Positions 1 through 64,000 of a stretch of 64,000 nucleotides of DNA are shown one piece after another. The stretch is from Amphiura filiformis (lineage: Eukaryota). Each line of letters starts with the position of its first letter. Positions within the stretch are counted from its first letter, which is position 1. The notes below the pieces were generated by a model, which saw only the letters and a list, made by a program, of their open reading frames with translations, was not told where the DNA came from and made no database searches. The position numbers were made by a program, and so were the translations under genes. The stretch is from the NCBI RefSeq assembly GCF_039555335.1, contig NC_092646.1, forward strand, positions 36,923,911 to 36,987,910. The letters are read 5' to 3'.

Positions 1-87
1 AACAATACAAACATCCATCCCTGCCATAACCCAACACCCATAGGCAATGAGGATAAAGTGCCTTACCCAAGGACACAACATGTTAAC

Positions 88-167
88 ACAGGTGGGGTTC
101 GAACTCGCAACCTATGGATTATGAGTCGAGCGACTTATCCACTCAGCCACACGCGCTCAAAGAATTT
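88..167 (-). pseudogene. tRNA-Met(CAU)-like sequence; probably a tRNA-derived SINE head or pseudogene
   Basis: The reverse complement reads GGCTGAGTGGATAAG (D-loop-like), CGACTCATAATCC (anticodon loop with CAT) and GAGTTCGAACCCCAC (T-loop-like). The T-stem halves GCGAG and CCCAC do not pair, so a functional cloverleaf is unlikely. Confidence 0.4.
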
Positions 168-751
168 CTGTATATTCTATTATACGTTCCAGCTTGTGAT
201 ATCACGCTAGACAAATTCCATTCACAGCCAGAGGAGGTTCATGTGTATGAATGCAATGGAGCAATCAATACAGCCTTGATTTGATATGAATTGAACAGAA
301 TTCAAAAGTGACAGAGGTATCAACAATGCTGGAACAGATACCAACAAGCTTATGTAGTGGGTTGGTAGCAGGGCTGGGCTCATGTATAACTTCAACTTAT
401 GCATTAAACCTGATGCCGTTTCTCTTGAAACAGATTCATCAGGATCGTTCATAGTTCATATTGATTGATAAAGGTTCAGTTTCAGATCCCATTAAAATGA
501 TACTACTCACTCAGAAATATTTCAATTGAAATATTTCTGAGTGAGTAGTATCATTTTAATTGGATCTAATGCCATATGTTGTTCACAAAATGTACAACTT
601 CCCCCACCACCATTTCAAAAACAATAACTTGGTATATAGAAGACTGCTGCTCTCAGTCGTCAACCGTCTGGATTGTAGTGTCCAGGTGGTTAACATTGAA
701 ATGATATACATGAATTTATCAACTTATCTGTATCAATGATGTTGTCCTTAC

Positions 752-934
752 CTTGTCTCTAGTTTCTATGGCAACAAAACTAGTGAATTTGGTCACAATG
801 GAGTATTCTTTACTCAACCCAATGATGTAGTTTTTCTGCTCCGTTTTCTTCACTTCATGTTCTGTTCGGTTGACATCAAGAGTTCCATCCTCCCAGTCTC
901 TTATGATGGCACGAGCTGTCAGCTGATGCAGCAT
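752..934 (-). CDS. PARP4: PARP4 exon (region after the VWA domain): LHQLTARAIIRDWEDGTLDVNRTEHEVKKTEQKNYIIGLSKEYSIVTKFTSFVAIETRDK
   Basis: Acceptor ttatag|ATGCTG and donor AAG|gtaagg. The peptide matches the human PARP4 segment IHKLAARALIRDYEDG…SLITQFTSFVAVEKRDE. It is in frame with the upstream exons, and the gene continues beyond the window start. Confidence 0.75.
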
Positions 935-2028
935 CTATAATGGGTCAAAGGTCATATTCAAGTAAATGGGTAAAGAATCATGCACTTATACTACTATTCA
1001 TATACTACTATAACAGTGAAAATATTTGTGCAAAATTAATCTTTGTGCTTTTTGTGTTCCATGCTGCTACCGCGAAAATAATGTGTAAATATATTGCTTT
1101 TGTGTATTCGCTGACATAGTGCATGTTAGTAACCACATGGTTACTGGTTCAAGCCTGGGATCATACACCTGTTAAGCTTTGTGTTGTGATCATTTCGATC
1201 AGTGGTTCATAACAAAGTAAGCATGAGCCAGTTGACGTAGCAACGATCACATTCTAACGTGTACTATGACAGTGAACAGGTAAGAAAGCTTAGAATTGCA
1301 AATTTAAGTGAAACAATTCAAAATGCGTGAAAAATAAATAACGTCAAAATTTCTTTTTAAAAGTATAAAAATGTTTGACATTTGGAGAAATATTTTAAAA
1401 GTGAAGGAGAACTCAAAGAAATTCTCAAAAGGTTTTTTCATGTGAAAATTGTCAACAAGGAAGAAAAAAGCAGTATTGAAAAATGTGAAGCTGCATTCAA
1501 CTGTGTGTGGAAGTTTCTGCACAGACCAGGCACAAACTCCTCAAACATTGACTAAAATGGCAAAATTTTACCCTTATTAGTTCCATTTGGTTTGAATCAC
1601 TTGCGGAATATGTTACCACTCCTATTTGAACTTTCGTTTTTTACCCAGGGTAGCTCATTCAATGTCAAACCATTGTGAAAATGCAAAAATCTGGTTTTTC
1701 ACAATTTGATGGAGAAATAATTTGGATGTACATTGGTTCGCTTCGAGATTGGTAGTGACGTCAATGCTTTGTTACGGTTGCGCAGCAAGCATACCGACAA
1801 GTCACCTTTGTATGTGTGCATATATGTTCTGCACGATTAACTTTATACCCACACGATTTGAAACTGCGACCAGGCAAAATACGCACATACATCACTACTG
1901 AATTTGAGGTGAACCAAAGAATAGTATTTTTCCCATCCATACACAGAAAACAAGGCAAAGTCTCAGCTCCCCTTGTCTAACATTTGTTATGAACATTTAT
2001 ACTGAATTGCAATTGACCTTTGACCTAC

Positions 2029-2109
2029 CTTGCCTTCAGTGATACTGAGGTCATGAGTGGATACCATAGTTGAAACTTCCTTCCCAGCAATCATTGCTTT
2101 CAGTGTTGC
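2029..2109 (-). CDS. PARP4: PARP4 exon: ATLKAMIAGKEVSTMVSTHDLSITEGK
   Basis: Acceptor ttttgcag|GCAACA and donor GGCAAG|gtaggt. It is 81 bp and phase 0, and resembles human ATLCALIQEKEFRTMVSTTELQKTTG. Confidence 0.65.
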
Positions 2110-2252
2110 CTGCAAAACCAACATGTCATGCAAATGCAATCATATTTTAGTCAGAATTTCGAGTAACAGTTTTTTTTTCAAATAAGTGCCCTATGACCCC
2201 TAATGAACCCAATGATCAGAAATGATAGAACATTGAAGGTTATAAGTTTTAC

Positions 2253-2515
2253 CTGAGTGCAAAATGGCACATATCCATAGACGACTTGTCGAGATCCACT
2301 GAACAATGATGTGATCTGATTGGGTGCTTGAATCGGTCTCGGTGCGTGGTTATCAAACTGTTGCCATTCCACGCTGACTGATGTAAGCACCGGATGAGAA
2401 GATTTGTTCAGTTGAGACTTGATCTTTCCTTCCCATTTGGATTTCACTTTGCTGTCAAAGAACTGAAATGCTCCGGCACCGACTCGTGCAAGCGCCCTCA
2501 ACAGGTGACGATTGG
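2253..2515 (-). CDS. PARP4: PARP4 exon (distal end of the VWA region): ANRHLLRALARVGAGAFQFFDSKVKSKWEGKIKSQLNKSSHPVLTSVSVEWQQFDNHAPRPIQAP…VYGYVPFCTQ
   Basis: Acceptor tctacag|CC and donor CAG|gtaaaa. Very close to human STANRHVLRILSQCGAGVFEYFNAKSKHSWRKQIEDQMTRLCSPSCHSVSVKWQQL…VYGFIPHCTQ. Confidence 0.8.
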
Positions 2516-2742
2516 CTGTAGAACTGAGGTAAATGACATAAAACATAATTGAAAATAACATTGAAAACTTTCTTTCTCTCTACCCATACACAAAATTAAT
2601 AGACCCAATACATTTGTTCATGGTTTAAAAGTTCATCACTAATATACTCAGCAGTCCAGTTAGACTTCATGTTTCAATGATACTTTTATTACAAAATATT
2701 TCATGATACATTTTCAATTTTTAATTGCCAAATCATCCTTAC

Positions 2743-3001
2743 CTGACACCGAATGTAAACAAGCGAGTATACATGGCATTATCATGTACAGCATTCAATG
2801 TAGCTTCTTCATTGTTGATATGCCCGTCAGATATCAAGTACACATTCCGCAGAGTCTCCGCTTTGAGTAAGAAGTAAGCATGTAATGGATGCCAGGCTTC
2901 TGTGCTACCCATGGAAGCCTCTAAGCTGTTGATAAATGTCTGGGCTTTCTTTGTGTTGATGCCATTCTTGGGTTGACTGCTTGCAAAGAGTTCATCAAAT
3001 G
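2743..3001 (-). CDS. PARP4: PARP4 exon (VWA domain): AFDELFASSQPKNGINTKKAQTFINSLEASMGSTEAWHPLHAYFLLKAETLRNVYLISDGHINNEEATLNAVHDNAMYTRLFTFGV
   Basis: Acceptor cttttccag|CATTTG and donor TCAG|gtaagg. It carries the VWA signature LISDGH followed by RLFTFG (human LVSDGHLQDE…TRLFACGIG). Confidence 0.8.
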
Positions 3002-3229
3002 CTGGAAAAGAAGAAAATAATGTTGGTAATTAGTTTAGAAATATGATAACACAATCTTATCCAACATCACACCAAAGTAGGAAATTTTGACAATTAAGAT
3101 ACTATCATTACTAACTTGCTCAGGGAGGGATTTACAGCAGATACACAGAACATGCTGCAATAAAATCTTCTGGAAGACCTAACAACAGGTGAAAAACTGC
3201 GAGCTAGCACCACCAGTTAGCATCGGTAG

Positions 3230-3715
3230 TGAAGGCGGATGAGTTACGACAACCAAAGTTAACGGCAGTCCACTGGCGGATGAACAGAGGAGAAGGGAAA
3301 TGGTGGTCATCCTTAGTCCACCCAGTAGAAGGCTACAGTATTAGCCTAGAGGTAGAGGGTGGTCATGTAGTTTGGTGTGCTAGGCTATCGGTCGGAAGGT
3401 TGTAAGATCATGAGCTTTCTCATTTATCCTCTATCCCACTCATTGTGGCCCTAAACGTGCAGACACCACAGTGGGTGCATAGCGTGCCGTGGTTCGGAGA
3501 GTCACGTAAAAAGGTGGTCCCATGTAACGGAAGAGCAATATCTGGACATGTAAAAGTTGCAGGCCTTTTCATAAAGAGCAGGGGATCAGCTCGGGCCTGT
3601 TGTCTGTCACACTCAGCCTTTGGGGCTTGGCAGCATATCGACCCGTGGCGCGCTTTGAGGAATCTGAGTATTCAGAAAGCGTGGATAAATGCTGTTTTAT
3701 TTTTTATGTGATACT
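3230..3715 (+). mobile_element. tRNA-derived SINE, full-length copy of a two-copy family
   Basis: The 3420–3711 body is about 90% identical to 28862–29160 in the same orientation. The head (about 3340–3420) has box A- and box B-like motifs, TGTAGTTTGGT and GGTTGTAAGATC. The internal ORFs at 3445..3711 and 28896..29240 are SINE body, not genes. Confidence 0.6.
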
Positions 3716-3796
3716 AACCAATCACAAACCATGGGGAGTGTGATTGACAGGATCGTTGATGCAGACATTTTTCTATTGTCTTTGGTAATAACTTAC

Positions 3797-3983
3797 CTGT
3801 TCCAAACACAACAATATTGAAGACCCAATCATCAGGCAGGTGATGTAAGGCTAACAAAGCAATCTTCTTAGCTTCTCTTAAACTCTCCCCTCTCATTGAA
3901 TTGGAAAGGTCCAACATGAAAATGACCTCTGACCTCCCTTCAGTGTTGGCTTCAAATTCTGGGTAGAAAGTCAACATGCATGC
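3797..3983 (-). CDS. PARP4: PARP4 exon (start of the VWA domain): ACMLTFYPEFEANTEGRSEVIFMLDLSNSMRGESLREAKKIALLALHHLPDDWVFNIVVFGTG
   Basis: Acceptor tttacag|GCATGC and donor ACAG|gtaagt. It contains the VWA MIDAS motif DLSNS (DxSxS) and matches human ACMLVFQPD…VIICLDCSSSM…IIQFGTG. Confidence 0.85.
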
Positions 3984-4231
3984 CTGTAAAGAGAAATGTT
4001 AATAAAGAAGTTTATAATTATCCTTCATTTTTAATAGGAGGATGTTGGTGTATAGTGGAAAATTTTCACGGCGGTTTAATTTTTGTGCTTTTCACGGTTG
4101 AACATGCAGTCACAAATTTTTAACCCAACAAAAACATTTATTACACATAGAACTTAATAATGTAAATATAACAAACATATTTTTTCACCAGGTTCGCCGT
4201 CGCAAATAATTAAAGAGACAAGTAAATAAAG

Positions 4232-4306
4232 TGGTCCCGTCTAGGAAACGAACCCAGGACCTCAGGTTTACAAGACCTGTGCCATAACCATTTGGCCACG
4301 GGAACT
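4232..4306 (-). tRNA. tRNA-Thr(UGU)-like gene or pseudogene
   Basis: About 75 nt. It has a D-arm GCCA/AATGGTTA/TGGC, an anticodon arm CAGGT/CTTGTAA/ACCTG with anticodon TGT, and a T-arm CTGGG/TTCGTTT/CCTAG with one G·U pair. The acceptor stem pairs at only 5 of 7 positions. It is intronic, in the same intron as a MITE. Confidence 0.4.
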
Positions 4307-4416
4307 TCGAGATTAGGCTGGTTGCAATTCGAACCTATAAGCGATCACTTAAACTTATCTCCTCCCCACAAATAGCCCATAATAGCTAGTGCCATAAATG
4401 TGAGAATGTAAATATA

Positions 4417-4839
4417 TGTGACGTGTCATGTCAAAAGGAGACACTTTTGGGCAGGGTCGTAAATAGAGAAATAGCCAAAAATCTGCCCGAGGGTGATTTT
4501 TCACAATTTCGGTTTGTTGGGAATTTGTGATGTTATTAATGTTAAAAATATTGTCTGATAGTTTCAGACCCGAATATAACTGGCATCTTGTATTTTTGAG
4601 ACATTTTTCAAGGCAATTTGTACTCCCAACATTGTCAATAATATTTTTTAAAGGCCGATATCTCAATTTCCAATTTTATAATACCATAACTTACAAACTC
4701 AATATCTTCGCTTAGGAATGTCCGATTACATTGGGGAAAATGGCATTATGGAGCCAAATATCTCTATATTTAAGATATGTAAAAACCTCAAAATTGATAA
4801 CCTGCCCAAAAGTGTCTCCTTTTGACATGACACATCACA
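4417..4839. mobile_element. MITE with about 38-bp terminal inverted repeats and TA target-site duplication (Tc1/mariner- or Stowaway-like)
   Basis: Left end TGTGACGTGTCATGTCAAAAGGAGACACTTTTGGGCAGG and right end its reverse complement (CCTGCCCAAAAGTGTCTCCTTTTGACATGACACATCACA). Each is flanked by TA. The interior is non-coding. Confidence 0.7.
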
Positions 4840-4920
4840 TATTTGGAAACGTGAATTAAACACCCAGTAAACTGTCCGCAATTGATAAAATCACAAAAAA
4901 TTATTTAACCAATAAGTTCC

Positions 4921-5165
4921 CAGTAGTTCTGGTTCTGGTCGTCATCTTTACTTTGCTTAACCTGGCTATCTTTCTTGGATGAGTGGCACTCTACCCACAT
5001 ACGAGGTACGTGAATCTCTGCCAATCCAATCTAAAAACCATCGTCCAAGCATCTTCAAATGCTATGATATCTCTATACTTTGCTTACCTGACTATCTTTC
5101 TTAGATGGGTGGCGCTCTACCCACATACGAGGTACGTGGATCTCTGCCAATCCAATCTGAAGCTG
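4921..5165 (-). repeat. Tandem duplication (2 copies of about 118 bp) of the 3' tail and donor site of PARP4 exon 5088..5310
   Basis: The block …CTACCCACATACGAGGTACGTG[A/G]ATCTCTGCCAATCCAATCT… occurs twice. The distal copy has its donor destroyed (cttaacc in place of cttacc). Confidence 0.7.
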
Positions 5166-5310
5166 AAAGCCATCATCCAACCGTGTGCAACCATCAGCCA
5201 ATGCTACTGTAGCTTTGCTTGCTGTGCGCTTGATTCTGATTGGATGAGTGGGTGACTCCAGAGTTCGAATGTCATAGGGCATCTCTATAGCAACCTCCAC
5301 AGACAGATTG
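5088..5310 (-). CDS. PARP4: PARP4 exon (between VIT and VWA): NLSVEVAIEMPYDIRTLESPTHPIRIKRTASKATVALADGCTRLDDGFQLQIGLAEIHVPRMWVERHPSKKDSQ
   Basis: Acceptor ccatcag|C and donor CAG|gtaagc. Matches human SLTMSIEMPYVIEFI…HIGLSAAYLPRMWVEKHPEKESE. Confidence 0.8.
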
Positions 5311-5460
5311 CTGATGGAAAATGAATGATAAAGTTCACTGTTGTAAAATGCCACTGAAAAAATGTTTCATTTTAAATTTGTCTTCAAAACATCAACATTT
5401 AAGTTTTGCATCAATCATCAATCATATGTACATAATGTATTAGCATCATAGCACCAATGC

Positions 5461-6060
5461 CTTTGACAGATCAGAGTGATCTTACCCTTTCATTTCTTTG
5501 GCTATCTTGACCAGGACCATGCGCAGAATTTTTTAATTGGTGGTGCAGAATTCCAAAATGCGGGCCTCCTCCCAAAAAAATCACTTGCATGCAGAAAGTG
5601 GACTTCACCACCCCCTAAAAAAATCTTCTAATTTGGACCTTCTTCGACATTTGTGCAGTTTTTTGTCATGAAGAGTGTTTTTTGGTAAGGATTTTTTTCT
5701 TGACTGTCTTCAGGTCTGCCTGAGTAACCTCTGACAGTGCACTTCCAAGGAGCTGCACCAAATATTGGTTTATATCCGTCAGCATTAACTAAGTACATCT
5801 AAATGATGTTACCCTTTCATTTCTTTGTCTATCTTGACTGTCTTCAGGTCTGCCTGAGTAACCTCTGACAATGCTGCATCTTTCTTCCAAGGAGTTGCAG
5901 TGCCAACTACACCAAATACTGGTATATATCTGTCAACAGTGACATCTAAATGAACTTACCCTTTCATTTCTTTGTCTACTTTGACTGTCTTCAGGTCTGT
6001 CTGAGTAACCTCTGACAATGCTGCATCTTTCTTCCAAGGAGCAACACTGCCTGGTAGACC
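5461..6060 (-). repeat. Tandem triplication (about 130-bp units, third partial) of the 3' tail and donor site of PARP4 exon 5960..6165
   Basis: The string cttaccctttcatttctttgtctatcttgactgtcttcaggtctgcctgagtaacctctgaca… recurs at about 5951, 5813 and 5495. Each copy keeps a GTAAG-type donor on the minus strand. Confidence 0.7.
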
Positions 6061-6165
6061 AAACACTATCTTATCTCCATCTACAGATAACTCTGCCATG
6101 TAGACTATCTTGATGACCACGGTTGTCTTTGGGGGAAGGTTACCTACACTCACTGTGAACACATC
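5960..6165 (-). CDS. PARP4: PARP4 exon (VIT domain, second half): DVFTVSVGNLPPKTTVVIKIVYMAELSVDGDKIVFGLPGSVAPWKKDAALSEVTQTDLKTVKVDKEMK
   Basis: Acceptor ctttgcag|GATGTG and donor GG|gtaagt. Near-identical to human DVFTVSVGNLPPKAKVLIKITYITELS…ATVAPWQQDKALNEN. Confidence 0.85.
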
Positions 6166-6234
6166 CTGCAAAGAGACACAATTTGAGTGATATCCTCTGC
6201 GCTGCAGCCTTCCAGTGGTGGCACAATGAGGGGA

Positions 6235-6545
6235 CATTTTATCTTGTCCCCCAGTAAAAACCCAAAAGTACGAAAAATTCTACATTTTGCAGAAATTTTG
6301 CGCAAAATTGGTAGATTTTCCCCCACCTGAAATTCACCCCCCTGGTAATGCCACTGCAGCCTTAACTGTACAAAGATCAAGTGGCAACACCAGGAATTTT
6401 TTTCGGGGGCATTGAGGAGGCAAAGTGAATTTCAGGGGGAAAAATCAACAAGTTTTGCGCAAAATTGCCGCAAAAAGTGGAAATTTTCGTAATTTGGGGT
6501 TTTACTGGGGGCAACGGGGGGAAGAGTTCTGACTGGGGGGCATTT
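6235..6545. repeat. Inverted pair of a dispersed repeat (family member also at 55245..55400)
   Basis: 6400–6545 is about 85% identical to 55245–55400 (…GCAAAGTGAATTTCAGGGGG…TTTTGCGCAAAATTG…GTGGAAATTTTCGTAATTT…). 6235–6365 carries the reverse complement of the same repeat. Confidence 0.55.
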
Positions 6546-7204
6546 GCCAGCACTGCAAAGACCCCCATTAGGCCTATAACAATGACAAATTCAGGACATT
6601 AACAGAGCACAAACAAAGGGCCTCTTCTCCTTAGTGGATAAACAAGTAATCAAGTATGGTAGAGAGCGGTTTAAATTCCTCTGAACAAGTTATAAATCAT
6701 CAAAAAAAGTGGGAATTGGTGAATCCAACGGACGAGGACACAAAACACATCAAGGATCAATAAATGATACAAGAGGATAAATCATCTTCAAGTATTATAG
6801 TTGATGGACACACCCCCACCCACACCTACATTGTACACACAATTCAGTCTCTCAGACAATCTAAAATTGAATTGAAAATGTGGGAACTTCTAGAAGCTAC
6901 TGATGCAGATGAAAGATGTGTTGTTCAATGACCAAGCTGATAAGACTATGAGGTGGTTAAAAGAAGCCATTTGGATCCACATCAAAGAACATGACACTCT
7001 AAACAAAGACGAGGGGCCTATGCACTCAACAACATCTTTGACCAACTCATCACACCCTCTGCAGTGCTTCCTGTTGCACGTAAAAGGCCACACAGTCTGA
7101 TGGGATGAGTTGCCATTCTGACGAAACCACTAGTGTAGTGGTGAAACGTCACTAAAACGGTGAGTAAATCACCTTCGTTTTTAGTTGAAATTCTTCAAAA
7201 TGAA

Positions 7205-7515
7205 AAAATGCACAGTTGAAATCAACATTCCTAATAGGCTATTCCAGTTGAAATCCACACTACCCCTGTGGAAGATTTTGGAAATATCTTCCACAGGGAG
7301 AGTATGTTTTTCAAATGTAATTGGTCAGGGTTAATCATTTTGAAAAACATACTCCCCCTGTATTATGGCTTTACCTATCTTCCACAACTGGAGTGAGTAT
7401 TTCAAATGGATGTTACCCAATTGTCTATTCTATTTGAAACTCATACTCCCTCTGTGAAAAACTTTAGCTAAATCTTCCACAGGGGTAGGATAGATTTTAA
7501 ATGGAATAGCCCACT
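7205..7515. repeat. Three tandem units of a hairpin-containing repeat (family member also at 29480..29700)
   Basis: Each unit has the hairpin CCCTGTGGAAGAT…ATCTTCCACAGGG and the motifs TTGAAATCCACAC and GGAATAGCCCA. Both loci share these motifs. Confidence 0.5.
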
Positions 7516-7566
7516 GAACTTGTTCAAAGATGTTAGATAACATGTATTTTATTATGCACTACTTAC

Positions 7567-7785
7567 TGGTGTTTCTTCATCCATAAGATAAGCTCCATGT
7601 CCCTTGCTGATAGCTTCTTTGTATTCCTTGTGGGCTGTTTCTTTGTCTTTCACCTCCCCTACGATATGCTTGTCATTAATGAAAGCTTCAAATCCACACA
7701 CTGCTGCCATATCATCCAGGGGGAACACATACTTAGCTTCTATCGGGTCATCATTTTCATTGGTGTACACTTGGAAGACTACAAC
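7567..7785 (-). CDS. PARP4: PARP4 exon (VIT domain, first half): VVVFQVYTNENDDPIEAKYVFPLDDMAAVCGFEAFINDKHIVGEVKDKETAHKEYKEAISKGHGAYLMDEETP
   Basis: Acceptor tttttag|GTTGTA and donor CCA|gtaagt. Near-identical to human VIVFQTYTNKSHVPIEAKYIFPLDDKAAVCGFEAFINGKHIVGEIKEKEEAQQEYLEAVTQGHGAYLM. Confidence 0.9.
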
Positions 7786-7799
7786 CTAAAAATTAGACA

Positions 7800-8110
7800 G
7801 AAAATGTGAAAGCAATACAAAGAAGGGGAATGAGGAAGAGGATGGAGGAATGAGGTGAAACATCAGGAGGAAGAAAAAGAATAATGTGGGAGGAATGTAG
7901 GGAAAAGGATGTAGATGTCGTAAAAGGATGGTTGAATAAGATTGGACCGATAAATTTAAAAAGGGAAAGGAAATATCAAAAGAAGGAAGAAGATAGGGGG
8001 GAGAAAACATGGTGTGGAAAACAAGGAAAGTGACAACAAGGAATAAAGAGTGGAAAAGGGGGAAGATGAGAAGACACAATAACAGAAGGATAAAGAAGAA
8101 AGAAAAGAAG
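7800..8110. repeat. GA-rich low-complexity tract in an intron
   Basis: Runs of GAAGGGGAATGAGGAAGAGGATGGAGG… The 97-aa ORF at 7786..8079 is an artefact of this tract. Confidence 0.8.
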
Positions 8111-8519
8111 AAGATGATAAAAAGAAAATCCTCAGGATATACTCATAAAAAAATACACTATTAACTGATTGTCATCTTTGCTCATCTGATGATAATGTTT
8201 ATCTGATATAGATAGAGATTACATATAATGATATTGCAGTATTAAAGTAAGGAAGTTTGCATGTTTTAAAACCGCTTGATATAAAGCAGATATGCTAACT
8301 ATCAAATTTTTACGGTGACACACTCCTTTTTTTGCCCATTGTTTCTGAAACAAACAAAAAACTGTTCTTTTAATTTGGCAGAATGTAGCTCATATAACAG
8401 AGAACTCTCATGAGTGACACTTGTTGGTTGCTTAAAAACAGTAGACCATGTTGGATGTAGCCCAATACTGGGTTGGCCAAGAACTGAATATCATCCAGAT
8501 CTTGACATCTGATACTCAC

Positions 8520-8650
8520 CTCCGCAGCCAAGTCCAGTAATTTAGCCCTGACATGGACAGCTTTCAGTGGCACTGGTTGATCACTATTAGACAATAGACC
8601 TGCTTGGACTTTGGACAGTGGGTCAGTAATGGACTGCACATCATTCAGAT
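8520..8650 (-). CDS. PARP4: PARP4 exon (linker into VIT): DLNDVQSITDPLSKVQAGLLSNSDQPVPLKAVHVRAKLLDLAAE
   Basis: Acceptor tttcag|AT and donor GAG|gtgagt. Its reading frame was checked codon by codon against ORF 8370..8675. Resembles human AGLQDASGNLVPLEDVHIKGRIIDTVAQ. Confidence 0.8.
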
Positions 8651-8800
8651 CTGAAATATTTGAAAATTTAGACAATTTTTATTTATGGCCCCATATCCAA
8701 ATTATGAATAAATTCGGAAATTAGACAAATTACATCTATGAGTATAAGCAACTACGGTTTGATTTGCATGGTAATAAGGTGATATTCCCAGGTTTCTTAC

Positions 8801-8966
8801 CAATTTTATCTCCCGATACCATCTCAATGTCCAAGTCATCTTGATCCAAGATGGCTGCCGTCTCCATGGAAACATTGAGGTTTTTAGGTTTGTCTGCTGG
8901 CAATGTGAATTCTACAAGATAGCGTATCCGCTGTTGAGTTATGTCATATACTGCAAATTCATCATC
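8801..8966 (-). CDS. PARP4: PARP4 exon (C-terminal end of the PARP catalytic domain): DDEFAVYDITQQRIRYLVEFTLPADKPKNLNVSMETAAILDQDDLDIEMVSGDKI
   Basis: Acceptor tttttag|GATGAT and donor ATTG|gtaaga. The DDEFAVYD…RYL motif matches the PARP catalytic C-terminus (PARP1 YNEYIVYD…KYLL, PARP4 DDEFVVYKTNQVKMKYII). Confidence 0.8.
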
Positions 8967-9187
8967 CTAAAAATAAAATGAAATACATTTCAAATACAAT
9001 ACATAGATATTTCATAATTATTATTATGTACATGTATCAATTTTAAAATATCATAACTGTGCTTGTAAAGAGACTCCCTGGCACATATTCTATAATATGC
9101 AAATTCACATTGTCTGTGCAAAAACTGTTACGTACTACTTTAATTTGTTTCACCAATTTCACTTCCTACAGAGAAATACCCAGCATA

Positions 9188-10316
9188 GAAATTAATACAG
9201 GGTGTATCAAAATGATTGGTACCGGGCTATGTGACATGTTCAAAAATATATCAAAAATATAAAATTTCAAATAAATATAGTTTTTTACTATCAATAGAAA
9301 GGGGCATATGTTAACGTATTGATCTGATAATCTGAAGATAATAGGTTGACGCATCTGGGAGCTATTGTCATTTAAACGATGATCGACGTAATCGTGGTTT
9401 TACTTACACAACACAAGATAAAACGGTTCACTGCTTGAACTATTTATTGTATACATGCTCTTCAATATCTCACCTCAGTCTACATGACAGCATTGCACAT
9501 GCTTTTAGAAAGATAGTTCCTGAAATTCCTGCCTTACGACTCTGGCAATGTGAGGTGAAGCCCTATATTGAATGAACTTAGCACCTGGGATGGATCCATT
9601 CTGTAACTGCCCATATCAAATTTTGAAACATTGCAAGTTATAGCATGTTTGCATGGGATACTCATTGCTCTTGGAAACTGTCTTCTAAATCTTATCTGCA
9701 CCTCTCCATAGCTTCGTGTCAACTAGTAATTCTTTACTATGAATGCACACTGAAGTGTGGAATACTGTGAAGCCATTCCAATAACTTTCACCACGTCTAA
9801 CCTAACATCCATGCACTGTCTACAGTCTATAGCCATTCTGTCACACCATCATTAATAATCTTAAACATCTTTATACTACAATTTAAATTACCGCCCTAGA
9901 AAGTGTTGATACATTAACTTCTTTCACCCACCTAAAATATTCAAGTCAATAATATTACTCCCAACCAATAAAATATTGATTAGAACATTTATTTATATTA
10001 TGAATGAAGAAATAGGCAAGGAAAAAATTTCCATGATTTTCAACATATCATTCTCACAAGGTATTGGTAGTAAAATAGAGCTTTGAAAATGATCCAGCGT
10101 TACGATGAAAAGTGTAAAAACACCTACTTTCCTTTATAATCATGTAACTTTAGAACAGAATGTGCTATCTTTATGATCTAAAATTCTTAGAGAAGATAAA
10201 ACTACTATAATTTCAAATATTTAAACAATTAACCCCAAGCTGGTACATAAAATAGTTTAAAAAATCTGCAAAAATGAAAAGTCGTTGGTACCAATCATTT
10301 TGATACACCCTGTAGC
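9188..10316. mobile_element. Non-autonomous DNA transposon remnant with 26-bp terminal inverted repeats and TA flanks (Tc1/mariner-like)
   Basis: CAGGGTGTATCAAAATGATTGGTACC at 9190–9216 and its exact reverse complement at 10289–10314, each followed or preceded by TA. The interior has no ORF. Confidence 0.5.
9538..9600 (-). CDS. PARP4: PARP4 micro-exon (catalytic domain): NGSIPGAKFIQYRASPHIARV
   Basis: Acceptor ttacag|AATGGA and donor GTC|gtaagg. It is 63 bp and phase 0, and sits between the exons ending …PSDFK and beginning DDEFAVYD, at the position of PARP1 …NISLDGVDVPLG…. Confidence 0.5.
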
Positions 10317-10394
10317 ATGCAAGTTATGTCATAACTGGTCTTATGGTTATCTTGTAAAGACTACAAAACAGATTACAGTAAATAGATGCATTTT

Positions 10395-10800
10395 GTAAAG
10401 GGTGTGACAAGTCCTACGTAGGGGAGACAGGAAGACAGTTTGGGACAAGACTCAAAGAACACAAGAAAGACTCTGAAACAATAGCCGAAAGAAAATTCAC
10501 AAGGGCAAACAGGAAAGAATCAACTTCTGAACAACACAAATCAGCCATTACTGACCACATCACGCAGGAGAACCATGTCATTGAATGGGAGGGGGCAAAA
10601 GTACTTGACAGGGACTCGAACGCATTCACCAGAAGAATATATAAAGGGAAGCTATCCAAATCCGCAAAAAGGGGGCCAAAGCAATCAACCGCGATGAAGG
10701 TATCGTCTCTCTCGATCACGTATACGATCCACTGCTCAAAACAAAAACAACATCACTTCCTGGAAATGTCAACAAGCCGTTTCGCGGGAAAAGCAGTGGA
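10395..10800 (+). mobile_element. Penelope-like element 3' fragment (GIY-YIG endonuclease domain) with a frameshift
   Basis: The plus-strand translation reads GCDKSYVGETGRQFGTRLKEHKKD…HKSAITDHITQENHVIEWEGAKVLD, then in another frame KEAIQIRKRGPKAINRDEGIVSLDHVYDPLL. These are canonical GIY-YIG and PLE C-terminal motifs. No reverse transcriptase lies upstream, so the copy is 5'-truncated. Confidence 0.65.
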
Positions 10801-10976
10801 CCAAGACACTTGTGATCAAGCCATCAGCCCAGATGGCGAAAGCTAAAGTAGTGAGTTACTTTTTATTGGATTTACCTAGCAAAATGTTTAATTATACAAA
10901 CAAATTACCTTGAAATTGGTAGCTTTGGAAGCTCTGTTTAAAATATGCTTACAGATAGCTCTGTCAGGTACTAATA

Positions 10977-11816
10977 TTAAGGTACTTCCTGACATCTGGA
11001 CATTGTCCTTACCTTAAAATCTGAAGGATACAGCTCTGTTCCTTTGACTCCATGAACACTATGATATCCTTGAGGGGCTTCTGACAGTTCCTTGTGGTAC
11101 TTCTTAACATCTGGACATTTCCTTACCTTAAAATCTGAAGGATACAGCTCTGTTCCTTTGACTCCATGAACACTATGATATCCTTGAGGGGCTTCTGACA
11201 GTTCCTTATGGTACTTCTTAACATCTGGACATTGTCCTTACCTTGAAATCTGAAGGATACAGCTCTGTTCCTTTGACTCCATGAACACTATGATATCCTT
11301 GAGGGGCTTCTGACAGTTCCTTGTGGTACTTGTTGACATCTGGACATTGTCCTTACCTTGAAATCTGAAGGATACAGCTCTGTTCCTTTGACTCCATGAA
11401 CACTATGATATCCTTGAGGGGCTTCTGACAGTTCCTTGTGGTACTTGTTGACATCTGGACATTGTCCTTACCTTCAAATCTGAAGGATACAGCTCTGTTC
11501 CTTTGACTCCATGAACACTATGATATCCTTGAGGGGCTTCTGACAGTTCCTTGTGGTATTTGTTGACATCTGGACATTGTCCTTACCTTGAAATCTGAAG
11601 GATACAGCTCTGTTCCTTTGACTCCATGAACACTATGATATCCTTGAGGGGCTTCTGACAGTTCCTTGTGGTACTTCTTAACATCTGGACATTGTCCTTA
11701 CCTTGAAATCTGAAGGATACAGCTCTGTTCCTTTGACTCCATGAACACTATGATATCCTTGAGGGGCTTCTGACAGTTCCTTGTGGTACTTGTTGACATC
11801 TGGACATTGTCCTTAC
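10977..11816 (-). repeat. Tandem array (about 7–8 copies of 117 bp) of the 3' tail and donor site of PARP4 catalytic exon 11817..12000
   Basis: The unit is ACAAGGAACTGTCAGAAGCCCCTCAAGGATATCATAGTGTTCATGGAGTCAAAGGAACAGAGCTGTATCCTTCAGATTTCAAG followed by gtaaggacaatgtccagatgtcaagaagtacc, repeated head to tail. Every copy retains the GTAAGG donor. Confidence 0.8.
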
Positions 11817-12000
11817 CTTGAAATCTGAAGGATACAGCTCTGTTCCTTTGACTCCATGAACACTATGATATCCTTGTGGGGCTTCTGACAGTTCCTTGTG
11901 GTACTTATTAACATCTTGGCATTTTCCAAGTGCTACTTCATTGATGGTCATCAGTCTTGTACCAGTTGTCTGACTTGCTGCAGAATATTTGGCACTTGTG
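11817..12000 (-). CDS. PARP4: PARP4 exon (catalytic domain): TSAKYSAASQTTGTRLMTINEVALGKCQDVNKYHKELSEAPQGYHSVHGVKGTELYPSDFK
   Basis: Acceptor cctgtcacag|C and donor AAG|gtaagg. Matches PARP4 STSIKYSHPGETDGTRLLLICDVALGKCMDLHEKDFSLTEAPPGYDSVHGV and PARP1 SKSANYCHTSQ…LLLGEVALG…KGKHSVKG. Confidence 0.85.
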
Positions 12001-12064
12001 CTGTGACAGGGGTAGAAAAAAATATTCCAAAGCTAATTCATTTGACAAGGAGATGGTTGACCAC

Positions 12065-12345
12065 TTAGCCCCCCCCAAAAAAGGTTTGTCTCAAAGCTCA
12101 CGAGAAATTTAAAACAAATGCGAAATGCGATTTTTTTTTTTTTTATTTTTTTTTTATTCCCAACTTTTTTCATGGAATTTTGAGAAAAAAAGTCTGATTT
12201 TCGCCGATTTTTCTGGAAAAACTATAAAAAATTATTTTTTGAAATAAAAAAATTTCCGCATTTGTTTTTTGTCAAACGTGGGATTTTACAAATGCGCGCG
12301 CAAGCTTTGAGACGAACCTTTATTTTTTTTGGCCTTACCAATGAG
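12065..12345. mobile_element. MITE-like element with terminal inverted repeats
   Basis: GGTTTGTCTCAAAGCTCACGAG near the left end pairs with …GCAAGCTTTGAGACGAACC near the right end. The interior is A/T-rich with poly-T and poly-A runs. Confidence 0.4.
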
Positions 12346-12574
12346 CACTTAACAATCATTTCTTGGGGGATGGCTTCAAAACCCAACTGCTGGTTAACTG
12401 GCAGCAACCTGGCACAACCAGCAGCTGGGCCTGGTTTGCATCGTTCAGAACAAAAGAAACCAGGCCCAACTGCAAATTCTATATAAGTTCTGCAAGGTCA
12501 ACTGGTGGATAACCAGCAGATGGGTTTTTAAACCATTCCTAAATATACTTAAGAGATTAAATAAATTTTGTATG

Positions 12575-13160
12575 CACAAAACCAGAAATTTACTCACGAT
12601 TGACGGTTTCGTATATCATGGTCGATAGACATCTTCAGAATGATGATGGTAGATCCTCACCACTTCCGGTTTGCCGGATCCTGACTGTAGATGGTGTATC
12701 AGCCAGGAGGGGATCGTATACGTGACTTAAGTAGTGGGCCCCCTCGTCTCTATTCATGACGTTGGTTCCCCTTCTCCTGATCCAGATGGATTCTCTGATG
12801 TGTCCAGAGTTAGAATCACACTCCTTACAAATAGGATTTTTGCATTATCCCAGTTAATGACGTGATTGTGTTGCACAGCATGCTCTGCTATATAGCTGAT
12901 TTTGACTGTTCACTTGACGATTGTTTACCAGCTTGGCGGGTATAGTTTTGCTTATTCTTCGACACCCTGGCTGTTTCTTTTTGGTGTTTGTTGAGACGAG
13001 TCTCGAATTTGCGACCAGTTTCGCCCACTTAGAATGGTTACAGTTGGTGCACAGAATTTCGTAGACGCAATCAGTAGTGTTACGGGGGTCGATTTTATCC
13101 TTACGATCGACCATGATATAGACGAAACCGTCAACCGTGAGTAAATTTCTGGTTTTGTGC
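12575..13160. mobile_element. Element with about 50-bp inverted termini and a degenerate GIY-YIG-like ORF (Penelope-related fragment?)
   Basis: Termini AAACCAGAAATTTACTCACGATTGACGGTTTCGTATATCATGGTCGAT (12575–12625) and the reverse complement at 13108–13160. The minus-strand ORF 12854..13195 contains …DCVYEILCTNCNHSKWAKLV…, resembling the GIY-YIG core (GVYKIPCxCG). Confidence 0.4.
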
Positions 13161-13442
13161 ATACGAAATATACTTAAGATGCTTTTTTGTACCATCCTAT
13201 TGCAGAAATATTTAAAAAAATGTTTTAAAAAAATATCTGAAAATTGTTTATTTATGGCCCCAGGTAGCTTTTAACCTATCATATCTTACCATCTGATATC
13301 AAGATATGGAACCAGTACATACCAATATTATAGCCAGTTATTGGGTGGCCCATAGCAGATTAACTATGGGGTTACTCCAAGCTGGAGTAGTTTTTGAAAA
13401 ATTGGTCTTGGTGGGAATAGAATATGTCTTTATTATCCTTAC

Positions 13443-13541
13443 CTAGAACTATTAGCAAAGTATATAGCACTCCCTAGCATACCAGCGTCAGTTCTCACTC
13501 CTCCAAAATCATCTACGACAATCTTCGGTAGAAGTAAACCC
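13443..13541 (-). CDS. PARP4: PARP4 exon (catalytic domain): GLLLPKIVVDDFGGVRTDAGMLGSAIYFANSS
   Basis: Acceptor ccatag|G and donor TAG|gtaagg. Matches PARP4 GLLLPKVVEDRGVQRTDVGNLGSGIYFSDS, the nicotinamide-stacking GxGIYFA motif. Phases fit both neighbouring exons. Confidence 0.85.
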
Positions 13542-13599
13542 CTATGGTAAATAAATATGTAAACATATTGGGTACAATAACAAAGAATATATTAACGCA

Positions 13600-13830
13600 C
13601 TCCACGCGGGTGTCGACTGCAGATGACAAGTTTCAAAATTTTGTTACAAATTCAACAAATTTCAGAATTGTAAAATTTCATGGAGATATTTGGAATCAGC
13701 ATGAAAAATACATTAAAATGAATACAAACAAGCCTAGGAATGTTTCAGTGGTTCTTAAGATAGCGCGCTTGATATTTTGAGAAAATATATCAAAATTTGG
13801 ACTTTTTATGTTGAAGCCTATGGCTAGCAT
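13600..13830 (+). repeat. Dispersed 220-bp repeat, copy 1 (copy 2 at 18005..18235); both copies sit just upstream of a foldback palindrome
   Basis: …GTCGACTGCAGA[T/C]GACAAGTTT…ATTTGGAATCAGCATGAAAAATACATTAAAATGAATACAAACAAGCCTAG…GATATTTTGAG…AAAATTTGGACTTTT… is shared by both loci. Confidence 0.7.
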
Positions 13831-13959
13831 GCAGAGCATTAAGGTAGTAATAGTTTCATTTGTATCTTGCCCCTTTCTTAACCTGTCAGTCTGTCTGTCT
13901 ACACATTGATAGTCAAGCAGGTGCCTATTTCACTGGTTGCAGTATTGAACCGTGTGTGC

Positions 13960-14790
13960 TAACCTAGAGTCTGAAGTTTTCTGTTTTACGGAAAACGGAA
14001 GAAAATCACAGAATCGTAGGTACAACACGGAAAATTACAATTTTGTATGATGTGACAGAAATTGTTAAAAGATAAGAGAAATATATGTTAAAAACAATCA
14101 TGAGTTGTTTATGTCAATTTTATGATAAAATACTGTTTAATAATACCGAAATAAAGGTATATTACCAAGGCATGAACCCCTATATCATGTATATCCACAA
14201 ACATAGTCGGCCTATTATCTAAGAATATTCCAATCAGGCCTATTTGATCGCGATAGAATATTTATACATCAGAGACACAGATGTTAAAATGGATTTTAGA
14301 AATCGAAACTTCGGACTCTATGCTAACCTAATACCGCAGCTAGTGTAGAGTCCGAAGTTTACCGTTTTCTAAAATCCATTTTCCGTGTTGTAATCCGTGT
14401 TCTAAAATTCGTAAATCCGTATTTCATGAACAAAGCTTAAAATGTATAAACAATGATATTAATGTCAAACTAAGGTGTTCAATATCGCGATCAATATACT
14501 CTGATTGGAATATGCTCACGATCATAGGCCGACTGTTACGATGTTTGGAGGGATATAGGGGGTTCATGCCTTGGTAAAAATACCTTTATTTCGGTATTAT
14601 TAAATAGTATATTTATCATAGAAATTGACACACACAACTCATGATTGTTTTTAACATTTATTTCTCTTATCTTTTAACAATTTTTGTCACATCATACAAA
14701 AATGTCACTTTGCGTGTTGTACCTCCGATTCCGTGATTTGTTTCCGTTTTCCGTAAAACGGAAAACTTCGGACTCTAAGCTAGTGCATAT
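13960..14790. repeat. Foldback element: about 300-bp inverted arms around a 200-bp core that contains its own nested palindrome
   Basis: Arm 13965–14270 is the reverse complement of 14470–14775 (…ACGGAAAACGGAAGAAAATCACAGAATCG… versus …CGATTCCGTGATTTGTTTCCGTTTTCCGT…). The core 14280–14400 is palindromic (GGATTTTAGAAA…TTTCTAAAATCC). Confidence 0.75.
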
Positions 14791-14849
14791 GGCTAAACAT
14801 TGCTGCAACAAGGGCAGCTGAAATCACTACCAAACATGAGGTGAAATGA

Positions 14850-14930
14850 AAGTTTGTCTCTCTCTCTCCCTCTCTCCTTCCCTCCTTCCCTCTCTATCTC
14901 TCTCCCTCTCCCTCCCCCTCTTTCAAAAAA
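14850..14930. repeat. (CT)n/(CCT)n microsatellite; another (CT)n at 15160–15190
   Basis: ctctctctccctctctccttccctccttccc…. Confidence 0.9.
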
Positions 14931-15416
14931 TTCAGCCCCAGAACACTCTGACCATTTTGACTAGAATTTGTTTAATGCCACCAGTCTGAAAGAATGCCCC
15001 TATTTCTATTTGGCATACCCCCTCTCTCACCCCAATATATGCTTCCTTAAAAAGTTAAGAGAGCAAATTCTCACAAATAGTGGGGACTAGTACTTTCACC
15101 TGCTTTATGGAGGCCATTTTGGATGCCCCCACTTTTTTTAATGCTCCTATCACAAAACCGCTCTCTCTCTCTCTCTACAACCTCTCTCTCCATACACATA
15201 AAACGATGGTGCCTTTATCATTCTTTCGCCAACCAACTGTATGCATTACTTTAAAGAAAATTCATAATTTTAAATTTCATTCACTTTAAGCTCTGAGTGG
15301 AACACTCAACTTGTTTTCTTACCAGGACGTCACAGGCCGATTCGAATTTTCAAACAAACTTATGTGAATTGTATAATGTATATATACACTATATTGTACA
15401 GAATATGCAAGCCTAC

Positions 15417-15554
15417 CTGGATAAAATACCCACAAAATTGGTTGGTCTTGAAGCATGGAACAACATCTTCTTGTTGTCAAGGTCACTGGCAAAGTTAGTC
15501 TCTTCCACAGCTCTACTCACTGCATATATATGGCAAATTTCTATGGCGTCATTT
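15417..15554 (-). CDS. PARP4: PARP4 exon (catalytic domain, H-x-S motif): NDAIEICHIYAVSRAVEETNFASDLDNKKMLFHASRPTNFVGILS
   Basis: Acceptor ccatacag|A and donor CCAG|gtaggc. Matches PARP4 VDVLQIFRVGRVNETTEFLSKLGNVRPLLHGSPVQNIVGILC. The conserved H-G-S reads H-A-S here. Confidence 0.85.
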
Positions 15555-15691
15555 CTGTATGGCAAATTGTGTGTAATCAAGGGAAAAGAGAAAAGTTAGC
15601 AGGGCTTAAAATAAGGAGGGTCCTTGTTTCCCTTAAAAGTAAGCGAGGGCTGGCAAATTTTCTAATGCACAGAACCCCAAAGTATTTAAAG

Positions 15692-15912
15692 AGGTAGCCC
15701 CGCCAGAGCAGTTCTTCTGGGGTGAACCAAACCTGCTTGGTTATCAAATTAATCAGTGACAAGGTTATCTCAGAATTTGGCAGGTGCTAGTTGATGCAAT
15801 AACATTCAACATCAATTAGCACCTGTCGAATTAAAAATAACCTTGTCACTGATTAATTTGATAACCAGTCAGGTTTGGTTCACCCCAGAAGAACTGCTCT
15901 GGCGGGGCGTAA
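15692..15912. repeat. Near-perfect 220-bp hairpin palindrome (foldback or MITE)
   Basis: GAGGTAGCCCCGCCAGAGCAGTTCTTCTGGGGTGAACCAAACCTG…TTGATGCAATAACATTCAACATCAA…CAGGTTTGGTTCACCCCAGAAGAACTGCTCTGGCGGGGC, centred at about 15800. Confidence 0.8.
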
Positions 15913-16369
15913 CAAGCACAGTGCAGTATGTACTATATTTTGTTGTTCCACAAGGTTTAAGTATACTGGTCCAAAACAGCCCAACAGAATGCTCTGTGAC
16001 TTGATCCTTGTCCTAACAAAACTTGTCCTATGAAAAACATGATAAAATTACTTTGTGTGATGTAATTTAATATGTGACCATCCACCACAACTGAGCCCGG
16101 ATGTCGCCAGTGCCACTATTGAGATATGCTCCATTGAACTTAACAATAAACAATAGGAAACAAAGGATTTATTGACTGTTTTATTGATTTTTCACTACTT
16201 AAATGTCAAGTACTATAGACATGATATACATCATTTTAAAGCTAATTTCAAGCAGAATATTTTGGTTGAATATCTCAAAAATGATGATTGGCGACTTCAG
16301 GGTTCAGTTGTGCTGGATGGTCACATATAGTAAAAAAGCCCCATGTCACATTATTAACATGGTACCTAC

Positions 16370-16530
16370 TCAGTCTGAGATGACAGCACCACATTCTTGA
16401 TATCATTGAATTCATGGTGATTTTCTGGCAAGCTTTCTATATGGCAACGTAGAGCACGATACTTGGCATCTAAACTGCTGCGTGTAGACCAATTGGTAGC
16501 TTCACTTACACCAACAATGTCTTTAACAAG
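16370..16530 (-). CDS. PARP4: PARP4 exon (end of the PARP regulatory domain): LVKDIVGVSEATNWSTRSSLDAKYRALRCHIESLPENHHEFNDIKNVVLSSQT
   Basis: Acceptor ctctttgcag|CTTGTT and donor CTGA|gtaggt. Matches PARP4 LIRDMVNVCETNLSKPNPPSLAKYRALRCKIEHVEQNTEEFLRVRKEVL. Confidence 0.85.
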
Positions 16531-16949
16531 CTGCAAAGAGTGTAATTACGTAATGGGAATTACTGTTGAGTGAGAACAACCTTTCAAATACTAAACATTA
16601 AGAGTGCATTAATCCAAAGTCTCAGAACCAAATTATGAATGGTGAGCCCAGACCTTCATTTTTGAGGAGCTCGATTGCACCAGAGCTCCTACAGCTCTCC
16701 TTAACAACATTTCAGGAGTATGATTTACTGAGCTCCTCACTACTTGAATCCCTACGTTTAAAATACAGGTATTAAAAGATTGAGCTCCTTGTTGAGCACC
16801 TTAGTAAACTCAGGAGAGCGATTAACAGAGCTCCAGCAATTTTCAAAAATGAAGGCCTGTTAGCCAATATTTTAATAGTGCCTATAACCATTCATGCTTA
16901 ATTAAATAGCTGTTGTAATAGTTTATTGAGCTTGGAAATAAATCAAACT

Positions 16950-17204
16950 AATATATTGCTGTGATCTCTGTAATAGTAGCCTGTGCAATAGTGATAATAA
17001 TAAATCTTACCTGACATAGATTCTGTTTCTTGGCAATCATGCTGCGTGTTCTGATATCTTGCTGTGATTTCTGTGGCAGTAAGCTGTGCAATAGTGATAA
17101 ATCTTACCTGACATAGATTCTGTTTCTTGGCAATCATGCTGCGTGTACTGATATCTTGCTGTGATTTCTGTGGTAGTAAGCTGTGCAATAGTAATAAATC
17201 TTAC
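16950..17204 (-). repeat. Tandem array (about 3 copies of 97 bp) of the 3' tail and donor site of PARP4 exon 17205..17372
   Basis: The unit …CAGCAAGATATCAGTACACGCAGCATGATTGCCAAGAAACAGAATCTATGTCAG followed by gtaagatttatcactattgcacagcttactgccacagaaatcacag is repeated. It explains the overlapping ORFs at 16943..17188, 17037..17489 and 17231..17467. Confidence 0.8.
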
Positions 17205-17372
17205 CTGACATAGATTCTGTTTCTTGGCAATCATGCTGCGTGTACTGATATCTTGCTGTGATTTCTGCGGCAGTAAGCTGTAGAATTCCTGGCTAAGTTC
17301 TTTGAGTTGAGTTGTGTTAGATTGGTCAAGTGAACGCTTGATTTGAAGGAGAACAGCCTCTGCTTTCTCCAC
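17205..17372 (-). CDS. PARP4: PARP4 exon (PARP regulatory helical domain): VEKAEAVLLQIKRSLDQSNTTQLKELSQEFYSLLPQKSQQDISTRSMIAKKQNLCQ
   Basis: Acceptor gcgacag|GTGGAG and donor CAG|gtaaga, with boundaries anchored to ORF 17037..17489. Matches PARP4 VKAALKNGETAEQLQKMMTEFYRLIPHKGTMPKEVNLGLLAKKADLCQ. Confidence 0.85.
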
Positions 17373-18004
17373 CTGTCGCATGAGAACAAAAAATAAGTTT
17401 TTATAAGTAATAAATAAATAAATTTTGGATTTATATAGCGCTTTTTTCCAGATCTTAAAGGATTCAAAGTGCTGTAATTTCGCGGCCATGGTGAATCATC
17501 ACAATCAGATCACATCATCATCTAGGCTGGTTGCAGCCGAACCTGGCGCAAAGCTATCTGCACTTAGATTGTAACATCCACCAATTATCTATGCAGCTCC
17601 CCAAATTCAATTGGGTGAAGGAAGTTTTTGATAACCAAACAACTAGTCACCAATTTTTGAAAGCAGGAGGAAACCAGAGATCCTGGAGAAAACCTGCAAG
17701 AGCGAGCTTGAACCTGGGACCTCAGTGGTGCAAGGCGAAGGAACAACCGCAGCACCAACTTGACTTTCATGGTGAAAGATCTGGACCAGAGTTCCAACTG
17801 GTTCAAGTGAAGTGCAAAGAAAGCTAATCAACATCTGGCAACCACACCAGCTCACTCAAGACATAGGCTACCATGAACTTGGTGCAGTATATCAACAAAA
17901 TTAATCATATGATGTCACAGACAGTAACAGACACCACAATATCATGTGACCATCAATATCAGTTACATCAGTTTGACAAAGACAAATACTTATCATGTTT
18001 AGCT

Positions 18005-18235
18005 CTGTGAAGTCGACTGCAGACAACAAGTTTTTAAAAAAATCATAAATTCAAAAATTTCATAATTGTACATTTTCATGACCATATTTGGAATCAGCAT
18101 GAAAAATGCATTAAAATGAGTACAAACAAGCCTAGTATTAGTTCAGTGGTTCTTGTGATAGCTCTTGATATTTTGAGGAAAATACCTCAAAACTTGGACT
18201 TTTCATGTCAAAGCCAGGGATATTATGTGCAGGGG
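18005..18235 (+). repeat. Dispersed 220-bp repeat, copy 2, immediately 5' of the 2.2-kb foldback
   Basis: About 80% identical to 13600–13830 in the same orientation. Confidence 0.7.
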
Positions 18236-18244
18236 TAAACATTA

Positions 18245-20430
18245 TTGGGTCAGTCCATATCAAAACAGATTGAGTGTACACCCACCCTCTTGGATTTTGC
18301 TCTCCTTTGGCTCAGTGGTACCTTTCATGGACCCCTAGGTGAGGTCACAAGAAAAAATTCAAATTCAATTTCGTTTCGAATGGCGGGCCATCTAAGTTTG
18401 GCGACCTTGACCAAAATTGGGAATTTAAGGTGTCCAAATGACAAAGCGCTCTCTTTGAGAAGCATTTTCTTCTTAATTAAATCAGTTGTGACCCTCTTTT
18501 TGAATGTGGTCACTCACTGCATGGCTGTGTCTGAAATGCCTAATGCCAAAAAAGATTGATTTCGGAATTTCGTTGGGATTTCAGAGGGGGTCAAAATCAG
18601 CACTTCGTACTGTTCAATCAAATTATCTTTGATTTTGAAGGACCCATGATAATGTCACAGTGCACTTATAGGTCCTAATTATGTTCAGAATGGATTAACC
18701 ATGTGCCAATGTCTATGAGCAATTCAAAAAAAGAGAAACTTCTTGACCCCCTACAGAATTTTAGGCCACCCTAAAGTGGTTCAGCCACAAATGGCGCTTA
18801 AAATCGGCAAATTTTGACACCTAATAACTTTAGGTGTACACCAGATATGAATTTCTAGTCTTTTGCATCTGAAAGAATGTAGTATAATGTTTCTAGGAAC
18901 ATAAGATTTGTTTTGTATTTTTTGTGTTTTGATACTAAGTTGATGGTCCCAAAAATCCCAATTTTTGACTAATAATGTACAGGTTATGGGTACAAAATGT
19001 CAATTTCAACATACCCTTTTTTCTATTTTTGATCACTTTATAGCAAATTGTCTTATTTATCCTGTTATTACATAGTTAACAACGTCCGATTTTGGTGATT
19101 TTGGTGTCTAATTATGTTTTCTTGCATGAGAATACAACTACATAACTTAAAAAACTGTATGTATATAAGGAACCAATGACCTCCTTATTACAATATGGAT
19201 GCTTTTGGCAGCCATGTTGCAAAAGAGGGTCATCGGTTCCTTGTATAGTTTATTAATTTGCTTAGTTGTATTTCTCATGCAAGAAAACATATATAATTAG
19301 ACACCAAAATTACCAAAATCAGATGTTGTTAACTATGGTCAGAATTCAAAAAGGTCGTTGACCTATGAACATTTTTCGTCATAGCGCCCTCCTGAAAGGT
19401 CTGACACATAACAAACTATACATTTTTGGAATCCTCATGACCATACGAGTAATTTGATATATTACTTGACATAATTGGGAGCATTCTGAACATTTGACCC
19501 CCATAACCTGTACTTTGCATGTGCATCGTTGCCAGGAAGTGCATTTTTGACCCCTTAAAAATCCATACAGAGGATTAGAAAGTAGTTTTTTCTTATTACT
19601 TGACTCAAAAGCAACTTGAAATATCAGGATAAATAATACAAATGGCTATAAAGTGATCAAAAATATAAAAAAATATCATACTAAAATTGGCATTTTGTAC
19701 CGTATCCTGTATGCATGGTATGTTAGGCAAAAATGACTATTTTTGAAAGCGTCAACTTAATACTAAAACACAAAAAATACAAAACAAATCTTATGTTCCT
19801 AGTAACATAAAACTACATTCTTTCAGATGCAAAAGACTAGAAATTCATATCTGGTGTACACCTAAAGTTATTAGGGGTCAAAATTTGCCGATTTTAAGCG
19901 CCATTTGTGGCTGAACCACTTTAGGGGTGGCCTAAAATTCTGTAGGGTCTAGAAATTTCTCTTTTTGAATTGCTCATAGACATTGGCATATGGTTAATCC
20001 ATTCTGAACATAATTAGGACCTATAAGTGCACTGTGACATTATCATGGGTCCTTCAAAATCAAGATAATTTGATTGAACAGTACAAAGTGCTGATTTTGA
20101 CCCCCTCTGAAATCCCAACGAAATTCAAATCTATCTTTTTGGCATTAGGTATTTCAGACACAGCCAGTGAGTGACCACATTCAAACAGAGGATCACAACT
20201 GTTTCAATTAAGAAGAAAGTGCCCCTCAAAGAGAGCACTTTGTCATTTGGACCCCTTAAATTCCCAATTTTGGTCGAGGTCGCCAAACTTTGATTGCCCG
20301 CCATTCGCAAACGAAATGGAATTTGAATTTTTTTCAGACCTCACCTAGGGATCCATTAAAGGTACCCCTGAGCCAAAGGAGAGCAAAATCCAAGAGGGTG
20401 GGTGTACACTCAATCTGTTTTGATATGGAC
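18245..20430. repeat. Large foldback element: about 2.2-kb near-perfect palindrome with arms of roughly 0.95–1.15 kb, centred near 19200
   Basis: 18245–19190 is the reverse complement of about 19210–20428, for example GGTCAGTCCATATCAAAACAGATTGAGTGTACACCCACCCTCTTGGATTTTGCTCTCC at the left versus GGAGAGCAAAATCCAAGAGGGTGGGTGTACACTCAATCTGTTTTGATATGGACTGACC at the right. The centre is AAGGAACCAATGACCTC…GAGGGTCATCGGTTCCTT. It lies in the 5-kb PARP4 intron between exons 22284..22421 and 17205..17372. Confidence 0.85.
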
Positions 20431-22283
20431 TGACCCTATTACTTTAATGACCCCTATAAGTAGGGATCAAAATTTCATGTTGCCCCTATTGCTACAAAAT
20501 ATTGTTTTTTGGATAGAACTCATCAATAGAAGTATTTTGGTGGTTAAATGGTCAAAATCGGTCAAAAACTTTTCGAATTATGAATTTTCAAAGTTTCCCA
20601 TTCTGACCGGTCATTGGAACGAAATAAAATGACAAGGTCCAAAAATATCAATTGGGAGCAAAATTGGCATAAGCATATATTTACCTTTATATATTTCTTT
20701 ATTTTAACATATATGCAAACATGAAACAAGCATATTGTGAAAGTATCAAAGGGTTTCTTATGAAATGGCACTTTACTAGTCAATGGCATAAATTATTTTT
20801 TCAAACCGAGGCATTGAAATCATGCATTTAGAGAACATTTTGCCAAAAATCATCTAAGATGGCCGATATGGCACAAAATCAAAATTGCACTAAGTCCAGG
20901 TAAACTATTTTTTTTCACAACCAAAAATTTCAATGTTATTGGGTTTAATATGACCAATTAGTAGGTGTATGCAAATTAAATCTTAAGTGTCATTGAAGGT
21001 CATTGACTCATTCACAACAATAGAGGTTATCCACTTCACTCATCATGCTCATGTGTGACTTCTAACAAAAGGTGCTGGTTCCCGTAGTATTCCTCATTCA
21101 AAACAATTCAATACATGACCTCAGAGTTACCTGCATGACTTTCGCGGGCTTTTTTGAAACAGTTATGGTTGCACATTCAGGTATTTCTTTTGAAAGTTCT
21201 AAACAAGGTATAGCCAGCAGCAAGTTGTATATGGTATAGGCCTAAACATATAAGAAAACGTTTAGGGTTGAAATCAGGTGAAAAATACATCGAATGGGCA
21301 CGAAACTTCACATTTATGTTCAGATTGGTGTATTCTTAGCATGATTCGAAAGGCGTATGGAAATTCCAAAGGGAAGCTGGTGATTTAATTTGTAACTCGA
21401 GATCTACTTGTTCAATTTTTTAACCTTTTTACAGAGGGTATGATAGAGGTATTACTGGCAACTCTGCCAAATTACAGCTCAGTAGGCCACGTTTTTCACC
21501 TGAAATTATTGACATGAATATTTTGTGCCATTCTTGAGCATGCTGAACTCAGCCACTGGCAATTAAGCGCACTGTGGCGATGGACCAATTTTGACTCGCA
21601 CTTACAGGAAAATGAAATAAGTTATGTTGCTGTAATTTGCAAGATAGTTACAAAATATAATTGGCATTATAACTTCCCCAATTTTTACAGAAAAATATTG
21701 AAAAATAAAAGAATGAGATCAATTTAGAAATGTCTGTGCAAGCAGTGCACAGTTGAGCTCCCTGCATGTCTATGGCAGTGTTCTAGTCAAGTTGATGGTT
21801 CATTGGTCATCCCTATTATAAGAGAATGCAAATATTTCAACAAATCATCGTTATCCACCTGAACAATACATGCATGTTGTTCACTTCACTTCACTTTATT
21901 CCACTAAGTGTGTTAATGCTAGTGGGTTTGGCATCGTACATTACTGTAAAAGTCAAAATTTGTCATGCTTTGCCAATTTTGATTTTTGTTTCACTTGTCT
22001 TTGCAATTCAAAGTTTTCTTGCATTGACCTATACACAAAAGGAATCTATCCACATTGGTTATTTTTTCAGTAGCTGCTTGAAATATGCACAAATATAAAT
22101 GAATCATGCAAATATCCACATATATTGTCATTGGACAAGACTTGTGGCCTTTGAACGTGTTTAAAACAAAACTGTCAAGAGGTTACATAGGAGGTTATTC
22201 CTTAAACATGTTCAAGGGCAATAAATGACACATAGGCAGTTTTTCCTGCCCCAGATATACAGAATCAACATCTTTCCCCTTAC

Positions 22284-22421
22284 CTTATCAATTGATATAG
22301 TTTCTACAGGAACCGTCAAAATATCAGATAACTGTCCCAGTGCTTCCTGCCATACATGGTCTACCAGACTTGCTACTTCTTCTGTTAATGGCTCCTGAGC
22401 CATACCTCTCTCTAGCATCAC
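22284..22421 (-). CDS. PARP4: PARP4 exon (start of the PARP regulatory domain): (VML)ERGMAQEPLTEEVASLVDHVWQEALGQLSDILTVPVETISIDK
   Basis: Donor AAG|gtaagg, anchored to ORF 22212..22532. Matches PARP4 SQEVSDLVEMIWAEALGHLEHMLLKPVNRISLNDVSKAEG. The 5' boundary is ambiguous: CAG|GTGATG at 22421, or the in-phase alternative CTAG|AG at 22411. Confidence 0.75.
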
Positions 22422-22504
22422 CTGTATCATGAAAAGGTTTGAGTTATGAAAGGGATATATCATCTGAACAGACCCACAACATGTACATTTATATATGGAA
22501 TTAC

Positions 22505-22547
22505 CTTTCAGTATATTAGTGATCCAATCCATCTGGATAGCAGCTTC
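22505..22547 (-). CDS. PARP4: Candidate PARP4 mini-exon EAAIQMDWITNILK(G), the founder of the 83-bp array
   Basis: An open frame bounded by AAG|GAAGCT and AAAG|gtaatt. Possibly homologous to PARP4 …EQLQALLLEEVMNSS…. Only phase-compatible with the next exon if the CTAG|AG acceptor at 22411 is used. Confidence 0.35.
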
Positions 22548-23000
22548 CTTTTGTCTTGGTCACGTTCCATGGTGACTTTGTCTTACCTTTCTGTATCTTG
22601 GTGATCCAATCCATCTGGATTATAACAGCTTCTTTGTCTTGGTCATGTTCCATGGTGACTTTGTCTTACCTTTCTGTATCTTGGTGATCCAATCCATCTG
22701 GATTATAACAGCTTCTTTGTCTTGGTCATGTTCCATGGTGACTTTGTCTTACCTTTCTGTATCTTGGTGATCCAGTCCATCAGGATTATAACAGCTTCTT
22801 TGTCTTGGTCATGTTCCATGGTGACTTTGTCTTACCTTTCTGTATCTTGGTGATCCAATCCATCTGGATTATAACAGCTTCTTTGTCTTGGTCATGTTCC
22901 ATGGTGACTTTGTCTTACCTTTCTGTATCTTGGTGTTCCAATCCATCTGGATTATAACAGCTTCTTTGTCTTGGTCATGTTCCATGGTGACTTTGTCTTA
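22548..23000 (-). repeat. Tandem array (about 5.5 copies of 83 bp) of mini-exon-like units with their flanking donor site
   Basis: Unit …GAAGCTGTTATAATCCAGATGGATTGGATCACCAAGATACAGAAAG followed by gtaagacaaagtcaccatggaacatgaccaagacaaa. Every unit keeps GTAAGA. The unit length is not a multiple of 3. Confidence 0.8.
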
Positions 23001-23336
23001 CCAGGAAAGTTGAAAAAGAAGGAGGGACATCGGAATTATATCCTTGAGATAATCCCGTAGGTAATCCTGTCGCACCTATTCATAGTCCTTTATTCTCAAG
23101 TAGTTACACATCTACTTGAAAGTAGCCTTTGATGTGATGTGGGTTGCCGACTACGGTTGATTAATTTTCACTCCAGAATTAAAACCATATCCAATGTTTC
23201 TATAGAGAATCCCTTGAAAGTATGACACGTGTGTGTTAAGTACCTGATGTTGCTCTGAAGGGATGCTACACGTGGATACTATAAGAAAGAAATTTAGTTT
23301 TGTAAAGATTCCAAAAAAATCCGCCCATTTTGGAAC

Positions 23337-23581
23337 ATATGTGACCGTACATACGAATGAGCCGTAAATGTCCTCAATTGTATTCTGAGTTACAGTGTAA
23401 AATGGGCATGAAGGTCGTATTCATAGGTACCTCAATTTGGTGCTACATGTACCTCATTTAATGAGATACACGTAGCACCAAATTGAAATACCTATGAATA
23501 TGACCTTCATGCCCATTTTACACTGTAACTCAGAATACAATTGAGGACATTTACGGCTCATTCGCGCTGTACGGTCACATA
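23337..23581. repeat. Hairpin palindrome with about 120-bp arms
   Basis: TATGTGACCGTACATACGAATGAGCCGTAAATGTCCTCAATTGTATTCTGAGTTACAGTGTAAAATGGGCATGAAGGTCGTATTCATAGGTA… and its reverse complement, separated by a very short loop near 23459. Confidence 0.8.
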
Positions 23582-24029
23582 TATTAATTATTTAGGAGAG
23601 TGTTTTAGGATTTTGTTAGAAAAGGGATGATTTTTGATCATCTATATTTTATTGTTTTATGTATTTTCCTGTCATTTCCTGCAAACCTAATAAAGATATT
23701 TTGATAATTGAAAATAGGCTGTATCATAAATCGTAGAGGTTGAAAGCGTAACCAAGCGTGCAAAATTATTATTTGCCATGGAACTTCGGTCATATTTTAT
23801 TTGAAATAAACTGGATGTTAGGATCTGCATGCATGGTATGCATAGTATTGATGGTATACAGACACTGACCTTTCCCTAAAACTAGTAAGCATCAACTTGT
23901 GTATCACACCCGTCATGGGTTCGAACCCTTTTGTTGTATTTTATTGTTAAACCTAAATAGCGTGATTGCTTTTGAATGAGCGGCAACACACATATTTTGT
24001 TTGAGGATAGCTGGATCTATCTCCTTTCT

Positions 24030-24600
24030 TTACATCTTCTCTGGTCTTACCTTTCTGTATCTTGGTGTTCCAATCCATCTGGATTATAACAGCTTCTTTG
24101 TCTTGGTCATGTTCCATGGTGACTTTGTCTTACCTTTCTGTATCTTGGTGTTCCAATCCATCTGGATTATAACAGCTTCTTTGTCTTGGTCATGTTCCAT
24201 GGTGACTTTGTCTTACCTTTCTGTATTTTGGTGATCCAATCCATCTGGATTATAACAGCTTCTTTGTCTTGGTCCTGTTCCATGGTGACTTTGTCTTACC
24301 TTTCTGTATCTTGGTGATCCAATCCATCTGGATTATAACAGCTTCTTTGTCTTGGTCCTGTTCCATGGTGACTTTGTCTTACCTTTCTGTATCTTGGTGT
24401 TCCAATCCATCTGGATTATAACAGCTTCTTTGTCTTGGTCATGGTCCATGGTGACTTTGTCTTACCTTTCTGTATTTTGGTGATCCAATCCATCTGGTTT
24501 ATAACAGTTTCTTTGTCTTGGTCCTGTTCCATGGTGACTTTGTCTTACCTTTCTGTATTTTGGTGATCCAATCCATCTGGACAACATCTTCTTTGTCTTG
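24030..24600 (-). repeat. Second 83-bp tandem array (about 7 copies) of the same mini-exon plus donor unit
   Basis: The same unit as 22548–23000, with TGATCC/TGTTCC variants. It lies directly 3' (in transcript orientation) of candidate exon 24549..24710. Confidence 0.8.
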
Positions 24601-24710
24601 GTCATATTCCATGGTGAGGTTGTTTTCTGGTTGTACAGAAAGCTGTAGACCTGCAAAGCTTCTTCACTGGTTGCACTGTACCGACACTCACGGACACCAC
24701 CTGTGTCACT
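24549..24710 (-). CDS. PARP4: Candidate PARP4 exon SDTGGVRECRYSATSEEALQVYSFLYNQ(KTTSPWNMTKTKKMLSRWIGSPKYRK); 3' end uncertain
   Basis: Acceptor gatttacag|AGTGAC. The first half resembles PARP4 GMETRRQFAIKKTSEDASEYFENYIEELKKQ. The second half is itself an array-like unit, so the true donor may lie earlier. Confidence 0.35.
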
Positions 24711-24861
24711 CTGTAAATCAGAAAACAGCAAAAATCTGTTGTATGCTTATTGTCAAAAAATCAATGAGGTAGAAGAATTCTGCATACTGGAGCAAAACTA
24801 ATAAAGGAGTAAAAATTGACACTTTGTTTTATTCGAAGATATACACAAAATCTCCTCTCAC

Positions 24862-25061
24862 CTTGATATCGGATAATTTCCCATGATGCACCATTACTCT
24901 GAATGGATGCGTGACATCATCCCTGATGCTAGCGCCCCCTGGTGGCAGCGGTGGAATGACATGCAACTCCAGAAGGTAGAAGCTACACTCCTTGGTTTTG
25001 GGGTCAGTTTTCTGTACGAATATAGAATCATTAAACAGACTATAATCATGATAATTGCTGA
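24862..25061 (-). CDS. PARP4: PARP4 exon (between BRCT and the regulatory domain): SNYHDYSLFNDSIFVQKTDPKTKECSFYLLELHVIPPLPPGGASIRDDVTHPFRVMVHHGKLSDIK
   Basis: Acceptor ttttttag|TC and donor AAG|gtgaga, anchored to ORF 24829..25086. Resembles PARP4 LPQDFEVAKYNTLEKVGMEGGQEAVVVELQCSRDSRDCPFLISSHFLLDDG. Confidence 0.6.
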
Positions 25062-26164
25062 CTAAAAAACTACCAATCTTTATCATAAATCATTTGAGGC
25101 TGTGTTGAAATAGCCCATTGTCATAACCATGAACAGCAAAGCATTAATGATGTGCCCATTAATGTTACATGGTCCAGAATTAATAATCTATTGCATTCAA
25201 GCAAGGGGCCAAATTCAATAGCTGATGCACACAATAAGTGTGAGGGTAGTGAGGGGTGTAACCTAAAGCACTGACCACCCTATCCTTGACTGACTGAGAG
25301 GTATCGTCTGCCATCTGGATGCCCAAACTGTTCTGAATCTCAGGATGCGCTCAGTTTAGGTCATATATAAAGTGCACAGTTCCACCGCACTGCTTATAGG
25401 TGTGTATCTGGGGTGAGGGGGCCAGCAACCCCCCACTCTAAGCTGCTGTGAACCACTGATTGGCCCATGTGGTTGTCTTTTATAATGTCTATGTGCCTAT
25501 ATTCTTTCCTATAAGTTCTTGACATGTGTTACTCCTCATGGGCTATTGTTCACTGTAGCATTTTATTTAAAAAAATAAGTGATATACAAGATAATTGTTC
25601 AGATAAAATCACATCATTGTTGTGCAGGAAAAACCACCTATGTACTTATGGCCCTTGAACAAAACTGCAAAGAGATTACAAAGAAGGTTTTACTTTAAAC
25701 ATGTTCAGGGGCCAATATGAGATATTTCCTGCCACACGACGACATCGATATATATCAACTATTTGCTGTCGTAGACGACCATGACGTCATATTGGCGACC
25801 CCTGAGCATTACCATAGCAACTGGATCACGCTTTCATGAGAACCACAATGGCGGTATCAATGTATGGAATTTATAGATCAAAAATTTAAATTACCAGTCA
25901 TATTTAAGACCTGCAACCCATGATTTCAGAAGGAAAACATCTCACAAAAGCTTACTAGGCAGTGAAACCCATAAGAAATGGCTAAAACTTGATTTTCAAA
26001 CAGCAGAACATAAACGTGTACAGCGTAGATAGCGTTGTCATGCAAACCGTGTGATCCAGCACTACGGAAGTAGTTGTGACCTCGGCAGGAAGTGATGTTG
26101 GTCTACGACAGCGAATTGACATATGTAACATAAAACCTTTATAAATACCTGTAGAAGAGTACAT

Positions 26165-26385
26165 TTGGCCAATTCATAGCATTCATCTGGGTATGCAGGT
26201 GCCTGGTCTGATCCCAAAGGATACACTCTGAAAACAATCAGTCAACATTAAATTGTAAAAATCAGACAAATACATTCCAAACTGTTACCTTCCTAAGGCA
26301 CCAAGTCTAATTCATAGCATTCATCTGGGTATGTTGGTGCCTGGTCTGATCCCAAAGGATACACTCTGGAAACAATTAGTCAAAA
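26165..26385 (-). repeat. Tandem duplication (2 copies of 110 bp) that contains a splice-site-bounded open segment (candidate small PARP4 exon)
   Basis: Copy 1: tttcag|AGTGTATCCTTTGGGATCAGACCAGGCACCTGCATACCCAGATGAATGCTATGAATTGGCCAAATGTACTCTTCTACAG|gtattt. Copy 2 has CCAACA in place of CCTGCA and a different 3' end containing an in-frame TAG. Confidence 0.4.
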
Positions 26386-26899
26386 ACATATTTATAAGGT
26401 GCGTTGGAGGGGAGCATGAACTATCGGTTGTTTGCACTCAAATATTGAGACAGTTAAAACTGACACACAAGTATGGGTTCTATATAGGAGATACCAAGGC
26501 TTGATATAAAGAGTGCCATCTCTACTCCATATGCATGATCTTTCTTGAGAAGGGGGTAAAAGGTCAAAACTTTCAATTTATTAGTTGCCTTTAAATCTTA
26601 AGAACCTCAAGACCTGCGGAAACATAAATGCAATAAACCATACTGACTCAGGTCTATATCTTTCATTTTAGAGGCTGTGCAATAATGATGAGCCGGGGGG
26701 ATAAAAATTACAAACAGTGTGCCAAAAAATGCTTACCTCCTCTCGGCCTGCCAAATTAGCTGCAATAATTAAAACCTTTAAAACAATTGTGGAGACTAAC
26801 CTTATCTTGTTGATGTTGAAGGAGCTTGCTTTACTTATCTTCGGTTTTTCTTGGGGATGAGCTGGTCCTGAGTTTTAAAAGAAAAATACACAAACAATA

Positions 26900-28536
26900 A
26901 CACAAAAGTAAGTGTTATGACCATGTATAGTTTGAACATAGGTACACACTAGCTCATCTGCACCAAGACACATCTGACACACATTAATGAAACCAAACTC
27001 ACCTGGAACAATCTTCCCTGAGCTGAACTCCTGTGTCATAGATGTCCCACAGACAATGTGTGCATCAGTATCTACATGTACCAGATTATCTTCACTGAGA
27101 CACATATCAAAGAAATTAAAACTCACCTGTGACAATCTTCCCTGAGCTGAACTCCTGTGTCATAGACATCCCACAGACAATGTGTGCCTCAGTATCTATA
27201 CTAGCTTATCTTCACTGAGACACGCATTAATGAAACCAAACTCCCTGTGACAATCTTTCCTGAGCTAAACTCCTGTGTCATAGATGTCAGACACACACAT
27301 TAATACATCAATGACACCAAACTCACCTGTGACAATCTTCCCTGAGCTAAATTCTTGTGTCATAGATGTCCCACAGACAATGTGTGGCTCGGTATCTACT
27401 AGCTTATCTTCACTGAGACACACATCAATGACACCAAACTCACCTGTGACAATCTTCCCTGACCTAAACTCCTGTGTTATAGACGTCCCACAGACAATGT
27501 GTGCCTCTGTATCTACTAGCTTATCTTCACTGAGACACACATCAATGACACCAAACTCACCTGTGACAATCTTCCCTGAGCTAAACTCCTGTGCCACAGA
27601 CGTCCCACAGACAATGTGGCTCTACATGTATTAGCTTATCTTTACTGAGACACACATCAAAGAAGCCAAACTCACCTGTGACAATCTTCCCTGACCTAAA
27701 CTCCTGTGTCATAGACGTCCCACAGACAATGTGTGCCTCATTATCTACTAGCTTTTCGTCACTGAGACACACATCAATGAAACCCAACTCACCTGTGACA
27801 ATCTTCCCTGACCTAAACTCCTGTGTCATAGACGTCCCACAGACAATGTGTGCCTCATTATCTACTAGCTTTTCGTCACTGAGACACACATCAATGAAAC
27901 CCAACTCACCTGTGACAATCTTCCCTGACCTAAACTCCTGTGTCATAGATGTCCCACAGACAACGTGTGGCTCTGTATCTACTAGCTTATCTTCACTGAG
28001 ACACACATCAATGACACCAAACTCACCTGTGTTATAGATGTCCCACAGACAATGTGTGCCTCTGTATCTACTAGCTTATCTTCACTGAGACACACATCAA
28101 TGACACCAAACTCACCTGTGACAATCTTCCCTGAGCTAAACTCCTGTGCCACAGACATCCCACAGACAATGTGTGCCTCATTATCTGCTAGCTTTTCGTC
28201 ACTGAGACACATCAATGAAACCCAACTCACCTGTGACAATCTTCCCGAGCTGAACTCCTGTGTCATAGGCGTCCCACAGACAATGTGTGCCTCTGTATAT
28301 ATACCAGCTTATCTTTACTGAGACACACATTAATGAAACCAAACTTAACCGTGACATGTGCAGCTCTGTATCTACTATAGCTTATCTTTACTGAGACACA
28401 CATCAAAGAAACCGAACTCACCTGTGACAATCTTCCCTGAGCTGAACTCCTGTGTCATAGACGTCCCACAGACAATGTGGGCCTCATTATCTACTAGCTT
28501 TTCGTCACTGAGACACATCAATGAAACCCAACTCAC
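26900..28536 (-). repeat. Tandem array (about 14–15 copies of 120 bp) derived from the 3' part of the BRCT exon, including its CAG|GTGAGT donor
   Basis: The unit encodes …(G)EFGVIDVCLSEDKLVDTEAHIVCGTSMTQEFSSGKIVT and copies the exon text MDFIDVCLSEDKLVDTEPHIVCGTSMTQEFSSGKIVTG. At 120 bp (40 codons) the array is largely open in frame on the minus strand, but the three ORFs 27265..27597, 27581..28006 and 27982..28266 are frame-shifted relative to each other, and the plus strand is also open. Confidence 0.8.
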
Positions 28537-28738
28537 CTGTGACAATCTTTCCTGAGCTAAACTCCTGTGTCATAGACGTCCCACAGACGATGTGTGGCTC
28601 TGTATCTACCAGCTTATCTTCACTGAGACACACATCAATGAAGTCCATACCCAGGATAGGGACACCATATTTCTGGGCCATACGACCTTTGTAAGAATCT
28701 TTTGCCTTCTCTGCATTGCTGACTATCAGGTGAGAGCT
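28537..28738 (-). CDS. PARP4: PARP4 exon (BRCT domain, C-terminal half): SSHLIVSNAEKAKDSYKGRMAQKYGVPILGMDFIDVCLSEDKLVDTEPHIVCGTSMTQEFSSGKIVTG
   Basis: Acceptor attgtag|AGCTCT and donor ACAG|gtgagt. Matches PARP4 THIILDNADVLSQYQLNSIQKNHVHIANPDFIWKSIREKRLLDVKNYDPY. Confidence 0.8.
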
Positions 28739-28861
28739 CTACAATATAATTATGAAAGAGATAAATCAGATATCAGTGTGACATTTCATGCCACCTAATA
28801 TAAAATTACATAACATACACTGGTATCAATTCAAAAATATACCCAAGCTACTGTAAAATCA

Positions 28862-29200
28862 TGAGCTTTCTCATTTATCCTCTATCCCACTCAGTGTGGC
28901 CCTAAACGTGCAGACACCAGAGTGGGTGCATAGTGTGCCGTGGTTTGGAGAGTCACGTAAAATGGTGGTCCCATGTACCAAAAGAGCAATATCTGGACAT
29001 GTAAAAGTTGCAGGCCGTTTTGTAAAGAGCAGGGGATCAGCCCCGGCCTGTTGTCTGTCACACTCAGCATTGAGGTCAACTTGCGCTGCCCTCAGGGGCT
29101 CGGCAGCATATCGACCCGTGGCATGCTTTGAGGGATCTGAGTATCCAGAAAGCGTGGATAAATGCAGTTTTATTATTATTATTGTTACTGCTTATATATA
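28862..29200 (+). mobile_element. tRNA-derived SINE, 5'-truncated copy with a (TTA)n/TA-rich tail
   Basis: 28862–29160 is about 90% identical to 3420–3711. It lies inside PARP4 intron 1. Confidence 0.6.
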
Positions 29201-29479
29201 TATGCCATTCCAAACAGATTATGTTTTGCCAGTTTCTTAAAAACGCCAATGGATTCTGCATTTCTAAAGGCAGTTTGTTCCAGATTTTTATAACACATTG
29301 GCCACTGGCCAGAAGGTACTTTTTGTATTTTAATAATGTGTTTCTCAATTTCACTGAATTGTTGACTCCAATTTTTTTTTTCGCCAGGACACTCAATAAT
29401 TCAAAAAGTAGGGGGGTTCTTCTCCATTTTTTCGCTAGTAAATACTATTTAGCCTAATTGCGCTATTGGGCTATATCAC

Positions 29480-29700
29480 AGGTGTACATCCGCCCAATGG
29501 ACTATAACAGTTGAAATCCATACACCCCTATGGAAGACATGACCTTTATCTTTCACACAATGAGTGTGAATTTCAAATGGAGTTTAACTGAACGGGTGAC
29601 TCCATTTTAAATCTACATCCCCTGTGTGGGAGAAGCTACATCTTCCATAGAGGATGTATGGATTTCAACTGGAATAGCCCAATGCTGTGACAGGCTTAAG
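29480..29700. repeat. Member of the hairpin-containing repeat family seen at 7205..7515
   Basis: It shares TTGAAATCCATACACCCCTATGGAAGA… and GGAATAGCCCAATG with that locus, and is arranged as an inverted pair. Confidence 0.5.
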
Positions 29701-30124
29701 GCATGCACTTGAATCACTATACATGTATGGTCCAGTCATATATATGTAATCATACCACTTATCATAAACTTATTATAGATTTTAACAATAAATTACCTTC
29801 ATTTACTATTTTCAACTTTGATCTCAACACAAGATTAGAAATTTACGGTCATTATTTTGATCTTCATCGGGAGACTGGCCACGGATCACCTCTTGGACAC
29901 TTGACTTTCTACACTCTTGGTAACTTGTATCCCCCTATCATGGTTCAGTGATGATGGTCAGCTCCAACGTACAATGTAGATAACCTCCTTCCACCCCATT
30001 AGAAATATTGTGGTTCCAAGTAAAGACATTTTTAAACTATGTAAGACAAGCTTGTGTTATGATAACAAAAAATAACAAAACTTTAAACTTTTGATCATAA
30101 CACAAGATTGTCTAATAAGTTTAC

Positions 30125-30289
30125 CTTTTTTGTAATAATGTATGACACAATTCCTCCATTATCTGTGATTTTCTTCCTTAATTCTTGCTTCTGTTTAAAT
30201 CTCACTTGAGCTGCATCCAAATCTAAGACAATCTGACATCCATGAAAAATCCCAGCTGCCGTAGCTGTACCGGGAGCTGTACCGGCAAC
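30125..30289 (-). CDS. PARP4: PARP4 first BRCT-encoding exon: VAGTAPGTATAAGIFHGCQIVLDLDAAQVRFKQKQELRKKITDNGGIVSYIITKK (5' extent and start codon unresolved)
   Basis: Donor AAG|gtaaac. Matches the human PARP4 N-terminus MVMGIFANCIFCLKVKYLPQQQKKKLQTDIKENGGKFSFSL. The frame stays open upstream to 30505, with in-frame ATGs near 30382 (MVQPEF…) and 30505. A possible acceptor cattcacag|GTTGCC sits at 30289. Confidence 0.65.
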
Positions 30290-30759
30290 CTGTGAATGAA
30301 ATAACAGTGTGTGTATTAGGGGTAAGTTCAATTGGCATTTATCATGTTTATGGCAAAGATAACAAAATTCCGGTTGCACCATCACGACAACCGATCTGGG
30401 AATCTTGTTCGCACTGCACTCTATACAAGTTATTGAATAATTTTTCACTATGGATCCATCAACAACTGTACCGTTAGTTATTGATATTCCCCAATTCTGA
30501 CCCATCTATTGTTAACCCGGCCATCCATTATTTGTTTAAGAGCCAGTCTCCCTTATTACAATGTATGTACCCAAATCAGGGGGGTTGTGATACAAAAAAA
30601 AATAGAATTTTCTCTAAAAAATAATTTTGGTACATATTAACACCAACAACACTCATGTAAAATATGAGCGTGCACAGCGCCCTCGTTCAGCTTTAAAAAA
30701 TGCTTGAAATTTCACCCTCTCTGAGCCTTACTTGCAAATGGTAAACTTTGAGGTGCGTA

Positions 30760-31920
30760 ACATCATGCGCCATCATTATCCCAACCTGCATTTTGCATTT
30801 TTTGAAGTACCAAATGGTTACATTACAAAAACCAAGAAAAAAGGTTGGGATCTTGATGGCGCACAAAATCAGCAAATCCAACTTTTTGATGAAAAGCGCC
30901 CTCGTGCAAACTTCAAAGCATCATAACGGGCTGCGCCATCAAGATCCCAAGTCCGAACAAGTTTGAAATTAAAGACCTCAATGATAAGTTTAATTTTTCA
31001 GCAAAAAGTTTTTGGGATTTTGATGGCGCACATAGTTAACAGAGGTCAAAGGTCAAAAATTCTTATTTTCGCACATTTTTACATGCCTGTATTATTGCGC
31101 GCCAACTTCACCTGACTCTCCGAATAAAATTTCATCAAAGAAGAGGTAATTCTCTGCAAGTACTGAAAAATTAGCTTGGGATATCTTGATCTTCATATTT
31201 TTCTGATTTTTTGAAAATGGACTTACATGTAGCCTCATTGTGGAGGTCAATAATTGCCCTATTTTCCCCTCATTATGACGCTGTAGCACAATGTGGGCTT
31301 TTTACTGCATCACAAAAAGATGCGCCAACAAGATCCCAATTTTATTTATCTTCTAGCTTCGTGGCAACTGGTAGACAAAAAAAATTACCAGCTACTTGGG
31401 ATCAAGTGGGCGCACTAATGTAAAAGAGGTCAAAGGTCAAGCTTTGTGCCAAAGTGACGCATATTTCCCTATGTGCAGCACAAAACTGGAACTTTAACCC
31501 GCAATAAAAATGTGCGCCAACATGATCCCATCTCATTTTTTGGATGCATGGCTAAAGGAGCTCATGTATAACTGAATGCTAGTAAAAAAAAAGTGGGATC
31601 ATGTGGGCGCACTAATTCAATAGAGGTCAGACAAAGTTTGAAATTTGACCCTCCGTAATGACCTTTGACCTCGGTTGACCTCGATTTTATTTCGGGCATG
31701 TAATCCCCTCGTATCAAGAATTCCACCCACCAAATTTGAGCCCGATCGGACAAAGTTTGAAATTTGACCCCTCCATAATGACCTTTGACCTCGGTTGACC
31801 TCGATTTTATTTTGCGCATTATATTCCCCTTGTATCAAGGATTCCACCCACCAAATTTGGGCCCGATTGGACAAAGTTTAACATTTGACCTTTGACCTTG
31901 ACCTCCGATGACCTTTCAAA
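30760..31920. promoter_or_regulatory. Cluster of at least 6 direct-repeat AGGTCA half-sites (DR1, one DR4) carried on small hairpin repeats, 0.4–1.6 kb upstream of the PARP4 5' end
   Basis: GAGGTCAAAGGTCAA at about 31041 and 31427. TGACCTTTGACCTCGGTTGACCTCG occurs twice (about 31652 and 31770, DR1 plus DR4 on the opposite strand). TGACCTTTGACCTTGACCTCCGATGACCTTT is at about 31880. Four modules flanked by inverted GCGCCAaCAaGATCCCAA…TTGGGATCaaGTGGCGCAC span 30770–31640. Confidence 0.45.
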
Positions 31921-34857
31921 CCACCCCATAAGGCCAAAAAAAATTGTTTGTGACCAACCGTGTACTCTGGTCCCGACCGTGTCTTTTTTTCTTTCTTTTT
32001 TTAAATTTGCGTTGAATGTGCTAGTAAAACAATGGTTAGTATAAATTTAAAGAAAGAAAATGTAAAGAAAATGAACAGTATAACATGCAGAACCATCTCA
32101 AGAGTTAAACCAGTAAAGTGCTTTTTAAAGTGTGTTTTGACTTATTTTATACCAGTCTTCAAATTGTCAGTTTCAAGTGCAATATCTGTAAAAAAAAAAA
32201 AATCCGACCTACCGACCCAACTGTTTCATAAGCCTTTATGGACAAACAAACATTTTTTTTTGGCCTAAACGTGGAATGCCCGATACCTATCTATATCGGA
32301 AATATCGGAATGATGCGTCGAAGCGCGGCGAAACGCATAGCCGGATAGACAGACAGACAGAGCTCATTATTTTATTAGTGTAGATTGGTGAGGGCCCCCG
32401 GCCTTATTATTTGTTAATATGTGACCATCCACCACTAAGTGGTAGTAAAGTCGGCTCTGGATCATTTTCAGTTTATTGCAGATTTTGAATGAATGCACTT
32501 TCAGCTTCAAAATGACACCTCAACCAGCTTCATCGGACATCTGGAAGTGAAGTTATGGTTCATCAAAGGTCAAATTCCTAATATATTTTACATAGAAATC
32601 CATACTGTTTTTGATTTATCTCAAAATGGAAAATGCCGACTTTACAACCAGTTTGTGGTGGATGGGCACATATGGGTTTTTTTATCATGTATTTCTGTGT
32701 AAAATTGCAATTGCAAAGTGTTTGTCAACACACCATAAAAATAGGGAGGCCCGTAATATTTTTGCTATTCCCCTAAAGCCCTACCACTATCATGAATTAA
32801 GAGAATGTTTGCAATGTTTATAAATGATAACTGTCATGTCTTTTCATTAGAAAATATTGATTTTGATTAAACAAATTTGATTATATGTTTTCAAAACTCC
32901 TTTTTCATAATGATCATAAAACATTGCCATACCGTATTATAAAACATTGTCGCTGATCTCCGATTGATCCATCAACCCCCATGGTAACAAACGAGCTGAC
33001 CATGAGCCGACCATCAAATTGGAATCGCACACTTTTGCGCTATTCCTCCTTACCCAGATGAATTCATCTCTTAATATCCAAACATGTGAATTCTTTCTGT
33101 AAACAACTTTGCACAACCATCAGGATGGGAATCCCGCGATATTCCCCAGTACGTCATATGCATAAATTATTATAATATCGATGGAACTGATCCAAAATTA
33201 GCGTCCAATTACAGTGACCGGAAATCCGGAATATACAGTTTTCGGAACCCAAGAGACATATTGCACTTGTCATGCTTGTTGCAGTGAACTACACGCCCGA
33301 CTCACGGTGAACAACCCGAGTGAACAACATCATTGCAGACGCTGTCATCACTGGAAAATGCACGAAACATCATTACGTACATTGCCAGCAAGACTTCAGT
33401 CTTTATCATAAGGCACTTGAAACTTGATTCTGAGTTTAGCGTCCACCGCCCGCGTTATAAATTTTGAGCCGCATTTGAGATGTAAAATCTGAAAATAATT
33501 CATTATTTTGTAAATTACTACTAAACCAGAAAGAAAATTTGTTGTGCAAAATTTTTAGCCCCCTTTTTTTGTATTTGAACCCTTCAAAAACTATAGAAAG
33601 CCTTGAGAACTATTAGATGAATCCATCTAAATATTTTAGCATTAAAAATATACAGGTTTTTGACCCTTGCTCTATCCAATTATTTCAATTATACCTTTGG
33701 GATACCAGGGTAGACTAGAAGAGAAATCAAAATGTTTTTACCAGATGGACATTGTTGATGTTGTAAATAATTTAACTAAGAAGACCTAGTTTTGACAAAT
33801 TGGTGCCAAAAATGTATTTCATAATGTTCTGCATGATTGTTATTTTTGTATTTAATGAGTCAAACCCCCCCCATTTCCCCTATCCTCAAATGTATACGGA
33901 GAGGTTTGTACAAATTGCAGTGAAGAAGACTGGCATGGTATAGGCCTACTTCGGAATACATTTACCCGGTTACATTTAGTTTGTTTTAAAACTTAAAAAA
34001 CAAAAAGCAAGATAATTATACTTTTATAAATGTATGTATGTGTTTGTGACATTATATTGAGACTGGCGATACAATGAACAAAAGCGCATAAGCATTGGTA
34101 AAAGGCCGCTGATAATGAAACCTTGAAAATAATGAATAATGAAATAGTTGCCTCATTATGAGCTGAAAAAAATGGGACGCTAAACTCAACATCAAGTTTC
34201 AATAGCCTAAACATAATAACATCTACGGACCATGGTTACTATCTAACATCTATGGTTACAGTTACTGGAACTATACATTCAGTGACAATCAGAATGAAAC
34301 AATTTGGGGACTTTTGGATCATATTTTCATGGATGATTTTCTTGGAAATGGAATTTATGGAAACATTTTTGACTTACATGTAGACAACTTGCAAAGGATG
34401 GTATATCTGCATGGATCACGGTCGCAAGTACGCATTTTCCCCTGATTTTTTTGGAGTCAAGTATAGCAGTTTGTAAAAAATGACTCGCATTTTGCAATGC
34501 GAATCCAGGTAAATCGAACACTGAGTGCAGGCATCACATGAGCGAAGTTACTCGACAAACACTATCAACAAATTTGCTCACAGATGCTGTGCTTTGGACA
34601 TGTTAGAGAATATTTCGAACAAGATAAGAGGGAAGATGGATGCACCCTTTTTATGGTTGTGGTGGTATTCACTCGGTCGGACATCCGGGAACAATATCCC
34701 CTTTGCACAAGCGCGCGCACAGCAAGCAGCTCGAGAAAGGGGAACTACACATGCGCACACTGGCTGCACCAGTATGTCTAGTCTGCACGTGATCAACATT
34801 TCTGCACCCTTGGCATGGCGTCCCAGCGTCCGGAAAGGATCCTGCTGAGTATCGGCG

Positions 34858-34881
34858 TAAGCGTAAGCGTAAGCGTAAACT
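34858..34881. repeat. (GTAAGC)4 microsatellite
   Basis: gtaagcgtaagcgtaagcgtaaac. Confidence 0.9.
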
Positions 34882-37319
34882 GATTTTATAAGTCAATTAT
34901 AAGGCTATATATTCCCTTTGGCTTTGTGACGTCAGCCGACCAAGAGAATGAAGGCTTATTTGCAGTGGCTCATGGTTGTTTAGGGTGAAGTGTGTTAACA
35001 GGAGCAGTAGGGCTTGGACCGGTATTAACACATATAGGAAGTAGACTAATAATAAATTATGAGGAGGAAGTAAGCTTATATTTATAAACCATGTAACTAA
35101 ACTACTAACTCTACCTGTTTCTGTTTCATACTGCAAGTTGAACTCCTGCAAAAGCTTGTCTTGTCAAGAAGGCACTCACTCTTCAATCTAATATGTAAAG
35201 TCACACCTTAAATTTTAATTTCCAACCATAGACTTCAATGGTTCCAAACCTCCAACGCTGTTTTCAGTGATCTGTCCGTGTTTACATGCTGGGACTTGGG
35301 ACGATGAGATTGTGTAATGATCTAAAAATAGAACTGATCTTCCTCAGTATTTCTAGAAAGTTTTAAAGTTTTAAGGGTACGCGCCAAAATAGCATGATTT
35401 TAATAGCGCTGAGAAAATTTTTAGGTAGGCCTATTTTCGTCTCAGGCCCGAACGACCCAGAATGTTTTGCATTTTGGAGGATTTTTATTTTGCTAAAATT
35501 TTAGCTTTCCCAAATTTAAGGCCACGCTTGCCTTATACTAGGCTATCAAAAGAGGAGCCGCTGTTTTCCGTGTGTGGGAATTCTAGCGTAGGCCTAGGCC
35601 TAGGGTAAATTGGGGTAAATGGAACGGTGGGGTAAATGGAACGCTGAGAATACAATTCCCTCAATCAAGAAAAAAATTGTGCAACATCATACCGAGTGTT
35701 CCATTTACCCCAACGCCATACGTTCTGCTTTCGTTCAGTCATACCCCAAGCGTGGGTTAGGCCTACAGTCGGTATTTGAGTGGAAGAAAATCTCAAATGC
35801 TGACCCAGAGGAGGCTTAAAGGCATTCCTACAATGCACTATGATTGGGAAATTTGACCAATATAACCTAATTTTAGAGGCAAAGTCCCCATTGCCACACA
35901 CACAAAATGGTCATTTTAAAACTGCAGCCAACAAGCTAATAGTTGAGACTTAGGACTGATATTTGATTTTCTTACAGGAAACATTCATATTGTCCCACTG
36001 CATTAATTTTATTCCTAAGTCTCGACGTTTTCAATGTTAAATAATAGGATGAAAACATCAGATATTTGCACACAATCCCAATGCAAAGTATGGTCAACTT
36101 GCCACATGTGTACAAAAACCAGACATACCAAGGTCAGAAACCCCATTGGGCCATGGGAATGTCTTTAAACATCCTCTGATGCTGACCATGAAGTGGTGCT
36201 ACGGTTCAGGGAACATTACTAATTTAAGGGGATTGATTCCTAAATATTGGAATGTTGTGCTGAGAGTTGTCTTACAATATTGGCAATAGGCCTATGTTTG
36301 TTATCTACAATAACATAAATTTGTTTTAAACAATAAAATAGCAGATTTTAATGATGAAATTATGCAAATTAATATGCTATCAAGTTGATTTAAATTAAAA
36401 TCTAGTCAACTGGACTTAGGCCCTACTATTTATTGACTGGCGACGTTTCACATCCTATCCTGGATGCTTCCTCAAGCCGTCTGATTAATATGCTAATTAG
36501 CTAATTAATTAGTTTGGTGTTCCATTTACCCCACAACAGATCCACTTGAGGTAAATGGAACACGGTTGACTGACTTCAAATATATATAACATGTTAATAT
36601 TTTTTTTACTAATTGGTTTAATTATTATTAAGTAGGCCTATTGTATAAGTATAAATTAAGTATAAATTAAATGTAGACCTATTTAACAAACATTTTTCAA
36701 TTTAGCTTATAGTATGTCATTGGTGGTATTCGTGGTAACAACATTTCCAACCCGGTTAGTTATGCATGTGCTACACACAAAAAATTACTAGCATTCCAAG
36801 TACCGTACTTATGAAACATGAATTTCATCCATGGTGTTGTCTTTTTAAAGACATTTCTTGTTTACACTTTCGCTGGGATCACTGAATGGGTCTTTAAGGA
36901 TATCGTTGGATATAAAACTGTAAGTGAATAAAGATTGGACTAATGTTTTTATAATCAAGTATAATCATATAATGTCTGGTGTTAGTTAAGTTTTGGGGTG
37001 ATACTCCAATTCAGTATACAATGGCGGGGCCAATCATGTAATGACTCAACTGTCCCACTTACCCCCAACACTTTGGGGTATTAAAGTGGGACACATAAGG
37101 GCCCGGTAGGGGCAAATTTGACACATATATGATATTATTACATTAAAAGAACATATTTTACAGCAATACATCATTATTCATATATTGGAGCATTTGGGCA
37201 TTATTAACATAACTATACCAACAAATTACTATATAGGCCTACTATATAATGTTTATTAAATTCATCTGAATATACATCATTGGTGAAAACCCTCCAAAAC
37301 CCACGATTTGCTTTTCAGC

Positions 37320-37730
37320 CACAAAAAGCCACAGGCATTGTCATTTTCTATTCTTCCCTATACTCAGTTTTCTTTCTTTTTCTCTCCCTATTCCTTCTTC
37401 TCTCCCTAGTCCTTCCTCTTTCTGTTTCTCTTCTCTCTTTCCCTTTCTCATTTACTTTTTTCCTCTTCTCCCTCTCTTCAGTTTCTTTTTCCCCTTTCCC
37501 TTTTTCTTCCCTCTTTTTGCTATTCTTCTTTCCCCTTTCTCTTCTTCCCTCTTTTTCTTTCATTTTCTCTTTTCTCTTCTTTCTTCCAATTCCTCTTCTT
37601 TCTTTTTTCCTTTTTTCTTCTCCCTTCCCCTTTGTCTTCTTCCCCCTTTCTTTCCCTTTTTACTCGTCTCTCTTCCCCTTTTTTCTTCCCTCTTTTTCTC
37701 TCCTTCCCCCTGGAAAATTTTACAGGTGAC
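37320..37730. repeat. CT-rich (polypyrimidine) low-complexity tract of about 400 bp
   Basis: ttctttctttttctctccctattccttcttctctccc… ORFs 37280..37729 (+) and 37348..37563/37520..37759 (-) are composition artefacts (FLFLSL… and KEKEKR…). Confidence 0.85.
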
Positions 37731-38199
37731 AAATGGTGAGTTTGGCAGTTTAACACCATAATTTATGCTATTAACTTGGTACCGTAGCTGTTTCTTTAAA
37801 GATTTTGCTCTGATTTTTGCCTAAAGTCACATACCAAATTCCTACTGAAAGTCACATTCATCACGGTTATCATGCATGGATTCATATGGTTACTTTTTAA
37901 TTTGTCTCAATATCATTTGAAGTTTGTTTCCAAAAGGCATTAAGTTCAATAGCTGCCTTGTGTTTGTGTCACATTTTCTGGCCCATGTTTTCATTTTAAA
38001 GTTTAAATGACGATTGGAATGGATTATGTTTGTAACTCCAGCTTATTTTCTAACTATTTTCAATACCGGTATCATTTGTGCCCTAAAATTCTCCAATGGA
38101 AGGTTTAAAAATGGTGCCTTTTAGATCCTTTTGGATCCAAAAAAAAAATTTCCTTTTTTATTTGCCAAACTCTTCATTTGTTCTTGGCCAAAGAGTTGG

Positions 38200-38525
38200 T
38201 GAATACCGGGGGGGTCTTCCTGGTTGAAGGTATACGGGGATGTGCCACGGTTTTGGGGTACCTTTTCAGCGATTTTGGTATATCGATGGGTGGGTTTTCA
38301 GTGGATACCAATGCGCCCAATTGGGCGCATTTGGGCAAAAATGCCATTAAAGCGCCCAATTATGGCAAATTTTGGTGCTTTTTGGGTGCTTTTTCTTGAA
38401 AATTGGTATACTGATGGGTAGCAAAAACAGCAAAAAGTAGGTATAGAGAAAGTCAGCATCCGAAAGTCTGCGTGGCACACCCCCGTACAAAATTTTTCGA
38501 AGAACCCCCCCCCGGGGTGAATAGC
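38200..38525. mobile_element. MITE-like element with G-rich inverted termini
   Basis: CCGGGGGGGTCTTCC…TACGGGGATGTGCCACG at the left pairs with CGTGGCACACCCCCGTA…GAAGAACCCCCCCCCGGGG at the right. Confidence 0.45.
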
Positions 38526-41500
38526 TTGAATTTTTTCTGCGTGTTTGTTGCTCCGTTTTTTTAAAGGAATTTTTAGTTTTCCTCCCGGGATTTTCCTCTG
38601 TCGCCCTCTTTAAAACCCATTAAACCAGGAAGTAGAGATAACATCCCTATTTAGTAAGAAAGTCATAATTGCTGATTAAAATATTGCAAAATGAAAGTAA
38701 AGGGATAAGTAATATGTTTAAACAAACATAAATGCACTTTTTTTAGAATCTGAGGCTAACTAAATCTCATAACTACTCTTTATTCTCATAATTAGGATTC
38801 AGTTTTTCAAATTTAGAAACACCTAAAAGACTGGTATAAACTCCTAGTTAGAAATCACAGTTCAGTTGGACACTAAAAGCATATTCATCGCGGCTCTTTT
38901 TACGCCATGCGAGGGGTGCGATTGATGTTGATTGATTTTTTTTAGAAGATCAACAAGCGCTGAAAATGATGCGAAGTACATGCAGACATACAGGTCGGCA
39001 GAATTTAATTGGTGTCTGAAATTCGTAGGTATAATGCACTTAAAAATGATTTTGCACAATAGTTAGAGTATGTATTCAGGTATATGAAACTGTTTCAGAG
39101 TAATTGGTGTATTTGTATGCAGTGTCAACGAGCGAAAATGTCGGTGTACGATGCGTAAATTAAATCGTCATGCATGCACGATGGTGTATTAATGTGTTTC
39201 AACGTGGCCATAATTCTTATGAATATGATAAGCTATGATAGCATGCAGATGACCCAGGCTGTCCCAGGCCCAGGGTATTAATTTTGTACCGGTGCTGCAT
39301 GAGGGTCAAAGGTTGAATCGGTATTATAAATAAAAGATTAAATTCCTCTCACAATTAATAATATCTCTTGATCACAATCAATCAGCTACATGTTACAGGT
39401 AAATTCTACAGGTGAAGTATTTCTTGGCCAAACTCAACTGGAACGTCGAACACTGATGAACGCGTGGCTCTGTCATGTCTGCGATAAACACACGTATGCG
39501 CCTGACATAGTCAGCACGGTACAGACATGCAGAAGAAAGCATACACGCGCCTTCGGCCAAGAAATACTTCCTGTAGTTTGATCGAGAAATCTATCCACGC
39601 TAAGTGTGGCTCACGCATGCAATACGGTACGTAGTCTCTCTCGCATATGCCTGGTCAAGCACCCTCACAGACCCGAACGTAGTGAGGGTGCTTGGTATAT
39701 CCGACATGTTTCAAATACATGGATGGCCAGCATAATGGCCCGCAAATTTAAGCTTTATGAGAAGCCTATTTCAGTTGCAAAATGACAAACACAGAGTGGC
39801 TTATCTTTAAGTTTAACCCACATTCTCAATCTCTCATGCCAGAGGTTAAAATAAAACGATCCCTAATAACTAATTATCAAAAGATCGTAAATTTAATTTC
39901 TTGAAACGTGCCGGCGAAACGATTTGTTTACAAGTAACAATCCTTGTTCCGACACCGATAGGCCTACCGTTCATTCGGCATAATTCGGCTTCATTCGGCA
40001 AACCATGTGATCACTCAGGTGAACTAGGATTGGACGATCGATTGCGTTAAATTTTATCCAGGTTACCGGGCCATGCTAATGGCGATACTCGCGTCTTGGA
40101 AATATTTTTCAACCACGTTGCAAAATGATCGGAAATACACTATCAAGGCGATCGGTAAGCATCATTGAATAAAGCAATATTTAGTATTTCTTCTTTTGAT
40201 TTTTTTCGATTAAATTGTAGTTTACAGTTTTGATTAGTTGGATGAGAGTGGATTTAAGATAGGCTATCAGTCGCTTGTGCAGATATAGGCCTATGTTAAC
40301 ATTGGATTCAATTTCTTGTTTATTGTTCACTGTACGGAAAAGCCTGTTCTGTTGTATCTTGTATTGGTTGTATTTCCCACGTATATCTCTCGCACATGTT
40401 GCAAGTGAAAAGTAATGGTTGTTTTTATTCTGTTCAAATCGTTACATGTACATTAAATACAGCCTGCGAAATGGTCTACTTTTAGCGCACCTCAACTCCG
40501 AAACAGTTTAGTTGTTGTTAAAAATTGCTTACCTTTGGACGAATTTGTAGCAGTCTCCATGTCAAAGAATGCCCGGTACTTGCCAGGTACAAACATAGAA
40601 ATGGCCACATTGCTTCAGTCCCGTTAATGAATATTTCTTCCGTACTCACATGGGCGTCATGATGATGGTCTCCTACAGAACCAGATTGTGTCGGTCTGAC
40701 GATCGTCGACTCGATCCTAACAAACCTGTGATAGCCACATACAGTCTGGTCTGAGACTAATTTTATACACATGCGATGACGTATCAGCCAATCATAAGCC
40801 TTAATTGTTCATGTCCTTTTAGCTGCACTGCTCATGCGTCATGCCAATCAGCGGCAAGCGACATGAAAGTATGAAACCATTTTGCCCATGTGTGTTCTGC
40901 TCGTGAGAAAATTTACCTTTTGTTGACGTTTATCAAACAAAATTTTCGATAAAGGCGAGTGAAAGTCGATTCGAGTTTATCGTCCCCATGGCGTCACTTT
41001 TTGGACACCAAAACACCGCGTCAAATTTTCAAAAATGCCAAAATAATTCATTATTTTCAAAGTATCAGGGTTTTCACCAGTTTTAGCAATTGGAAACATA
41101 TACAATGTATTTTTGTTTGTAAAACATATAAATTTATAATTATAACTTGGAACCAAAACCAGGCTCTTTTCTAACTTTTCTAGTCCCTACCCATATAAAA
41201 ACATGTTTATAAATAACATGTATGAGTGTGGCTTTAAATCAACATGCACAATAGGTCAATAATGAAATCTGATGAAATAATGAAAAATGAAAAATGAAAA
41301 AGTCACCTCACCAACCTGGGAAAAAAAAGGGACGAGGTCTTACGCATGCGCAGTGGTGTTCTTGAAATCATCTAGAAACACTTCATTCGCAGGTATCGTT
41401 TCAGGCAGTCTTACTGAAGGTGTATCCACGCCACAACGATACAATCTACTAGTTTAGAAGATAGAGTGTGGAACTATAGCTACCTGGTACTTCTCATTCA

Positions 41501-41767
41501 GTCGTCACCAATTTTCAAACGTATTAAAATAATTCTTTGTGAAGTTTAATGTTAACAAAATTTATTTTGATGATCTGTATCTTCAGAGCAAAGTTTGCTA
41601 ATTTTTAAGAATTTAGGTTAACAGAGATGCCAACCATGGTGTTAGCTAGAGAGCCATCCACCCGTCTTTTGCACGGGCAAGGTCAAAAGTGCCAGACTGG
41701 TGGAAAATCATCAACCCGAAGATGGGCAGGAAAATTTAGTTTGAATTATTTTCACCTTTATTCATAT

Positions 41768-42028
41768 CAGGGGTAGCGCTAGAACAAAACACTCCAGAGT
41801 CCGCAGGGACCCCCGAACATGCAGAAAATTAAAAAGTAGGGGGTCCGTAGTAGAGTTTGGTGAGTCAGAGTTGCACAAAATAGTATGTCTGTGGTAATGC
41901 TTGATTGAAAAACTGGGGTCTGCAGGGACCCAGGCTGGACTTAAAGAAAATTTAAAAATAGGGCCTGTCCAAACTGTATTTCAAATGGTAAGTCCGGGAC
42001 CCCAAAATGCAGCCTAGTGCTACCCCTG
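41768..42028. mobile_element. hAT-superfamily-like MITE (261 bp) with 15-bp terminal inverted repeats and a perfect 8-bp target-site duplication
   Basis: Ends CAGGGGTAGCGCTAG and CTAGTGCTACCCCTG. Direct repeat ATTCATAT immediately flanks both ends (41760–41767 and 42029–42036). Confidence 0.75.
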
Positions 42029-42284
42029 ATTCATATCATTTTGATATGATAATATTAGGCCCCCTATATTTATTTGGAGTGAGCTTTATGGAGGTCAAAA
42101 ATGCTTTGGTTGTTTTGTTAAGTTTTTTCTATTCAACTTGACCTATCTCAACATGAAATGACAAAATGTTTGGATATATAGACTGAACAAAAAAGTGTGC
42201 AGCGCCCTTAAACGTCACCATACTTTATCTAGTGAAACAAGTGTATGGTGCAAAATCCTTCAGATTAATATATATTTTGGTATT

Positions 42285-42470
42285 TTAAGGGGTACTACAC
42301 CCATTGATTTTTTTTGCATTTTTTGCATTTTGTGAAGAAATTACAAAAAAAAATTGGACAAAGTGGTATGCAAAATGAAGGGGCAAATCTTCTCGTTTTA
42401 TTGGTGGTATCGGTATCAATGTAGCTTACATGCTTTTACAGATAGAAGCCAAAAGGAGGTACATCACTGA
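42285..42470 (+). repeat. Interspersed 185-bp repeat, copy 1 (copy 2 at 43492..43680)
   Basis: GGGGTACTACACCCAT…TTTTGCATTTTGTGAAGAAAT…AAAAAATTGG[A/T]CAAAGTGGTATGCA[A/T]AATGAAGGGGCAAATCTTCTCGTT…TTGGTGGTAT…AATGTAGCTTACATGCTTTTA is shared by both loci. Confidence 0.7.
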
Positions 42471-43491
42471 TGATTTAAATTCACTTCATTTTGGAAAGCT
42501 TACTATCAACGGATTTCGTTAAAATTTTGGATATGTGTTGCTAACACATTAGGGAAATAAAGTTGATATGTAAAATGGGAATAAGTGGTTCCTGATTTCT
42601 TTTATGACTTCATGAACTTGGTGCTCCACAACTATCAAAAAGGAACTGGTTAAAATGCTTCTATTTTCAATGTTGAGCTATATTTTGCATTTTTAACTTG
42701 CGACATTATTGCACTGAAACTTAATTAAGCCATAGGTAACAGGTTACAACAACCATACTACAGCAATGATGAAAAAAATTGTATTTCTTGTCACCTATAC
42801 AACCATATTGGGTAGTTTTCCGTAAGCTTAAGTTTTGTGATTTTGGTAACTATTTTATATTTATTTGTGAAATCCGTCTCAACTAGGCATTCTAAATTGT
42901 ACTCACCATTTACATCCCAAGGTATATTAGTATATCCACCATGCACTTCTCGATATATATCCAGTTAAAGACAGAATATCAAAATTATGCCTCATATGAT
43001 ATCACAGACTCTCACATGTGTATTCAAAATTGATGCTTAAATTTGACCTGAACCAATTGACCTATAACCTGACATACGGTGACCTAATAGCCTTTTCTTC
43101 TCCTAACAACTAATGACTATGCATCCATTGTATACGTGTTTATCTAATTTATTCAGTGTTATATCATGGTAGGTATTTTGCATGCACCACTATAGATTTT
43201 CTATAGAGAGTATAACAAAGGATTTAATGTATTCTATTCATGTACCCTACTTGAACATTTTCAAAAGAATAAATTATGGTTTGTTATGAAACACAGATCT
43301 GAGTTACTAGGTTACAGTAAACAAAAAATATATAGGGCTAAAATGACTTACTAAAATTGGTGAAATTCACTTTATATGTAGATATATTTTATAAGTTCAG
43401 GACATGAGGTGATAAACATATATATGTACTTAATAAATTTGCAAGAAAAAAAAGAAGAGGGGTACTGATGAAAATCGGGGTATTATATCGC

Positions 43492-43680
43492 CTTAAGGGG
43501 GTACTACACCCATCACATTTTTTGTGGGTTTTTGCATTTTGTGAAGAAATGAGAAAAAAAATTGGTCAAAGTGGTATGCATAATGAAGGGGCAAATCTTC
43601 TCGTTCTATTGGTGGTATTGATAATAATGTAGCTTACATGCTTTTAATTGTACAAGCCAAAGAGAGGTACATGATGACCC
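43492..43680 (+). repeat. Interspersed 185-bp repeat, copy 2
   Basis: About 85% identical to 42285–42470. Confidence 0.7.
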
Positions 43681-43867
43681 CATCACAATTTTGATCATAT
43701 TTGCAATTTCATAACTGCTAGCGTGAATCGACCTACCCACACTTATTTATCATCAATGGCAGACCCTAATAGTACCAAAATATTTTTTATTTTGGAAATG
43801 CATTAATTATGCACAGCTTTGAAAACACAAATATGCATCAATTTTATGTTATCAATGAAATTAAACT

Positions 43868-43918
43868 TATTTTCCCCCTTCCAGTTGACAATGATATGCA
43901 AAATTTGTGTTCGCAAGG
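43868..43918 (+). CDS. Candidate coding exon MICKICVRKAAHLFQ of a small two-exon ORF (with 44467..44642)
   Basis: Acceptor ttccccttccag|TTGACA, then ATG and a phase-0 donor TTTCAG|gtttga. Confidence 0.25.
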
Positions 43919-44466
43919 CAGCACATTTGTTTCAGGTTTGATAAGGTTGAAATTAAAGAACAGTCAAAACAGTCAATTTTCAGTATTAGGTGAATTTTTG
44001 CTCAGTTTTCTGAGAAAATAGAAAGCTTACAAAATACGATTTATAATGTGAATCGGTATGTTCACAATGGTAAAACCTCAAAATTAAAGTGTTGGACACA
44101 CCCTAAAACTTCATGTGTAGTAACGGTTTCGTCACTTACCTGTAGCGGGTGTGTATTCCTTCTGTTTTGAGAAAATGATGTGTAAAAGCTTGTAAAATCC
44201 GTGAAAATCACTGCTCGCTTCGAAGACAAGCGAAGCCGGATTTAAATTACATGACGCCATATTTTTATAATTGGTTTTGACCTTTGACTAAGGTTGAGCG
44301 GTACTCGATATCGCGGATTCTCTGATACCGATGCACGCGTCACGATACCGTACTTTACAGACATGACAGAATAGGCCTAAAGAATTATTTAATGGAGCGT
44401 ATTGAAAAAATATTAGAAAATTGAAAACAAATAATTTTGTTAATAATGTTTTAAACTTAAATTGTC

Positions 44467-44642
44467 AACAGAAAGAGTCAGCTGATCATCAGGTTTTATG
44501 TCTTCTTTTAACAAGAGTGGAAACAAAGGAACCCGAAGAATGTGCAAAGTTATTGACTTTGGCTAGCATCTTAAATTTAAACTCTGAGTCAAAAATAAGC
44601 TTTGTTTCATTAATTAAAAAGAAAGTTGTAAAGTTGTTGTAG
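44467..44642 (+). CDS. Candidate terminal exon KESADHQVLCLLLTRVETKEPEECAKLLTLASILNLNSESKISFVSLIKKKVVKLL*
   Basis: Acceptor ttgtcaacag|AAAGAG, phase 0, joined in frame to 43868..43918 and ending at TAG. No similarity recognised. Confidence 0.25.
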
Positions 44643-45224
44643 GCCTATCTTGTTGGTTTAAGTGAAGTTTGCTACTGGTTTTATTATTACCTGTGTTGCG
44701 ATTCGAAATCCCACAAAGAGTAAGTAAGTTCGTTATTAAATGTGGTAGGCCTCGCCTCAGTACCCCCCTCCCCCCTCCCGGTCCCAACATACACATTGAC
44801 TCAATTAAGGCGCGGATTCACGGTGGCTGACGGACCCACCCCCCAAAAATAAAGAGAAGAGAAGGGGAAGAAAGGAGAAAAAGAGAAGAGAAAATGGAGG
44901 AAAGGAGGAGAGAAACTAAATTGCACATAATTGAGTAGGCCCATGTGTAAATAACCGCACAGTCGGGACGATTGGAAGTAGGTCCTATAATAGGCCTGCG
45001 ATTATTTTCTAAAAAAGGCATTGCTTGAAGGCGGGTCATGTGAAAATTACTGCGGGTCCGCCGATATGCAGGGCCCCTCACATTTTGCCACCAATGTCAG
45101 TATTAAGACGGACTCCATACCGACTTCATCTATTTATGCATGCTTTAGTAATTGCCAATCTCAAGTTTTGCAAATTGAGTTCGGGCCCTTTTTCTGTTAA
45201 AATGCAATTGATTCAAATAGTAGT

Positions 45225-45830
45225 GTAAAAACAATGCACCGAATGGCTTCAATTCGACCTTCATTTTGCAAATTTTTCAAACTTCTCAGGGGGAACACCC
45301 CCTCAGACTCCCCTTGCGTAGTGGATAAACATATGATCATTTTCGCTCTTCTTCCAACATTTGCCAATTTAAGCCCTATGTTAACACAATAATTTATAAG
45401 GGTATAGGCTTACAGGGAAAACTTGTCCAAGGAAGGTTTCATGGACTATCATTTAACAAATTTGTGGCTTTTTCAAACTAAACTTTTACACATGCACTTG
45501 TACCAAAATGGTCCACCAAAACACTTCAATTTTCTTCATTTTACACTCCCCATGCGTAATCGATATACAAGTGGCCATTTTCGCTTCTTCTTTCGCCGAT
45601 TTATAGGCCCTCACGACAATAGGGAAACTTGTCCAAGAAAGGCTTCATGAACCGCACATTTCACAAATTTTAGGCCGCCAAACCTAAAATTTTACACTAG
45701 TAATAGTGCCAAAATTGTCCACCAAATCGCTTCAATTAGATCTTCATTTTGCACAAGTTTCTTACTTCTGAGGGGGGAACATCCTCCTCAGACAATCTCC
45801 TCGTCGCATAAGCGCTCCATGACCATTTTT
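45225..45830. repeat. Tandem repeat of about 195–200 bp, about 3 copies (satellite-like)
   Basis: The motifs …TTCAATT[C/A]GA[C/T]CTTCATTTTGCA…TTCT[CG]AGGGGGAACA[CT]CC[CT]CAGAC…ACTTGTCCAAG[GA]AAGG[TC]TTCATGRAC… recur with about 197-bp periodicity. Confidence 0.7.
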
Positions 45831-46759
45831 TTAAATTTTATTTTATTTTTTCTAAAAATTACGCCCCCACCCCCTGACTGCTCTAGATCGACAATTGGTA
45901 TCGCCCATCCCTATGGAGATTGACATCACATACCAGGCGGTGATGGAAGCGATATCGCCAATTTTGAGGTCACCATTAGATTAACACATAATCATGAAAT
46001 CGTCACAAACAATTCTAAATTTGTTATGTGGTGTCAAAGCAAAATTATCTTACTCTAAAACCGTCGGGAGTGCGACAAAGTACCCTACTGCAAGTATGAT
46101 AATTTTCTATTTGTAATTGCTAACCGTGTATTTTGAATGGGGCTGTCAGTGTATCTTCGCCAGCCTCGACGTCACGTCCGGTTGCGCTTCCTCGCCGCCT
46201 GTCACAGCGTAAAAAGTGGATATAAGCGTCCCTACCAACCAATCAACTTTAAGACAAATGGGTGAAATAGGACACTTTTACGACGTTGTTTCATAATTAT
46301 TTTTATTTCACATGATCCGTGCATATATCGCCTAGCTATAAATGAAAAAATATTTTTTTAGACCAATCAAACCAATATATGGGTGTAGTACGGCCTTAAT
46401 ATGATTTTGGTGTCTAAATATTATGTAAATGAAGTCAAAATATCCATTCTTGAAAGTTCCATGAAAATTGGATGTTGTGGTTTCGTGAAAATTGACATTT
46501 AAGGTCAAAATTGACAGAGGGGGCGCTTTTCAAGATTTTGCGCAAGTTGTTGATCATTCTTTGTTATTAAGTTGACATATATAACATTGTGGTTGACCTG
46601 CTCAAGGAATTTCAGGCTTTTACTTAACAATGGTTTGTTTGCAACAGCTCCTAGAACGTCTACGATTATGCTTACATTTGGGAGAAAAGTGTGTTGACCC
46701 CAATGCATACCTGAATAGGAGCATTGAAAATACATGTGCAATAATTATGTGTACCGGGG

Positions 46760-47150
46760 TGAATTATAGGGGGGATTTTTGGCAGGCTAAAAGGGAGGGG
46801 CAAGCATTTTTTGGCAGGTCAAAAGGGGGTCAGCGATTTTGGCAGGTCGAAAGGGGGGGCAAGCAATTTTTGGCACAGATATTTTGGGTACCGTTTCTAT
46901 ATTACGCCCTAAAAAGGCGTAGGAAAACGTTAGGAACACATTCAAATGCAAAATTTCCTACTCGCTACGCTCGCATTATATGATAAGACAATTTCAGGTT
47001 TTAAATTTGGGTTCCCCAAAATCTTGCATGTGTAAGAGGGGGGGGCAAAGATTTTTGCACGTCAAAAGGGGGGCAAAGGTTTTTTTTAGCACGTCGAAAG
47101 GGGGCAAAGATTTTTGGCATGGCCAAAGGACAAGCGTTTTTGGCAGACCA
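46760..47150. repeat. Minisatellite with a unit of about 30 bp, TTTTTGGCAGGTC[AG]AAAGGGGGGCAAGC[AG], in two blocks
   Basis: Blocks at 46775–46880 and 47030–47150. Confidence 0.8.
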
Positions 47151-48059
47151 TTTCGAGAATTCACCCCCTAAACATGATAGAATACTCAAATTTCAGTATT
47201 AAGTCGGTCGGTCTTGATGTTAATATCTTTAGCGCTACTAACCTCAAAATAAAAATTGGACGCAAACTTGCGCAAAATCTTAAAAAGCGCCCTGTCATTT
47301 CATGTTGAGAATGGGCCAAATGGAATACAAAAAAAAAAGGAGAACAAAACTAAATTTGACCCCCATATAGCTCACTCCTATGAAAATAATATACTGGGGT
47401 TCTGTACCTTAAAAATATCTTGTACATGTAGTATTGCATGTGTTCCTAGTGCAATGACTTGTTCATGAACCCCTGGTTTGTTAGAATTTTGGGAGTAGGC
47501 CTATAGTCAACAAGGTCAAGGGTCAATGCAGGGGAATTGGTTTTCCAGTTAACACAGTATGTGCTATAGCAGCTTGCAAGAGATTTTAGTTGCTGGTAAA
47601 ATGAATTAAAATGTTTTTTTTTCCTTTTTTAGTGGTGTATCATGTACATGTATTTAGTTTATCAAATGGAGATAAAAATATTGGAGTTTAAATGCAGACC
47701 TGCCCTGCCCAATTCTGAATTCTGGTATACTTCAAAATTAATGTGATTGATCTTGACATGTATAATCGATATTGGACCCAAAAAGCCTATGTGTTGATAC
47801 CCAAACAGTTGAGGTAAGCATTAGTGGCGTAGCGTCATGGGCACGGGGTGCATGTGCCCCACCCCAATCGAACTGAAATTTTAAAAATCCCATAGGAAAA
47901 TGGCGAAAAAAACAGCTTGTGCCCCCAATCAGACCCGGTGCCCCCCCAAATGTGATGACCCACACTACACCACTGGTAAGCATGTGAAGGTCAGCGCTTC
48001 ACCTTCTATATTCATCTGCATCACAAATTATCCAATTACTCCTTGGCATAGCCAGCCAC

Positions 48060-48310
48060 CGTGAGTTTTGGTGGAAACAAAATCTTGGAGTACGGGTTTA
48101 GTGAACTTAGTGTAGTTGTCTTCTCACTGCTGCGGCCTGGCCTGGGTTCAATTCCCCTTGTTGCCACACGTATGGGCGTTTGGTTTCCGATCCGGGCTCG
48201 TCCTTGCAGGTTTTTCTTTGAGTGCTCCAGTTTTCCTCCTGCTTCTAAAATCAGACCTCTTCCCGTATCCCTGATGCAGGATGATCTCTCGAGCATTTTA
48301 ATACCGTCTT
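48060..48310 (+). mobile_element. tRNA-derived SINE
   Basis: A D-loop-like TAGTGTAGTTG and a T-arm-like GGCCTGGCCTGGGTTCAATTCCCC are followed by a non-tRNA body. Confidence 0.5.
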
Positions 48311-49554
48311 TTTAAATCAGGCCTGATTATTCCCCAATTTAAATCGGTTTTCCGATTTTTTTTCTACTAAAAAAAACAAAATAAATTTTTTTTTTTTTAC
48401 ATTTCTGGAGTGGGGAAATTAAGAAAGTGTTAATTATAAACTTTTTAGGGGTTGCATGCATTAAAAATGAAAAACAATTTTAGAAAAAACCCATACAATT
48501 ATATGCCTCAGAAACCCAATTTTTACCCTCTGATATGGCTAAAACCCAGGAGCTTCGGGGGGGCTTCGCCCCCTTAACCCCCTGGACCCCAGCGGAGCGT
48601 TGGCGATACTACGGTCGCCAACTTAAACAAAAACAGATTTTTTTTTTTCAGGACCACAATCAGGCCTGTTAAATTGGAATTAATCTGCCTAAAAATGAGT
48701 GGGGTGCTGGCTATTAAATATGTTTGGGCAGTGGGGTCTATTGACGACCCTATCACTGATTTTCCTTGAGGGTGAAATGGTCAAGAAAAAAAGTTTTTAA
48801 GTATAACTTAGTAAGGCAGGGATTTTAGGGTAATTTGGTACCGGGTACCAGACACATTTTTCGGGCGGGTAATCGGGTACCCGAAATTGCAACAAAAAAA
48901 ACAAGAACATTTTTTTATAGATTTTTTTGTTAAGGTTAAATGTTTTCGGTTTGGAGTGTCCCTGGACCTAAAGGTAAATGCTAGGATCATTCCAAGTGGT
49001 GAGCGCAATGCATTCTCTAAATTCAGTAAATTTTCTTTGTCGGCCGTGTAATTGTATGGGATTATTTTGATATTTTTAAACGCTTAAAATATCACAAACA
49101 ACTAGGCCTATGTTAATAAATAATATAAATTTACAATCTAAAACCGTTGGGGTTCGATAATGAACCCCACAAAACTAACCTTCAAATTAATTAAATACAA
49201 TAAAATTTGACTAGTACTGGGTGAGAGTCGCTGTCACGGTTTTAAATTCACTGTGTTGGTCAGGCTCCGATCACTCAGTTTGCAAATTGAACGGCGCGTA
49301 CCAGTGATCACGGCAGCTGCTAAATTTAGTCCCGATTTACTTCCGTGTTCCGATTGTATAGAAAGTGCCATAGGGCTGAGCAGTTTTGCCGGTTCGCTCT
49401 ATAATGCCACTCATTATGATTTGAAAATGCATTGAATTTGTATCCATTTTGAAATCATTATAAAATAGAGTATTCCAGCATCCCACTATCAATATTTATT
49501 CATATCAAGTTTGTTTTCTTTTACACCACACAGCTCAGAGCATGATCGCCAACC

Positions 49555-49693
49555 ATGTTTTCTGTTCGGATTGTCACGGCCAACCACTACGTTGCGCCTC
49601 CAATCAAGGAGTTGGACGCAACCTTTTCGGATTTCCGTAGGTCAGAGGTCAAACAAGTGCCTGTTATCCGTATTTTTGGATCAACACCTGCAG
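49555..49693 (+). CDS. REV3L: REV3L (DNA polymerase zeta catalytic subunit) coding exon 1: MFSVRIVTANHYVAPPIKELDATFSDFRRSEVKQVPVIRIFGSTPAG
   Basis: Starts at ATG 49555 and ends at donor GCAG|gtaagt (phase 1). Near-identical to the human REV3L N-terminus MFSVRIVTADYYMASPLQGLDTCQSPLTQAPVKKVPVVRVFGATPAGQK. A TATA-like TCTATAAT lies at about 49395. Confidence 0.85.
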
Positions 49694-52600
49694 GTAAGTA
49701 AATTATGCAGTAATTTCTGACTTTGGGTGGAACTTATTTAGATTGTTATTTTGAATCTTCAGAACAAATTAATTTCTGGGATTTCACAAGAATTTCGGGG
49801 ATACCCATATTTATTTTTTCCTTTGATCTACTCAGACCATTGTCAGATCTATATTACCGTAATTAAAGCACCAGAGGAAAATGTGATTGTGGTATTTGCA
49901 GGCGCAATTGCGTTTTTTTGGGTGCAATTGCATTTTTTCAAAAAAATTGTTTGAAAAAATAAAGTTAGAGACCCTAAATTACTTGAATTTGACCCTAAAT
50001 TACTTGAAGGTTGGAATCAGAGAAAAATTCTGAGGTATTTTTTCAAAGCTGGATAAAGTTGTACATTTTAATCCCTGTTGCTTCTATTGAACAGCTAGGG
50101 ACTCAAATAAAAAAATCAATTGCTATCTTTCCACTCGGTATTGTATCGAGTGGCAGCTGAAACATTGAAATTTAGGGGGATGAGCATATTTTGTACCGAT
50201 TTTACTTGGATTTTTTTGTACGGAAGGATGTGAACATTTTTCAATTTCAGACTATTTTAGCCCAAAATAAAGGTAGATTTTGGTACTTGATGGACCAATG
50301 TGTGTTTCTCGCAAAAGCAATTTTGGTCCAGAAACCTTGTTTTTTTTGGGGGGCTAAAAGGAAGATGCAAAATTAATTATTGCTTTAGTTTTTCTTCTAT
50401 TTAGAATCTGTAATTAAATCCAATTCAGTATTCTACCTTGCAGGATTTGAATGTGAACGTTTCGAGTTGAACACTGTGCCTGCTACTTGCCATATGATCA
50501 AAATATTATTTGATCAGTGGTTTATATATTTATTGGCAGGGGTATGGTGCAGTTAGTGGCGGGGTAGAGGTTGTATGGGCTTTTAAATATTTAAATATTT
50601 TTTACAAAAATACAAACAGCGAAAGCCCCAGGGTCCAGCTTTGAGAACCGCCCTTGATTTTAATTGCGAATGCAGGCATAACTTGTGGTTTGAGAACCTT
50701 CTTGTTTTTAAGTCATACTTCATCACATTTCACAAACCTACTGATCCCATTTTTAAAGGCCCATTCAGTGATTTGCTCATCCGGACGAACGTAAAAATCA
50801 TCAAAAAATTCAGATTTTGGTACTTTGTCATTGTCATAGATGTGCTTACATAGCCTGCTAGTATTATTAGAGGTCATTTTTAGAATGATAATTCCTGTTA
50901 AAATCATTAGGTAAGCTTAAATCTCAAGCTGAAATGACGAACTATGAACTAGAATCACTGACTTCTGGTTCACTTCCAGTTTTCTGACGCTATTATCGAC
51001 CATGTGTGCAATTGGTAAGCTTACTACTCAAGATAGCATTGAAATATTGGCATTTTTGAAACATCTTGGCAGAAAAAAGTGGTGGGAATTTTATTTGAGA
51101 AGGTGGGGGGGGGGGGGGCGAATATTTGAGGAAATATGGTCCTGACAGTACGTAGGCCTATAAATTAGCTACATAGTATTTGAATGGGGCTTCAACTTTG
51201 TCAATAATACTATTTTCTTTGTTTTTTGCCAAATTTTTCATTTCAAAAATACCAAATGACAATTTGAATGACTTATCCTTCACTTTTAAGCAATTTATAA
51301 ACACTTTTTTTTACACTTGCACTGGGATCACTGAATGGGACTTTAATTTTGATAAACATTGTAGTTTTTATATCTAGGTAAATTCAGCAAAATAAACTTG
51401 CCATGTCATTGATCAAAAGAAAATCCTACACTTATTTTAAAAAGAAAATTTGGTGTGACATGGAACTATCACAGCATGCTGCTTTTAATAGAGTAATGCA
51501 TTTTATGGATCAGTGCTGATCAATTTCATGCACAAAAATTTGTGTAGACAGTACATCTACCAATTGAAGTTCACTTATGTCCAGAGAATGGGAAATTTTT
51601 TTTTATAGAAAGTACAGGAAAAACAACTGTTCTCTTCATCTTCTCCCTCTATAACTTCTTGGGGAAAATCTTGGGGGAAAAAACTGTTGAATTCTGCGCC
51701 TTGAAGATAAATTTTTAGCAATAGATAAAATGACATCATAGACTATTTAATTGTATCCAAAAGTTGTAGGAGCATTAGGAATGAAGTGAAATTATGTATC
51801 AAAAATGGTAAAAATTAAAAAGTTGATTTAAATCATAAACTTTCAACATTTAAATTTAAATCATGCCAGCCCTTACAAACAGTCAAATTCTGTGAGAGCC
51901 AAGCCTTGAAATAAGCAGGCACCCGGAGCAAATTTGCCCTCGCTAAGCCATGAATTGCTCCTGATCCTTGTAAAATTCACATGAACCAGGAGCAGTCGAT
52001 TGTATGAAGAAAATGGTTTACTATTTGAATATTGCTCCTGTTTCTTCAGAAATTGCTCCTGGTTCTTGAAAATTTTGGTGAACCAGGAGCAATGTTTAAA
52101 AACAAATTGCTCCTGGTTCCAGTCCGCTTATTTCAAGGCTTGGTGAGAGCTGGTAAGTGGGATGAGATCAAAATTGTACCCTCAATAAATGGACCTGTAC
52201 TGGCACATGGTGATGGCCCCCTGGACCCTGTCTGCTGCAAGGGACCCTTCCATAAATGGCCCGGGACATCACTAAATAATCAAGTTGTTCTAGCACACAT
52301 GCAACAGATACCTTTTTACATGCTTCAAAAGGTCGCTGCACTCATAGATTATCGAAGTGTTTTTATAATCTATGCAGCACTGCAGCAAACCCATTGCCAT
52401 TTTAAATTGCATTCTTATATTTCAACAATAAACATAATTTTTTATTCTTTACCTGGAGAATGGATACATATGAATGACTATACCTAATAACAAACTACAG
52501 TGTAAGACTTGCATGCCCATTAAAATGCAGCCATGCAATCATTGTGAAATGGCTCTAAAAATTAATGCAGTAAGTACATGTAGATAGTCATAGTTATTTA

Positions 52601-55600
52601 GCTGGGCCTGCACAATAGCGGTAATAAAAATATTATTATATGGGGATGTGTAAGGTTACTAATAATAGTAAGGTGCATATACCAATTTATTCTGTGCATA
52701 CCACTGCATTTGTTAAAGTTTACATAGTGTAGCTTTATACCATAAGTCATATAAAAATATTATCAAATGCACAGATAAAAACAAAATAAAAAAGCCTTAA
52801 ATTGATTATGATGCTGTTCAAGATATATCAAATTGTGAACAAAAAAAGAACAATTTTTTCCGGCGATATCTGTCAAACAGTTTTTTTCAAGCAACAAGCA
52901 GCAAAACCTTGGTTGATCGTATCATGTCTGCAGTAAATAGATTCCAACCACAGACCCTAGAATTCTAGGGTCTGTGTTCCAACCAACAACGGCTCACTGG
53001 CTTTGCTGTTAATGTAATGGATTTTAATGCATTTTGGATCATTTCCCGTGCACAGTAACTTTTTGCGCCACCAAAATGTTTGTCATATTTTATGTACTAG
53101 TACAAATGTTGCATTAGTTACAAATATAATCCATATATTGATGTATATTAATTGTGGATGGTTAAAACTTGTTGCTATTTTAAAGGGGCATTTCGTGATC
53201 CACAGCCTCATCCCCCCACTGTTCTCAAAAAAGTTGAGATTTTTTATACCACTGGAAACCTCTGGGTACATAATGTTTGTACAAAAAATTTCTTGCGGAT
53301 TAATTTGTTTAAAATAGCAAAAGTATTGTCAAATTTGAATTACGTTCTAGTACACCAGAATGAAATTGTTCAGTGGCCTATGGAGCAGTGTGATATACAT
53401 AATCATGCATAACTCGCACAAAATCGGAATCAACTGACATTTTGGGAATAAGCTTCGTCTTCGGAATTTGTCTACTGAAAAATGTCATAAAAAGAGGATG
53501 CTCGGATCACGAAATAATCATTTAAGAGCATTGATGTATATTTAATGTGACACCAAAAGACACCACATTTGATGGGGAGGGTCGACTCCCAAAGATGATA
53601 CATACTTCCATCATATTTGGGTATATTTTCATCATTTGTGGTTCTGTATTATACACAGTATTTGACAGGCCGGGGTTCTTAGTGGAACGATGGATGATAT
53701 GTGGCAGAATTGGGGTACATTTTCAGTCTTTTTGGTGTAACTTTAGAGATGGGTGTTCTTTTTTTCTTCAAATTTCCCCCAAATATGGACAAAATGCTGA
53801 TTCTTCAGCAAAATTTTGAAAATTTTCCAGAATTTTTAAACAGAAATCATGAGATATGATTAGTTTGTTTTTGGGTCTCTCCAGACGTGGTCTAATTCTG
53901 CATAAAACCGGGCAGCCTTATTTCTATAGATCTGCAGCGCATTCAAATTGCATTGTATTGCATCGTAATTTCATTTGTGTCTATGCTAATTATGTTTACA
54001 CAACATGAACTCACGTGTTTTCAAGCAAATTCGCCGATAATAGGTGATCAAAAGCGATCGGAATGTTACAAAAGTACAGATCGCATTCAGCTTACTTCAT
54101 ATGAGATGATCTTTGGAAAAATACGGCATAATTTGTATTGGTGCTTGCGGAATGCCATGCAGTAAAATGTTAAAACGTTGCGGCAATTCATGATTGACAA
54201 CTAGCAATCGGCGTGTCCTTCGTATCCTCCGCTGTCAATTTCTTATCCACTCACTAATCCTCACAAAAGCTTTGTGTTGATTACGTAATGTGTGGAGGCA
54301 AATTGCAATAAGTACAATGAAATAATGAGTAGGGCGGGCTACGAGGCGGGTTTCTTATTCATCTTACGTAACAGTATTGTTCTCCAAAAAAACCCGGAAG
54401 CTTGTCGTTTGGAGCTCTAGCTGAAATACAGCAAGATAATGTAAGATAGTAAATGTAAACCTGTATTTTAGCTAGAGTATCTCGAGCTACAATGTAGGTC
54501 TCTCTTTTGGAATAAGGATGAGTATTTTTTTTCCATTAAATTTTAGTTAGCAACCTGTACACATTCTTAAACACCCTTCTGGTTGTAATTAAAAGGTCCT
54601 TCCCCCCTGCTGCATAACGCTATAGATATAAGGAAATTTAGCGTGAACATTTGCTCATGCAAAAACGTACACTTTGTATTCAGGAGCAATTATTATTTTC
54701 CCATGTTTTGCCCTATCTGATAGATTCCCAAGGTCAAATAATGCCTGTTAAAAATAGGCTGACTATTGATTATGGCTTGCAGTCTGTGGTACTATTGTTA
54801 ATTCAAATTTACCTGCTAATGACCGATTTTAATGAATAGAATGATGTAGCTGTTCATGTGTGGTGAGTGATGGTACTGAATAAGCGGTTATTTTTGTGTG
54901 CAGAATTTTCGAATACAGAAGTATTGTATAGGTGAAATATTTATACGGATTTTATTTTAATGCATTTTTGCCAGTTGATTTCTGAATTAAGTTTTGAATC
55001 ATAAGTTTAAATGCCTGCAGAACTATTTTGTACCATGGTGCATTCAGAATACGAAGAATGTCATTCTGATAACAACAAATGATTTAGATTTTTTTGAAAT
55101 TTGCCATAAAATTTGTATTGTTTGATATCAGAAGGACATTCCTCGTATTCAGAATGCAATTTGGTGTGTCTGATGTGAGCATTCAGGTCCTACAAAAATA
55201 TTGTGCAAAGGTGGATGACAGAGCCATTGTATCAGTGGCAAATTGAGGGGGCAAAGTGAATTTCAGGGGCAAAATCAACAAATTTTGCGCAAAATTGAGG
55301 TAAAAAGTGGAAATTTTCGTAATTTTGGGTTTTATGGGGGGGGGCAACAGGGGGCAAGGGTTCTGACTGGGGGCATTTCCCCCATGCTCCCGCCACTGCC
55401 TTGTATCTAAGTCTTTGACACAGTGAATAACACAAACTGTGCAACAGTTCTAAAAGATCATGAAAAATAATTGCCGTTCAGATTTTAAACTTCAGGTTTT
55501 TGGAAAATGAGTCCTTGAAAAATGGTTATTTCTAGGGCAAATATTAAAATTCGCGGTCGGACCTAAAATGTGTGATTGTACCCAAAATGCGCAATTTTCA

Positions 55601-55999
55601 GCGTTTTTTGCGCATCACACATTTTCCCTGTCCTTGGATTTAGCCATATATGTACATGTACAAGATGACCAAAAATGATGTCGCACTGACAACCTAGCTA
55701 TTTTATCGGCAAAATGGTCCACAACAGATGTCACAAGAAAATGGGACAAAAATCATCCAGAACACCAGGTCTTGGATGTTATGCATTCCTTATTTTATCA
55801 ATGGTATTAATTTTGATAATTTTTTATTACGTATGTACCTCCATTTTCCTCAGCGATTGCGTAGAAGTGGCGAGGTCTCCTGGTGTTAATTATTAGAGGG
55901 AGTCAATACCTATAAGTTGTAACATAATCAAAAAATACATTTTTCGTTCATTTTGAACATGATATGGCCCGGGGGGACTTGGATTATTTTTCGACGGGG

Positions 56000-56320
56000 A
56001 TGTGCAGCTCAAGCTTCCGAACCCATACCCATTTCTAAGGTAATTTTACCGAAAATAGGGACCCATATCTAAGGATTTTCAGGAAATAAGGACCCCTCTA
56101 AGGAATTGAGCTAGAAAATATTAAAAGCAACATGTTTTCCCGCATGTTTTTCACACATAGCACAGAAAATTTAAAATGGAAACCCATGTCTAAGGATTTT
56201 TTCTTCAAAACATAGACCCATGTCTTAGGATTGTCTGTGAAAAAGTAACCCATTTCGGAGGCACATCCCCATGTAGCGTTTGTATATGGCCATGCGATAT
56301 AAGGTGGGAACCTCTTTCGT
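56000..56320. repeat. Short tandem motif of about 40 bp (GACCCATRTCTAAGGATT…) with about 6 copies; an inverse-orientation relative sits at 62540..62760
   Basis: …CCCATACCCATTTCTAAGG…GACCCATATCTAAGGATTTTCAGG…GACCCCTCTAAGGAATTG…AACCCATGTCTAAGGATTTT…GACCCATGTCTTAGGATTG… At 62540–62760 the reverse-complement motif CCTAAACATGGGTCCC / CATTAACATGGGTTTAG is seen. Confidence 0.6.
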
Positions 56321-56999
56321 GACGCACCATAAATTTCTGAAAATTACGTCTTCCCGCATTCAAAATACCATATCTTGAAAAGTATTGACCCTACCTCAGC
56401 AAAATTATACATTTTCTGAAAGGAAATTGTCCAAGGATTCCAAAAATGACATTGTTTTTGTGGTGGGAGTATGCCCTAGAATGTTATATTCCAAAGTAGG
56501 GAAGAATTTTTTCAAAAAAAGTGTGTCTGAAAAAAGTTTCATATTTTCATTATGATATACCCTACATGAAATTAAATGCCAGATTTGAATTCCTTAAGCC
56601 AAGGCCTTTCCAAATATGTAGAGTTTATTGGGGGTTGACATATTACTTGACCCCAAAAATTTGAATGAAAATTGACTACTCGCGACTTGAATAAAACAAC
56701 GAAAAGGCAGAAATATGTGTAGTGTGTTTCAATAAAGGCAAATATGATTAGTAAAAAGTAGCCTGATTAAACAGAAAAAATCATCAATAAACTCACTGAA
56801 GCATATTCACATACAAATTTCAAACATACAAATATCAAAATAAGTCATTCTACAAGCATATGTTTATATTGAGCATATAATGTCTTCGTGATCCTCAGTT
56901 TGAAGAACAACAAGGTTTGTAGTAGATTTTTTCTGTGATGGAGTTTATGTCAATACCTTATATACTATGCTCTGCTTTGGGATAATAACTTTTCTTGGA

Positions 57000-57308
57000 T
57001 CAAGTAAGCAACCCTGCCTTGATGTTTTTTGGTAAAACAACAATTACTTCATCTCCAAAAGTGTAGTTAAAATCTGACTGTGCTTGTGTTTGCTCATCAA
57101 CAGTAATAACTCCGTCTGATTCCAATTCAAACAAATGGTAGTCATATACATGTAGGGAATCAGAACCAGATTTAATAATAGCAACAAATGATCCCTTGCA
57201 TATCAAATCATACATATTATTATTAAGCTGTTCTTCAGTTGGTTCAACAGGTTCAATTGAATTTTCAGCAACATTGGTACTTCGACTTTCTGAAGCCCCC
57301 CCCCACAT
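57000..57308 (-). CDS. Unassigned 102-codon ORF ending at TGA (possible terminal exon or transposon-derived ORF): …YDLICKGSFVAIIKSGSDSLHVYDYHLFELESDGVITVDEQTQAQSDFNYTFGDEVIVVLPKNIKAGLLT
   Basis: Balanced, protein-like composition. A possible acceptor cttcag|AAAGTC lies just inside the 5' end, and the ATG follows a G10 homopolymer. No homolog recognised. Confidence 0.3.
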   Translation of the reverse strand: MWGGASESRSTNVAENSIEPVEPTEEQLNNNMYDLICKGSFVAIIKSGSDSLHVYDYHLFELESDGVITVDEQTQAQSDFNYTFGDEVIVVLPKNIKAGLLT

Positions 57309-59464
57309 TGCACCTTAATAATTAATCCTTTCTTGATACCTAATTACCCTTCTAATTAATAAAAATGTAATTTTGAACATGTTTAAGATTAACAATGTAC
57401 ATTGTAATATAAATGCAAAACACTTGGATATGAAATACGGAGGTAAACATTGTACGTACATGTAAGTTCTGTAAAATAATGCTTTCATCGGAAGCCGTAA
57501 ATCAGGAATCTGAGCTTGTTAATTACTTAATCCTTCTAATTGAATTGAAGTTTTACAAAAATTAAAGTTTTATAAGACTACTTATGACATATTATTAATT
57601 CTTTAATCAAATAACATTTCCTCTAGACATGTTTTTAGTTTGTAGAATCAAATAAAGTTCAACCAAACTTGGGATGCCGCTTTTCCCATACAGTTTCTAT
57701 GGTACCGTGTCCCAATATCCGTGTCCCAATATCCGCCCACCTGCATGCTCGTTAGCATAATTAATCATAAAGTTAATTAGAATTGGTGGAGAAGGCTGGC
57801 TTTGGTTTCAAATGAAAGAAGAAAGAATAGGCTTTAAAATGATATCAAAATAAAATCTGTAGGTGTTCATCTTCATATCTAAACAACTAAAGTCATTTCA
57901 TATTTTAAGAAAAATGTCACACCACCCACTTATTAGTACTCCCACCTTGTAACGCAGGGCCATATCTGTGTGTACCCACCCCCCGGATATGGGAAATATA
58001 TGCATACCTTATAGGTAATGCATAATATGAGACCATTGTTGCAGATAATACCCAGAGATAGTGCGTACAGTGCTATAGTACTCAAGTACAATTTTAATAT
58101 GCCGGCGTTTTCCAATCCGATATTGTTGCTTCAATGGTAGATGCCAATCATGCCATAACATGTAAGTCATTGCGTGGCCTTGACCATGACAACTAAAAGA
58201 GCTAGACCTCAGACGAAATTATGCAAGAAAATTATATAGCATAACTACAAGGCTTGCTGATTTTCATTGTCATTTTATTGTGAAGAGCTGGAAGAATCAA
58301 ATTAAAGTCAGTGTCATGAGTGCCAGTAATTAGAGACCCTAAAATTTTTTTTACATTAGGCCAAGTGAAATAAAAAACATGTCCGCATTTTCTATAAAAA
58401 AAAGAAAAAGAAGAGGGGCTTTTTATTTTTTATCGCAAAATCGGTGTAAAACCCATACGCTAGAGCTGTTTTAGCAGATACATACAATATTTAATAATGC
58501 ATGGAAAAAGGAAAAGGCTTTTTTATGTTATCGTTATAGGCCCCTCTTATGATCTTATGAACTGTCCAAAATTGTTTATTAGCAAGGCTGTAGAAAGAAT
58601 CTCCAAGACATATTTGTTAAAAAGTTATTAACTGAATTTCAAAAAATAAAAATAAAATTGAAGAAACCTTAAAAAAAGGAAGCAGGAGGGAACTTGAAAC
58701 ATGTTTATTTTTTTTATTTGGCCTTAATAGCTTCAAAGTGAATGGCAAGGCTTTAAATTCTCAGCAAGTTGTATGTTCGTCATTTATAGCATACTATAGC
58801 TGTCAATCTTAAATGTTTTTAAAAACATCAGTAACTGTTTAAAAATATTCGCTAAACGTGTAAGCATTAAAAATAAAATATTGACAGTTTTTTTGTCATT
58901 TTTGTCAGAGGGGCCTACCTCTCATTTTGGACCAATGGACAAAAGCAGGACCCTTTTTAAACAAATTGAAATTATTAAAGAAAAGTACAACATTTGAAAA
59001 GTAGATCTCATATTTTCACCGAACATGGTGAATTCAGTGCATGTGGAATGTCTCCATTCACTATTTAACTGTTGAATTAAAATAAAGTACAGAAATCCGG
59101 TAAAAATATGGTGTCCACTTTAAAAAAAATGTTGCCTACTTTTAAAAATAATTTCAAATTGTTTTAGTAGGTTCTTGTCTTTGTTATCAACCATTATTGA
59201 CTTGTTTTGGAACTCAGATGTTCTACTGCAACATGGGCCGAACAAACATTTACGCAAATTTTGCGAAAAGTTTATGCCACCAAAATAGAGTTCTTTCCAA
59301 ATAGCTAATTTTATCCCAAATCTTGTTCTTTTGTATTTTATTCAATTAAAATTCTGTAGTAATGAGCATGAAAAGAACAATAGTTGATGAATGCATACAG
59401 GTGAATAATTAAAAGGGAAAAAAGCTGTACAAGTAGACAGGGTTGCTAGTTGCCACTTGGCTGA

Positions 59465-59695
59465 CCGGGGGTGGGGGGTCACTCACCACTTGACCTGCTA
59501 CGCACCCGCACCCAAGAAAAGCATCGAAAAGGGTATGTTTTTCACCACACGGCGTCGCCGACATCTCTTTGAAAAAGGGGTATTTTTTCAGAAGGCATCG
59601 CCATTTAGGGGTCAAATTCAGCCAAACCCTTCGACGTCTAGGGTCTTTAACAGCCGAACGCTTCAACGTGGGTGGGTGTGAGAGTGACCCCCCGG
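59465..59695. mobile_element. Small MITE-like element of about 230 bp with G-rich inverted termini
   Basis: CCGGGGGTGGGGGGTCACTCACC at the left and GGTGTGAGAGTGACCCCCCGG at the right. The overlapping ORFs on both strands (59409..59666, 59457..59681) are artefacts. Confidence 0.45.
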
Positions 59696-62600
59696 ATTTG
59701 GGTTGCTAGAATATCAGCCCAAAGGTACAGTGAATACCAGCAGAAAATTAAGTTTCCATCAATAAAATCCCAACTTACGTAAATTCACATTAGCGTGTGC
59801 CAGTCACGTATTACACAATGCACAACTTGCGCAAGGTTCTCCACCCAACTGTATGCACACCATTCTATATCAGTACATGATGTTGTAAGTCTCATTTTTT
59901 CTCGCTAATTATAAGCCAAATAAATTGTAGGTAATTGGTTAACATCAACAGGTTTATAATTACGGTACCTTGAAAGTATAATCTCAATTAAAAAAATAAG
60001 AGATATTAAGGTACGATTTCAGTCAAATTTGTATTGTTATTACCCAAAATTGTGAAATAATATAATTTAGTAATATAACTGTCAGGAAGGGTTTCTGTCC
60101 ATTTTAAGCTGAAATACAATGTACATGTAATAGCTGATAAAGTGCAAAACCCCAATGGCTATTTCATCCGTTTAACATGGACTGGCAAATGACCTACAAA
60201 CGCAACAAAATTGGCCGATTCCATTTTGTTTTAAGTTGGGACATGTATAAACATTACAAATATAGCAACAAAAAATCAGGTTTAAAAAAATACCAATTTC
60301 ATGTTATAAGATCCATGGCTCAGTAACCACAATATACTTCCACTGGTTGAAAGGTTCAGGGGAAACCAGAAATGTTGCTAGTAAAATGTACATGTACTTC
60401 CAGGAAAAACAAAGCAGAGCTAATAATGATAGTCAAAAGTTGCAAATGAAAGAGAAAGTGTTTTGTCATGTTGATGAGAGATAGATTAGGATGTATCAAA
60501 ACAGAGGAATAGAGTTTGCTTTTATAGCCATTCCACAACATGGTAAAGGCTTGATATAAAAAAGTCACATTTAAAACAAACAATTAAAGCAGTTATCAAC
60601 TTAAGGGTGGAGGCAGGATCACTCAAATTTTAGACATTGTTTTGTATTGTATCTTTTACAAGAAATGATGATATAAAGTACATACCAGGGTAATATTTTA
60701 TACATTTTCAGAAAGGCATTGATGCAAGGAATCCAACTAGCATTTTGAGAAAAGCACCAAATTTGATTTTCCATGCCAATTTTTTCAGCCCACCATAACA
60801 ACTTACCCATCCCTAAATATTCAAATTGACGAAAATTGCATTTGTGTTCTTTTAAAAGACACAAAGCTAGTAACACTTTTCACAAATTTTCATATTGCTT
60901 GAACAAAATGTATGAGAAAAATATCTTTGAACAATTTTGTTTTTTTGGTTTTCTCAAATAATGCAGTATTACGCCAAAGAAAAATGCACATGGCCAACTG
61001 GAAACAAACTCTTTTTTGCTGTTTCAGTGTGCATGTTCTCATCATGGTTTGGTGGACTGTAATGAAACATAATGGATGTGTAAGCGTGAGCCTCAAGTTC
61101 CTTTCACGGTGGCCCAAACTAATTACAAGACCACTTCTACATTGAGGCTGGCTTTCCCTTTTAAATGGGATTTTTTATTTTAAGCCTTAGCACTGGTTAC
61201 TTTGGATCAAAAAGTGATCCTTTATACTGCTGGTGAACATGCTAGTGCCAAATGAAAACAAATCTGTTATAATAGTGTGATATAGATTTTTTAATGGGCA
61301 GGGTTCGTGTGTATTGTGGGAGGTTATGTGTGTTACAAATTAGAGCGTGTTTCTACAGGCGCACCGCTAAGTTACCGCTAAATGGATAACGCTATCTTAC
61401 CGCTATCTTACCGTTTAACCTGCTGTTTCCACAGACAGGTTTTTGCCGTTGGCGTGTTCATACCGTTTAATCTGAATGACAAACATGTTTTAAAAGTGTA
61501 TTTGTCTTACCTTTTACGGTAGTATGGCCAAAATCTTGCATCGTAGGCCTAGAATTAATGCTAGAATGGATTGTTTAATGGTTGATTATTGCTAAATAAT
61601 CATTTTTTTTTGTTATATTTTGCAAATCAACAGAAAAGTTGTACATTTTACACAGTTTTTCACTATTTTGTAGCATTTACAAATTTCCGTGAGCAATCCC
61701 CGTTTTTCTGTTTTTCCGTATCACGGAGAAATTGTGGCTTTACATAATAGTTTGGACTTGTTATGTTGCCCAGGCTGTTATTAACGTTTTTGTCATGTCG
61801 TCTGTCCAATTAACATGTTGATTAACAGCCATTTTGTTTGATTTTGCTCAATAATCGGCAAGTTACCGCTTAGGTCTGTTTCACAGAAAATCTACCCGCC
61901 GTCAACGGCAAAAACCTACTCCAACGAGGTTTCCGTTGGCGATGAAAAAGGCGTTACCAAAAAAGGCGTTGGAGGCTGTTTCCACAGGAGTGATTAACGG
62001 TTCCATACCGTTTCCAAAACGGTATTTGGCTCTGTAGAAACACGCTCTTAGACCAGCCAGGGAGCAACAAGCTAATTAAATGAGGAAAATAAGGCATAAT
62101 GCATTTCCAAGCGTGTTCAGAGTGTGACAGTTATTATGCCTCCATCATATAGTATAGTACTGTATAAGTGGTAATTTTTGCGAGGGTTTTATTTTCACGC
62201 ATTTCACGATTAGAGCTCCAATCACGAAAATAACACCTCACAAATATATATGCAATAATGTGTTACAAGTATAGGGAGGAACTGGGCAATCGCAAAAATA
62301 ACATTCGTGAAAATGTGTCTCTCACTCCAAATCGCGAAAATAAATGTACGCGAAAATTACCACTTATACCAGTAGAAAAAACCTGGAGGAACAAAGCATT
62401 GTCCGACATCCTTACCTGATGCAGTTTTTCGAAGGCGTTATCCAGGCCTGTAGCCAGAATTTATTTGGGTGAGGGGGTGCAGGCCCGGGGGGTTGGGCGA
62501 GGGTGGTACTCACATATTTAAGGTATGGGGGAGGTGTGAGGGAGGCTTTTTTGCAAGAAAACCCTAAACATGGGTCCCAATTTGTAAAAAAAATCCTAAA

Positions 62601-64000
62601 ATATGAGTCTCTATTTGAAAAAATGGGCCAAAAACTGTTAAATCAGCCGTTTCTTAGGTAAAAAATCCATTAACATGGGTTTAGATTGGAGAAAAAAAAA
62701 GTCAAATCAGTATTTTTTTTAGGTAAAAAAATTCGTAAAAAATGGGTAGGGGTGCCAGAGTTCAACTTAAATTTTGGTAGGGGTGTGCGGCGAACTAAGA
62801 ACTGATTTTCGGGGAAAATAGGGGCTTGAAGAACTGAAATTAGGGCCTAATTATAGGCTGTTGAGCTAAAAGTTTCTAAATTATTTCCAAATTTGAGCTT
62901 AAAGAGCTATTGTCAGAGTTTGAGGCTCAAAGAACTGGAGCAGATCCAAATGTGGGGCTTAAGGAACTGCCGGAGAGCCTGAAAAAGGGACCCTTGACCG
63001 CCGCACATACCCGTACCACCTTAACATGTGAGTGCCCCCCCCGGGATACGCACAGTTTGGATTTTGTGCTGTGAAAATTATCAGACCATGGATAATTAGT
63101 GACATTGCTCATTCTGTTAGAACAGAAAACCAAATCTACCCATGATGCATTGCATGAATTGACCTAGATCACTCAAACCTGGCTATTTTCTAGTGGGGAC
63201 ATTGGTCAGGGAAGATACCTTACACTTCCCACAATGCATTTCTTCCCTGTACTGATTTGCTAGTCAGTGCATCATGGGTCGATCTAATTAAGTGACAAAA
63301 TATACCTCAACAGAAAGAGCTTCAGATGGATGTAAGTCATTGGCTTTTACTCTGAAGCAAGGTATGATGGGAAGGAATAAGGTTCTGCTGTGAGTCTGGT
63401 GACATTATCACTGTATATCCAAGGATTAGATCCTGAACGCCCTATCTGCAATTTAGCTGCCCTATACACATCTGACAGTTTCTGCATTCTATATTGTACA
63501 CAATCTAAAAATATGACACCTGGCAGCTATTGCAGATATTCTTGCCCTAACCCCACTACATGATGAATATATAAATTCTATGTAATAAGATGAACACAGT
63601 GATTGATGGAAATGCTTGATTGGTCCATGGAAATGGGAATAGTCGGTCATCAGAGATATCTTGCCCTTCCCACTCCCAGAATCCTTTTTAACATGTTATA
63701 TCACATTACACTCCCATTACTTTTACACTACCACATACATTTCCCTTTGTTTTAATTTTAAGAATAATTTTTAAGTAATAAGATGAACACAGTGATTGAT
63801 GGAAATGCTTCATTGGTCTATGGGTTAGTTGATCACCAGGGAAGATATATACCCTTCCCAGAATCCTTTTCAACATGATATTATTGATATGTCACCTCTT
63901 TTCATCAAATGATGTTCCCATTACTTTATACAGGTTCCCTTTGTTATCATTTTAAGAATAGACTTGTTAAATGGGTCGAGAGTCAAGTATAAAAACATAC

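Follow-up and report, generated by a model that had tools for sequence, protein, structure and literature searches.

Human PARP4 is a mono-ADP-ribosyltransferase that resides in the vault particle (PMC10711553). Its BRCT domain binds vault RNA, its WGR domain lies between the BRCT and helical domains, and the BRCT and WGR domains reduce catalytic output (PMC10711553). For comparison at the residue level, human PARP4 is represented by full-length structures (PDB 11jf, 9bw6 and 9bw7) as well as by structures of the catalytic domain (8sx1) and the BRCT domain (9dfp). With regard to intron architecture, introns arising from tandem arrays are the subject of papers cited in PMC2891723. Here, a 64,000-nucleotide stretch of the genome of the brittle star Amphiura filiformis (the window) was analysed. 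Its lower half contains a PARP4 gene that is an ordinary gene, already in the NCBI annotation, and the introns of this gene carry tandem arrays in which exon ends and splice donors are copied.

Exon structure and identity of the PARP4 gene

By joining 22 exons on the minus strand, from 30289 to 752, a spliced frame of 3639 nt was obtained, encoding 1213 aa without a stop codon (Table 1). All 22 joined exons have GT-AG borders and compatible phases, and they chain in the order given by the original prediction, which had placed a PARP4 ortholog of 22 exons over more than 30 kb on this strand. The motifs and exon positions listed there (BRCT, helical, catalytic, VIT, and VWA with its MIDAS motif) are all present, with the VWA region extending from 3911 to 2253; mapping of exons without any aid had thus been accurate to motif level. 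The WGR region had not been named; the place of the WGR domain in human PARP4 corresponds here to the exons at 26.2, 25.0 and 24.7 kb. Together with the linker, the WGR-region exons (coding exons 4 to 7) belong to the chain. The linker exon was included because the phases are compatible only in its presence, and the resulting product shows no difference from the annotated protein described below.

Table 1. Coding exons of PARP4 and donor-associated tandem arrays in the window (all on the minus strand; a slash marks an exon border)
Feature	Position	Observations
Coding exon 1	35115..35129	ATGAAACAGAAACAG (MKQKQ), then GT donor
Coding exon 2, BRCT first half	30125..30289	acceptor ttcattcacag/GTT, donor AAG/gtaaac; Pfam BRCT = model residues 13-93
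Coding exon 3, BRCT second half	28537..28738	last 106 nt seed 117-bp array
Coding exon 4, linker	26801..26867	67 nt; entry phase 1, exit phase 2
Coding exon 5, WGR-region homology begins (YPDECYELAKCTLLQ)	26149..26227	human PARP4 alignment
Coding exon 6, WGR region	24862..25011	human PARP4 alignment; WGR of PARP4 described in PMC10711553
Coding exon 7, WGR region	24549..24710	last 78 nt seed 83-bp array
Coding exon 8, helical (regulatory) domain	22284..22421	Pfam PARP_reg = model residues 308-392
Coding exon 9, helical domain	17205..17372	last 77 nt seed 97-bp array
Coding exon 10, helical domain	16370..16530	donor GA/gtaggt, phase 2
Coding exon 11, catalytic domain	15417..15554	His of H-Y-E (LFHAS), codon 15457-15455
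Coding exon 12, catalytic domain	13443..13541	Tyr of H-Y-E (GSAIYFA), codon 13462-13460
Coding exon 13, catalytic domain	11817..12000	EVALGKC, GYHSVHG; last 111 nt seed 115-bp array
Coding exon 14, catalytic domain	8801..8966	Glu of H-Y-E (DDEFAVYD), codon 8960-8958
Coding exon 15, linker before VIT domain	8520..8650	joined in stop-free 22-exon frame
Coding exon 16, VIT domain	7567..7785	Pfam VIT = model residues 655-765, E = 5.7e-38
Coding exon 17, VIT domain	5960..6165	last 108 nt duplicated downstream
Coding exon 18	5088..5310	last 74 nt duplicated downstream
Coding exon 19, VWA domain begins	3797..3983	MIDAS D-L-S-N-S 3911-3897; Pfam VWA_3 = model residues 905-1056
Coding exon 20, VWA domain	2743..3001	joined in stop-free 22-exon frame
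Coding exon 21, VWA domain end	2253..2523	joined in stop-free 22-exon frame
Coding exon 22	2029..2109	joined in stop-free 22-exon frame
Coding exon 23, last within window	752..934	gene continues past position 1
117-bp tandem array	27003..28642	14 additional copies, whole or partial, of 3' end of exon at 28.6 kb
83-bp tandem array	22501..24617	12 extra copies of 3' end of exon at 24.7 kb + GT
97-bp array	16947..17281	2 extra copies of 3' end of exon at 17.3 kb + donor
115-bp array	10981..11927	7 extra copies of last 111 nt of exon at 12.0 kb + GTAA
147-bp array	5795..6067	one 108-nt extra copy of 3' end of exon at 6.1 kb + donor
Second copy of last 74 nt of exon at 5.3 kb	4962..5035	92% identical; weakened donor GTTAAG

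When the full model was used as a protein query, it was found to equal residues 6-1218 of the NCBI protein mono-ADP-ribosyltransferase PARP4-like from A. filiformis (P0118, 2095 aa), at 100% identity over 100% of the model. The gene was therefore already known, the model being an exact substring of this protein; a query with the VIT-VWA piece had returned only fragments shorter than 500 aa. Residues 1-5 of P0118 correspond to the MKQKQ exon, which, with the GT that follows it, is the sole match in the window to these five residues, and P0118 shows no difference from the window product. Because the start codon sits in this separate 15-nt exon, the coding exons inside the window number 23 and not 22, and they span at least 34.4 kb, with a 5' limit at 35129. 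The gene limit previously placed at 30505 was incorrect, as 30505-30290 is intronic in the NCBI model. The ATG codons at 30505 and 30382 were likewise rejected as start sites, since P0118 has MKQKQ as its first residues, and splicing leads from there to the acceptor at 30290. At its other end the gene is cut off by the window start, as had been proposed: no further PARP4 exon was found within positions 1-751, and the last 877 residues of P0118 (1219-2095) are encoded beyond. The exon junctions are predicted from sequence logic and agree with the automatic annotation.

The identity of the encoded protein was examined through Pfam and through comparison with solved structures. In the 1213-aa model, Pfam domains occurred in the PARP4 order, namely BRCT (E = 5.5e-9), PARP regulatory (3.5e-8), PARP catalytic (9.7e-32), VIT (5.7e-38) and VWA (VWA_3, 1.2e-15). 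The best match among solved structures was the human PARP4 chain 11jf_P (E = 8e-269), where model residues 12-1212 aligned with human residues 3-1182 in a single HMMER stretch. Within this full-length alignment, the exons at 26.2-24.5 kb fell on the corresponding WGR-region residues of human PARP4; when the 138-aa WGR-region segment was searched alone, no significant solved-structure or Pfam match was obtained. The human BRCT chains 9dfp and 9dev matched the model at E = 4e-5, and the catalytic H (LFHAS), Y (AIYFA) and E (DDEF) lined up with the human PARP4 residues. Moreover, the other top matches of the full model were PARP4 orthologues from starfish (61% identity), acorn worms (59%) and fishes (42-44%), and those among the top 120 database matches that have an informative source name all bear the name PARP4, poly [ADP-ribose] polymerase 4 or poly [ADP-ribose] polymerase, with one exception ("cell cycle related kinase"). 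A human PARP4 sequence served only as a tblastn lead; the conclusions rest on retrieved proteins and PDB chains.

These segments could also be read as two genes, the upper part being a PARP1-3-like gene and the lower part an ITIH-like VIT-VWA gene, given that the VIT-VWA part by itself is matched by ITIH heavy chains (ITIH4, E = 2e-10) and PARP1 matches the catalytic part (∼1e-23, compared with 2.6e-81 for the PARP4 catalytic domain 8sx1). However, a single frame continues without a break from the PARP into the VIT part through coding exons 14, 15 and 16, the human PARP4 alignment covers both parts in one stretch, and P0118 joins them; the two-gene reading is so improbable as to be negligible. 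Taken together, the exon chain, the domain order and the identity to P0118 make it very highly probable that the minus-strand region 752-35129 represents the 5' two-thirds of an intact PARP4 (vault PARP) gene of A. filiformis, in which 23 coding exons account for residues 1-1218 of a protein of 2095 residues with the PARP4 layout.

Human and brittle star PARP4 have in common the order BRCT, putative WGR region, helical, ART, VIT and VWA, and the H-Y-E triad and the DxSxS motif are kept in the brittle star. The brittle star protein is longer (2095 versus 1724 aa in human), and its C-terminal half is proline-rich and acidic. The C-terminal end of human PARP4 docks on the major vault protein. In P0118, the last 154 residues, encoded outside the window, gave a weak match (E = 0.13) to the vault-docking region of human PARP4 (residues 1572-1635), and a Pfam scan of its C-terminal 877 aa revealed no domain that binds the major vault protein. 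By homology, brittle star PARP4 should act like human PARP4, and on this basis we infer both its activity and its association with vaults. The gene call itself is of little consequence, given that PARP4 is conserved across animals and the protein is already annotated. A Pfam scan was also made of ten further long open frames in the window, of which eight lie at 34.5-59.7 kb and two are intronic (12857-13270 and 29079-29444); it gave no match, and an Rfam scan gave one tRNA-like match only.

A second PARP4-like gene on the same contig

A second PARP4-like gene of A. filiformis, with the product P0119, is located outside the window on the same 60-Mb chromosome-sized contig. P0119 is 89% identical to P0118 over 1304 aligned residues (BLASTP) and 94% identical to the window model in the protein search listing, and, starting with the WGR region, it shares the domains of P0118. 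Its matches in the window fall on the same exons as those of P0118, at lower identity. It differs from P0118 in an extra LDLAAEVS segment ahead of the exon equivalent to coding exon 15.

The presence of so close a paralogue raises the alternative that P0119 is the product of the working gene and that the window copy is a decaying or redundant duplicate (a pseudogene), the more so as the introns of the window copy are full of tandem exon-end copies with strong donors that could disturb splicing. Against this, all 23 exons of the window copy are open, its splice sites are all canonical, and H-Y-E and MIDAS are intact. Moreover, BRCT exons are present in the window copy, and its model is complete at 2095 aa; in the P0119 model the BRCT is missing, and the start falls in sequence resembling the 117-bp repeat. 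We therefore regard decay of the window copy as very unlikely.

Tandem arrays that span splice donors

Among the seven tandem arrays of large period (at least 60) in the PARP4 gene, six start inside an exon and copy the 3' end of that exon together with its GT donor, amounting to 38 extra copies. When compared with random expectation, six donor-spanning arrays were observed against 0.7 expected (binomial 9e-6), and a fraction of 5e-6 of 200,000 random placements reached six. The arrays have their downstream breakpoints only 2-52 nt beyond the donor, and the introns concerned measure 650-2850 nt. In the 117-bp array, 11 further copies of the exon-donor junction (CACAG/GTGAGT) were located, and the GT was intact in 10 of them. 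The 83-bp array consists of two blocks (24617-24044 and 23002-22501) with a 1.04-kb insert between them, and the exon at 6.1 kb has, further downstream of its donor copy, a separate 41-nt copy of an internal fragment (5740-5700).

Long open frames run on both strands of the 117-bp array, and a coding reading of the array was considered. It was rejected, as the frame is not kept from one copy to the next, a TGA interrupts the first copy that follows the donor, and the would-be mini-introns would measure only ∼31 nt. Copies of this array are more conserved near the donor; a higher-order repeat built from two types of unit confounds this pattern, which was not counted as evidence of selection.

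One account of the arrays would be ordinary minisatellite formation in long introns, with donors included by chance and no link to the splice site. Microhomology at the array junctions is consistent with plain slippage (compare, for instance, GGAAAATGCCAAG in the exon with GGACAATGTCCAG after the donor), and the copies are so alike that conservation of the GT tells little. The excess of arrays that start within an exon and extend across its donor argues against this account, as does the position of the breakpoints so close to the donor within much longer introns. In addition, no such arrays were found at the orthologous loci of one starfish and one acorn worm. We consider a chance origin possible, if rather doubtful. 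A further suggestion, which we put forward only tentatively and hold to be unlikely as matters stand, is that the arrays did not arise by chance; in brittle star introns, duplication may be coupled to the splice donor, or series of decoy donors may be favoured by selection, and this would constitute an undescribed mode of intron growth. Donor-tied duplication might, for example, come about if replication is disturbed where polymerase or U1 complexes pause at 5' splice sites.

A literature search found no description of donor-spanning arrays. If donor-tied arrays should be present genome-wide, they would bear on intron growth and on how the spliceosome chooses the first among many identical donors. 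The closest described system is the sliding or gain of introns through tandem duplication (PMC2891723). There, likewise, the duplicated unit carries a splice site, so that splicing proceeds normally at one copy and the remainder turns into intron. In contrast to intron gain by that route, brittle star PARP4 has acquired no new intron; existing introns have instead been lengthened, with 2-14 copies of the upstream exon end and its donor, at six exons of one gene.

Gene model and exon structure

The window has a G+C content of 34-41% and contains many short stop-free segments, without long open frames, as is typical of animal genomes. A human PARP4 sequence was used solely as a tblastn guide to candidate exons; matches to the window were collinear from 22.4 kb down to 752, with one catalytic exon matched repeatedly. 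Each candidate was read codon by codon together with its flanks, and exon borders were then set by the GT-AG rule and by phase. The resulting acceptors all consist of AG preceded by a pyrimidine-rich run, and the donors are all GT (GTAAG or GTGAG in most). Phases were consistent across the entire chain of 22 exons, whose spliced length of 3639 nt encodes 1213 aa with zero stops. A phase mismatch between its neighbours revealed the 67-nt exon at 26.8 kb: exon 28738-28537 leaves phase 1, and exon 26227-26149 requires phase 2. Its inclusion resolves the mismatch.

The model was an exact substring (residues 6-1218) of P0118, a 2095-aa NCBI protein encoded on a 60-Mb contig and named 'protein mono-ADP-ribosyltransferase PARP4-like [Amphiura filiformis]', with 100% identity over 100% of the model. 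An independent annotation pipeline therefore picked the identical 21 internal junctions, and the match marks the window as brittle star DNA. The splice sites and exon chaining of the original prediction were borne out, and the PARP4 peptides that it quoted were present in stop-free minus-strand segments between 30.5 and 0.75 kb. The first five residues of P0118, MKQKQ, are encoded by ATGAAACAGAAACAG, with a GT immediately after; this was the sole such site in the window, and no sequence encoding MKQKQ was found adjoining the BRCT exon. Consequently, the first intron is 4.8 kb long, and 30505-30290 is intronic, including the ATG at the upper limit. Of the gene limits predicted, the lower end at 752 stood, as did the 22 exons, whereas the upper limit at 30505 falls within an intron; the coding region starts at 35129, and the window holds 23 coding exons spanning at least 34.4 kb. 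Residues 1219-2095 of P0118 had no match within 1-751, so the gene extends past the window start, as had been claimed.

Features of the PARP4 locus (window coordinates)
Feature	Position	Strand	Remarks
Coding exon 1 (MKQKQ)	35129-35115	minus	
Model exons 1-8 of 22	30289-30125, 28738-28537, 26867-26801, 26227-26149, 25011-24862, 24710-24549, 22421-22284, 17372-17205	minus	
Model exons 9-16 of 22	16530-16370, 15554-15417, 13541-13443, 12000-11817, 8966-8801, 8650-8520, 7785-7567, 6165-5960	minus	
Model exons 17-22 of 22	5310-5088, 3983-3797, 3001-2743, 2523-2253, 2109-2029, 934-752	minus	
Array, exon 28738-28537	27003-28642	minus	11 further exon-donor junctions (12 total)
Array, exon 24710-24549	22501-24617	minus	12 further exon-donor junctions (13 total)
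Array, exon 17372-17205	16947-17281	minus	2 further exon-donor junctions
Array, exon 12000-11817	10981-11927	minus	7 further exon-donor junctions
Array, exon 6165-5960	5795-6067	minus	1-2 further exon-donor junctions
Copy, exon 5310-5088	4962-5035	minus	1 further exon-donor junction
Insert in 83-bp array	23003-24043		1.04 kb; no second copy in window
Tandem repeat, first intron	31630-31890		121 bp, 2.2 copies
Copy of exon 26227-26149, 5' part	26309-26365	minus	First 57 nt, 96% identity; acceptor ttgtttccag
Diverged copy of exon 8650-8520	8400-8519	minus	Just past the exon's donor
tRNA-Thr (anticodon TGT)	4231-4305	minus	Rfam 49 bits and ARAGORN; intron between 5310-5088 and 3983-3797
Interspersed element	3401-3704 and 28852-29177		About 320 bp, 86% identical, same orientation, different PARP4 introns
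Intronic inverted repeat	18244-19077 / 19613-20439		830-bp arms, 90% identity, about 540 bp apart
Intronic inverted repeat	13933-14255 / 14483-14812		330-bp arms, 83% identity, about 230 bp apart
Pyrimidine-rich low-complexity tract	37.3-37.8 kb		Upstream of PARP4 start
Possible coding segment	57003-57314	minus	Upstream of PARP4 start

Donor-spanning arrays

Tandem Repeats Finder located six arrays within the gene (period 83-147), each of which begins in an exon and crosses the donor into the intron. The duplicated unit is the final 74-111 nt of the exon ahead of the intron, with its GT donor; there are 2-14 copies per site at six introns, and 2, 4, 11, 20, 39 or 52 nt of true intron separate the exon end from the copy that follows. 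A blastn comparison of every exon with the window detected 38 additional copies of exon 3' sequence, all downstream in the next intron; most reach the last exon base and a few are truncated. GT is kept in nearly all junction copies. The first donor of each array is the one used in the NCBI model, and splicing from a later one would change the frame (periods 83, 97 and 115) or hit a stop (period 117). The 83-bp array is cut into two blocks by an insert.

Donor-spanning arrays accounted for 6 of the gene's 7 arrays with a period of at least 60, against a mean of 0.7 under random placement; six were reached in 5e-6 of the random trials (binomial estimate, 9e-6). The seventh, in the first intron, is the gene's sole large-period array not derived from an exon end. 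In Patiria miniata and Ptychodera flava, the orthologous loci show neither such arrays nor duplicated exon ends. The donor-spanning arrays are a real oddity and, within this gene, statistically non-random. Possible causes are microhomology slippage near the donor, a replication or repair problem linked to the donor, or selection for extra U1 sites. A literature search found no description of donor-spanning exon-end arrays; the closest published idea is that introns change when a tandem duplication spans an exon-intron boundary (PMC2891723).

Other exon copies and noncoding elements

Blastn of the exons against the window detected a sole other exon-derived copy. It reproduces the 5' part of exon 26227-26149 together with the acceptor and lies in the intron before that exon, about 140 bp upstream; it diverges past the 57 nt and then runs into an in-frame TAG. 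A diverged second copy also follows exon 8650-8520 (DLDDIQFLANPVLGYIQHGLL versus DLNDVQSITDPLSKVQAGLL). P0119, a second PARP4-like protein of the same species, has an extra LDLAAEVS at the position matching this intron stretch, and exon 8650-8520 was therefore tandemly duplicated too.

The tRNA-Thr could be either a genuine tRNA gene or the head of a SINE derived from a tRNA, and both inverted-repeat pairs are possible foldback or MITE-like elements. No gene was recognised in 35130-64000, the region upstream of PARP4, and its long open frames gave no Pfam match.

Identity, relatives and expected function

Pfam placed on the model, in order, BRCT (13-93), PARP_reg (308-392), the PARP catalytic domain (416-591; E = 9.7e-32), VIT (655-765; E = 5.7e-38) and VWA_3 (905-1056), the last opening with D-L-S-N-S. 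Among all PDB chains, the top match was human PARP4 (E = 8e-269), with model residues 12-1212 aligned to human 3-1182 in a single stretch; lower matches were a PARP4 catalytic-domain crystal chain (2.6e-81), PARP1 (~1e-23) and ITIH4 (2e-10). Catalytic residues His (in LFHAS), Tyr (in AIYFA) and Glu (in DDEF) line up with those of human PARP4. Exons at 26.2, 25.0 and 24.7 kb occupy the position of the WGR domain described in human PARP4 (PMC10711553); this segment alone was too diverged for a sequence match. The off-window C-terminus of P0118 resembles the human vault-docking end weakly (E = 0.13). After P0118, protein matches were PARP4 of a starfish (61% identity), acorn worms (59%), corals, molluscs and fishes (42-44%). 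Taken together, the domain order, the human match and the exact agreement with P0118 support the predicted PARP4 identity; judged from its sequence, the gene is an ordinary PARP4, already annotated by NCBI.

A. filiformis has at least one additional PARP4-like gene, that of P0119, which lies outside the window on the same chromosome-sized contig as P0118. P0119 was 89% identical to P0118 (BLASTP, 1304 residues) and 94% identical to our model (protein collection search); unlike P0118, the P0119 model lacks BRCT. A different contig carries P0044, a PARP4-like VWA fragment that is more distant.

PARP4 is a vault-particle resident restricted to mono-ADP-ribosylation; its active site is open to NAD+, vault RNA is bound chiefly via BRCT, and BRCT-WGR-CAT is less active than CAT alone (PMC10711553). 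The brittle star gene is predicted to carry, intact, every domain and catalytic residue that this function requires, and, by homology, its product most likely works like the PARP4 described.

Follow-up and report, generated by a model that had tools for sequence, protein, structure and literature searches.

Tandem arrays spanning exon-intron boundaries in a PARP4-like gene of the brittle star Amphiura filiformis

A PARP4-like gene and its repeated exon ends

The DNA analysed here (the window, 64,000 nt of A. filiformis contig NC_092646.1) carries on its reverse strand a portion of a PARP4-like gene (Table 1). An earlier note on the same DNA had called the gene PARP4, an identification that holds in the form PARP4-like: the PARP4 domain order of BRCT, PARP catalytic, VIT and vWA is present, homologs carry the corresponding domains (PF00533, PF00644, PF08487/PF13757 and PF00092/PF13768), and the spliced model of 22 exons, 3,624 nt and free of stops when first donors are used throughout, is 96.0% identical to the A. 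filiformis PARP4-like protein XP_072018392.1. Junction peptides of this annotated paralog, referred to below as P0200, were used to set the exon ends, and those of the model are identical to them.

Arrays were mapped by Tandem Repeats Finder (TRF), self-blastn, sequence reading and unit tables, together with the 22-exon model. Six introns open with donor-side arrays, in which exon tail, GT donor and a short piece of intron are repeated head to tail, each array lying directly downstream, in transcript orientation, of its own source exon. Units of 83-147 bp, in 2-14 copies, comprise the last 72-109 nt of the exon, the donor and 11-38 nt of intron; rows reported by TRF had periods of 83-147 bp and 1.9-8.2 copies each, and copies within arrays diverge by 3-18%. 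A further duplication, at exon E4, is of another type, its pseudo-copy sitting upstream of the exon at an offset of 138 bp, with 95% identity and a stop. The remaining 15 of the 22 exons lack a boundary duplication.

Table 1. Features of the PARP4-like gene portion and its arrays (positions in the window; a slash marks a splice junction)
Feature	Position	Strand	Description
PARP4-like gene portion	752..30274	(-)	22 exons; BRCT, PARP catalytic, VIT, vWA
Exon E2, source of array D	28537..28738	(-)	BRCT C-terminal part; donor CAG/GTGAGT at 28536; junction ...GKIVTG/PAHPQEK agrees with P0200
Array D, intronic part	26974..28536	(-)	about 13 copies, 117 bp = 103 nt exon tail + 14 nt GTGAGT...
Pseudo-copy	26309..26383	(-)	intron tail + acceptor + exon E4 head; self-blastn, sequence, tblastn
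Exon E4, true copy of acceptor-side duplication	26149..26227	(-)	junction peptides agree with P0200
Exon E6, source of array C	24549..24710	(-)	donor AAG/GTAAGA at 24548; junction ...SPKYRK/VMLERG agrees with P0200
Array C, proximal half	24044..24548	(-)	6 intronic 83-bp copies = 72 nt exon tail + GTAAGACAAAG
Transposon-like insertion inside array C	23003..24043	(-)	1,041 bp; sequence reading
Array C, distal half	22501..23002	(-)	6 further 83-bp copies, last diverged
Exon E8, source of array B	17205..17372	(-)	donor CAG/GTAAGA at 17204; junction ...QNLCQ/LVKDIV (P0200 comparison)
Array B, intronic part	16947..17204	(-)	2.4 copies, 97 bp = 76 nt exon tail + 21 nt intron
Exon E12, source of array A	11817..12000	(-)	PARP catalytic domain; donor AAG/GTAAGG at 11816; junction ...PSDFK/DDEFAVYD (P0200 comparison)
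Array A, intronic part	10981..11816	(-)	7.2 copies, 115 bp = 99 nt exon tail + 16 nt intron
Exon E16, source of array E	5960..6165	(-)	VIT domain; donor AGG/GTAAGT at 5959; junction ...KEMKG/NLSVEV (P0200 comparison)
Array E	5477..5959	(-)	decayed 147-bp copies = 109 nt exon tail + 38 nt intron
Exon E17, source of array F	5088..5310	(-)	donor CAG/GTAAGC at 5087; junction ...KKDSQ/ACMLTF (P0200 comparison)
Array F	4945..5087	(-)	one extra 126-bp copy = 101 nt exon tail + 25 nt intron

Long-period arrays were recovered by TRF and self-blastn wherever the earlier note had placed them, and its claim that the units are homologous to adjacent exon tails was upheld by the unit tables and by reading the sequence. 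Its count of at least seven donor-type introns, each with the array immediately downstream of the source exon, stands for six; since the item at 26165-26385 duplicates acceptor and exon head, the count becomes six donor-type introns and one of acceptor type. Most outlines were revised. Counted with the exon-borne unit, array D occupies 26974-28642 with a 117-bp unit and 13 GTGAGT donors (given as about 15×120 at 26900–28536). Array C, reported in two pieces (22548–23000 and 24030–24600, about 12×83), keeps its period of 83 bp and is a single array x13 in a single intron (22501-23002 and 24044-24626), split by the 1,041-bp insertion. Array B retains its 97 bp at 3.4 copies over 16947-17281 (about 3×97 at 16950–17204), and array A its eight or so copies at a period of 115 rather than 117 bp (x8.2, 10981-11927; previously 10977–11816). 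Array E, put at 3×130 over 5461–6060, is by TRF a 147-bp repeat of about 2.3 copies (5698-6041) plus a remnant bearing a third donor at 5485, and array F has the two copies claimed at 4921–5165 with a unit of 126 rather than 118 bp (4945-5161).

The insertion in array C has a duplicated GGTAAGAC on both flanks, carries CAG.. at its termini and contains a hairpin of about 250 bp. Together with it, array C makes up 96% of intron E6-E7; array D accounts for 94% of intron E2-E3 and array E for 74% of intron E16-E17. The array-bearing introns measure 0.65-2.9 kb, the shortest intron in the gene being 143 nt. Consensus donors are kept in all aligned units of arrays A (8/8), B (3/3) and D (12/12) and in 12/13 of C; array A copies share 97% mutual identity and all carry AAG/GTAAGG, and those of array D have the perfect consensus CAG/GTGAGT. 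The second donors of the two-copy arrays have decayed, to GTAACA (5812) in E, where GTAAGA follows at 5485, and to GTTAAG in F, whose extra copy is 91% identical. The assertion that nearly every copy retains a consensus donor is therefore valid for A-D but not for E and F, and the chains of equally spaced consensus donors exist, reaching about 13 sites and not about 15.

Placement and variation of the units

When seven units were dropped randomly into the 29.5-kb gene span, the simulated probability that at least six would span a donor was 3.5e-6, and that all seven would span an exon boundary 4e-6. All six donor-side units are at least 74% exonic (74-88%; P = 3e-4 under uniform placement), and neither TRF nor self-blastn found a purely intronic long-period array inside the gene within this window. 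Placement is non-random, which supports a systematic process rather than a single accident, as the earlier note had argued.

Comparison with other taxa favors the same conclusion. Related brittle-star PARP4 loci and one distant, unrelated invertebrate have boundary arrays in this gene too, though different ones, and similar arrays are present in independent assemblies (long-read contigs). No boundary arrays were found in sea-urchin and sea-cucumber PARP4, the latter containing at least 7 arrays that are purely intronic. Two related brittle-star loci, L005 and L006, are without array A and have arrays at other exons instead; the intron part of boundary units in L005 falls to 3-6 nt, and L006 and a further locus, L004, also hold a few purely intronic arrays. 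At the acceptor array of their E16-equivalent exon, L005 and L006 have 3 and 1 extra copies, respectively, the two loci coming from the same ENA sample and possibly being paralogs. The absence of array A there, and the decayed donors of the apparently older two-copy arrays E and F, suggest that arrays turn over.

Variation among units is itself patterned. In arrays A, B and D variable columns skew to third codon positions, a hint that functional copies of the exons re-seed the units; this coding-like pattern is not seen in array C, nor in the array of L004. The SPK/TPR variants among array C units mirror a difference between the real exons of paralogs, as exchange with functional copies would produce. 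Variant types are shared among copies, divergence is highest in the last units of arrays C and D, and in array D the inner units are nearest to the exon copy. Unit ends carry imperfect short homologies, such as AATGxCCA in array A and AGT in L005.

Known boundary-spanning repeats

Tandem units that reiterate splice sites are known from amphioxus as "mirages", which PMC3087553 and PMC3902484 (following Canestro et al. 2002) place in Adh3, troponin C, the globins BflGb6/9 and PGBD5. They lie at donor and acceptor boundaries alike, leave splicing undisturbed and evolve in concert, by a mechanism termed "unclear"; somatic instability and haplotype polymorphism are reported for Adh3 and the globins (PMC3087553, PMC3902484). 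The PARP4-like arrays have in common with them a tandem unit across the exon-intron boundary, in donor- and acceptor-side forms, with the real boundary inside the first or last unit in all six donor-side arrays and the acceptor-side duplication. They are likewise head-to-tail repeats (TRF periods and self-blastn offsets) within the mirage range of about 10-160 bp, and resemble mirages of tens of bp to ~160 bp and 81-100% identity in concerted evolution with diverged edge units. In both, splice signals are repeated, in amphioxus with no apparent effect on mRNA. The present arrays differ in belonging to another phylum (echinoderm, class Ophiuroidea), in the packing of six donor-side arrays, plus a duplication on the acceptor side, into 22 exons of one gene, and in having up to 13 consecutive consensus donors and two introns that are nearly all array.

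Human boundary-spanning minisatellites include F7 IVS7 (37 bp), IFI6/6-16, CBS IVS13, LMNB2 (100 bp x10-15) and PDGFA (81 bp x16-18) (PMC1557585). There too the first monomer crosses the boundary, so that an authentic donor is followed by identical pseudo-donors, and the LMNB2 and PDGFA units are near ours in size; the human cases, however, are isolated, one per gene, and the F7 unit has just 4 nt of exon, in contrast to our 74-88%. In F7 experiments the most upstream of identical donors alone is used, competition from downstream sites being seen only with perfect-consensus donors (PMC1557585); donor choice there rests on experiment, whereas the PARP4-like gene is known here from sequence. With the amphioxus and human precedents, the phenomenon is not new in kind.

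Two other processes offer partial parallels. In the model of Rogers, taken up by Hellsten et al. 2011, tandem duplication of an AGGT-containing exon segment gives rise to an intron (PMC3265369); here as well duplication adds splice signals and duplicated sequence becomes intron, but the duplications cross existing boundaries and lengthen existing introns, with no new intron position in the window. The array introns lie at exon ends that bound tblastn matches in L004 and in the brittle-star loci L005/L006, and intron gain of this kind was rejected. Recursive (ratchet-point) sites, which the earlier note had raised, resemble our units in that AG/GT formally sets a 3' splice site beside a 5' splice site formed anew; they combine a strong polypyrimidine tract, AG and GTAAGT in a long intron. 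Pyrimidines form a fraction of 0.18-0.42 upstream of AG/GT in arrays B-F and of 0.53-0.84 at the real acceptors of the gene; most units (83-126 nt) are smaller than its 143-nt shortest intron, and the introns concerned do not exceed 2.9 kb. Recursive splicing is therefore not supported for five of the six arrays; only array A, at 0.68, falls within the range of real acceptors, and recursion unit by unit might operate there.

Origin and consequences of the arrays

These observations are most easily reconciled, with a probability we put near three in four, with boundary-spanning minisatellites of the mirage type, silent behind the first donor. A local tandem duplication would have happened to take in the 3' end of an exon together with its GT donor and 11-38 nt at the start of the intron; this would create a second donor-bearing unit, from which unequal exchange or replication slippage could generate 2-14 copies. 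The first donor is probably the one used in vivo, as Gnomon models of paralogs, reading-frame logic and analogy suggest: because it alone is joined to the remainder of the exon and the upstream acceptor, the downstream copies would be mere intron sequence, and the arrays are probably tolerated for that reason. Units may still trade sequence with functional copies of the exons, in alleles or paralogs, and so stay exon-like, although the coding-like substitutions that this would leave are missing from array C and the L004 array. Also at odds with silence, the model of an annotated paralog, P0121, takes a downstream donor copy in its array-D equivalent, and the perfect donors of array D are the setting in which the F7 study saw downstream competition. 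Neutral duplication and tolerance do not explain why 7/7 duplications lie at boundaries and none is purely intronic, unlike in the sea cucumber, why all six units are so largely exonic, or why donors are invariant in arrays A-D (C 12/13).

A mutational process directed at exons, or at their ends, would account for such placement, and we hold it to be possible, if clearly the less probable view. It may take the form of transcription- or splicing-coupled damage, of R-loops or Pol II pausing just past the 5' splice site, or of exon-positioned nucleosomes. The simulated odds, the short intron parts of the units (down to 3-6 nt in L005) and the independent rise of arrays at different exons of this gene, both in related brittle-star loci and in the distant invertebrate, speak for it, and the purely intronic minisatellites of sea-cucumber PARP4 argue that ordinary minisatellite biology does not yield the boundary pattern. 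Its mechanism, however, is purely hypothetical and one gene family was examined, purely intronic arrays do occur in L006 and L004, and the short homologies at unit ends fit ordinary microhomology-mediated slippage. Such a process concerns the birth of arrays and is compatible with their later silence.

Selection on the repeated donors is improbable. They might recruit U1 snRNP (enhancing splicing or protecting against premature polyadenylation), direct regulated unproductive splicing (NMD) or permit unit-by-unit recursive splicing with the junction restored unchanged at each step, and donor motifs in A-D are preserved despite unit differences of 3-18%, exon-derived parts show coding-like substitutions, and every unit ends in AG/GT, with array A matching real acceptors. 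Yet array positions are not conserved, and PARP4 of sea urchin and sea cucumber is free of boundary arrays; the second donors of E and F are no longer intact, no pyrimidine tract precedes AG/GT in B-F, and normal splicing was unaffected in the amphioxus and F7 work (PMC1557585, PMC3087553, PMC3902484). Moreover, all 29 downstream donors tested lead to a premature stop, 1-55 codons past the authentic junction. The same stops make it very improbable that a downstream donor is authentic and the units are translated as repeated peptide segments. The canonical array D unit is 39 codons long, ORFs of 94-141 aa cross several units, P0121 begins within its array-D equivalent with 1.3 such units, and in P0200 a 25-aa unit resembling an exon tail with translated GTAAGT ("VS") recurs in frame about 35 times; but array D also gives stops, its first extra unit being 115 nt, frameshifts follow from units of 83, 97 and 115 nt, a transposon interrupts array C, and P0200 junctions correspond to first donors. 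Mis-assembly or false expansion, finally, is scarcely credible: copy-number errors are common in tandem arrays, and a mis-assembled mirage figures in the amphioxus globin paper (PMC3087553), but our units are diverged with shared variant types, array C has a nested transposon with its target-site duplication, and like arrays occur in independent long-read contigs and are reflected in NCBI protein models.

As silent minisatellites of the mirage type, the arrays would not need to serve any function; we infer that they are nearly neutral, grow through unequal exchange and are re-seeded by functional exons. Known in kind, the phenomenon is new in echinoderms, and its density is unusual, arrays filling 94-96% of two introns. 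Its consequences for the gene would be intron growth, strings of silent cryptic donors and errors in gene models.

Exon-derived tandem arrays in a PARP4-like gene

Protein searches matched the exon ORFs of the window to PARP4-like proteins with PARP, VIT and vWA domains, and a second search returned two near matches from A. filiformis itself, XP_072018547.1 (P0121) and XP_072018392.1 (P0200). With P0200 as guide, a model of 22 exons (numbered from E1) with GT-AG junctions was derived, running from 30274 to 752. Exons joined via the first donor of every array give a 3,624-nt ORF with no stops, 96.0% identical to P0200 and 94.4% to P0121; as these two proteins are 94.1% identical to one another, the gene is, on the measure of sequence identity, either a third close member of the family or a sister-taxon ortholog. 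At 94-96% identity to Amphiura proteins it belongs to a brittle star; an amphioxus origin, considered in view of the literature on similar arrays in that group, was rejected on these identities. No convincing second gene was found in the 30-64 kb half of the window. The models of P0121, P0200 and the sponge protein P0131 (Ephydatia) close with a segment like the N-terminus of actin (…DTTKAGFAGDDAPR.VFPSIVGRPRHQ), P0131 being also listed with Pfam PF00022; this is either a genuine fusion of PARP4 with actin or the result of read-through into an adjacent actin gene.

The earlier note had proposed that at least seven introns of this gene begin with tandem copies of the preceding exon's 3' tail and its donor. 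Long-period arrays were indeed detected at every location named, by Tandem Repeats Finder (TRF) or, for two pairs, by self-blastn of 4000-30000, which revealed no further local duplications in that interval (see table). The units contain CTTACC in plus-strand reading, placing the gene and its donors on the minus strand, and minus-strand occurrences of GTAAG in the array region outnumber those on the plus strand by 44 to 9. In six arrays (A-F), the composition of the unit as exon tail, donor and a piece of intron could be seen directly on the minus strand; in one example the exon reads ...TTCAAG|GTAAGGACAATGTCCA, followed by GATGTCAACAAGTACC...TTCAAG|GTAAGGACAATGTCCA, repeated. The remaining case, the 138-bp pair, is instead of acceptor type, a duplication of intron tail, acceptor and exon head that leaves a pseudo-copy upstream of its exon. 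The observation is therefore real for the arrays overall, with six donor-side cases, but one item had been mis-typed and some unit sizes required correction. Preservation of the donor consensus in nearly every copy likewise holds for arrays A (8/8), B (3/3), C (12/13) and D (12/12 aligned units, with 13 GTGAGT sites in all), but not for the second copies in arrays E and F, where the donors have decayed to GTAACA and GTTAAG, respectively.

Tandem arrays and other features of the window, with variable columns among units counted by codon position of the source-exon frame
Feature	Position	Strand	Unit or length	Copies	Source exon or location	Exon tail + intron (nt)	Share of own intron	Variable at codon positions 1:2:3	Variable in intron part
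Array A	10981-11927	minus	115 bp	8.2	E12	99 + 16	29%	0:0:6	0/16
Array B	16947-17281	minus	97 bp	3.4	E8	76 + 21	38%	0:0:3	5/21
Array C	22501-23002; 24044-24617	minus	83 bp	6.1; 7.0	E6	72 + 11	96%		
Array D	26974-28642 (TRF 27305-28642)	minus	117 bp	several overlapping TRF rows	E2	103 + 14	94%	12:4:16	6/14
Array E	5795-6067	minus	147 bp	1.9	E16	109 + 38	74%		
Array F	4945-5161	minus	126 bp	pair (self-blastn)	E17	101 + 25	13%		
Acceptor-side duplication	26171-26383	minus	138 bp	pair (self-blastn)	E4				
Insertion in array C	23003-24043	minus	1,041 bp						
Hairpin within insertion	~23340-23590		~250 bp						
tRNA-Thr (TGT) or derived element	4231-4305	minus			intron E17-E18				
Dispersed repeat	3445-3711; 28896-29240	plus		2	one in a PARP4 intron, the other in intron E1-E2				
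Tandem repeat	31630-31890		121 bp	2.2	upstream of gene				
CT-rich tract	37375-37711				gene-poor half				
AG-rich tract	44851-44915				gene-poor half				

The two 83-bp blocks constitute a single array (C) in a single intron, interrupted by a transposon-like insertion. This is bordered on both sides by duplicated GGTAAGAC, has the termini CAGAGAAG.../...CTTTCCTG, holds a perfect internal hairpin, and resembles a non-autonomous element of the hAT type inserted precisely at a donor copy. The idea that a higher-order repeat relates the halves of array C was discarded, the units all being about 95% alike.

The window holds several other features. An Rfam scan of the window returned one tRNA only, a tRNA-Thr gene or tRNA-derived element (49 bits; also called by ARAGORN). 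Two copies of a dispersed repeat have a common ORF, MALNVQTP(E/Q)WVHSVPWFGESRK..., and probably belong to a SINE or MITE family. Away from PARP4 exon boundaries the window has a single long-period array, the 121-bp repeat upstream of the gene, which shows no homology to exons. A long CT-rich low-complexity tract, giving many overlapping TRF rows, has an AG-rich counterpart some 7 kb away.

Donor choice and consequences for the mRNA

Boundary-spanning minisatellites of this kind have precedents. In the human F7, IFI6, CBS, LMNB2 and PDGFA genes, the first monomer of a minisatellite spans the exon-intron boundary (PMC1557585). Experiments with F7 showed that only the most upstream of the identical donors is used, with competition only where copies conform perfectly to the consensus, and this arrangement of an authentic donor followed by identical ones was used to argue for directional selection of 5' splice sites (PMC1557585). 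The same structures were termed "mirages" in amphioxus, where two studies (PMC3087553, PMC3902484) describe them in Adh3, troponin C, globins, PGBD5 and other genes, at donor and acceptor boundaries alike, with splicing undisturbed and with concerted evolution of the units; their mechanism is called unclear, a label applied to the origin of mirages since 2002, and it has been suggested that introns may be gained through them. In the literature searched, neither an account from brittle stars or any other echinoderm nor a genome-wide survey was found. Elements of this type were already known, although not from echinoderms and not at this density.

Use of the first donor is also what the brittle star sequences point to. 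All of the downstream donors tested (29/29) would lead to a premature stop 1-55 codons past the authentic junction, including those of the in-frame units of arrays E and F and of the first extra unit of array D (115 nt). The junction peptides of P0200 fit first-donor use throughout (...GKIVTG|PSQHQ, ...SPKYRK|VMLERG, ...QNLCQ|LVKDIV, ...PSDFK|DDEF, ...KEMKG|NLSVEV and ...KKDSQ|ACMLTF). Recursive splicing, in which the copies would serve as successive splice sites, is not supported by the sequences of arrays B-F, since the pyrimidine fraction upstream of AG|GT is only 0.18-0.42 there, compared with 0.53-0.84 at the real acceptors of the gene, and since the units are mostly shorter than its smallest intron (143 nt). 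It may occur in array A, where the corresponding fraction (0.68) lies within the range of real acceptors.

The arrays also mislead gene predictors. One NCBI model, P0121, begins inside the equivalent of array D (residues 1-52; MTQEFSSGKIVTGEFGFINVCLSEEKLVDTEPHIVCGMSMTQEFSSGKIVTG) and is missing the N-terminal BRCT part; the array has probably led to an error in the gene model. In another, P0200, a 25-aa unit (TYMGWEPTKSPPGQPQTLE+VSIDTH) is repeated in frame about 35 times at residues ~1260-2130, a stretch outside the window; P0121 carries this segment once, followed by ISPEE. Because "VS" is possibly translated GTAAGT, this repeat looks like a 75-nt donor-side array read through as coding, with some 35 units apparently translated in the model.

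Variation among units and among related loci

Variable columns among units favor third codon positions of the source-exon frame in arrays A, B and D, the positions in D having been relabelled to the true frame. As the downstream units of A and B are untranslatable in frame, this bias is not explained by translation in cis. Within array C, units occur as TCA-CCA-AAA (SPK) and ACA-CCA-AGA (TPR) variants, which mirror a difference between real exons, those of the window and P0200 versus that of P0121. These patterns fit a process in which functional exon copies, allelic or paralogous, would re-seed or convert the units again and again, an outcome to be expected where unequal exchange between homologs moves a functional first unit into the array. 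The third-position bias is not universal, being absent from array C (4:4:3) and from an array in a distant invertebrate locus, L004 (3:7:8), while codon positions in that of locus L005 stand at about 1:2:3 by eye; it should be taken as a lead and not a rule. A "conveyor" model, with units growing less like the exon the farther they lie from it, was rejected, as identity to the first unit stays level along array A and changes non-monotonically along array D.

Comparison with PARP4 elsewhere indicates that boundary arrays arise repeatedly. Two contigs from one ENA assembly (L005 and L006) carry PARP4 exons with 82-93% DNA identity to those of the window, and introns that cannot be aligned to it. 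Both lack array A and have decayed tail-plus-donor copies after the exon equivalent to E12. At the E14 equivalent, L005 has a donor-side array of four 69-bp units (66 nt of exon plus GTA, with AGT common at the junction); acceptor-side arrays at the E16 equivalent comprise three extra copies in L005 and one in L006, and L006 has an additional such array at the E19 equivalent. In L004, whose PARP4 is ~50% identical to any named one, repeats derived from exons occur in three places. The VIT exon has a donor-side array of ~127 bp, the E17 equivalent has a duplicate on its acceptor side, and an array of period ~190-380 bp (5353-6575) holds four copies of an E13-equivalent exon segment (QANEFVIYNVGQQRLRYLVEFSLPGD), set in ATC-rich low-complexity sequence. 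No boundary arrays were found in the compact orthologs L001 and L003 or in sea-urchin PARP4 (23 mapped exons), and no boundary-only arrays in sea-cucumber PARP4 (L008), where seven or more minisatellites lie wholly within introns and some whole exons are duplicated. These exon duplications include, in the C-terminal part of the gene (20335-27675), duplications of ~1 kb each with a 66-nt exon (a 22-aa repeat); unlike boundary-only arrays, these add to the protein. Given arrays in related loci and none in these controls, the boundary pattern is lineage-specific and recurrent, and no general property of the gene or of minisatellites.

Origin of the arrays and its implications

When seven units of the observed sizes were placed randomly in the 29.5-kb gene span, the probability that at least six span a donor was 3.5e-6, and that all seven span an exon boundary 4e-6. 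The exon-derived share of the unit is 74-88% in 6/6 donor-side arrays (P = 3e-4 if the boundary is uniform within the unit). These results support the suggestion that a systematic process, rather than a single accident, was at work. In the best-supported reading, a local tandem duplication would take in one splice site, the array would grow by unequal exchange or slippage, and it would be tolerated because the first donor, the sole one joined to the remainder of the exon and the upstream acceptor, is used. A duplication wholly within an exon, or of a whole exon, would alter the mRNA, such that among duplications touching coding sequence only those including one boundary could survive. Such a survival filter would account for the shape of the units, but leaves without explanation both the absence of purely intronic arrays and the exon-rich composition of the units. 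A duplication process biased to exons or exon ends thus stands as a live rival for how the arrays originate. A more sweeping form of that rival, which we hold to be unlikely, is that exons or exon ends are the target of an ongoing duplication process in brittle stars, amphioxus and at least one other invertebrate lineage. This process, with a possible link to transcription or splicing, would keep seeding splice-site arrays genome-wide and re-seeding them from the functional exon copy.

Should the pattern prove genome-wide, hundreds of natural constructs, each with one authentic donor ahead of as many as a dozen identical copies, would be available in ophiuroid genomes, and boundary duplication would be able to build most of an intron, as in the two here that are 94-96% array. 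The origin of mirages would then become testable with long-read assemblies, through boundary enrichment, exon-rich units and synonymous-site bias. If targeted duplication were true, it would be a major driver of the growth and gain of introns, one whose weight has yet to be quantified, and would provide a natural experiment in the choice among identical 5' splice sites.

Follow-up and report, generated by a model that had tools for sequence, protein, structure and literature searches.

A probable non-coding boundary minisatellite with putative decoy donors in the PARP4 gene of the ophiuroid Amphiura filiformis

The tandem array that directly adjoins the BRCT exon (exon 2) of PARP4 is probably a non-coding boundary minisatellite of the 'mirage' type, in which the repeated donors would act as silent decoys that arose from tandem duplication of the boundary between exon 2 and intron 2. 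The 3' end of the exon is itself the first unit of the array. On the present reading the array is intronic and non-coding, and PARP4 gains no variable 39-aa repeat here. An earlier note on this DNA also held an intronic, non-coding array to be likelier than a coding expansion, a view that is borne out by repeated frame breaks, a stop 10 codons past the donor and homologs that lack an insert. Positions are those of the window, the whole 64-kb stretch of DNA that was analysed.

The array and its repeat unit

Tandem Repeats Finder (TRF) reports a period of 117 with 6.2 copies and 92% matches at 27305-28031, with degenerate continuations reaching 28642. Aligning the units with one another, and copy 0 with copy 1 in a lag alignment, gives a repeat unit made of the last ~110 nt of exon 2 and ~7 nt of intron 2 (GTGAGTT). 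The progenitor unit, u0 (28537-28653, minus strand), is exonic and is 81-91% identical to the intronic copies. These are the units u1-u14 (27003-28536, minus strand), which were cut at their donors and each end in a donor-like site, and from u1 onwards they measure 115, 72, 119, 115, 89, 117, 117, 117, 115, 117, 117, 82, 118 and 124 nt, thus spanning 72-124 nt with 117 nt found in about 5-6 of the 14. A degenerate partial last unit (GTGAGTTTGGTTTCATTAATGTGTGTCAGATGTGTCTTGG...; 26940-27002, minus strand), recognised by reading of the sequence and by alignment, grades into unique intron sequence. The array of 120 bp or 40 codons that had been described after the BRCT exon is therefore real, but its modal unit is 117 bp or 39 codons, and whilst this modal length is a multiple of 3, as the unit had been said to be, most of the intronic units are of other lengths.

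A perfect CAG|GTGAGT had been claimed for every unit and is present in most of them (12 of the 14 intronic units), the two without it being found at 28350, with GGTTAAGT, and at 27245, with GGGAGTT. The sequence CAGGTGAGT occurs 13 times in the window, all 13 on the minus strand inside the array, compared with an expectation of 0.41, and none of 100 shuffles reaches 13. The intron also carries 13 acceptor-like TCTCAG sites, located 86 nt upstream of donors. There is no copy of the 117-bp unit elsewhere in the 64-kb window, and an Rfam scan returned one tRNA only, with nothing within the array.

Identity between units ranges from 77 to 100% overall, with u7 and u8 being 100% identical, u5 and u10 99% identical and the edge units 77-88%, so that the centre of the array is homogenised and its edges have decayed in a pattern of concerted evolution. 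Sub-families are also apparent, as is a 3-unit higher-order period, 349 being a further period given by TRF. Most differences between the exon copy and the consensus of the array fall at synonymous third positions (CTG/CTA, ATC/ATT, GGA/GGG), and unit 1 differs between alleles, with GELGFIDVSQ* in the window and GEFGFIDVCR* in the RefSeq protein XP_072018548.1. The junction of the duplication lies at a short imperfect homology.

Exons and splicing phase around the array

The host gene is PARP4 on the minus strand, its BRCT exons being 98% identical to XP_072018548.1 of A. filiformis, on which ground amphioxus was rejected as the origin of the DNA. The exon for the N-terminal half of the BRCT domain (GIFHGCQIVLDLD...SYIITKK; 30125-30289, minus strand) was located by tblastn with the coral PARP4 P0006, by reading of the sequence and by its 98% identity to XP_072018548.1; its donor GT is at 30124-30123 on the same strand and its 5' limit is uncertain. 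Exon 2 (28537-28738, minus strand) is 202 nt long, starts in phase 0 and ends in phase 1 (SSHLIVSNAEKAKDSYKGRMAQKYGVPILGMDFIDVCLSEDKLVDTEPHIVCGTSMTQEFSSGKIVT+G), and it is placed by Pfam and by homology to the coral protein, to XP_072018548.1 and to a more distant ortholog, L001. Its authentic donor CAG|GTGAGT is at 28539-28531 (minus strand). The Pfam BRCT family (PF00533) matches residues 2-81 of the deduced protein with 37.8 bits, the cut-off being 21.3.

The next exon had been put at 25.0 kb, and this has to be revised, as exon 3 (26801-26867, minus strand; 67 nt, phase 1 to phase 2, G|PAHPQEKPKISKASSFNINKI|R) is found immediately 3' of the array. It is identified by phase logic, by a match to the coral and by conservation in L002, a related taxon represented by an independent WGS contig (prefix JAAUXV), in which the exon and its splice sites are conserved at 1321-1390 with 77.6% identity. 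The exon 3 acceptor is preceded by a long pyrimidine tract and lies 135 nt past the last array donor. A further exon, 3b (26149-26227, minus strand; 79 nt, phase 2 to phase 0, VYPLGSDQAPAYPDECYELAKCTLLQ), is 83.5% identical to L002 1961-2039, and the residues NKIRV across the junction of exons 3 and 3b match coral PARP4. The 25.0-kb exon was rejected as the direct partner of exon 2 because it starts in phase 0 whereas exon 2 ends in phase 1; with the exons at 26867-26801 and 26227-26149, both of them small and conserved, the frame is restored, and the phases are consistent only with exon 3 at 26867-26801. A tblastx comparison of the window intron with the L001 intron gave no conserved exon 3 in L001, this exon being too short and divergent. 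The product deduced for splicing at the first donor is collinear with coral PARP4 P0006, with 40% identity over 263 aa (E = 3e-60) and no 39-aa insert.

Coding potential of the array

The long ORFs of the array are of 141, 110 and 94 aa on the minus strand and of 148, 116 and 89 aa on the plus strand, in agreement with the observation that the plus strand is equally open. On the minus strand there are eight separate ORFs of 45 aa or more, where three mutually frame-shifted ORFs had been reported before, and no Pfam family scores above its cut-off among the array ORFs. The first in-frame stop is the TGA at 28507-28505 (minus strand), 10 codons beyond the authentic donor, and it is encountered both by read-through and by all 14 of the alternative downstream donors. 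When each TCTCAG acceptor was combined with each unit donor, a single cassette among 102 combinations was in frame and free of stops, and its peptide is unrelated and out-of-frame. Single-unit cassettes number 13, of which 11 have an in-frame stop, one of 41 nt is stop-free but shifts the frame with a stop following in exon 3, and one of 87 nt keeps the frame. Thus the proposal that units, if spliced in, would give PARP4 a variable-length insertion after its BRCT domain is not supported for this haplotype, given the TGA at 28507-28505 and the one cassette in 102.

Variable columns are distributed 15/7/18 over the three codon positions (p = 0.09), and with frameshifts and truncations present the units do not have the signature of purifying selection. 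The units are not all multiples of 3 and do not form one ORF with the flanking exons, nor do they behave as cassette pseudo-exons whose inclusion would preserve the frame and be free of stops. Database searches with the exon and repeat peptides match single-copy BRCT proteins only, and a word-filtered search of a database of 5.8 billion sequences gave no protein with the FGVIDVCLSEDKLVDTEAH... repeat peptide beyond the single exon copy. One of the word-filtered protein searches missed an A. filiformis protein that another found, and absences in such searches are therefore weak evidence.

Sister arrays in the same gene

Five donor-side arrays occur in the body of the gene, the exon 2 array and others with units of 83, 97, 115 and 147 bp, together with one acceptor-side duplicate. 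The exon 2 array had been set apart from the other arrays of the gene, yet these prove to be of the same nature and to sit at the ends of other exons, the first unit of each sister array being an authentic exon end. The 83-bp array starts at the end of exon 5 (...SRWIGSPKYRK|GTAAG, donor 24549) and falls into a first block of ~7 units (24044-24617, minus strand) and a second of ~6 units (22501-23002, minus strand), with an insertion of ~1.04 kb between the blocks; a transposon with a target-site duplication lies inside this array. The 97-bp array (16947-17281, minus strand) has ~3.4 units and begins with the exon end ...IAKKQNLCQ|GTAAG (donor 17205). At the end of a PARP-catalytic exon, ...GTELYPSDFK|GTAAG (donor 11817), the 115-bp array has 8.2 units with 97% matches (10981-11927, minus strand), its unit containing only ~5 nt of intron, and at the end of a VIT exon, ...KVDKEMKG|GTAAGT (donor 5960), the 147-bp array has 2 units and a degenerate third (5700-6067, minus strand). 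Each of the five long-period arrays within the body of the gene thus spans a donor and starts at an authentic exon 3' end, for which the chance is ~4e-6, and the intron portions of the five are 5-43 nt (Fisher p ~0.02).

The array in related genomes

A homologous array of at least 12 units is present in the same intron of L002, with a perfect donor in only ~3 of the 12, and this orthologous intron was the single match in a scan of metagenome contigs. Intron 3 no longer aligns between the window and L002, the identity being 46.9% as against 44.7% for shuffled sequence. The more distant L001 has the donor at the same position without an array. The exon portion of the unit is ancestral PARP4 BRCT sequence, common to the coral and L001, both of which lack the array, and it follows that the array is derived from the exon and not the reverse. 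The donor-proximal (3') half is the best conserved part of the unit, and the donor 9-mer has 3 mismatch cells where 11 are expected. Selection specific to the donor is not supported, as 11 of 109 windows rank above the donor 9-mer, which is twelfth, and conservation is similar throughout the 3' half.

Origin of the array and rival explanations

The array has the features by which mirages are recognised, namely head-to-tail repeats of minisatellite size, a first unit that is the real boundary and copies that carry the splice signal. It is likely that the end of the exon and ~7 nt of intron with its GTGAGT, together a segment of ~117 bp, underwent a head-to-tail duplication, and the short imperfect homology at the junction would fit either replication slippage or microhomology-mediated repair. 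As the structure of the array shows, unequal exchange or slippage then multiplied the copies and shuffled them, with 14 extra units as the result. Protein collinearity and what is known of the choice between 5' splice sites lead one to expect that the spliceosome uses the first donor (28537|28536), the array then being removed with a 1.67-kb intron that ends at the acceptor before 26867 and the 12 perfect downstream donors remaining silent decoys. A transcript that read through or used a later donor would meet a TGA after 10 codons, giving a BRCT-only stub or possibly leading to nonsense-mediated decay, hence the array would not extend PARP4 by any peptide repeats. Four other exon 3' ends of the gene have undergone the same process.

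It is very improbable that alternative donors or cassettes add a variable number of 39-aa repeats after the BRCT domain, and for this haplotype such a coding repeat is largely refuted. The modal unit of 117 nt is a multiple of 3 and up to 141 codons are open in the frame register of the exon, but a stop lies 10 codons past the donor in both the window allele and the RefSeq allele, about 8-9 of the 14 units are not 117 nt, the one cassette in 102 that preserves the frame and avoids stops is in the wrong frame, homologs have no insert at this point, no protein among the 5.8 billion database sequences has the repeat beyond its single exon copy, and sister units of 83, 97 and 115 nt are not multiples of 3. 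Less credible still is an artefact of assembly, in which errors in long reads collapsed or expanded the repeat or chimeric reads were joined at the exon end. Repeats are difficult to assemble and the assembly published for A. filiformis was built on Nanopore data from an individual whose heterozygosity is 3.2% (PMC11310086), yet the units vary by substitutions, indels and sub-families (77-100% identity) in a manner other than identical stutter, the sister 83-bp array contains a transposon with its target-site duplication, the independent allele XP_072018548.1 enters unit 1 with different residues, and the independent L002 contig has at least 12 units in the same intron. Hardly to be entertained either is the notion that a dispersed satellite or a transposon-borne repeat landed by the exon or was exonised, with the end of the exon derived from the repeat, for although other repeat families are present in the window, this unit is found nowhere else in it, the sole metagenome-contig match is the orthologous intron, and the exon part is ancestral BRCT sequence that the array-less coral and L001 have in common.

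A more serious rival, although still an unlikely one, is that the array is a functional decoy after the decoy-exon model, in which the repeated donors and TCTCAG sites would engage U1 and the exon-definition machinery non-productively and so slow or block the removal of intron 2. The outcome would be a shift towards a transcript that retains the intron or is targeted by nonsense-mediated decay, or towards a BRCT-only protein of 129 aa, thereby tuning PARP4 dosage. The 12 perfect CAG|GTGAGT and 13 TCTCAG sites within the intron would suit this role, XP_072018548.1 exactly equals the read-through product, an array persists in the same intron of L002 despite saturation of the intron sequence that flanks it, conservation within the unit is best in the donor-proximal half with 3 mismatch cells in the donor 9-mer against 11 expected, and human cells offer documented cases of decoy exons by which intron retention is promoted (PMC6097662, PMC7373989). 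However, the conservation is not donor-specific (rank 12 of 109 windows), only ~3 of 12 L002 units have a perfect donor, L001 is without any array, the precedents in amphioxus and in F7 are reported to splice normally with silent pseudo-sites (PMC3087553, PMC1557585), and the RefSeq stub may be no more than a gene model broken by repeats. The boundary minisatellite with silent donors is preferred, but in a purely neutral form it meets difficulties of its own, as the presence of the array in L002 despite an unalignable intron 3 requires recurrent origin or ongoing conversion from the exon, and random slippage alone predicts neither five donor-spanning arrays out of five nor intron parts as short as 5-43 nt. 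From this donor bias (~4e-6), the end-points at 5-43 nt (p ~0.02) and the array in L002 it is conceivable, if rather doubtful, that the boundary minisatellites of this brittle star come not from random slippage but from duplication targeted to 5' splice sites, for example through breakage that is coupled to transcription or splicing and falls shortly after the donor, or that arrays of decoy donors are kept by selection.

The RefSeq model of the locus

XP_072018548.1, of 129 aa, is the read-through product, consisting of the BRCT domain and 10 intron-encoded residues and running into unit 1. As the sole RefSeq model found, it counts against the main explanation in that it crosses the donor into unit 1, and word-filtered searches gave no A. 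filiformis models for the other exons, those of the PARP, VIT and vWA parts. Given a model that reads through the donor and a rest of the gene without a model, intron 2 may not always be cleanly removed. Boundary arrays probably damage automated annotation, and from the same stub and the same lack of models for the other exons it is possible that the gene sets of A. filiformis and similar genomes are fragmented wherever such arrays occur.

Comparison with known systems

The closest parallels are the 'mirage' minisatellites of amphioxus, found in Adh3, the globins BflGb6 and BflGb9, troponin C and PGBD5 (PMC3087553, PMC3902484), the founding paper being that of Canestro et al. (2002, NAR) as cited in PMC3087553 and PMC3902484. 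In both systems an exon/intron boundary is copied in tandem on a scale of 10-160 bp with the first copy authentic, a GT or AG splice signal is present in the copies, identity between units is 81-100% with a concerted centre and divergent edges, a normal protein is still encoded, as is predicted for PARP4, and a gene may have several arrays. The host differs, being an ophiuroid echinoderm as opposed to a cephalochordate, and PARP4 is unlike the amphioxus cases in having five donor-side arrays and one acceptor-side duplicate in a single gene; its exon 2 array is also longer, with 14 extra units over 1.6 kb. The amphioxus mirages have been shown to be polymorphic in length, to be somatically unstable and to leave splicing normal, which for PARP4 would be the prediction as regards splicing. 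Mirage-type boundary minisatellites are hereby placed in an echinoderm, the literature that was searched having amphioxus and single analogues such as human F7, and if such targeting or selection of boundary arrays is general, mirages would become a deuterostome-wide mutational or regulatory phenomenon and not a cephalochordate curiosity.

In intron 7 of human F7 the first element of a 37-bp VNTR spans the boundary of exon 7 and IVS7, and experiments found that the most upstream of the identical donors is chosen with the downstream ones silent (PMC1557585). As in PARP4, an authentic donor is followed by several identical pseudo-donors in a boundary-spanning minisatellite, and by analogy with the F7 rule the PARP4 array can be harmless. 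The F7 unit is however 37 bp, mostly intronic and confined to a single mammalian locus, whilst that of PARP4 is 117 bp and ~94% exon sequence. Arrays of 3 to 14 identical strong donors in competition would amount to natural experiments on the choice of 5' splice sites.

The decoy exons of SF3B1 and OGT (PMC6097662, PMC7373989) resemble the PARP4 units in being intronic, exon-like, provided with splice sites and, as predicted for PARP4, outside the productive mRNA, but they are single, conserved and functionally tested exons with real splice sites, whereas PARP4 has an array of exon-end copies with candidate splice sites. Finally, in the Rogers model (PMC3087553), with a case in potato RdRp (PMC4974935), introns are gained when an AGGT proto-splice site is spanned by a tandem duplication, from which a gene likewise acquires its splice signals in duplicate. 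There the segment that is copied turns into a new intron inside an exon, whereas in PARP4 an existing intron has been lengthened with no new intron position.

Gene model and intron 2

The minus strand of the window carries a PARP4 gene. Translated exons between ~17.4 kb and 5 kb share 58% identity with coral PARP4 (proteins P0005 and P0006) over 552 aa and also match hundreds of other PARP4 proteins. A BRCT domain at the deduced N-terminus (PF00533, residues 2-81) scores 37.8 bits, the cut-off being 21.3. Against RefSeq XP_072018548.1, "PARP4-like [Amphiura filiformis]", the two BRCT exons show 98% identity, which assigns the window to this brittle star or to a very near relative of it; the few differences are consistent with the 3.2% heterozygosity of the published genome (PMC11310086).

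Exon 2 (28738-28537, minus strand, 202 nt) contributes the C-terminal BRCT half plus a linker and ends in phase 1. The exon at 25.0 kb, put forward in the earlier note as the next one, begins in phase 0 and is therefore unable to follow exon 2 directly, that join being ruled out by phase. The frame is restored by two small minus-strand exons, exon 3 (26867-26801, 67 nt, GPAHPQEKPKISKASSFNINKI) and exon 3b (26227-26149, 79 nt, VYPLGSDQAPAYPDECYELAKCTLLQ). With both included the deduced protein aligns collinearly to coral PARP4, at 40% identity over 263 aa (E = 3e-60), NKIRV crosses the exon 3/exon 3b junction, and there is no space in the alignment for a 39-aa insert. A related taxon retains both exons together with their splice sites. 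Intron 2 therefore lies at 28536-26868. Most of it is occupied by the array, with exon 3 starting 135 nt past the last array donor.

Structure and origin of the array

The array at the BRCT exon is real, although its numbers need correcting. Tandem Repeats Finder gives a period of 117, with 6.2 copies and 92% matches at 27305-28031 and degenerate continuations to 28642. Cut at the donor motifs, the array falls into a single exonic unit (28653-28537) followed by 14 intronic ones of, in order, 115, 72, 119, 115, 89, 117, 117, 117, 115, 117, 117, 82, 118 and 124 nt, so that the unit is 117 bp or 39 codons, not the 120 bp and 40 codons previously proposed. The perfect donor claimed for every unit does recur, as GGTGAGT, at 13 minus-strand sites (28537, 28422, 28231, 28116, 28027, 27910, 27793, 27676, 27561, 27444, 27327, 27127 and 27003), but is decayed at 28350 and 27245. 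All 13 matches of CAGGTGAGT in the 64-kb window fall inside the array, where 0.41 would be expected by chance.

Each unit consists of ~110 nt of the 3' end of exon 2 and ~7 nt of the start of intron 2 (GTGAGTT), with an acceptor-like TCTCAG 86 nt before the unit donor. The array derives from the exon and not the exon from the array, because the exon sequence is ancestral, aligning both with coral PARP4 and with an array-free, more distant ortholog (L001). Copies meet at a short imperfect homology, and the array was probably born at such microhomology by a tandem duplication across the exon 2/intron 2 boundary. Unequal exchange then expanded and reshuffled the copies, as several features show: internal units u7 and u8 are identical, u5 and u10 agree at 99%, the units fall into two sub-families, a higher-order period of 349 bp is present, and the units at the edges have decayed.

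Coding potential and splicing

Translation continued from exon 2 runs into a TGA (28507-28505) 10 codons after the donor, and this stop is common to the use of any of the 14 downstream donors. Among 102 combinations of acceptor and donor within the array only one cassette (87 nt, in u3) preserves frame and is free of stops, and its peptide is out-of-frame; of the 13 cassettes made from a single unit, 11 are interrupted by an in-frame stop, one of 41 nt frame-shifts into a stop in exon 3, and the 87-nt one alone is open. The early stop, the cassette count and collinearity with coral PARP4 lacking any insert contradict a coding VNTR and favour the intronic array that the earlier note had preferred; the variable-length insertion after the BRCT domain which it envisaged loses its basis, as every downstream donor leads to the TGA. 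Variable sites among copies are spread over codon positions as 15/7/18 (p = 0.09). The exon copy departs from the array consensus chiefly in third positions where the change is synonymous (CTG/CTA, ATC/ATT, GGA/GGG), as would be expected if protein-level constraint acted on the exonic unit only. A Pfam search of the minus- and plus-strand array ORFs found no family above cut-off, and the openness of both strands is a simple product of repeating a stop-free unit. On these results the array is non-coding.

It is probable that the first donor is spliced, paired with the exon-2 acceptor, and that later donors leave with the intron. The inference rests on the collinear protein and on experiments with the human F7 intron-7 VNTR, in which identical pseudo-donors further downstream are functional yet at no time compete with the first one (PMC1557585). 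Amphioxus genes bearing mirage minisatellites, which are made of exon/intron-boundary copies, are also reported to splice normally (PMC3087553, PMC3902484). Mis-splicing at the PARP4 array would give only premature-stop transcripts.

For this gene the sole A. filiformis protein model found is XP_072018548.1 (P0002), a BRCT-only stub of 129 aa (against window 28505-30289) whose sequence continues past the exon-2 donor into repeat unit 1. Querying with 552 aa encoded by the PARP/VIT exons matched no A. filiformis model, the best match being coral at 58%. Either automated annotation may be broken up by the arrays, or intron 2 may truly be retained.

Alleles, related taxa and alternative explanations

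Like the window sequence at that point (GELGFIDVSQ*), XP_072018548.1 (...KIVTGEFGFIDVCR) ends 10 residues beyond the donor; it therefore represents an independent allele that shares unit 1 and its early stop. A unit-derived DNA pattern found GenBank WGS contig JAAUXV010085015.1 (L002), the orthologous intron of a related taxon. Positions 1-1056 hold at least 12 degenerate ~83-nt units with exon-2 end and GTGAGTT sequence. Exons 3 and 3b come next, at 77.6% and 83.5% identity respectively, whilst the intron between these exons is no longer alignable, its identity being 46.9% where shuffled sequence gives 44.7%. Every unit is ~28-34 nt shorter than in the window, which could reflect either an array-wide homogenised deletion or an independent duplication with another 5' breakpoint at the CAGTGAAGAT / CAGGTGAGTT homology. 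In L001 the exon-2 donor (…GGGAAAATCGTTG|GTAAGT) has the same position and duplicated units are absent; the array is therefore limited to one lineage, within which either turnover or conversion has preserved the exon-like state of an old array, or there was more than one origin.

An assembly artefact is contradicted by, among other results, the independent allele with unit 1 and the array in L002, and a dispersed satellite by, among others, the ancestral exon sequence from which the array derives. A functional decoy array, by which intron 2 would be retained more often or a BRCT-only isoform produced, would accord with the RefSeq stub, with persistence across taxa and with conservation of the donor-proximal half of the unit, but that conservation is not donor-specific and the donors in L002 are mostly decayed; such a role is considered unlikely.

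Other boundary arrays in PARP4

Every long-period array of the gene body has the same design, the first unit being a homology-mapped authentic exon end, with a GTAAG donor retained in every copy. Besides the 117-bp array (14 extra copies, authentic donor 28537, intron-only part ~7 nt), there are units of 83 bp (~13 copies in two blocks, donor 24549, 11 nt), 97 bp (3.4 copies, 17205, 20 nt), 115 bp (8.2 copies, 11817, ~5 nt) and 147 bp (~3 copies, 5960, 43 nt). The chance that all five random duplications of such sizes span a donor is ~4e-6, assuming ~22 donors in ~29.6 kb, and the shortness of the intron parts is also unlikely (Fisher p ~0.02). One duplicate is on the acceptor side, 84 nt of the exon-3b acceptor region with a second copy 138 bp upstream at 90% identity (26309-26392 against 26171-26254, the last 27 nt of intron and first 57 nt of exon 3b); the downstream copy is taken as the real exon 3b because the upstream one hits an in-frame TAG.

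At the 147-bp array exon the frame across the donor is GG|G TAA (5957-5959, minus), and read-through stops at once though 147 is a multiple of 3. The 83-bp exon-5 array is divided by a ~1.04-kb insertion (23003-24043, minus) and is therefore older than it. The insertion, with a direct duplication of 7-8 bp, (G)GTAAGAC, on either side, has ends CAGAGAAGATG...CAACTTTCCTG forming an imperfect terminal inverted repeat and an internal ~250-bp inverted repeat, and looks like a non-autonomous hAT-like element.

The PARP4 117-bp array shows the three sequence-level features that define the amphioxus mirages, and is filed on that ground as a likely member of this already known kind. No report of mirage-type arrays in echinoderms was found in the literature searched, which was limited to one library, and the A. 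filiformis genome paper (PMC11310086) makes no mention of such arrays.

Other repeats

Introns of PARP4 also hold a tRNA-Thr(TGT) gene or tRNA-derived element (4231-4305, minus; Rfam 49.1 bits; ARAGORN) and two copies of a ~320-bp dispersed repeat (3401-3704 and 28852-29177, 86% identity, same orientation), the latter stopping ~115 bp upstream of the exon-2 acceptor. In the window (31630-31890) units of 121 bp, and in L001 (5439-5876 and 9400-12717, ~22 copies) units of 144-145 bp, form tandem arrays that carry GGTCAAAGGTCA-type motifs, are not exon-derived, and are probably a transposon-associated satellite family; ATG|GTGAGTAAGT is present on the reverse strand of the L001 unit. Outside the gene, long CT-rich and GA-rich low-complexity tracts lie at 37374-37711 and 44851-44915.

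Follow-up and report, generated by a model that had tools for sequence, protein, structure and literature searches.

A cluster of DR1 nuclear-receptor motifs near a PARP4 BRCT exon of Amphiura filiformis is probably part of a composite interspersed repeat

We have analysed a stretch of 64,000 nucleotides (the window) from the brittle star Amphiura filiformis, whose genome of 1.57 Gb is reported to have a G+C content of 36.7%, to consist of repeats to 59% and to bear the record of a burst of DNA transposons (PMC11310086). The window is eukaryotic in character, with ~38% G+C and introns, and it carries a PARP4-type gene on its minus strand. Two exons of this gene, both belonging to the BRCT domain, lie closest to the motif cluster that is the subject of this report:

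30125-30289, minus strand: PARP4 exon for the first half of BRCT, an N-terminal domain of PARP4, with a canonical splice acceptor at its start
28537-28738, minus strand: second BRCT exon, joined to 30125-30289

The joined BRCT exons are 98% identical to an NCBI protein named 'mono-ADP-ribosyltransferase PARP4-like [Amphiura filiformis]', and further PARP4 exons, encoding the PARP catalytic, VIT and vWA regions, continue down to about position 700. At the start of the first of these two exons (30263-30285) we note a 12-bp tandem duplication, CCCGGTACAGCT twice on the minus strand, that adds four residues (…GTAPGTA…) in comparison with relatives.

Inside the PARP4 gene there are six tandem arrays on the minus strand (5795-6067, 10981-11927, 16947-17281, 22501-23002, 24044-24617 and 27305-28642), with periods of 147, 115, 97, 83, 83 and 117 bp, respectively, and with up to ~11 copies. 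Each of them repeats the 3' end of a coding exon along with its 5' splice site, and such amplification of exon-intron junctions, occurring repeatedly in one gene, is an unusual pattern. Five of these arrays contain 34 of the window's 51 minus-strand AGGTRAG sites, and the unit of 117 bp is open over its 39 codons (FIDVCLSEDKLVDTEAHIVCGTSMTQEFSSGKIVTGE). The closest annotated protein, NCBI P0031 from A. filiformis, is 129 residues long and reads past the first splice donor into this 117-bp unit (…GKIVTGEFGFIDVCR), and the downstream vWA-region exon matched no annotated A. filiformis protein, its best match being one of 74% from another species. Two PARP4 introns also harbor, in the same orientation, one copy each of an interspersed repeat of ~300-380 bp (3406-3708 and 28857-29237), the 'gcgctttgag' core of which is reminiscent of SINE central domains.

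At 49545-49690, on the plus strand, a divergently oriented gene begins with a first coding exon (MFSVRIVTANHYVAPPIKELDATFSDFRRSEVKQVPVIRIFGSTPAG) that resembles the N-terminal end of REV3L, the catalytic subunit of DNA polymerase zeta. The coding sequence of this exon includes a DR1-like AGGTCAGAGGTCA, and the observed/expected CpG ratio peaks at 1.1 just upstream of it. Long CT-rich low-complexity tracts, at 37375-37711 and 44851-44915 (the latter also AG-rich), lie between PARP4 and this REV3L-like gene.

The region from 30760 to 31920 had been singled out in the initial annotation for at least six DR1 motifs. A pattern search set against 100 dinucleotide-preserving shuffles bears out both the cluster and its non-random nature: exact AGGTCANAGGTCA occurs eight times in the 64-kb window and in none of the shuffles, and five of the eight matches, all of them AGGTCAAAGGTCA, fall in this region. 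The number is another matter, as there are five exact AGGTCAaAGGTCA sites, each with two RGGTCA half-sites in direct orientation and a 1-base spacer, and seven under a relaxed pattern (RGKTCA-N-RGKTCA with one mismatch), the extra two being GGGTCAAATTTCA at 31639 and 31758. The pattern scan places the exact sites as follows:

31043, plus strand: exact AGGTCAAAGGTCA DR1
31427, plus strand: exact AGGTCAAAGGTCA DR1
31659, minus strand: exact AGGTCAAAGGTCA DR1
31779, minus strand: exact AGGTCAAAGGTCA DR1
31886, minus strand: exact AGGTCAAAGGTCA DR1

The remaining three matches in the window (at 2014, 3923 and 49639) lie in sequence that is unrelated and apparently coding. Of the window's 64 copies of AGGTCA, 16 are inside these 1.2 kb, and AGGTCA is ~1.5-fold enriched over the window even when the cluster is left aside. 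A DR1 with A as its spacer is (AGGTCAA)2, and TRF calls a 7-bp repeat here. The arrangement of a DR4 with a DR1, AGGTCAaccgAGGTCAaAGGTCA, of which a single example had been claimed, has two occurrences, 31659-31681 and 31779-31801, both on the minus strand, and the region closes with a third composite of four half-sites. The DR1s of the array are perfect predicted consensus sites for receptors of the NR2 type (HNF4, COUP-TF and RXR). HNF4 and RXR are both present in echinoderms. COUP-TF is as well (PMC4227642).

We find that the plus-strand DR1s sit within a composite repeat array, the extent and parts of which were established from an alignment with a second copy on another contig (L005, described below) and from a profile of eight units:

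30607-31632, plus strand: whole composite repeat array, made up of four intact units and a degenerate one, plus a weakly homologous stretch of ~160 bp on the left
30766-30864, plus strand: unit 1, left arm 30766-30784, right arm 30845-30864, with no DR1 after it
30886-30928, plus strand: linker block AGCGCCCTCGT...TCATAAC between units 1 and 2, identical to L005 at 33 of 43 positions
30932-31057, plus strand: unit 2, left arm 30932-30950, right arm 31012-31031, DR1 AGGTCAAAGGTCA at 31043-31055
31099-31196, plus strand: degenerate unit U2b, reduced to GCGCCAAC (left) and TGGGAT (right) at a distance of 78 bp
31321-31441, plus strand: unit 3, left arm 31321-31339, right arm 31396-31415, DR1 at 31427-31439
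31512-31630, plus strand: unit 4, left arm 31512-31530, right arm 31593-31612, lone AGGTCA half-site at 31624-31629

Eight copies of a 19-nt arm, alternating in orientation, make up four inverted-repeat modules (chance expectation 0.06). An intact unit consists of a 17-bp, two-part motif, GCGCC-N7-TCCCA, followed 75-80 bp on by an inverted copy of the motif and then by AGGTCA. The distance from GCGCC to TGGGA is 79 bp in unit 1, which folds with -46.7 kcal/mol (z -7.2), and 80 bp in unit 2, where the DR1 begins 30 bp past TGGGA in a block that is identical to L005 at 17 of 17 positions. Unit 3 has a spacing of 75 bp and again a DR1 at +30, its left and right arms being identical to those of L005 at 18 of 19 and 18 of 20 positions, respectively. 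In unit 4 the spacing is 80 bp and a half-site stands at +30, where the L005 counterpart has a full DR1. Taking the window and L005 together, AGGTCA starts exactly 30 bp after the TGGGA of the second motif copy in six of the six units that have an AGGTCA. The half-site of unit 4 is thus homologous in position to the plus-strand DR1s of units 2 and 3, as these are to each other.

The left arms of the window start at 30767, 30933, 31099, 31322 and 31514, giving periods of 166, 166, 223 and 192 bp, and the unit periods of L005 are 168, 166, 209 and 179 bp. The units run head to tail, are similar in length and have sequence in common, as do those of a tandem (satellite-like) array. A second, related copy of the linker is found at 30671-30698. 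When the modules are aligned, the arms prove strongly conserved and the loops much less so. Conserved sequence also borders the arms on the outside, with GCATCAnAA ahead of the left arm and CACnAAT...AGAGGTCAAAGGTCAA behind the right one, so the repeated unit must be larger than the hairpin.

The minus-strand DR1s belong to a duplication on the right of the array, which the initial annotation had given as one of 120 bp and which TRF finds with a period of 121:

31630-31890, minus strand: 121-bp tandem duplication, 2.2 copies, 90% matches
31886-31914, minus strand: truncated third copy, ending by motif scan in the four half-sites AGGTCAtcggAGGTCAAGGTCAaAGGTCA

Each full 121-bp copy carries one minus-strand AGGTCAaccgAGGTCAaAGGTCA and one GGGTCAAATTTCA near-site, and the three minus-strand DR1s are tandem copies of each other. 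A 21-nt sequence, GTYAACMGAGGTCAAAGGTCA, is common to the tail of unit 2 and to the 121-bp repeat, in inverted orientation. Since the plus-strand DR1s are homologous and the minus-strand DR1s are tandem copies, the cluster reflects the multiplication of one or two ancestral sites and not five independent gains. Adjoining the array at 31932-32265 is a 334-bp Tourist/Harbinger-like MITE, with 20-bp terminal inverted repeats (GGCCAAAAAAAATTGTTTGT and its complement) and with a TAA target-site duplication at 31929-31931 and 32266-32268.

The second copy came from a single scan of a metagenome/WGS contig collection with the two-arm pattern, in which L005 (JACSEG010013172.1, 1864 bp, 37.7% G+C) was the sole contig returned. 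Window positions 30766-31438 are collinear with L005 605-1270 at 63% identity over 697 bp (E 9e-50), and a weak collinear extension of ~160 bp to the left joins 30607-30669 to L005 444-507. L005 matches the window array unit for unit, with four intact units and one degenerate unit, and even the linker AGCGCCCTCGT...TCATAAC is included; the counterpart of U2b is in the same half-decayed state in the same place, with a spacing of 80 bp. The arm pairs of L005 are spaced at 80, 80, 80 and 80 bp, as against 79, 80, 75 and 80 bp in the window, and three of its units have AGGTCA at +30. Apart from the weak left extension the flanks of L005 are unrelated to the window, and the PARP4 exon is absent from L005, where conserved spacing would put ~128 bp of it. 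The same sequence is found in unrelated contexts, as is characteristic of a dispersed repeat, on the evidence of this one second copy. The description of the motifs as repeat-borne is upheld, in that every DR1 lies at a homologous position, whether in a unit or in a 121-bp copy, and that the whole array recurs in collinear form on an unrelated contig.

The two copies of the array differ in a highly uneven manner. For this comparison the blocks were defined on the window only. Between the window and L005 the arms have 79% identity and the loops and spacers 45% (Fisher p 9e-15), the latter figure being about the chance level for AT-rich sequence. Motif identity between the array copies is 79-100%. 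All 16 arms contain GCGCC and TCCCA without a single change, whereas the seven intervening bases are variable, and the loops retain their length (seven of eight at 79-80 bp) but not their sequence. The repeat-derived open reading frames of the two copies, which are 63% identical as DNA, have no 5-residue words in common.

Neither a short-word self-BLAST nor an nhmmer profile of the eight units revealed another copy in the window outside 30.6-31.9 kb. The unit profile, which recovers all the known units, has no further match in the remaining 63 kb of the window, nor in 40 kb of sequence from relatives (the loci L001 and L002), from which it follows that the repeat family is not very abundant. 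Solitary units are likewise absent from the window and from these two loci, and what recurs is the array as a whole. As expected, viral and prokaryotic genome collections yielded no match to the hairpin pattern or to the pattern of arm plus DR1.

The initial annotation placed the DR1s on four small hairpin-flanked modules and a tandem duplication, and took this to look like the seeding of a regulatory module by a transposon or repeat. The four inverted repeats are indeed there (30766/30845, 30932/31012, 31321/31396 and 31512/31593), but they do not have the appearance of small transposon insertions, as no target-site duplication flanks any of the eight hairpins in the window and L005 and partner arms are not especially complementary to one another. 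All four modules form stable single-strand folds on both strands (z -4.6 to -7.5), as any inverted repeat would. Partner arms differ on average by 1.75 mismatches and non-partner arms by 2.3 in the window, and by 4.0 and 3.5, respectively, in L005, where partner arms differ at 4-6 of 17 positions and the central bases are without compensatory changes. We therefore reject the hairpin as the selected feature, since partner arms do not exceed non-partner arms in complementarity. A search of Rfam at E values up to 10 gave only sub-threshold look-alikes of plant microRNAs (best 27.5 bits against a cut-off of 70), and ARAGORN found no tRNA-like genes or tRNA-derived elements. Because partner arms are not extra complementary, compensatory changes are absent and neither Rfam nor the tRNA search gave a family, the conserved object is a two-part motif held at fixed distances. 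A motif with fixed spacing from its own inverted copy and from a DR1 points to protein-binding sites as the likely basis of the pattern, and not to an RNA or DNA hairpin. CTCF, ZNF143, YY1 and E2F were considered as factors for the 17-bp motif by way of their consensus sequences, and none of these fits across the units.

The position of the array relative to the start of the gene bears on what it might do there. The array begins 476 bp upstream, in the sense of the gene, of the BRCT exon at 30125-30289, and to that extent it is, as had been proposed, just upstream of PARP4 coding sequence. That this is the first coding exon is doubtful: a canonical 3' splice site (ttatttcattcacag|G) stands before it, and within 30 codons of its conserved GIFHGC start there is no ATG. 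The similarity of the window to three contigs from related brittle stars starts, at the nucleotide level, only at 30253-30267, and in two of these relatives the acceptor is in the same place. Neither strand of the window encodes MNKKAETG, the eight N-terminal residues of the NCBI PARP4-like protein; an isolated MNKK at 54351 was considered as an upstream PARP4 exon and dismissed as a chance match. The first PARP4 coding exon is probably a short exon further upstream. Because the adjacent exon starts at an acceptor and MNKKAETG is not in the window, the array may be intronic. We also note that the absence of MNKKAETG, taken with the short, read-through P0031 and the unmatched vWA-region exon, makes the gene model here or at a paralogue look truncated by the tandem arrays. 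The observed/expected CpG ratio is 0.27-0.35 in the gene body, 0.6-0.8 from ~30.25 kb over the array and ~1.0-1.1 at 32-33.5 kb, and the shift at ~30.2 kb is a weak hint that the 5' boundary of a transcription unit is nearby. That the array lies in the PARP4 promoter is possible but unproven, a location in the first intron being equally so, and its interpretation as a regulatory module of the PARP4 promoter is so far unsupported.

Related brittle-star loci offer a further comparison. L002, a contig of 19.6 kb from a related brittle star, aligns over the exon alone, at 80% identity, and neither a DR1 nor an arm motif occurs over the 9.6 kb that lie upstream of its BRCT exon. In the closer relatives L003 and L004 also only the exon aligns, these contigs being too short to reach the position of the array. 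L001 (ENA ERZ25071788 ctg22603), from a more distant relative, has a very compact PARP4-like locus at 5583-12161. Within the 20 kb analysed, this locus starts with the VIT region, directly preceded by a Kelch-repeat gene, and neither BRCT nor PARP catalytic exons were seen. Since the L001 locus starts at the VIT region it is uninformative on the promoter.

We favor the interpretation, to which we assign a probability of roughly 0.6, that the DR1 cluster is an intrinsic part of an unclassified composite interspersed repeat and was not assembled at PARP4. In addition to the second copy, this reading draws on the TE-rich surroundings (the adjacent MITE with its TAA duplication, and the genome's repeat content and DNA-transposon burst) and on the absence of the array upstream of PARP4 in L002. 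According to the mechanism we propose, an ancestral unit of ~170-190 bp would have had two inverted copies of GCGCC-AWCAWGA-TCCCA ~80 bp apart, with (AGGTCAA)2 30 bp beyond the second. Tandem amplification, as the internal homology of the units shows, brought this to at least five units, and the whole array then came into the at least two genomic contexts in which it now occurs, presumably by transposition or by some other form of copying. Both copies have retained the motif halves, their spacing and the DR1 as the intervening sequence diverged almost to saturation, which means that protein-binding sites have been under selection. In the simplest reading the retained motifs may be cis sites that serve the element lineage in its own propagation, for example by binding a transposase or a factor of the host. 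At this locus the GGTCA-rich tail has recently been duplicated in tandem with a period of 121 bp, which added three more DR1s on the other strand, and the Tourist/Harbinger-like MITE landed next to the array subsequently. The duplication history, the occurrence in two contexts and the uneven conservation are seen in the sequences themselves; the mobility of the element, the identity of its binding proteins and any effect on PARP4 are things we infer. As a by-product, the array could lend responsiveness to NR2-type receptors to PARP4.

A different view is that the array is a conserved cis-regulatory platform, whether enhancer, promoter or insulator, that serves PARP4 or a few genes, with receptors of the HNF4, COUP-TF or RXR type on the DR1s and a second factor on the two-part motif, and that L005 is the orthologous or paralogous regulatory region of another genome. 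Block-wise conservation with fixed spacing resembles the outcome of phylogenetic footprinting, and strong conservation of motifs beside a gene is expected of a host regulatory element too; the start of the array only 476 bp from the BRCT exon, the CpG rise over the array, which fits a nearby 5' gene boundary, and the low abundance of the family, with a single contig from the metagenome scan, can all be counted in its favor. If L005 came from another species it could indeed be an orthologous conserved non-coding element, since neutral flanks would then be unalignable and L005 extends only 604 bp to the left of the array. Nevertheless, L005 lacks the PARP4 exon where ~128 bp of it would be expected, L002, with its 80% exon identity, has neither DR1 nor arm motif in 9.6 kb, and the adjacent exon starts at a splice acceptor; we consider this view unlikely. 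We are similarly doubtful about the broader proposition that the array is a selectively maintained platform in brittle-star DNA, be it an undescribed mobile family that spreads receptor modules or a conserved regulatory or architectural element for PARP4 and a few other genes.

Two further readings can be given much less credence. The inverted repeats might be precursors of small RNAs, a cluster of hairpins of the microRNA or siRNA type whose arms are the mature strands, as all four fold stably on either strand and the arms are conserved while the loops are not, in the way of microRNA families. This seems to us very improbable, given that no Rfam family reaches its threshold, that partner arms do not surpass non-partner arms and the mismatches in L005 are uncompensated, that an inter-arm stretch of 59-63 nt is long for animal microRNAs, and that a DR1 fixed at +30 would be left unexplained. 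Least credible of all is that the cluster arose by chance slippage of a 7-bp AGGTCAA microsatellite with neither common ancestry nor constraint. The DR1 with an A spacer is literally such a dimer, called as a 7-bp repeat by TRF, and the half-site is enriched window-wide outside the cluster, but in six units, spread over two diverged copies of the array, the dimer keeps a distance of exactly 30 bp to the arm motif; it never exceeds two units plus one base, and in unit 2 it is part of a fully conserved block.

The composite-repeat reading has parallels among described elements. In human, Alu and Tigger repeats carry direct repeats for nuclear receptors into promoters, where binding has been found in vitro and by ChIP (Bolotin et al. 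2011, PMC3252374), and some repeat-borne sites modulate transcription driven by HNF4alpha (PMC3252374). The likeness is that a repeated element contains direct repeats of the AGGTCA type and so brings them close to genes, and we regard the array, on the strength of its sequence, as a putative case of the same kind in an unclassified brittle-star repeat. Alu, however, is a SINE with about a million copies and with sites that are mostly degenerate and of low affinity, whereas the brittle-star array has perfect consensus DR1s at a fixed position, is unclassified and is known from only two copies. Inverted arms of 17-21 bp around ~60 bp of AT-rich sequence, forming stable hairpins, recall MITEs or foldback elements, but here the arms are probably not termini, as conserved sequence goes on outside them, there are no target-site duplications or solitary copies, the hairpins are regularly spaced at 166-222 bp with conserved linkers, and it is the array that recurs and not the hairpin.

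Helentron or DINE-type elements and the 'pearl' elements of bivalves contain a few tandem units of 150-190 bp and are dispersed as a block, and in this the array is similar to them; its units, unlike those of such arrays, are old and diverged and have not been homogenised, and neither ends of the Helitron type nor a 3' hairpin with CTRR nor a coding partner was identified for it. The ends of Sleeping Beauty-type elements (IR/DR) likewise consist of repeated two-part sites at rigid distances with the intervening DNA free to change, as in the array, which differs in having no transposase gene or termini and in having its motif pairs four to five times in tandem instead of two per end.

If the array is an ordinary dispersed repeat, it would be a further example of transcription-factor motifs that ride on repeats, and it carries the caution that motif clusters made of mutual copies are not to be read as regulatory design. 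Less ordinary is the retention of a rigid architecture (invariant motif halves, spacings of 80 bp and 30 bp, and the DR1) amid near-saturated change, which speaks for the binding of specific proteins. If the proteins that bind it are host nuclear receptors, the array would provide a tractable case of the repeat-mediated wiring of a receptor network in an echinoderm model of regeneration.
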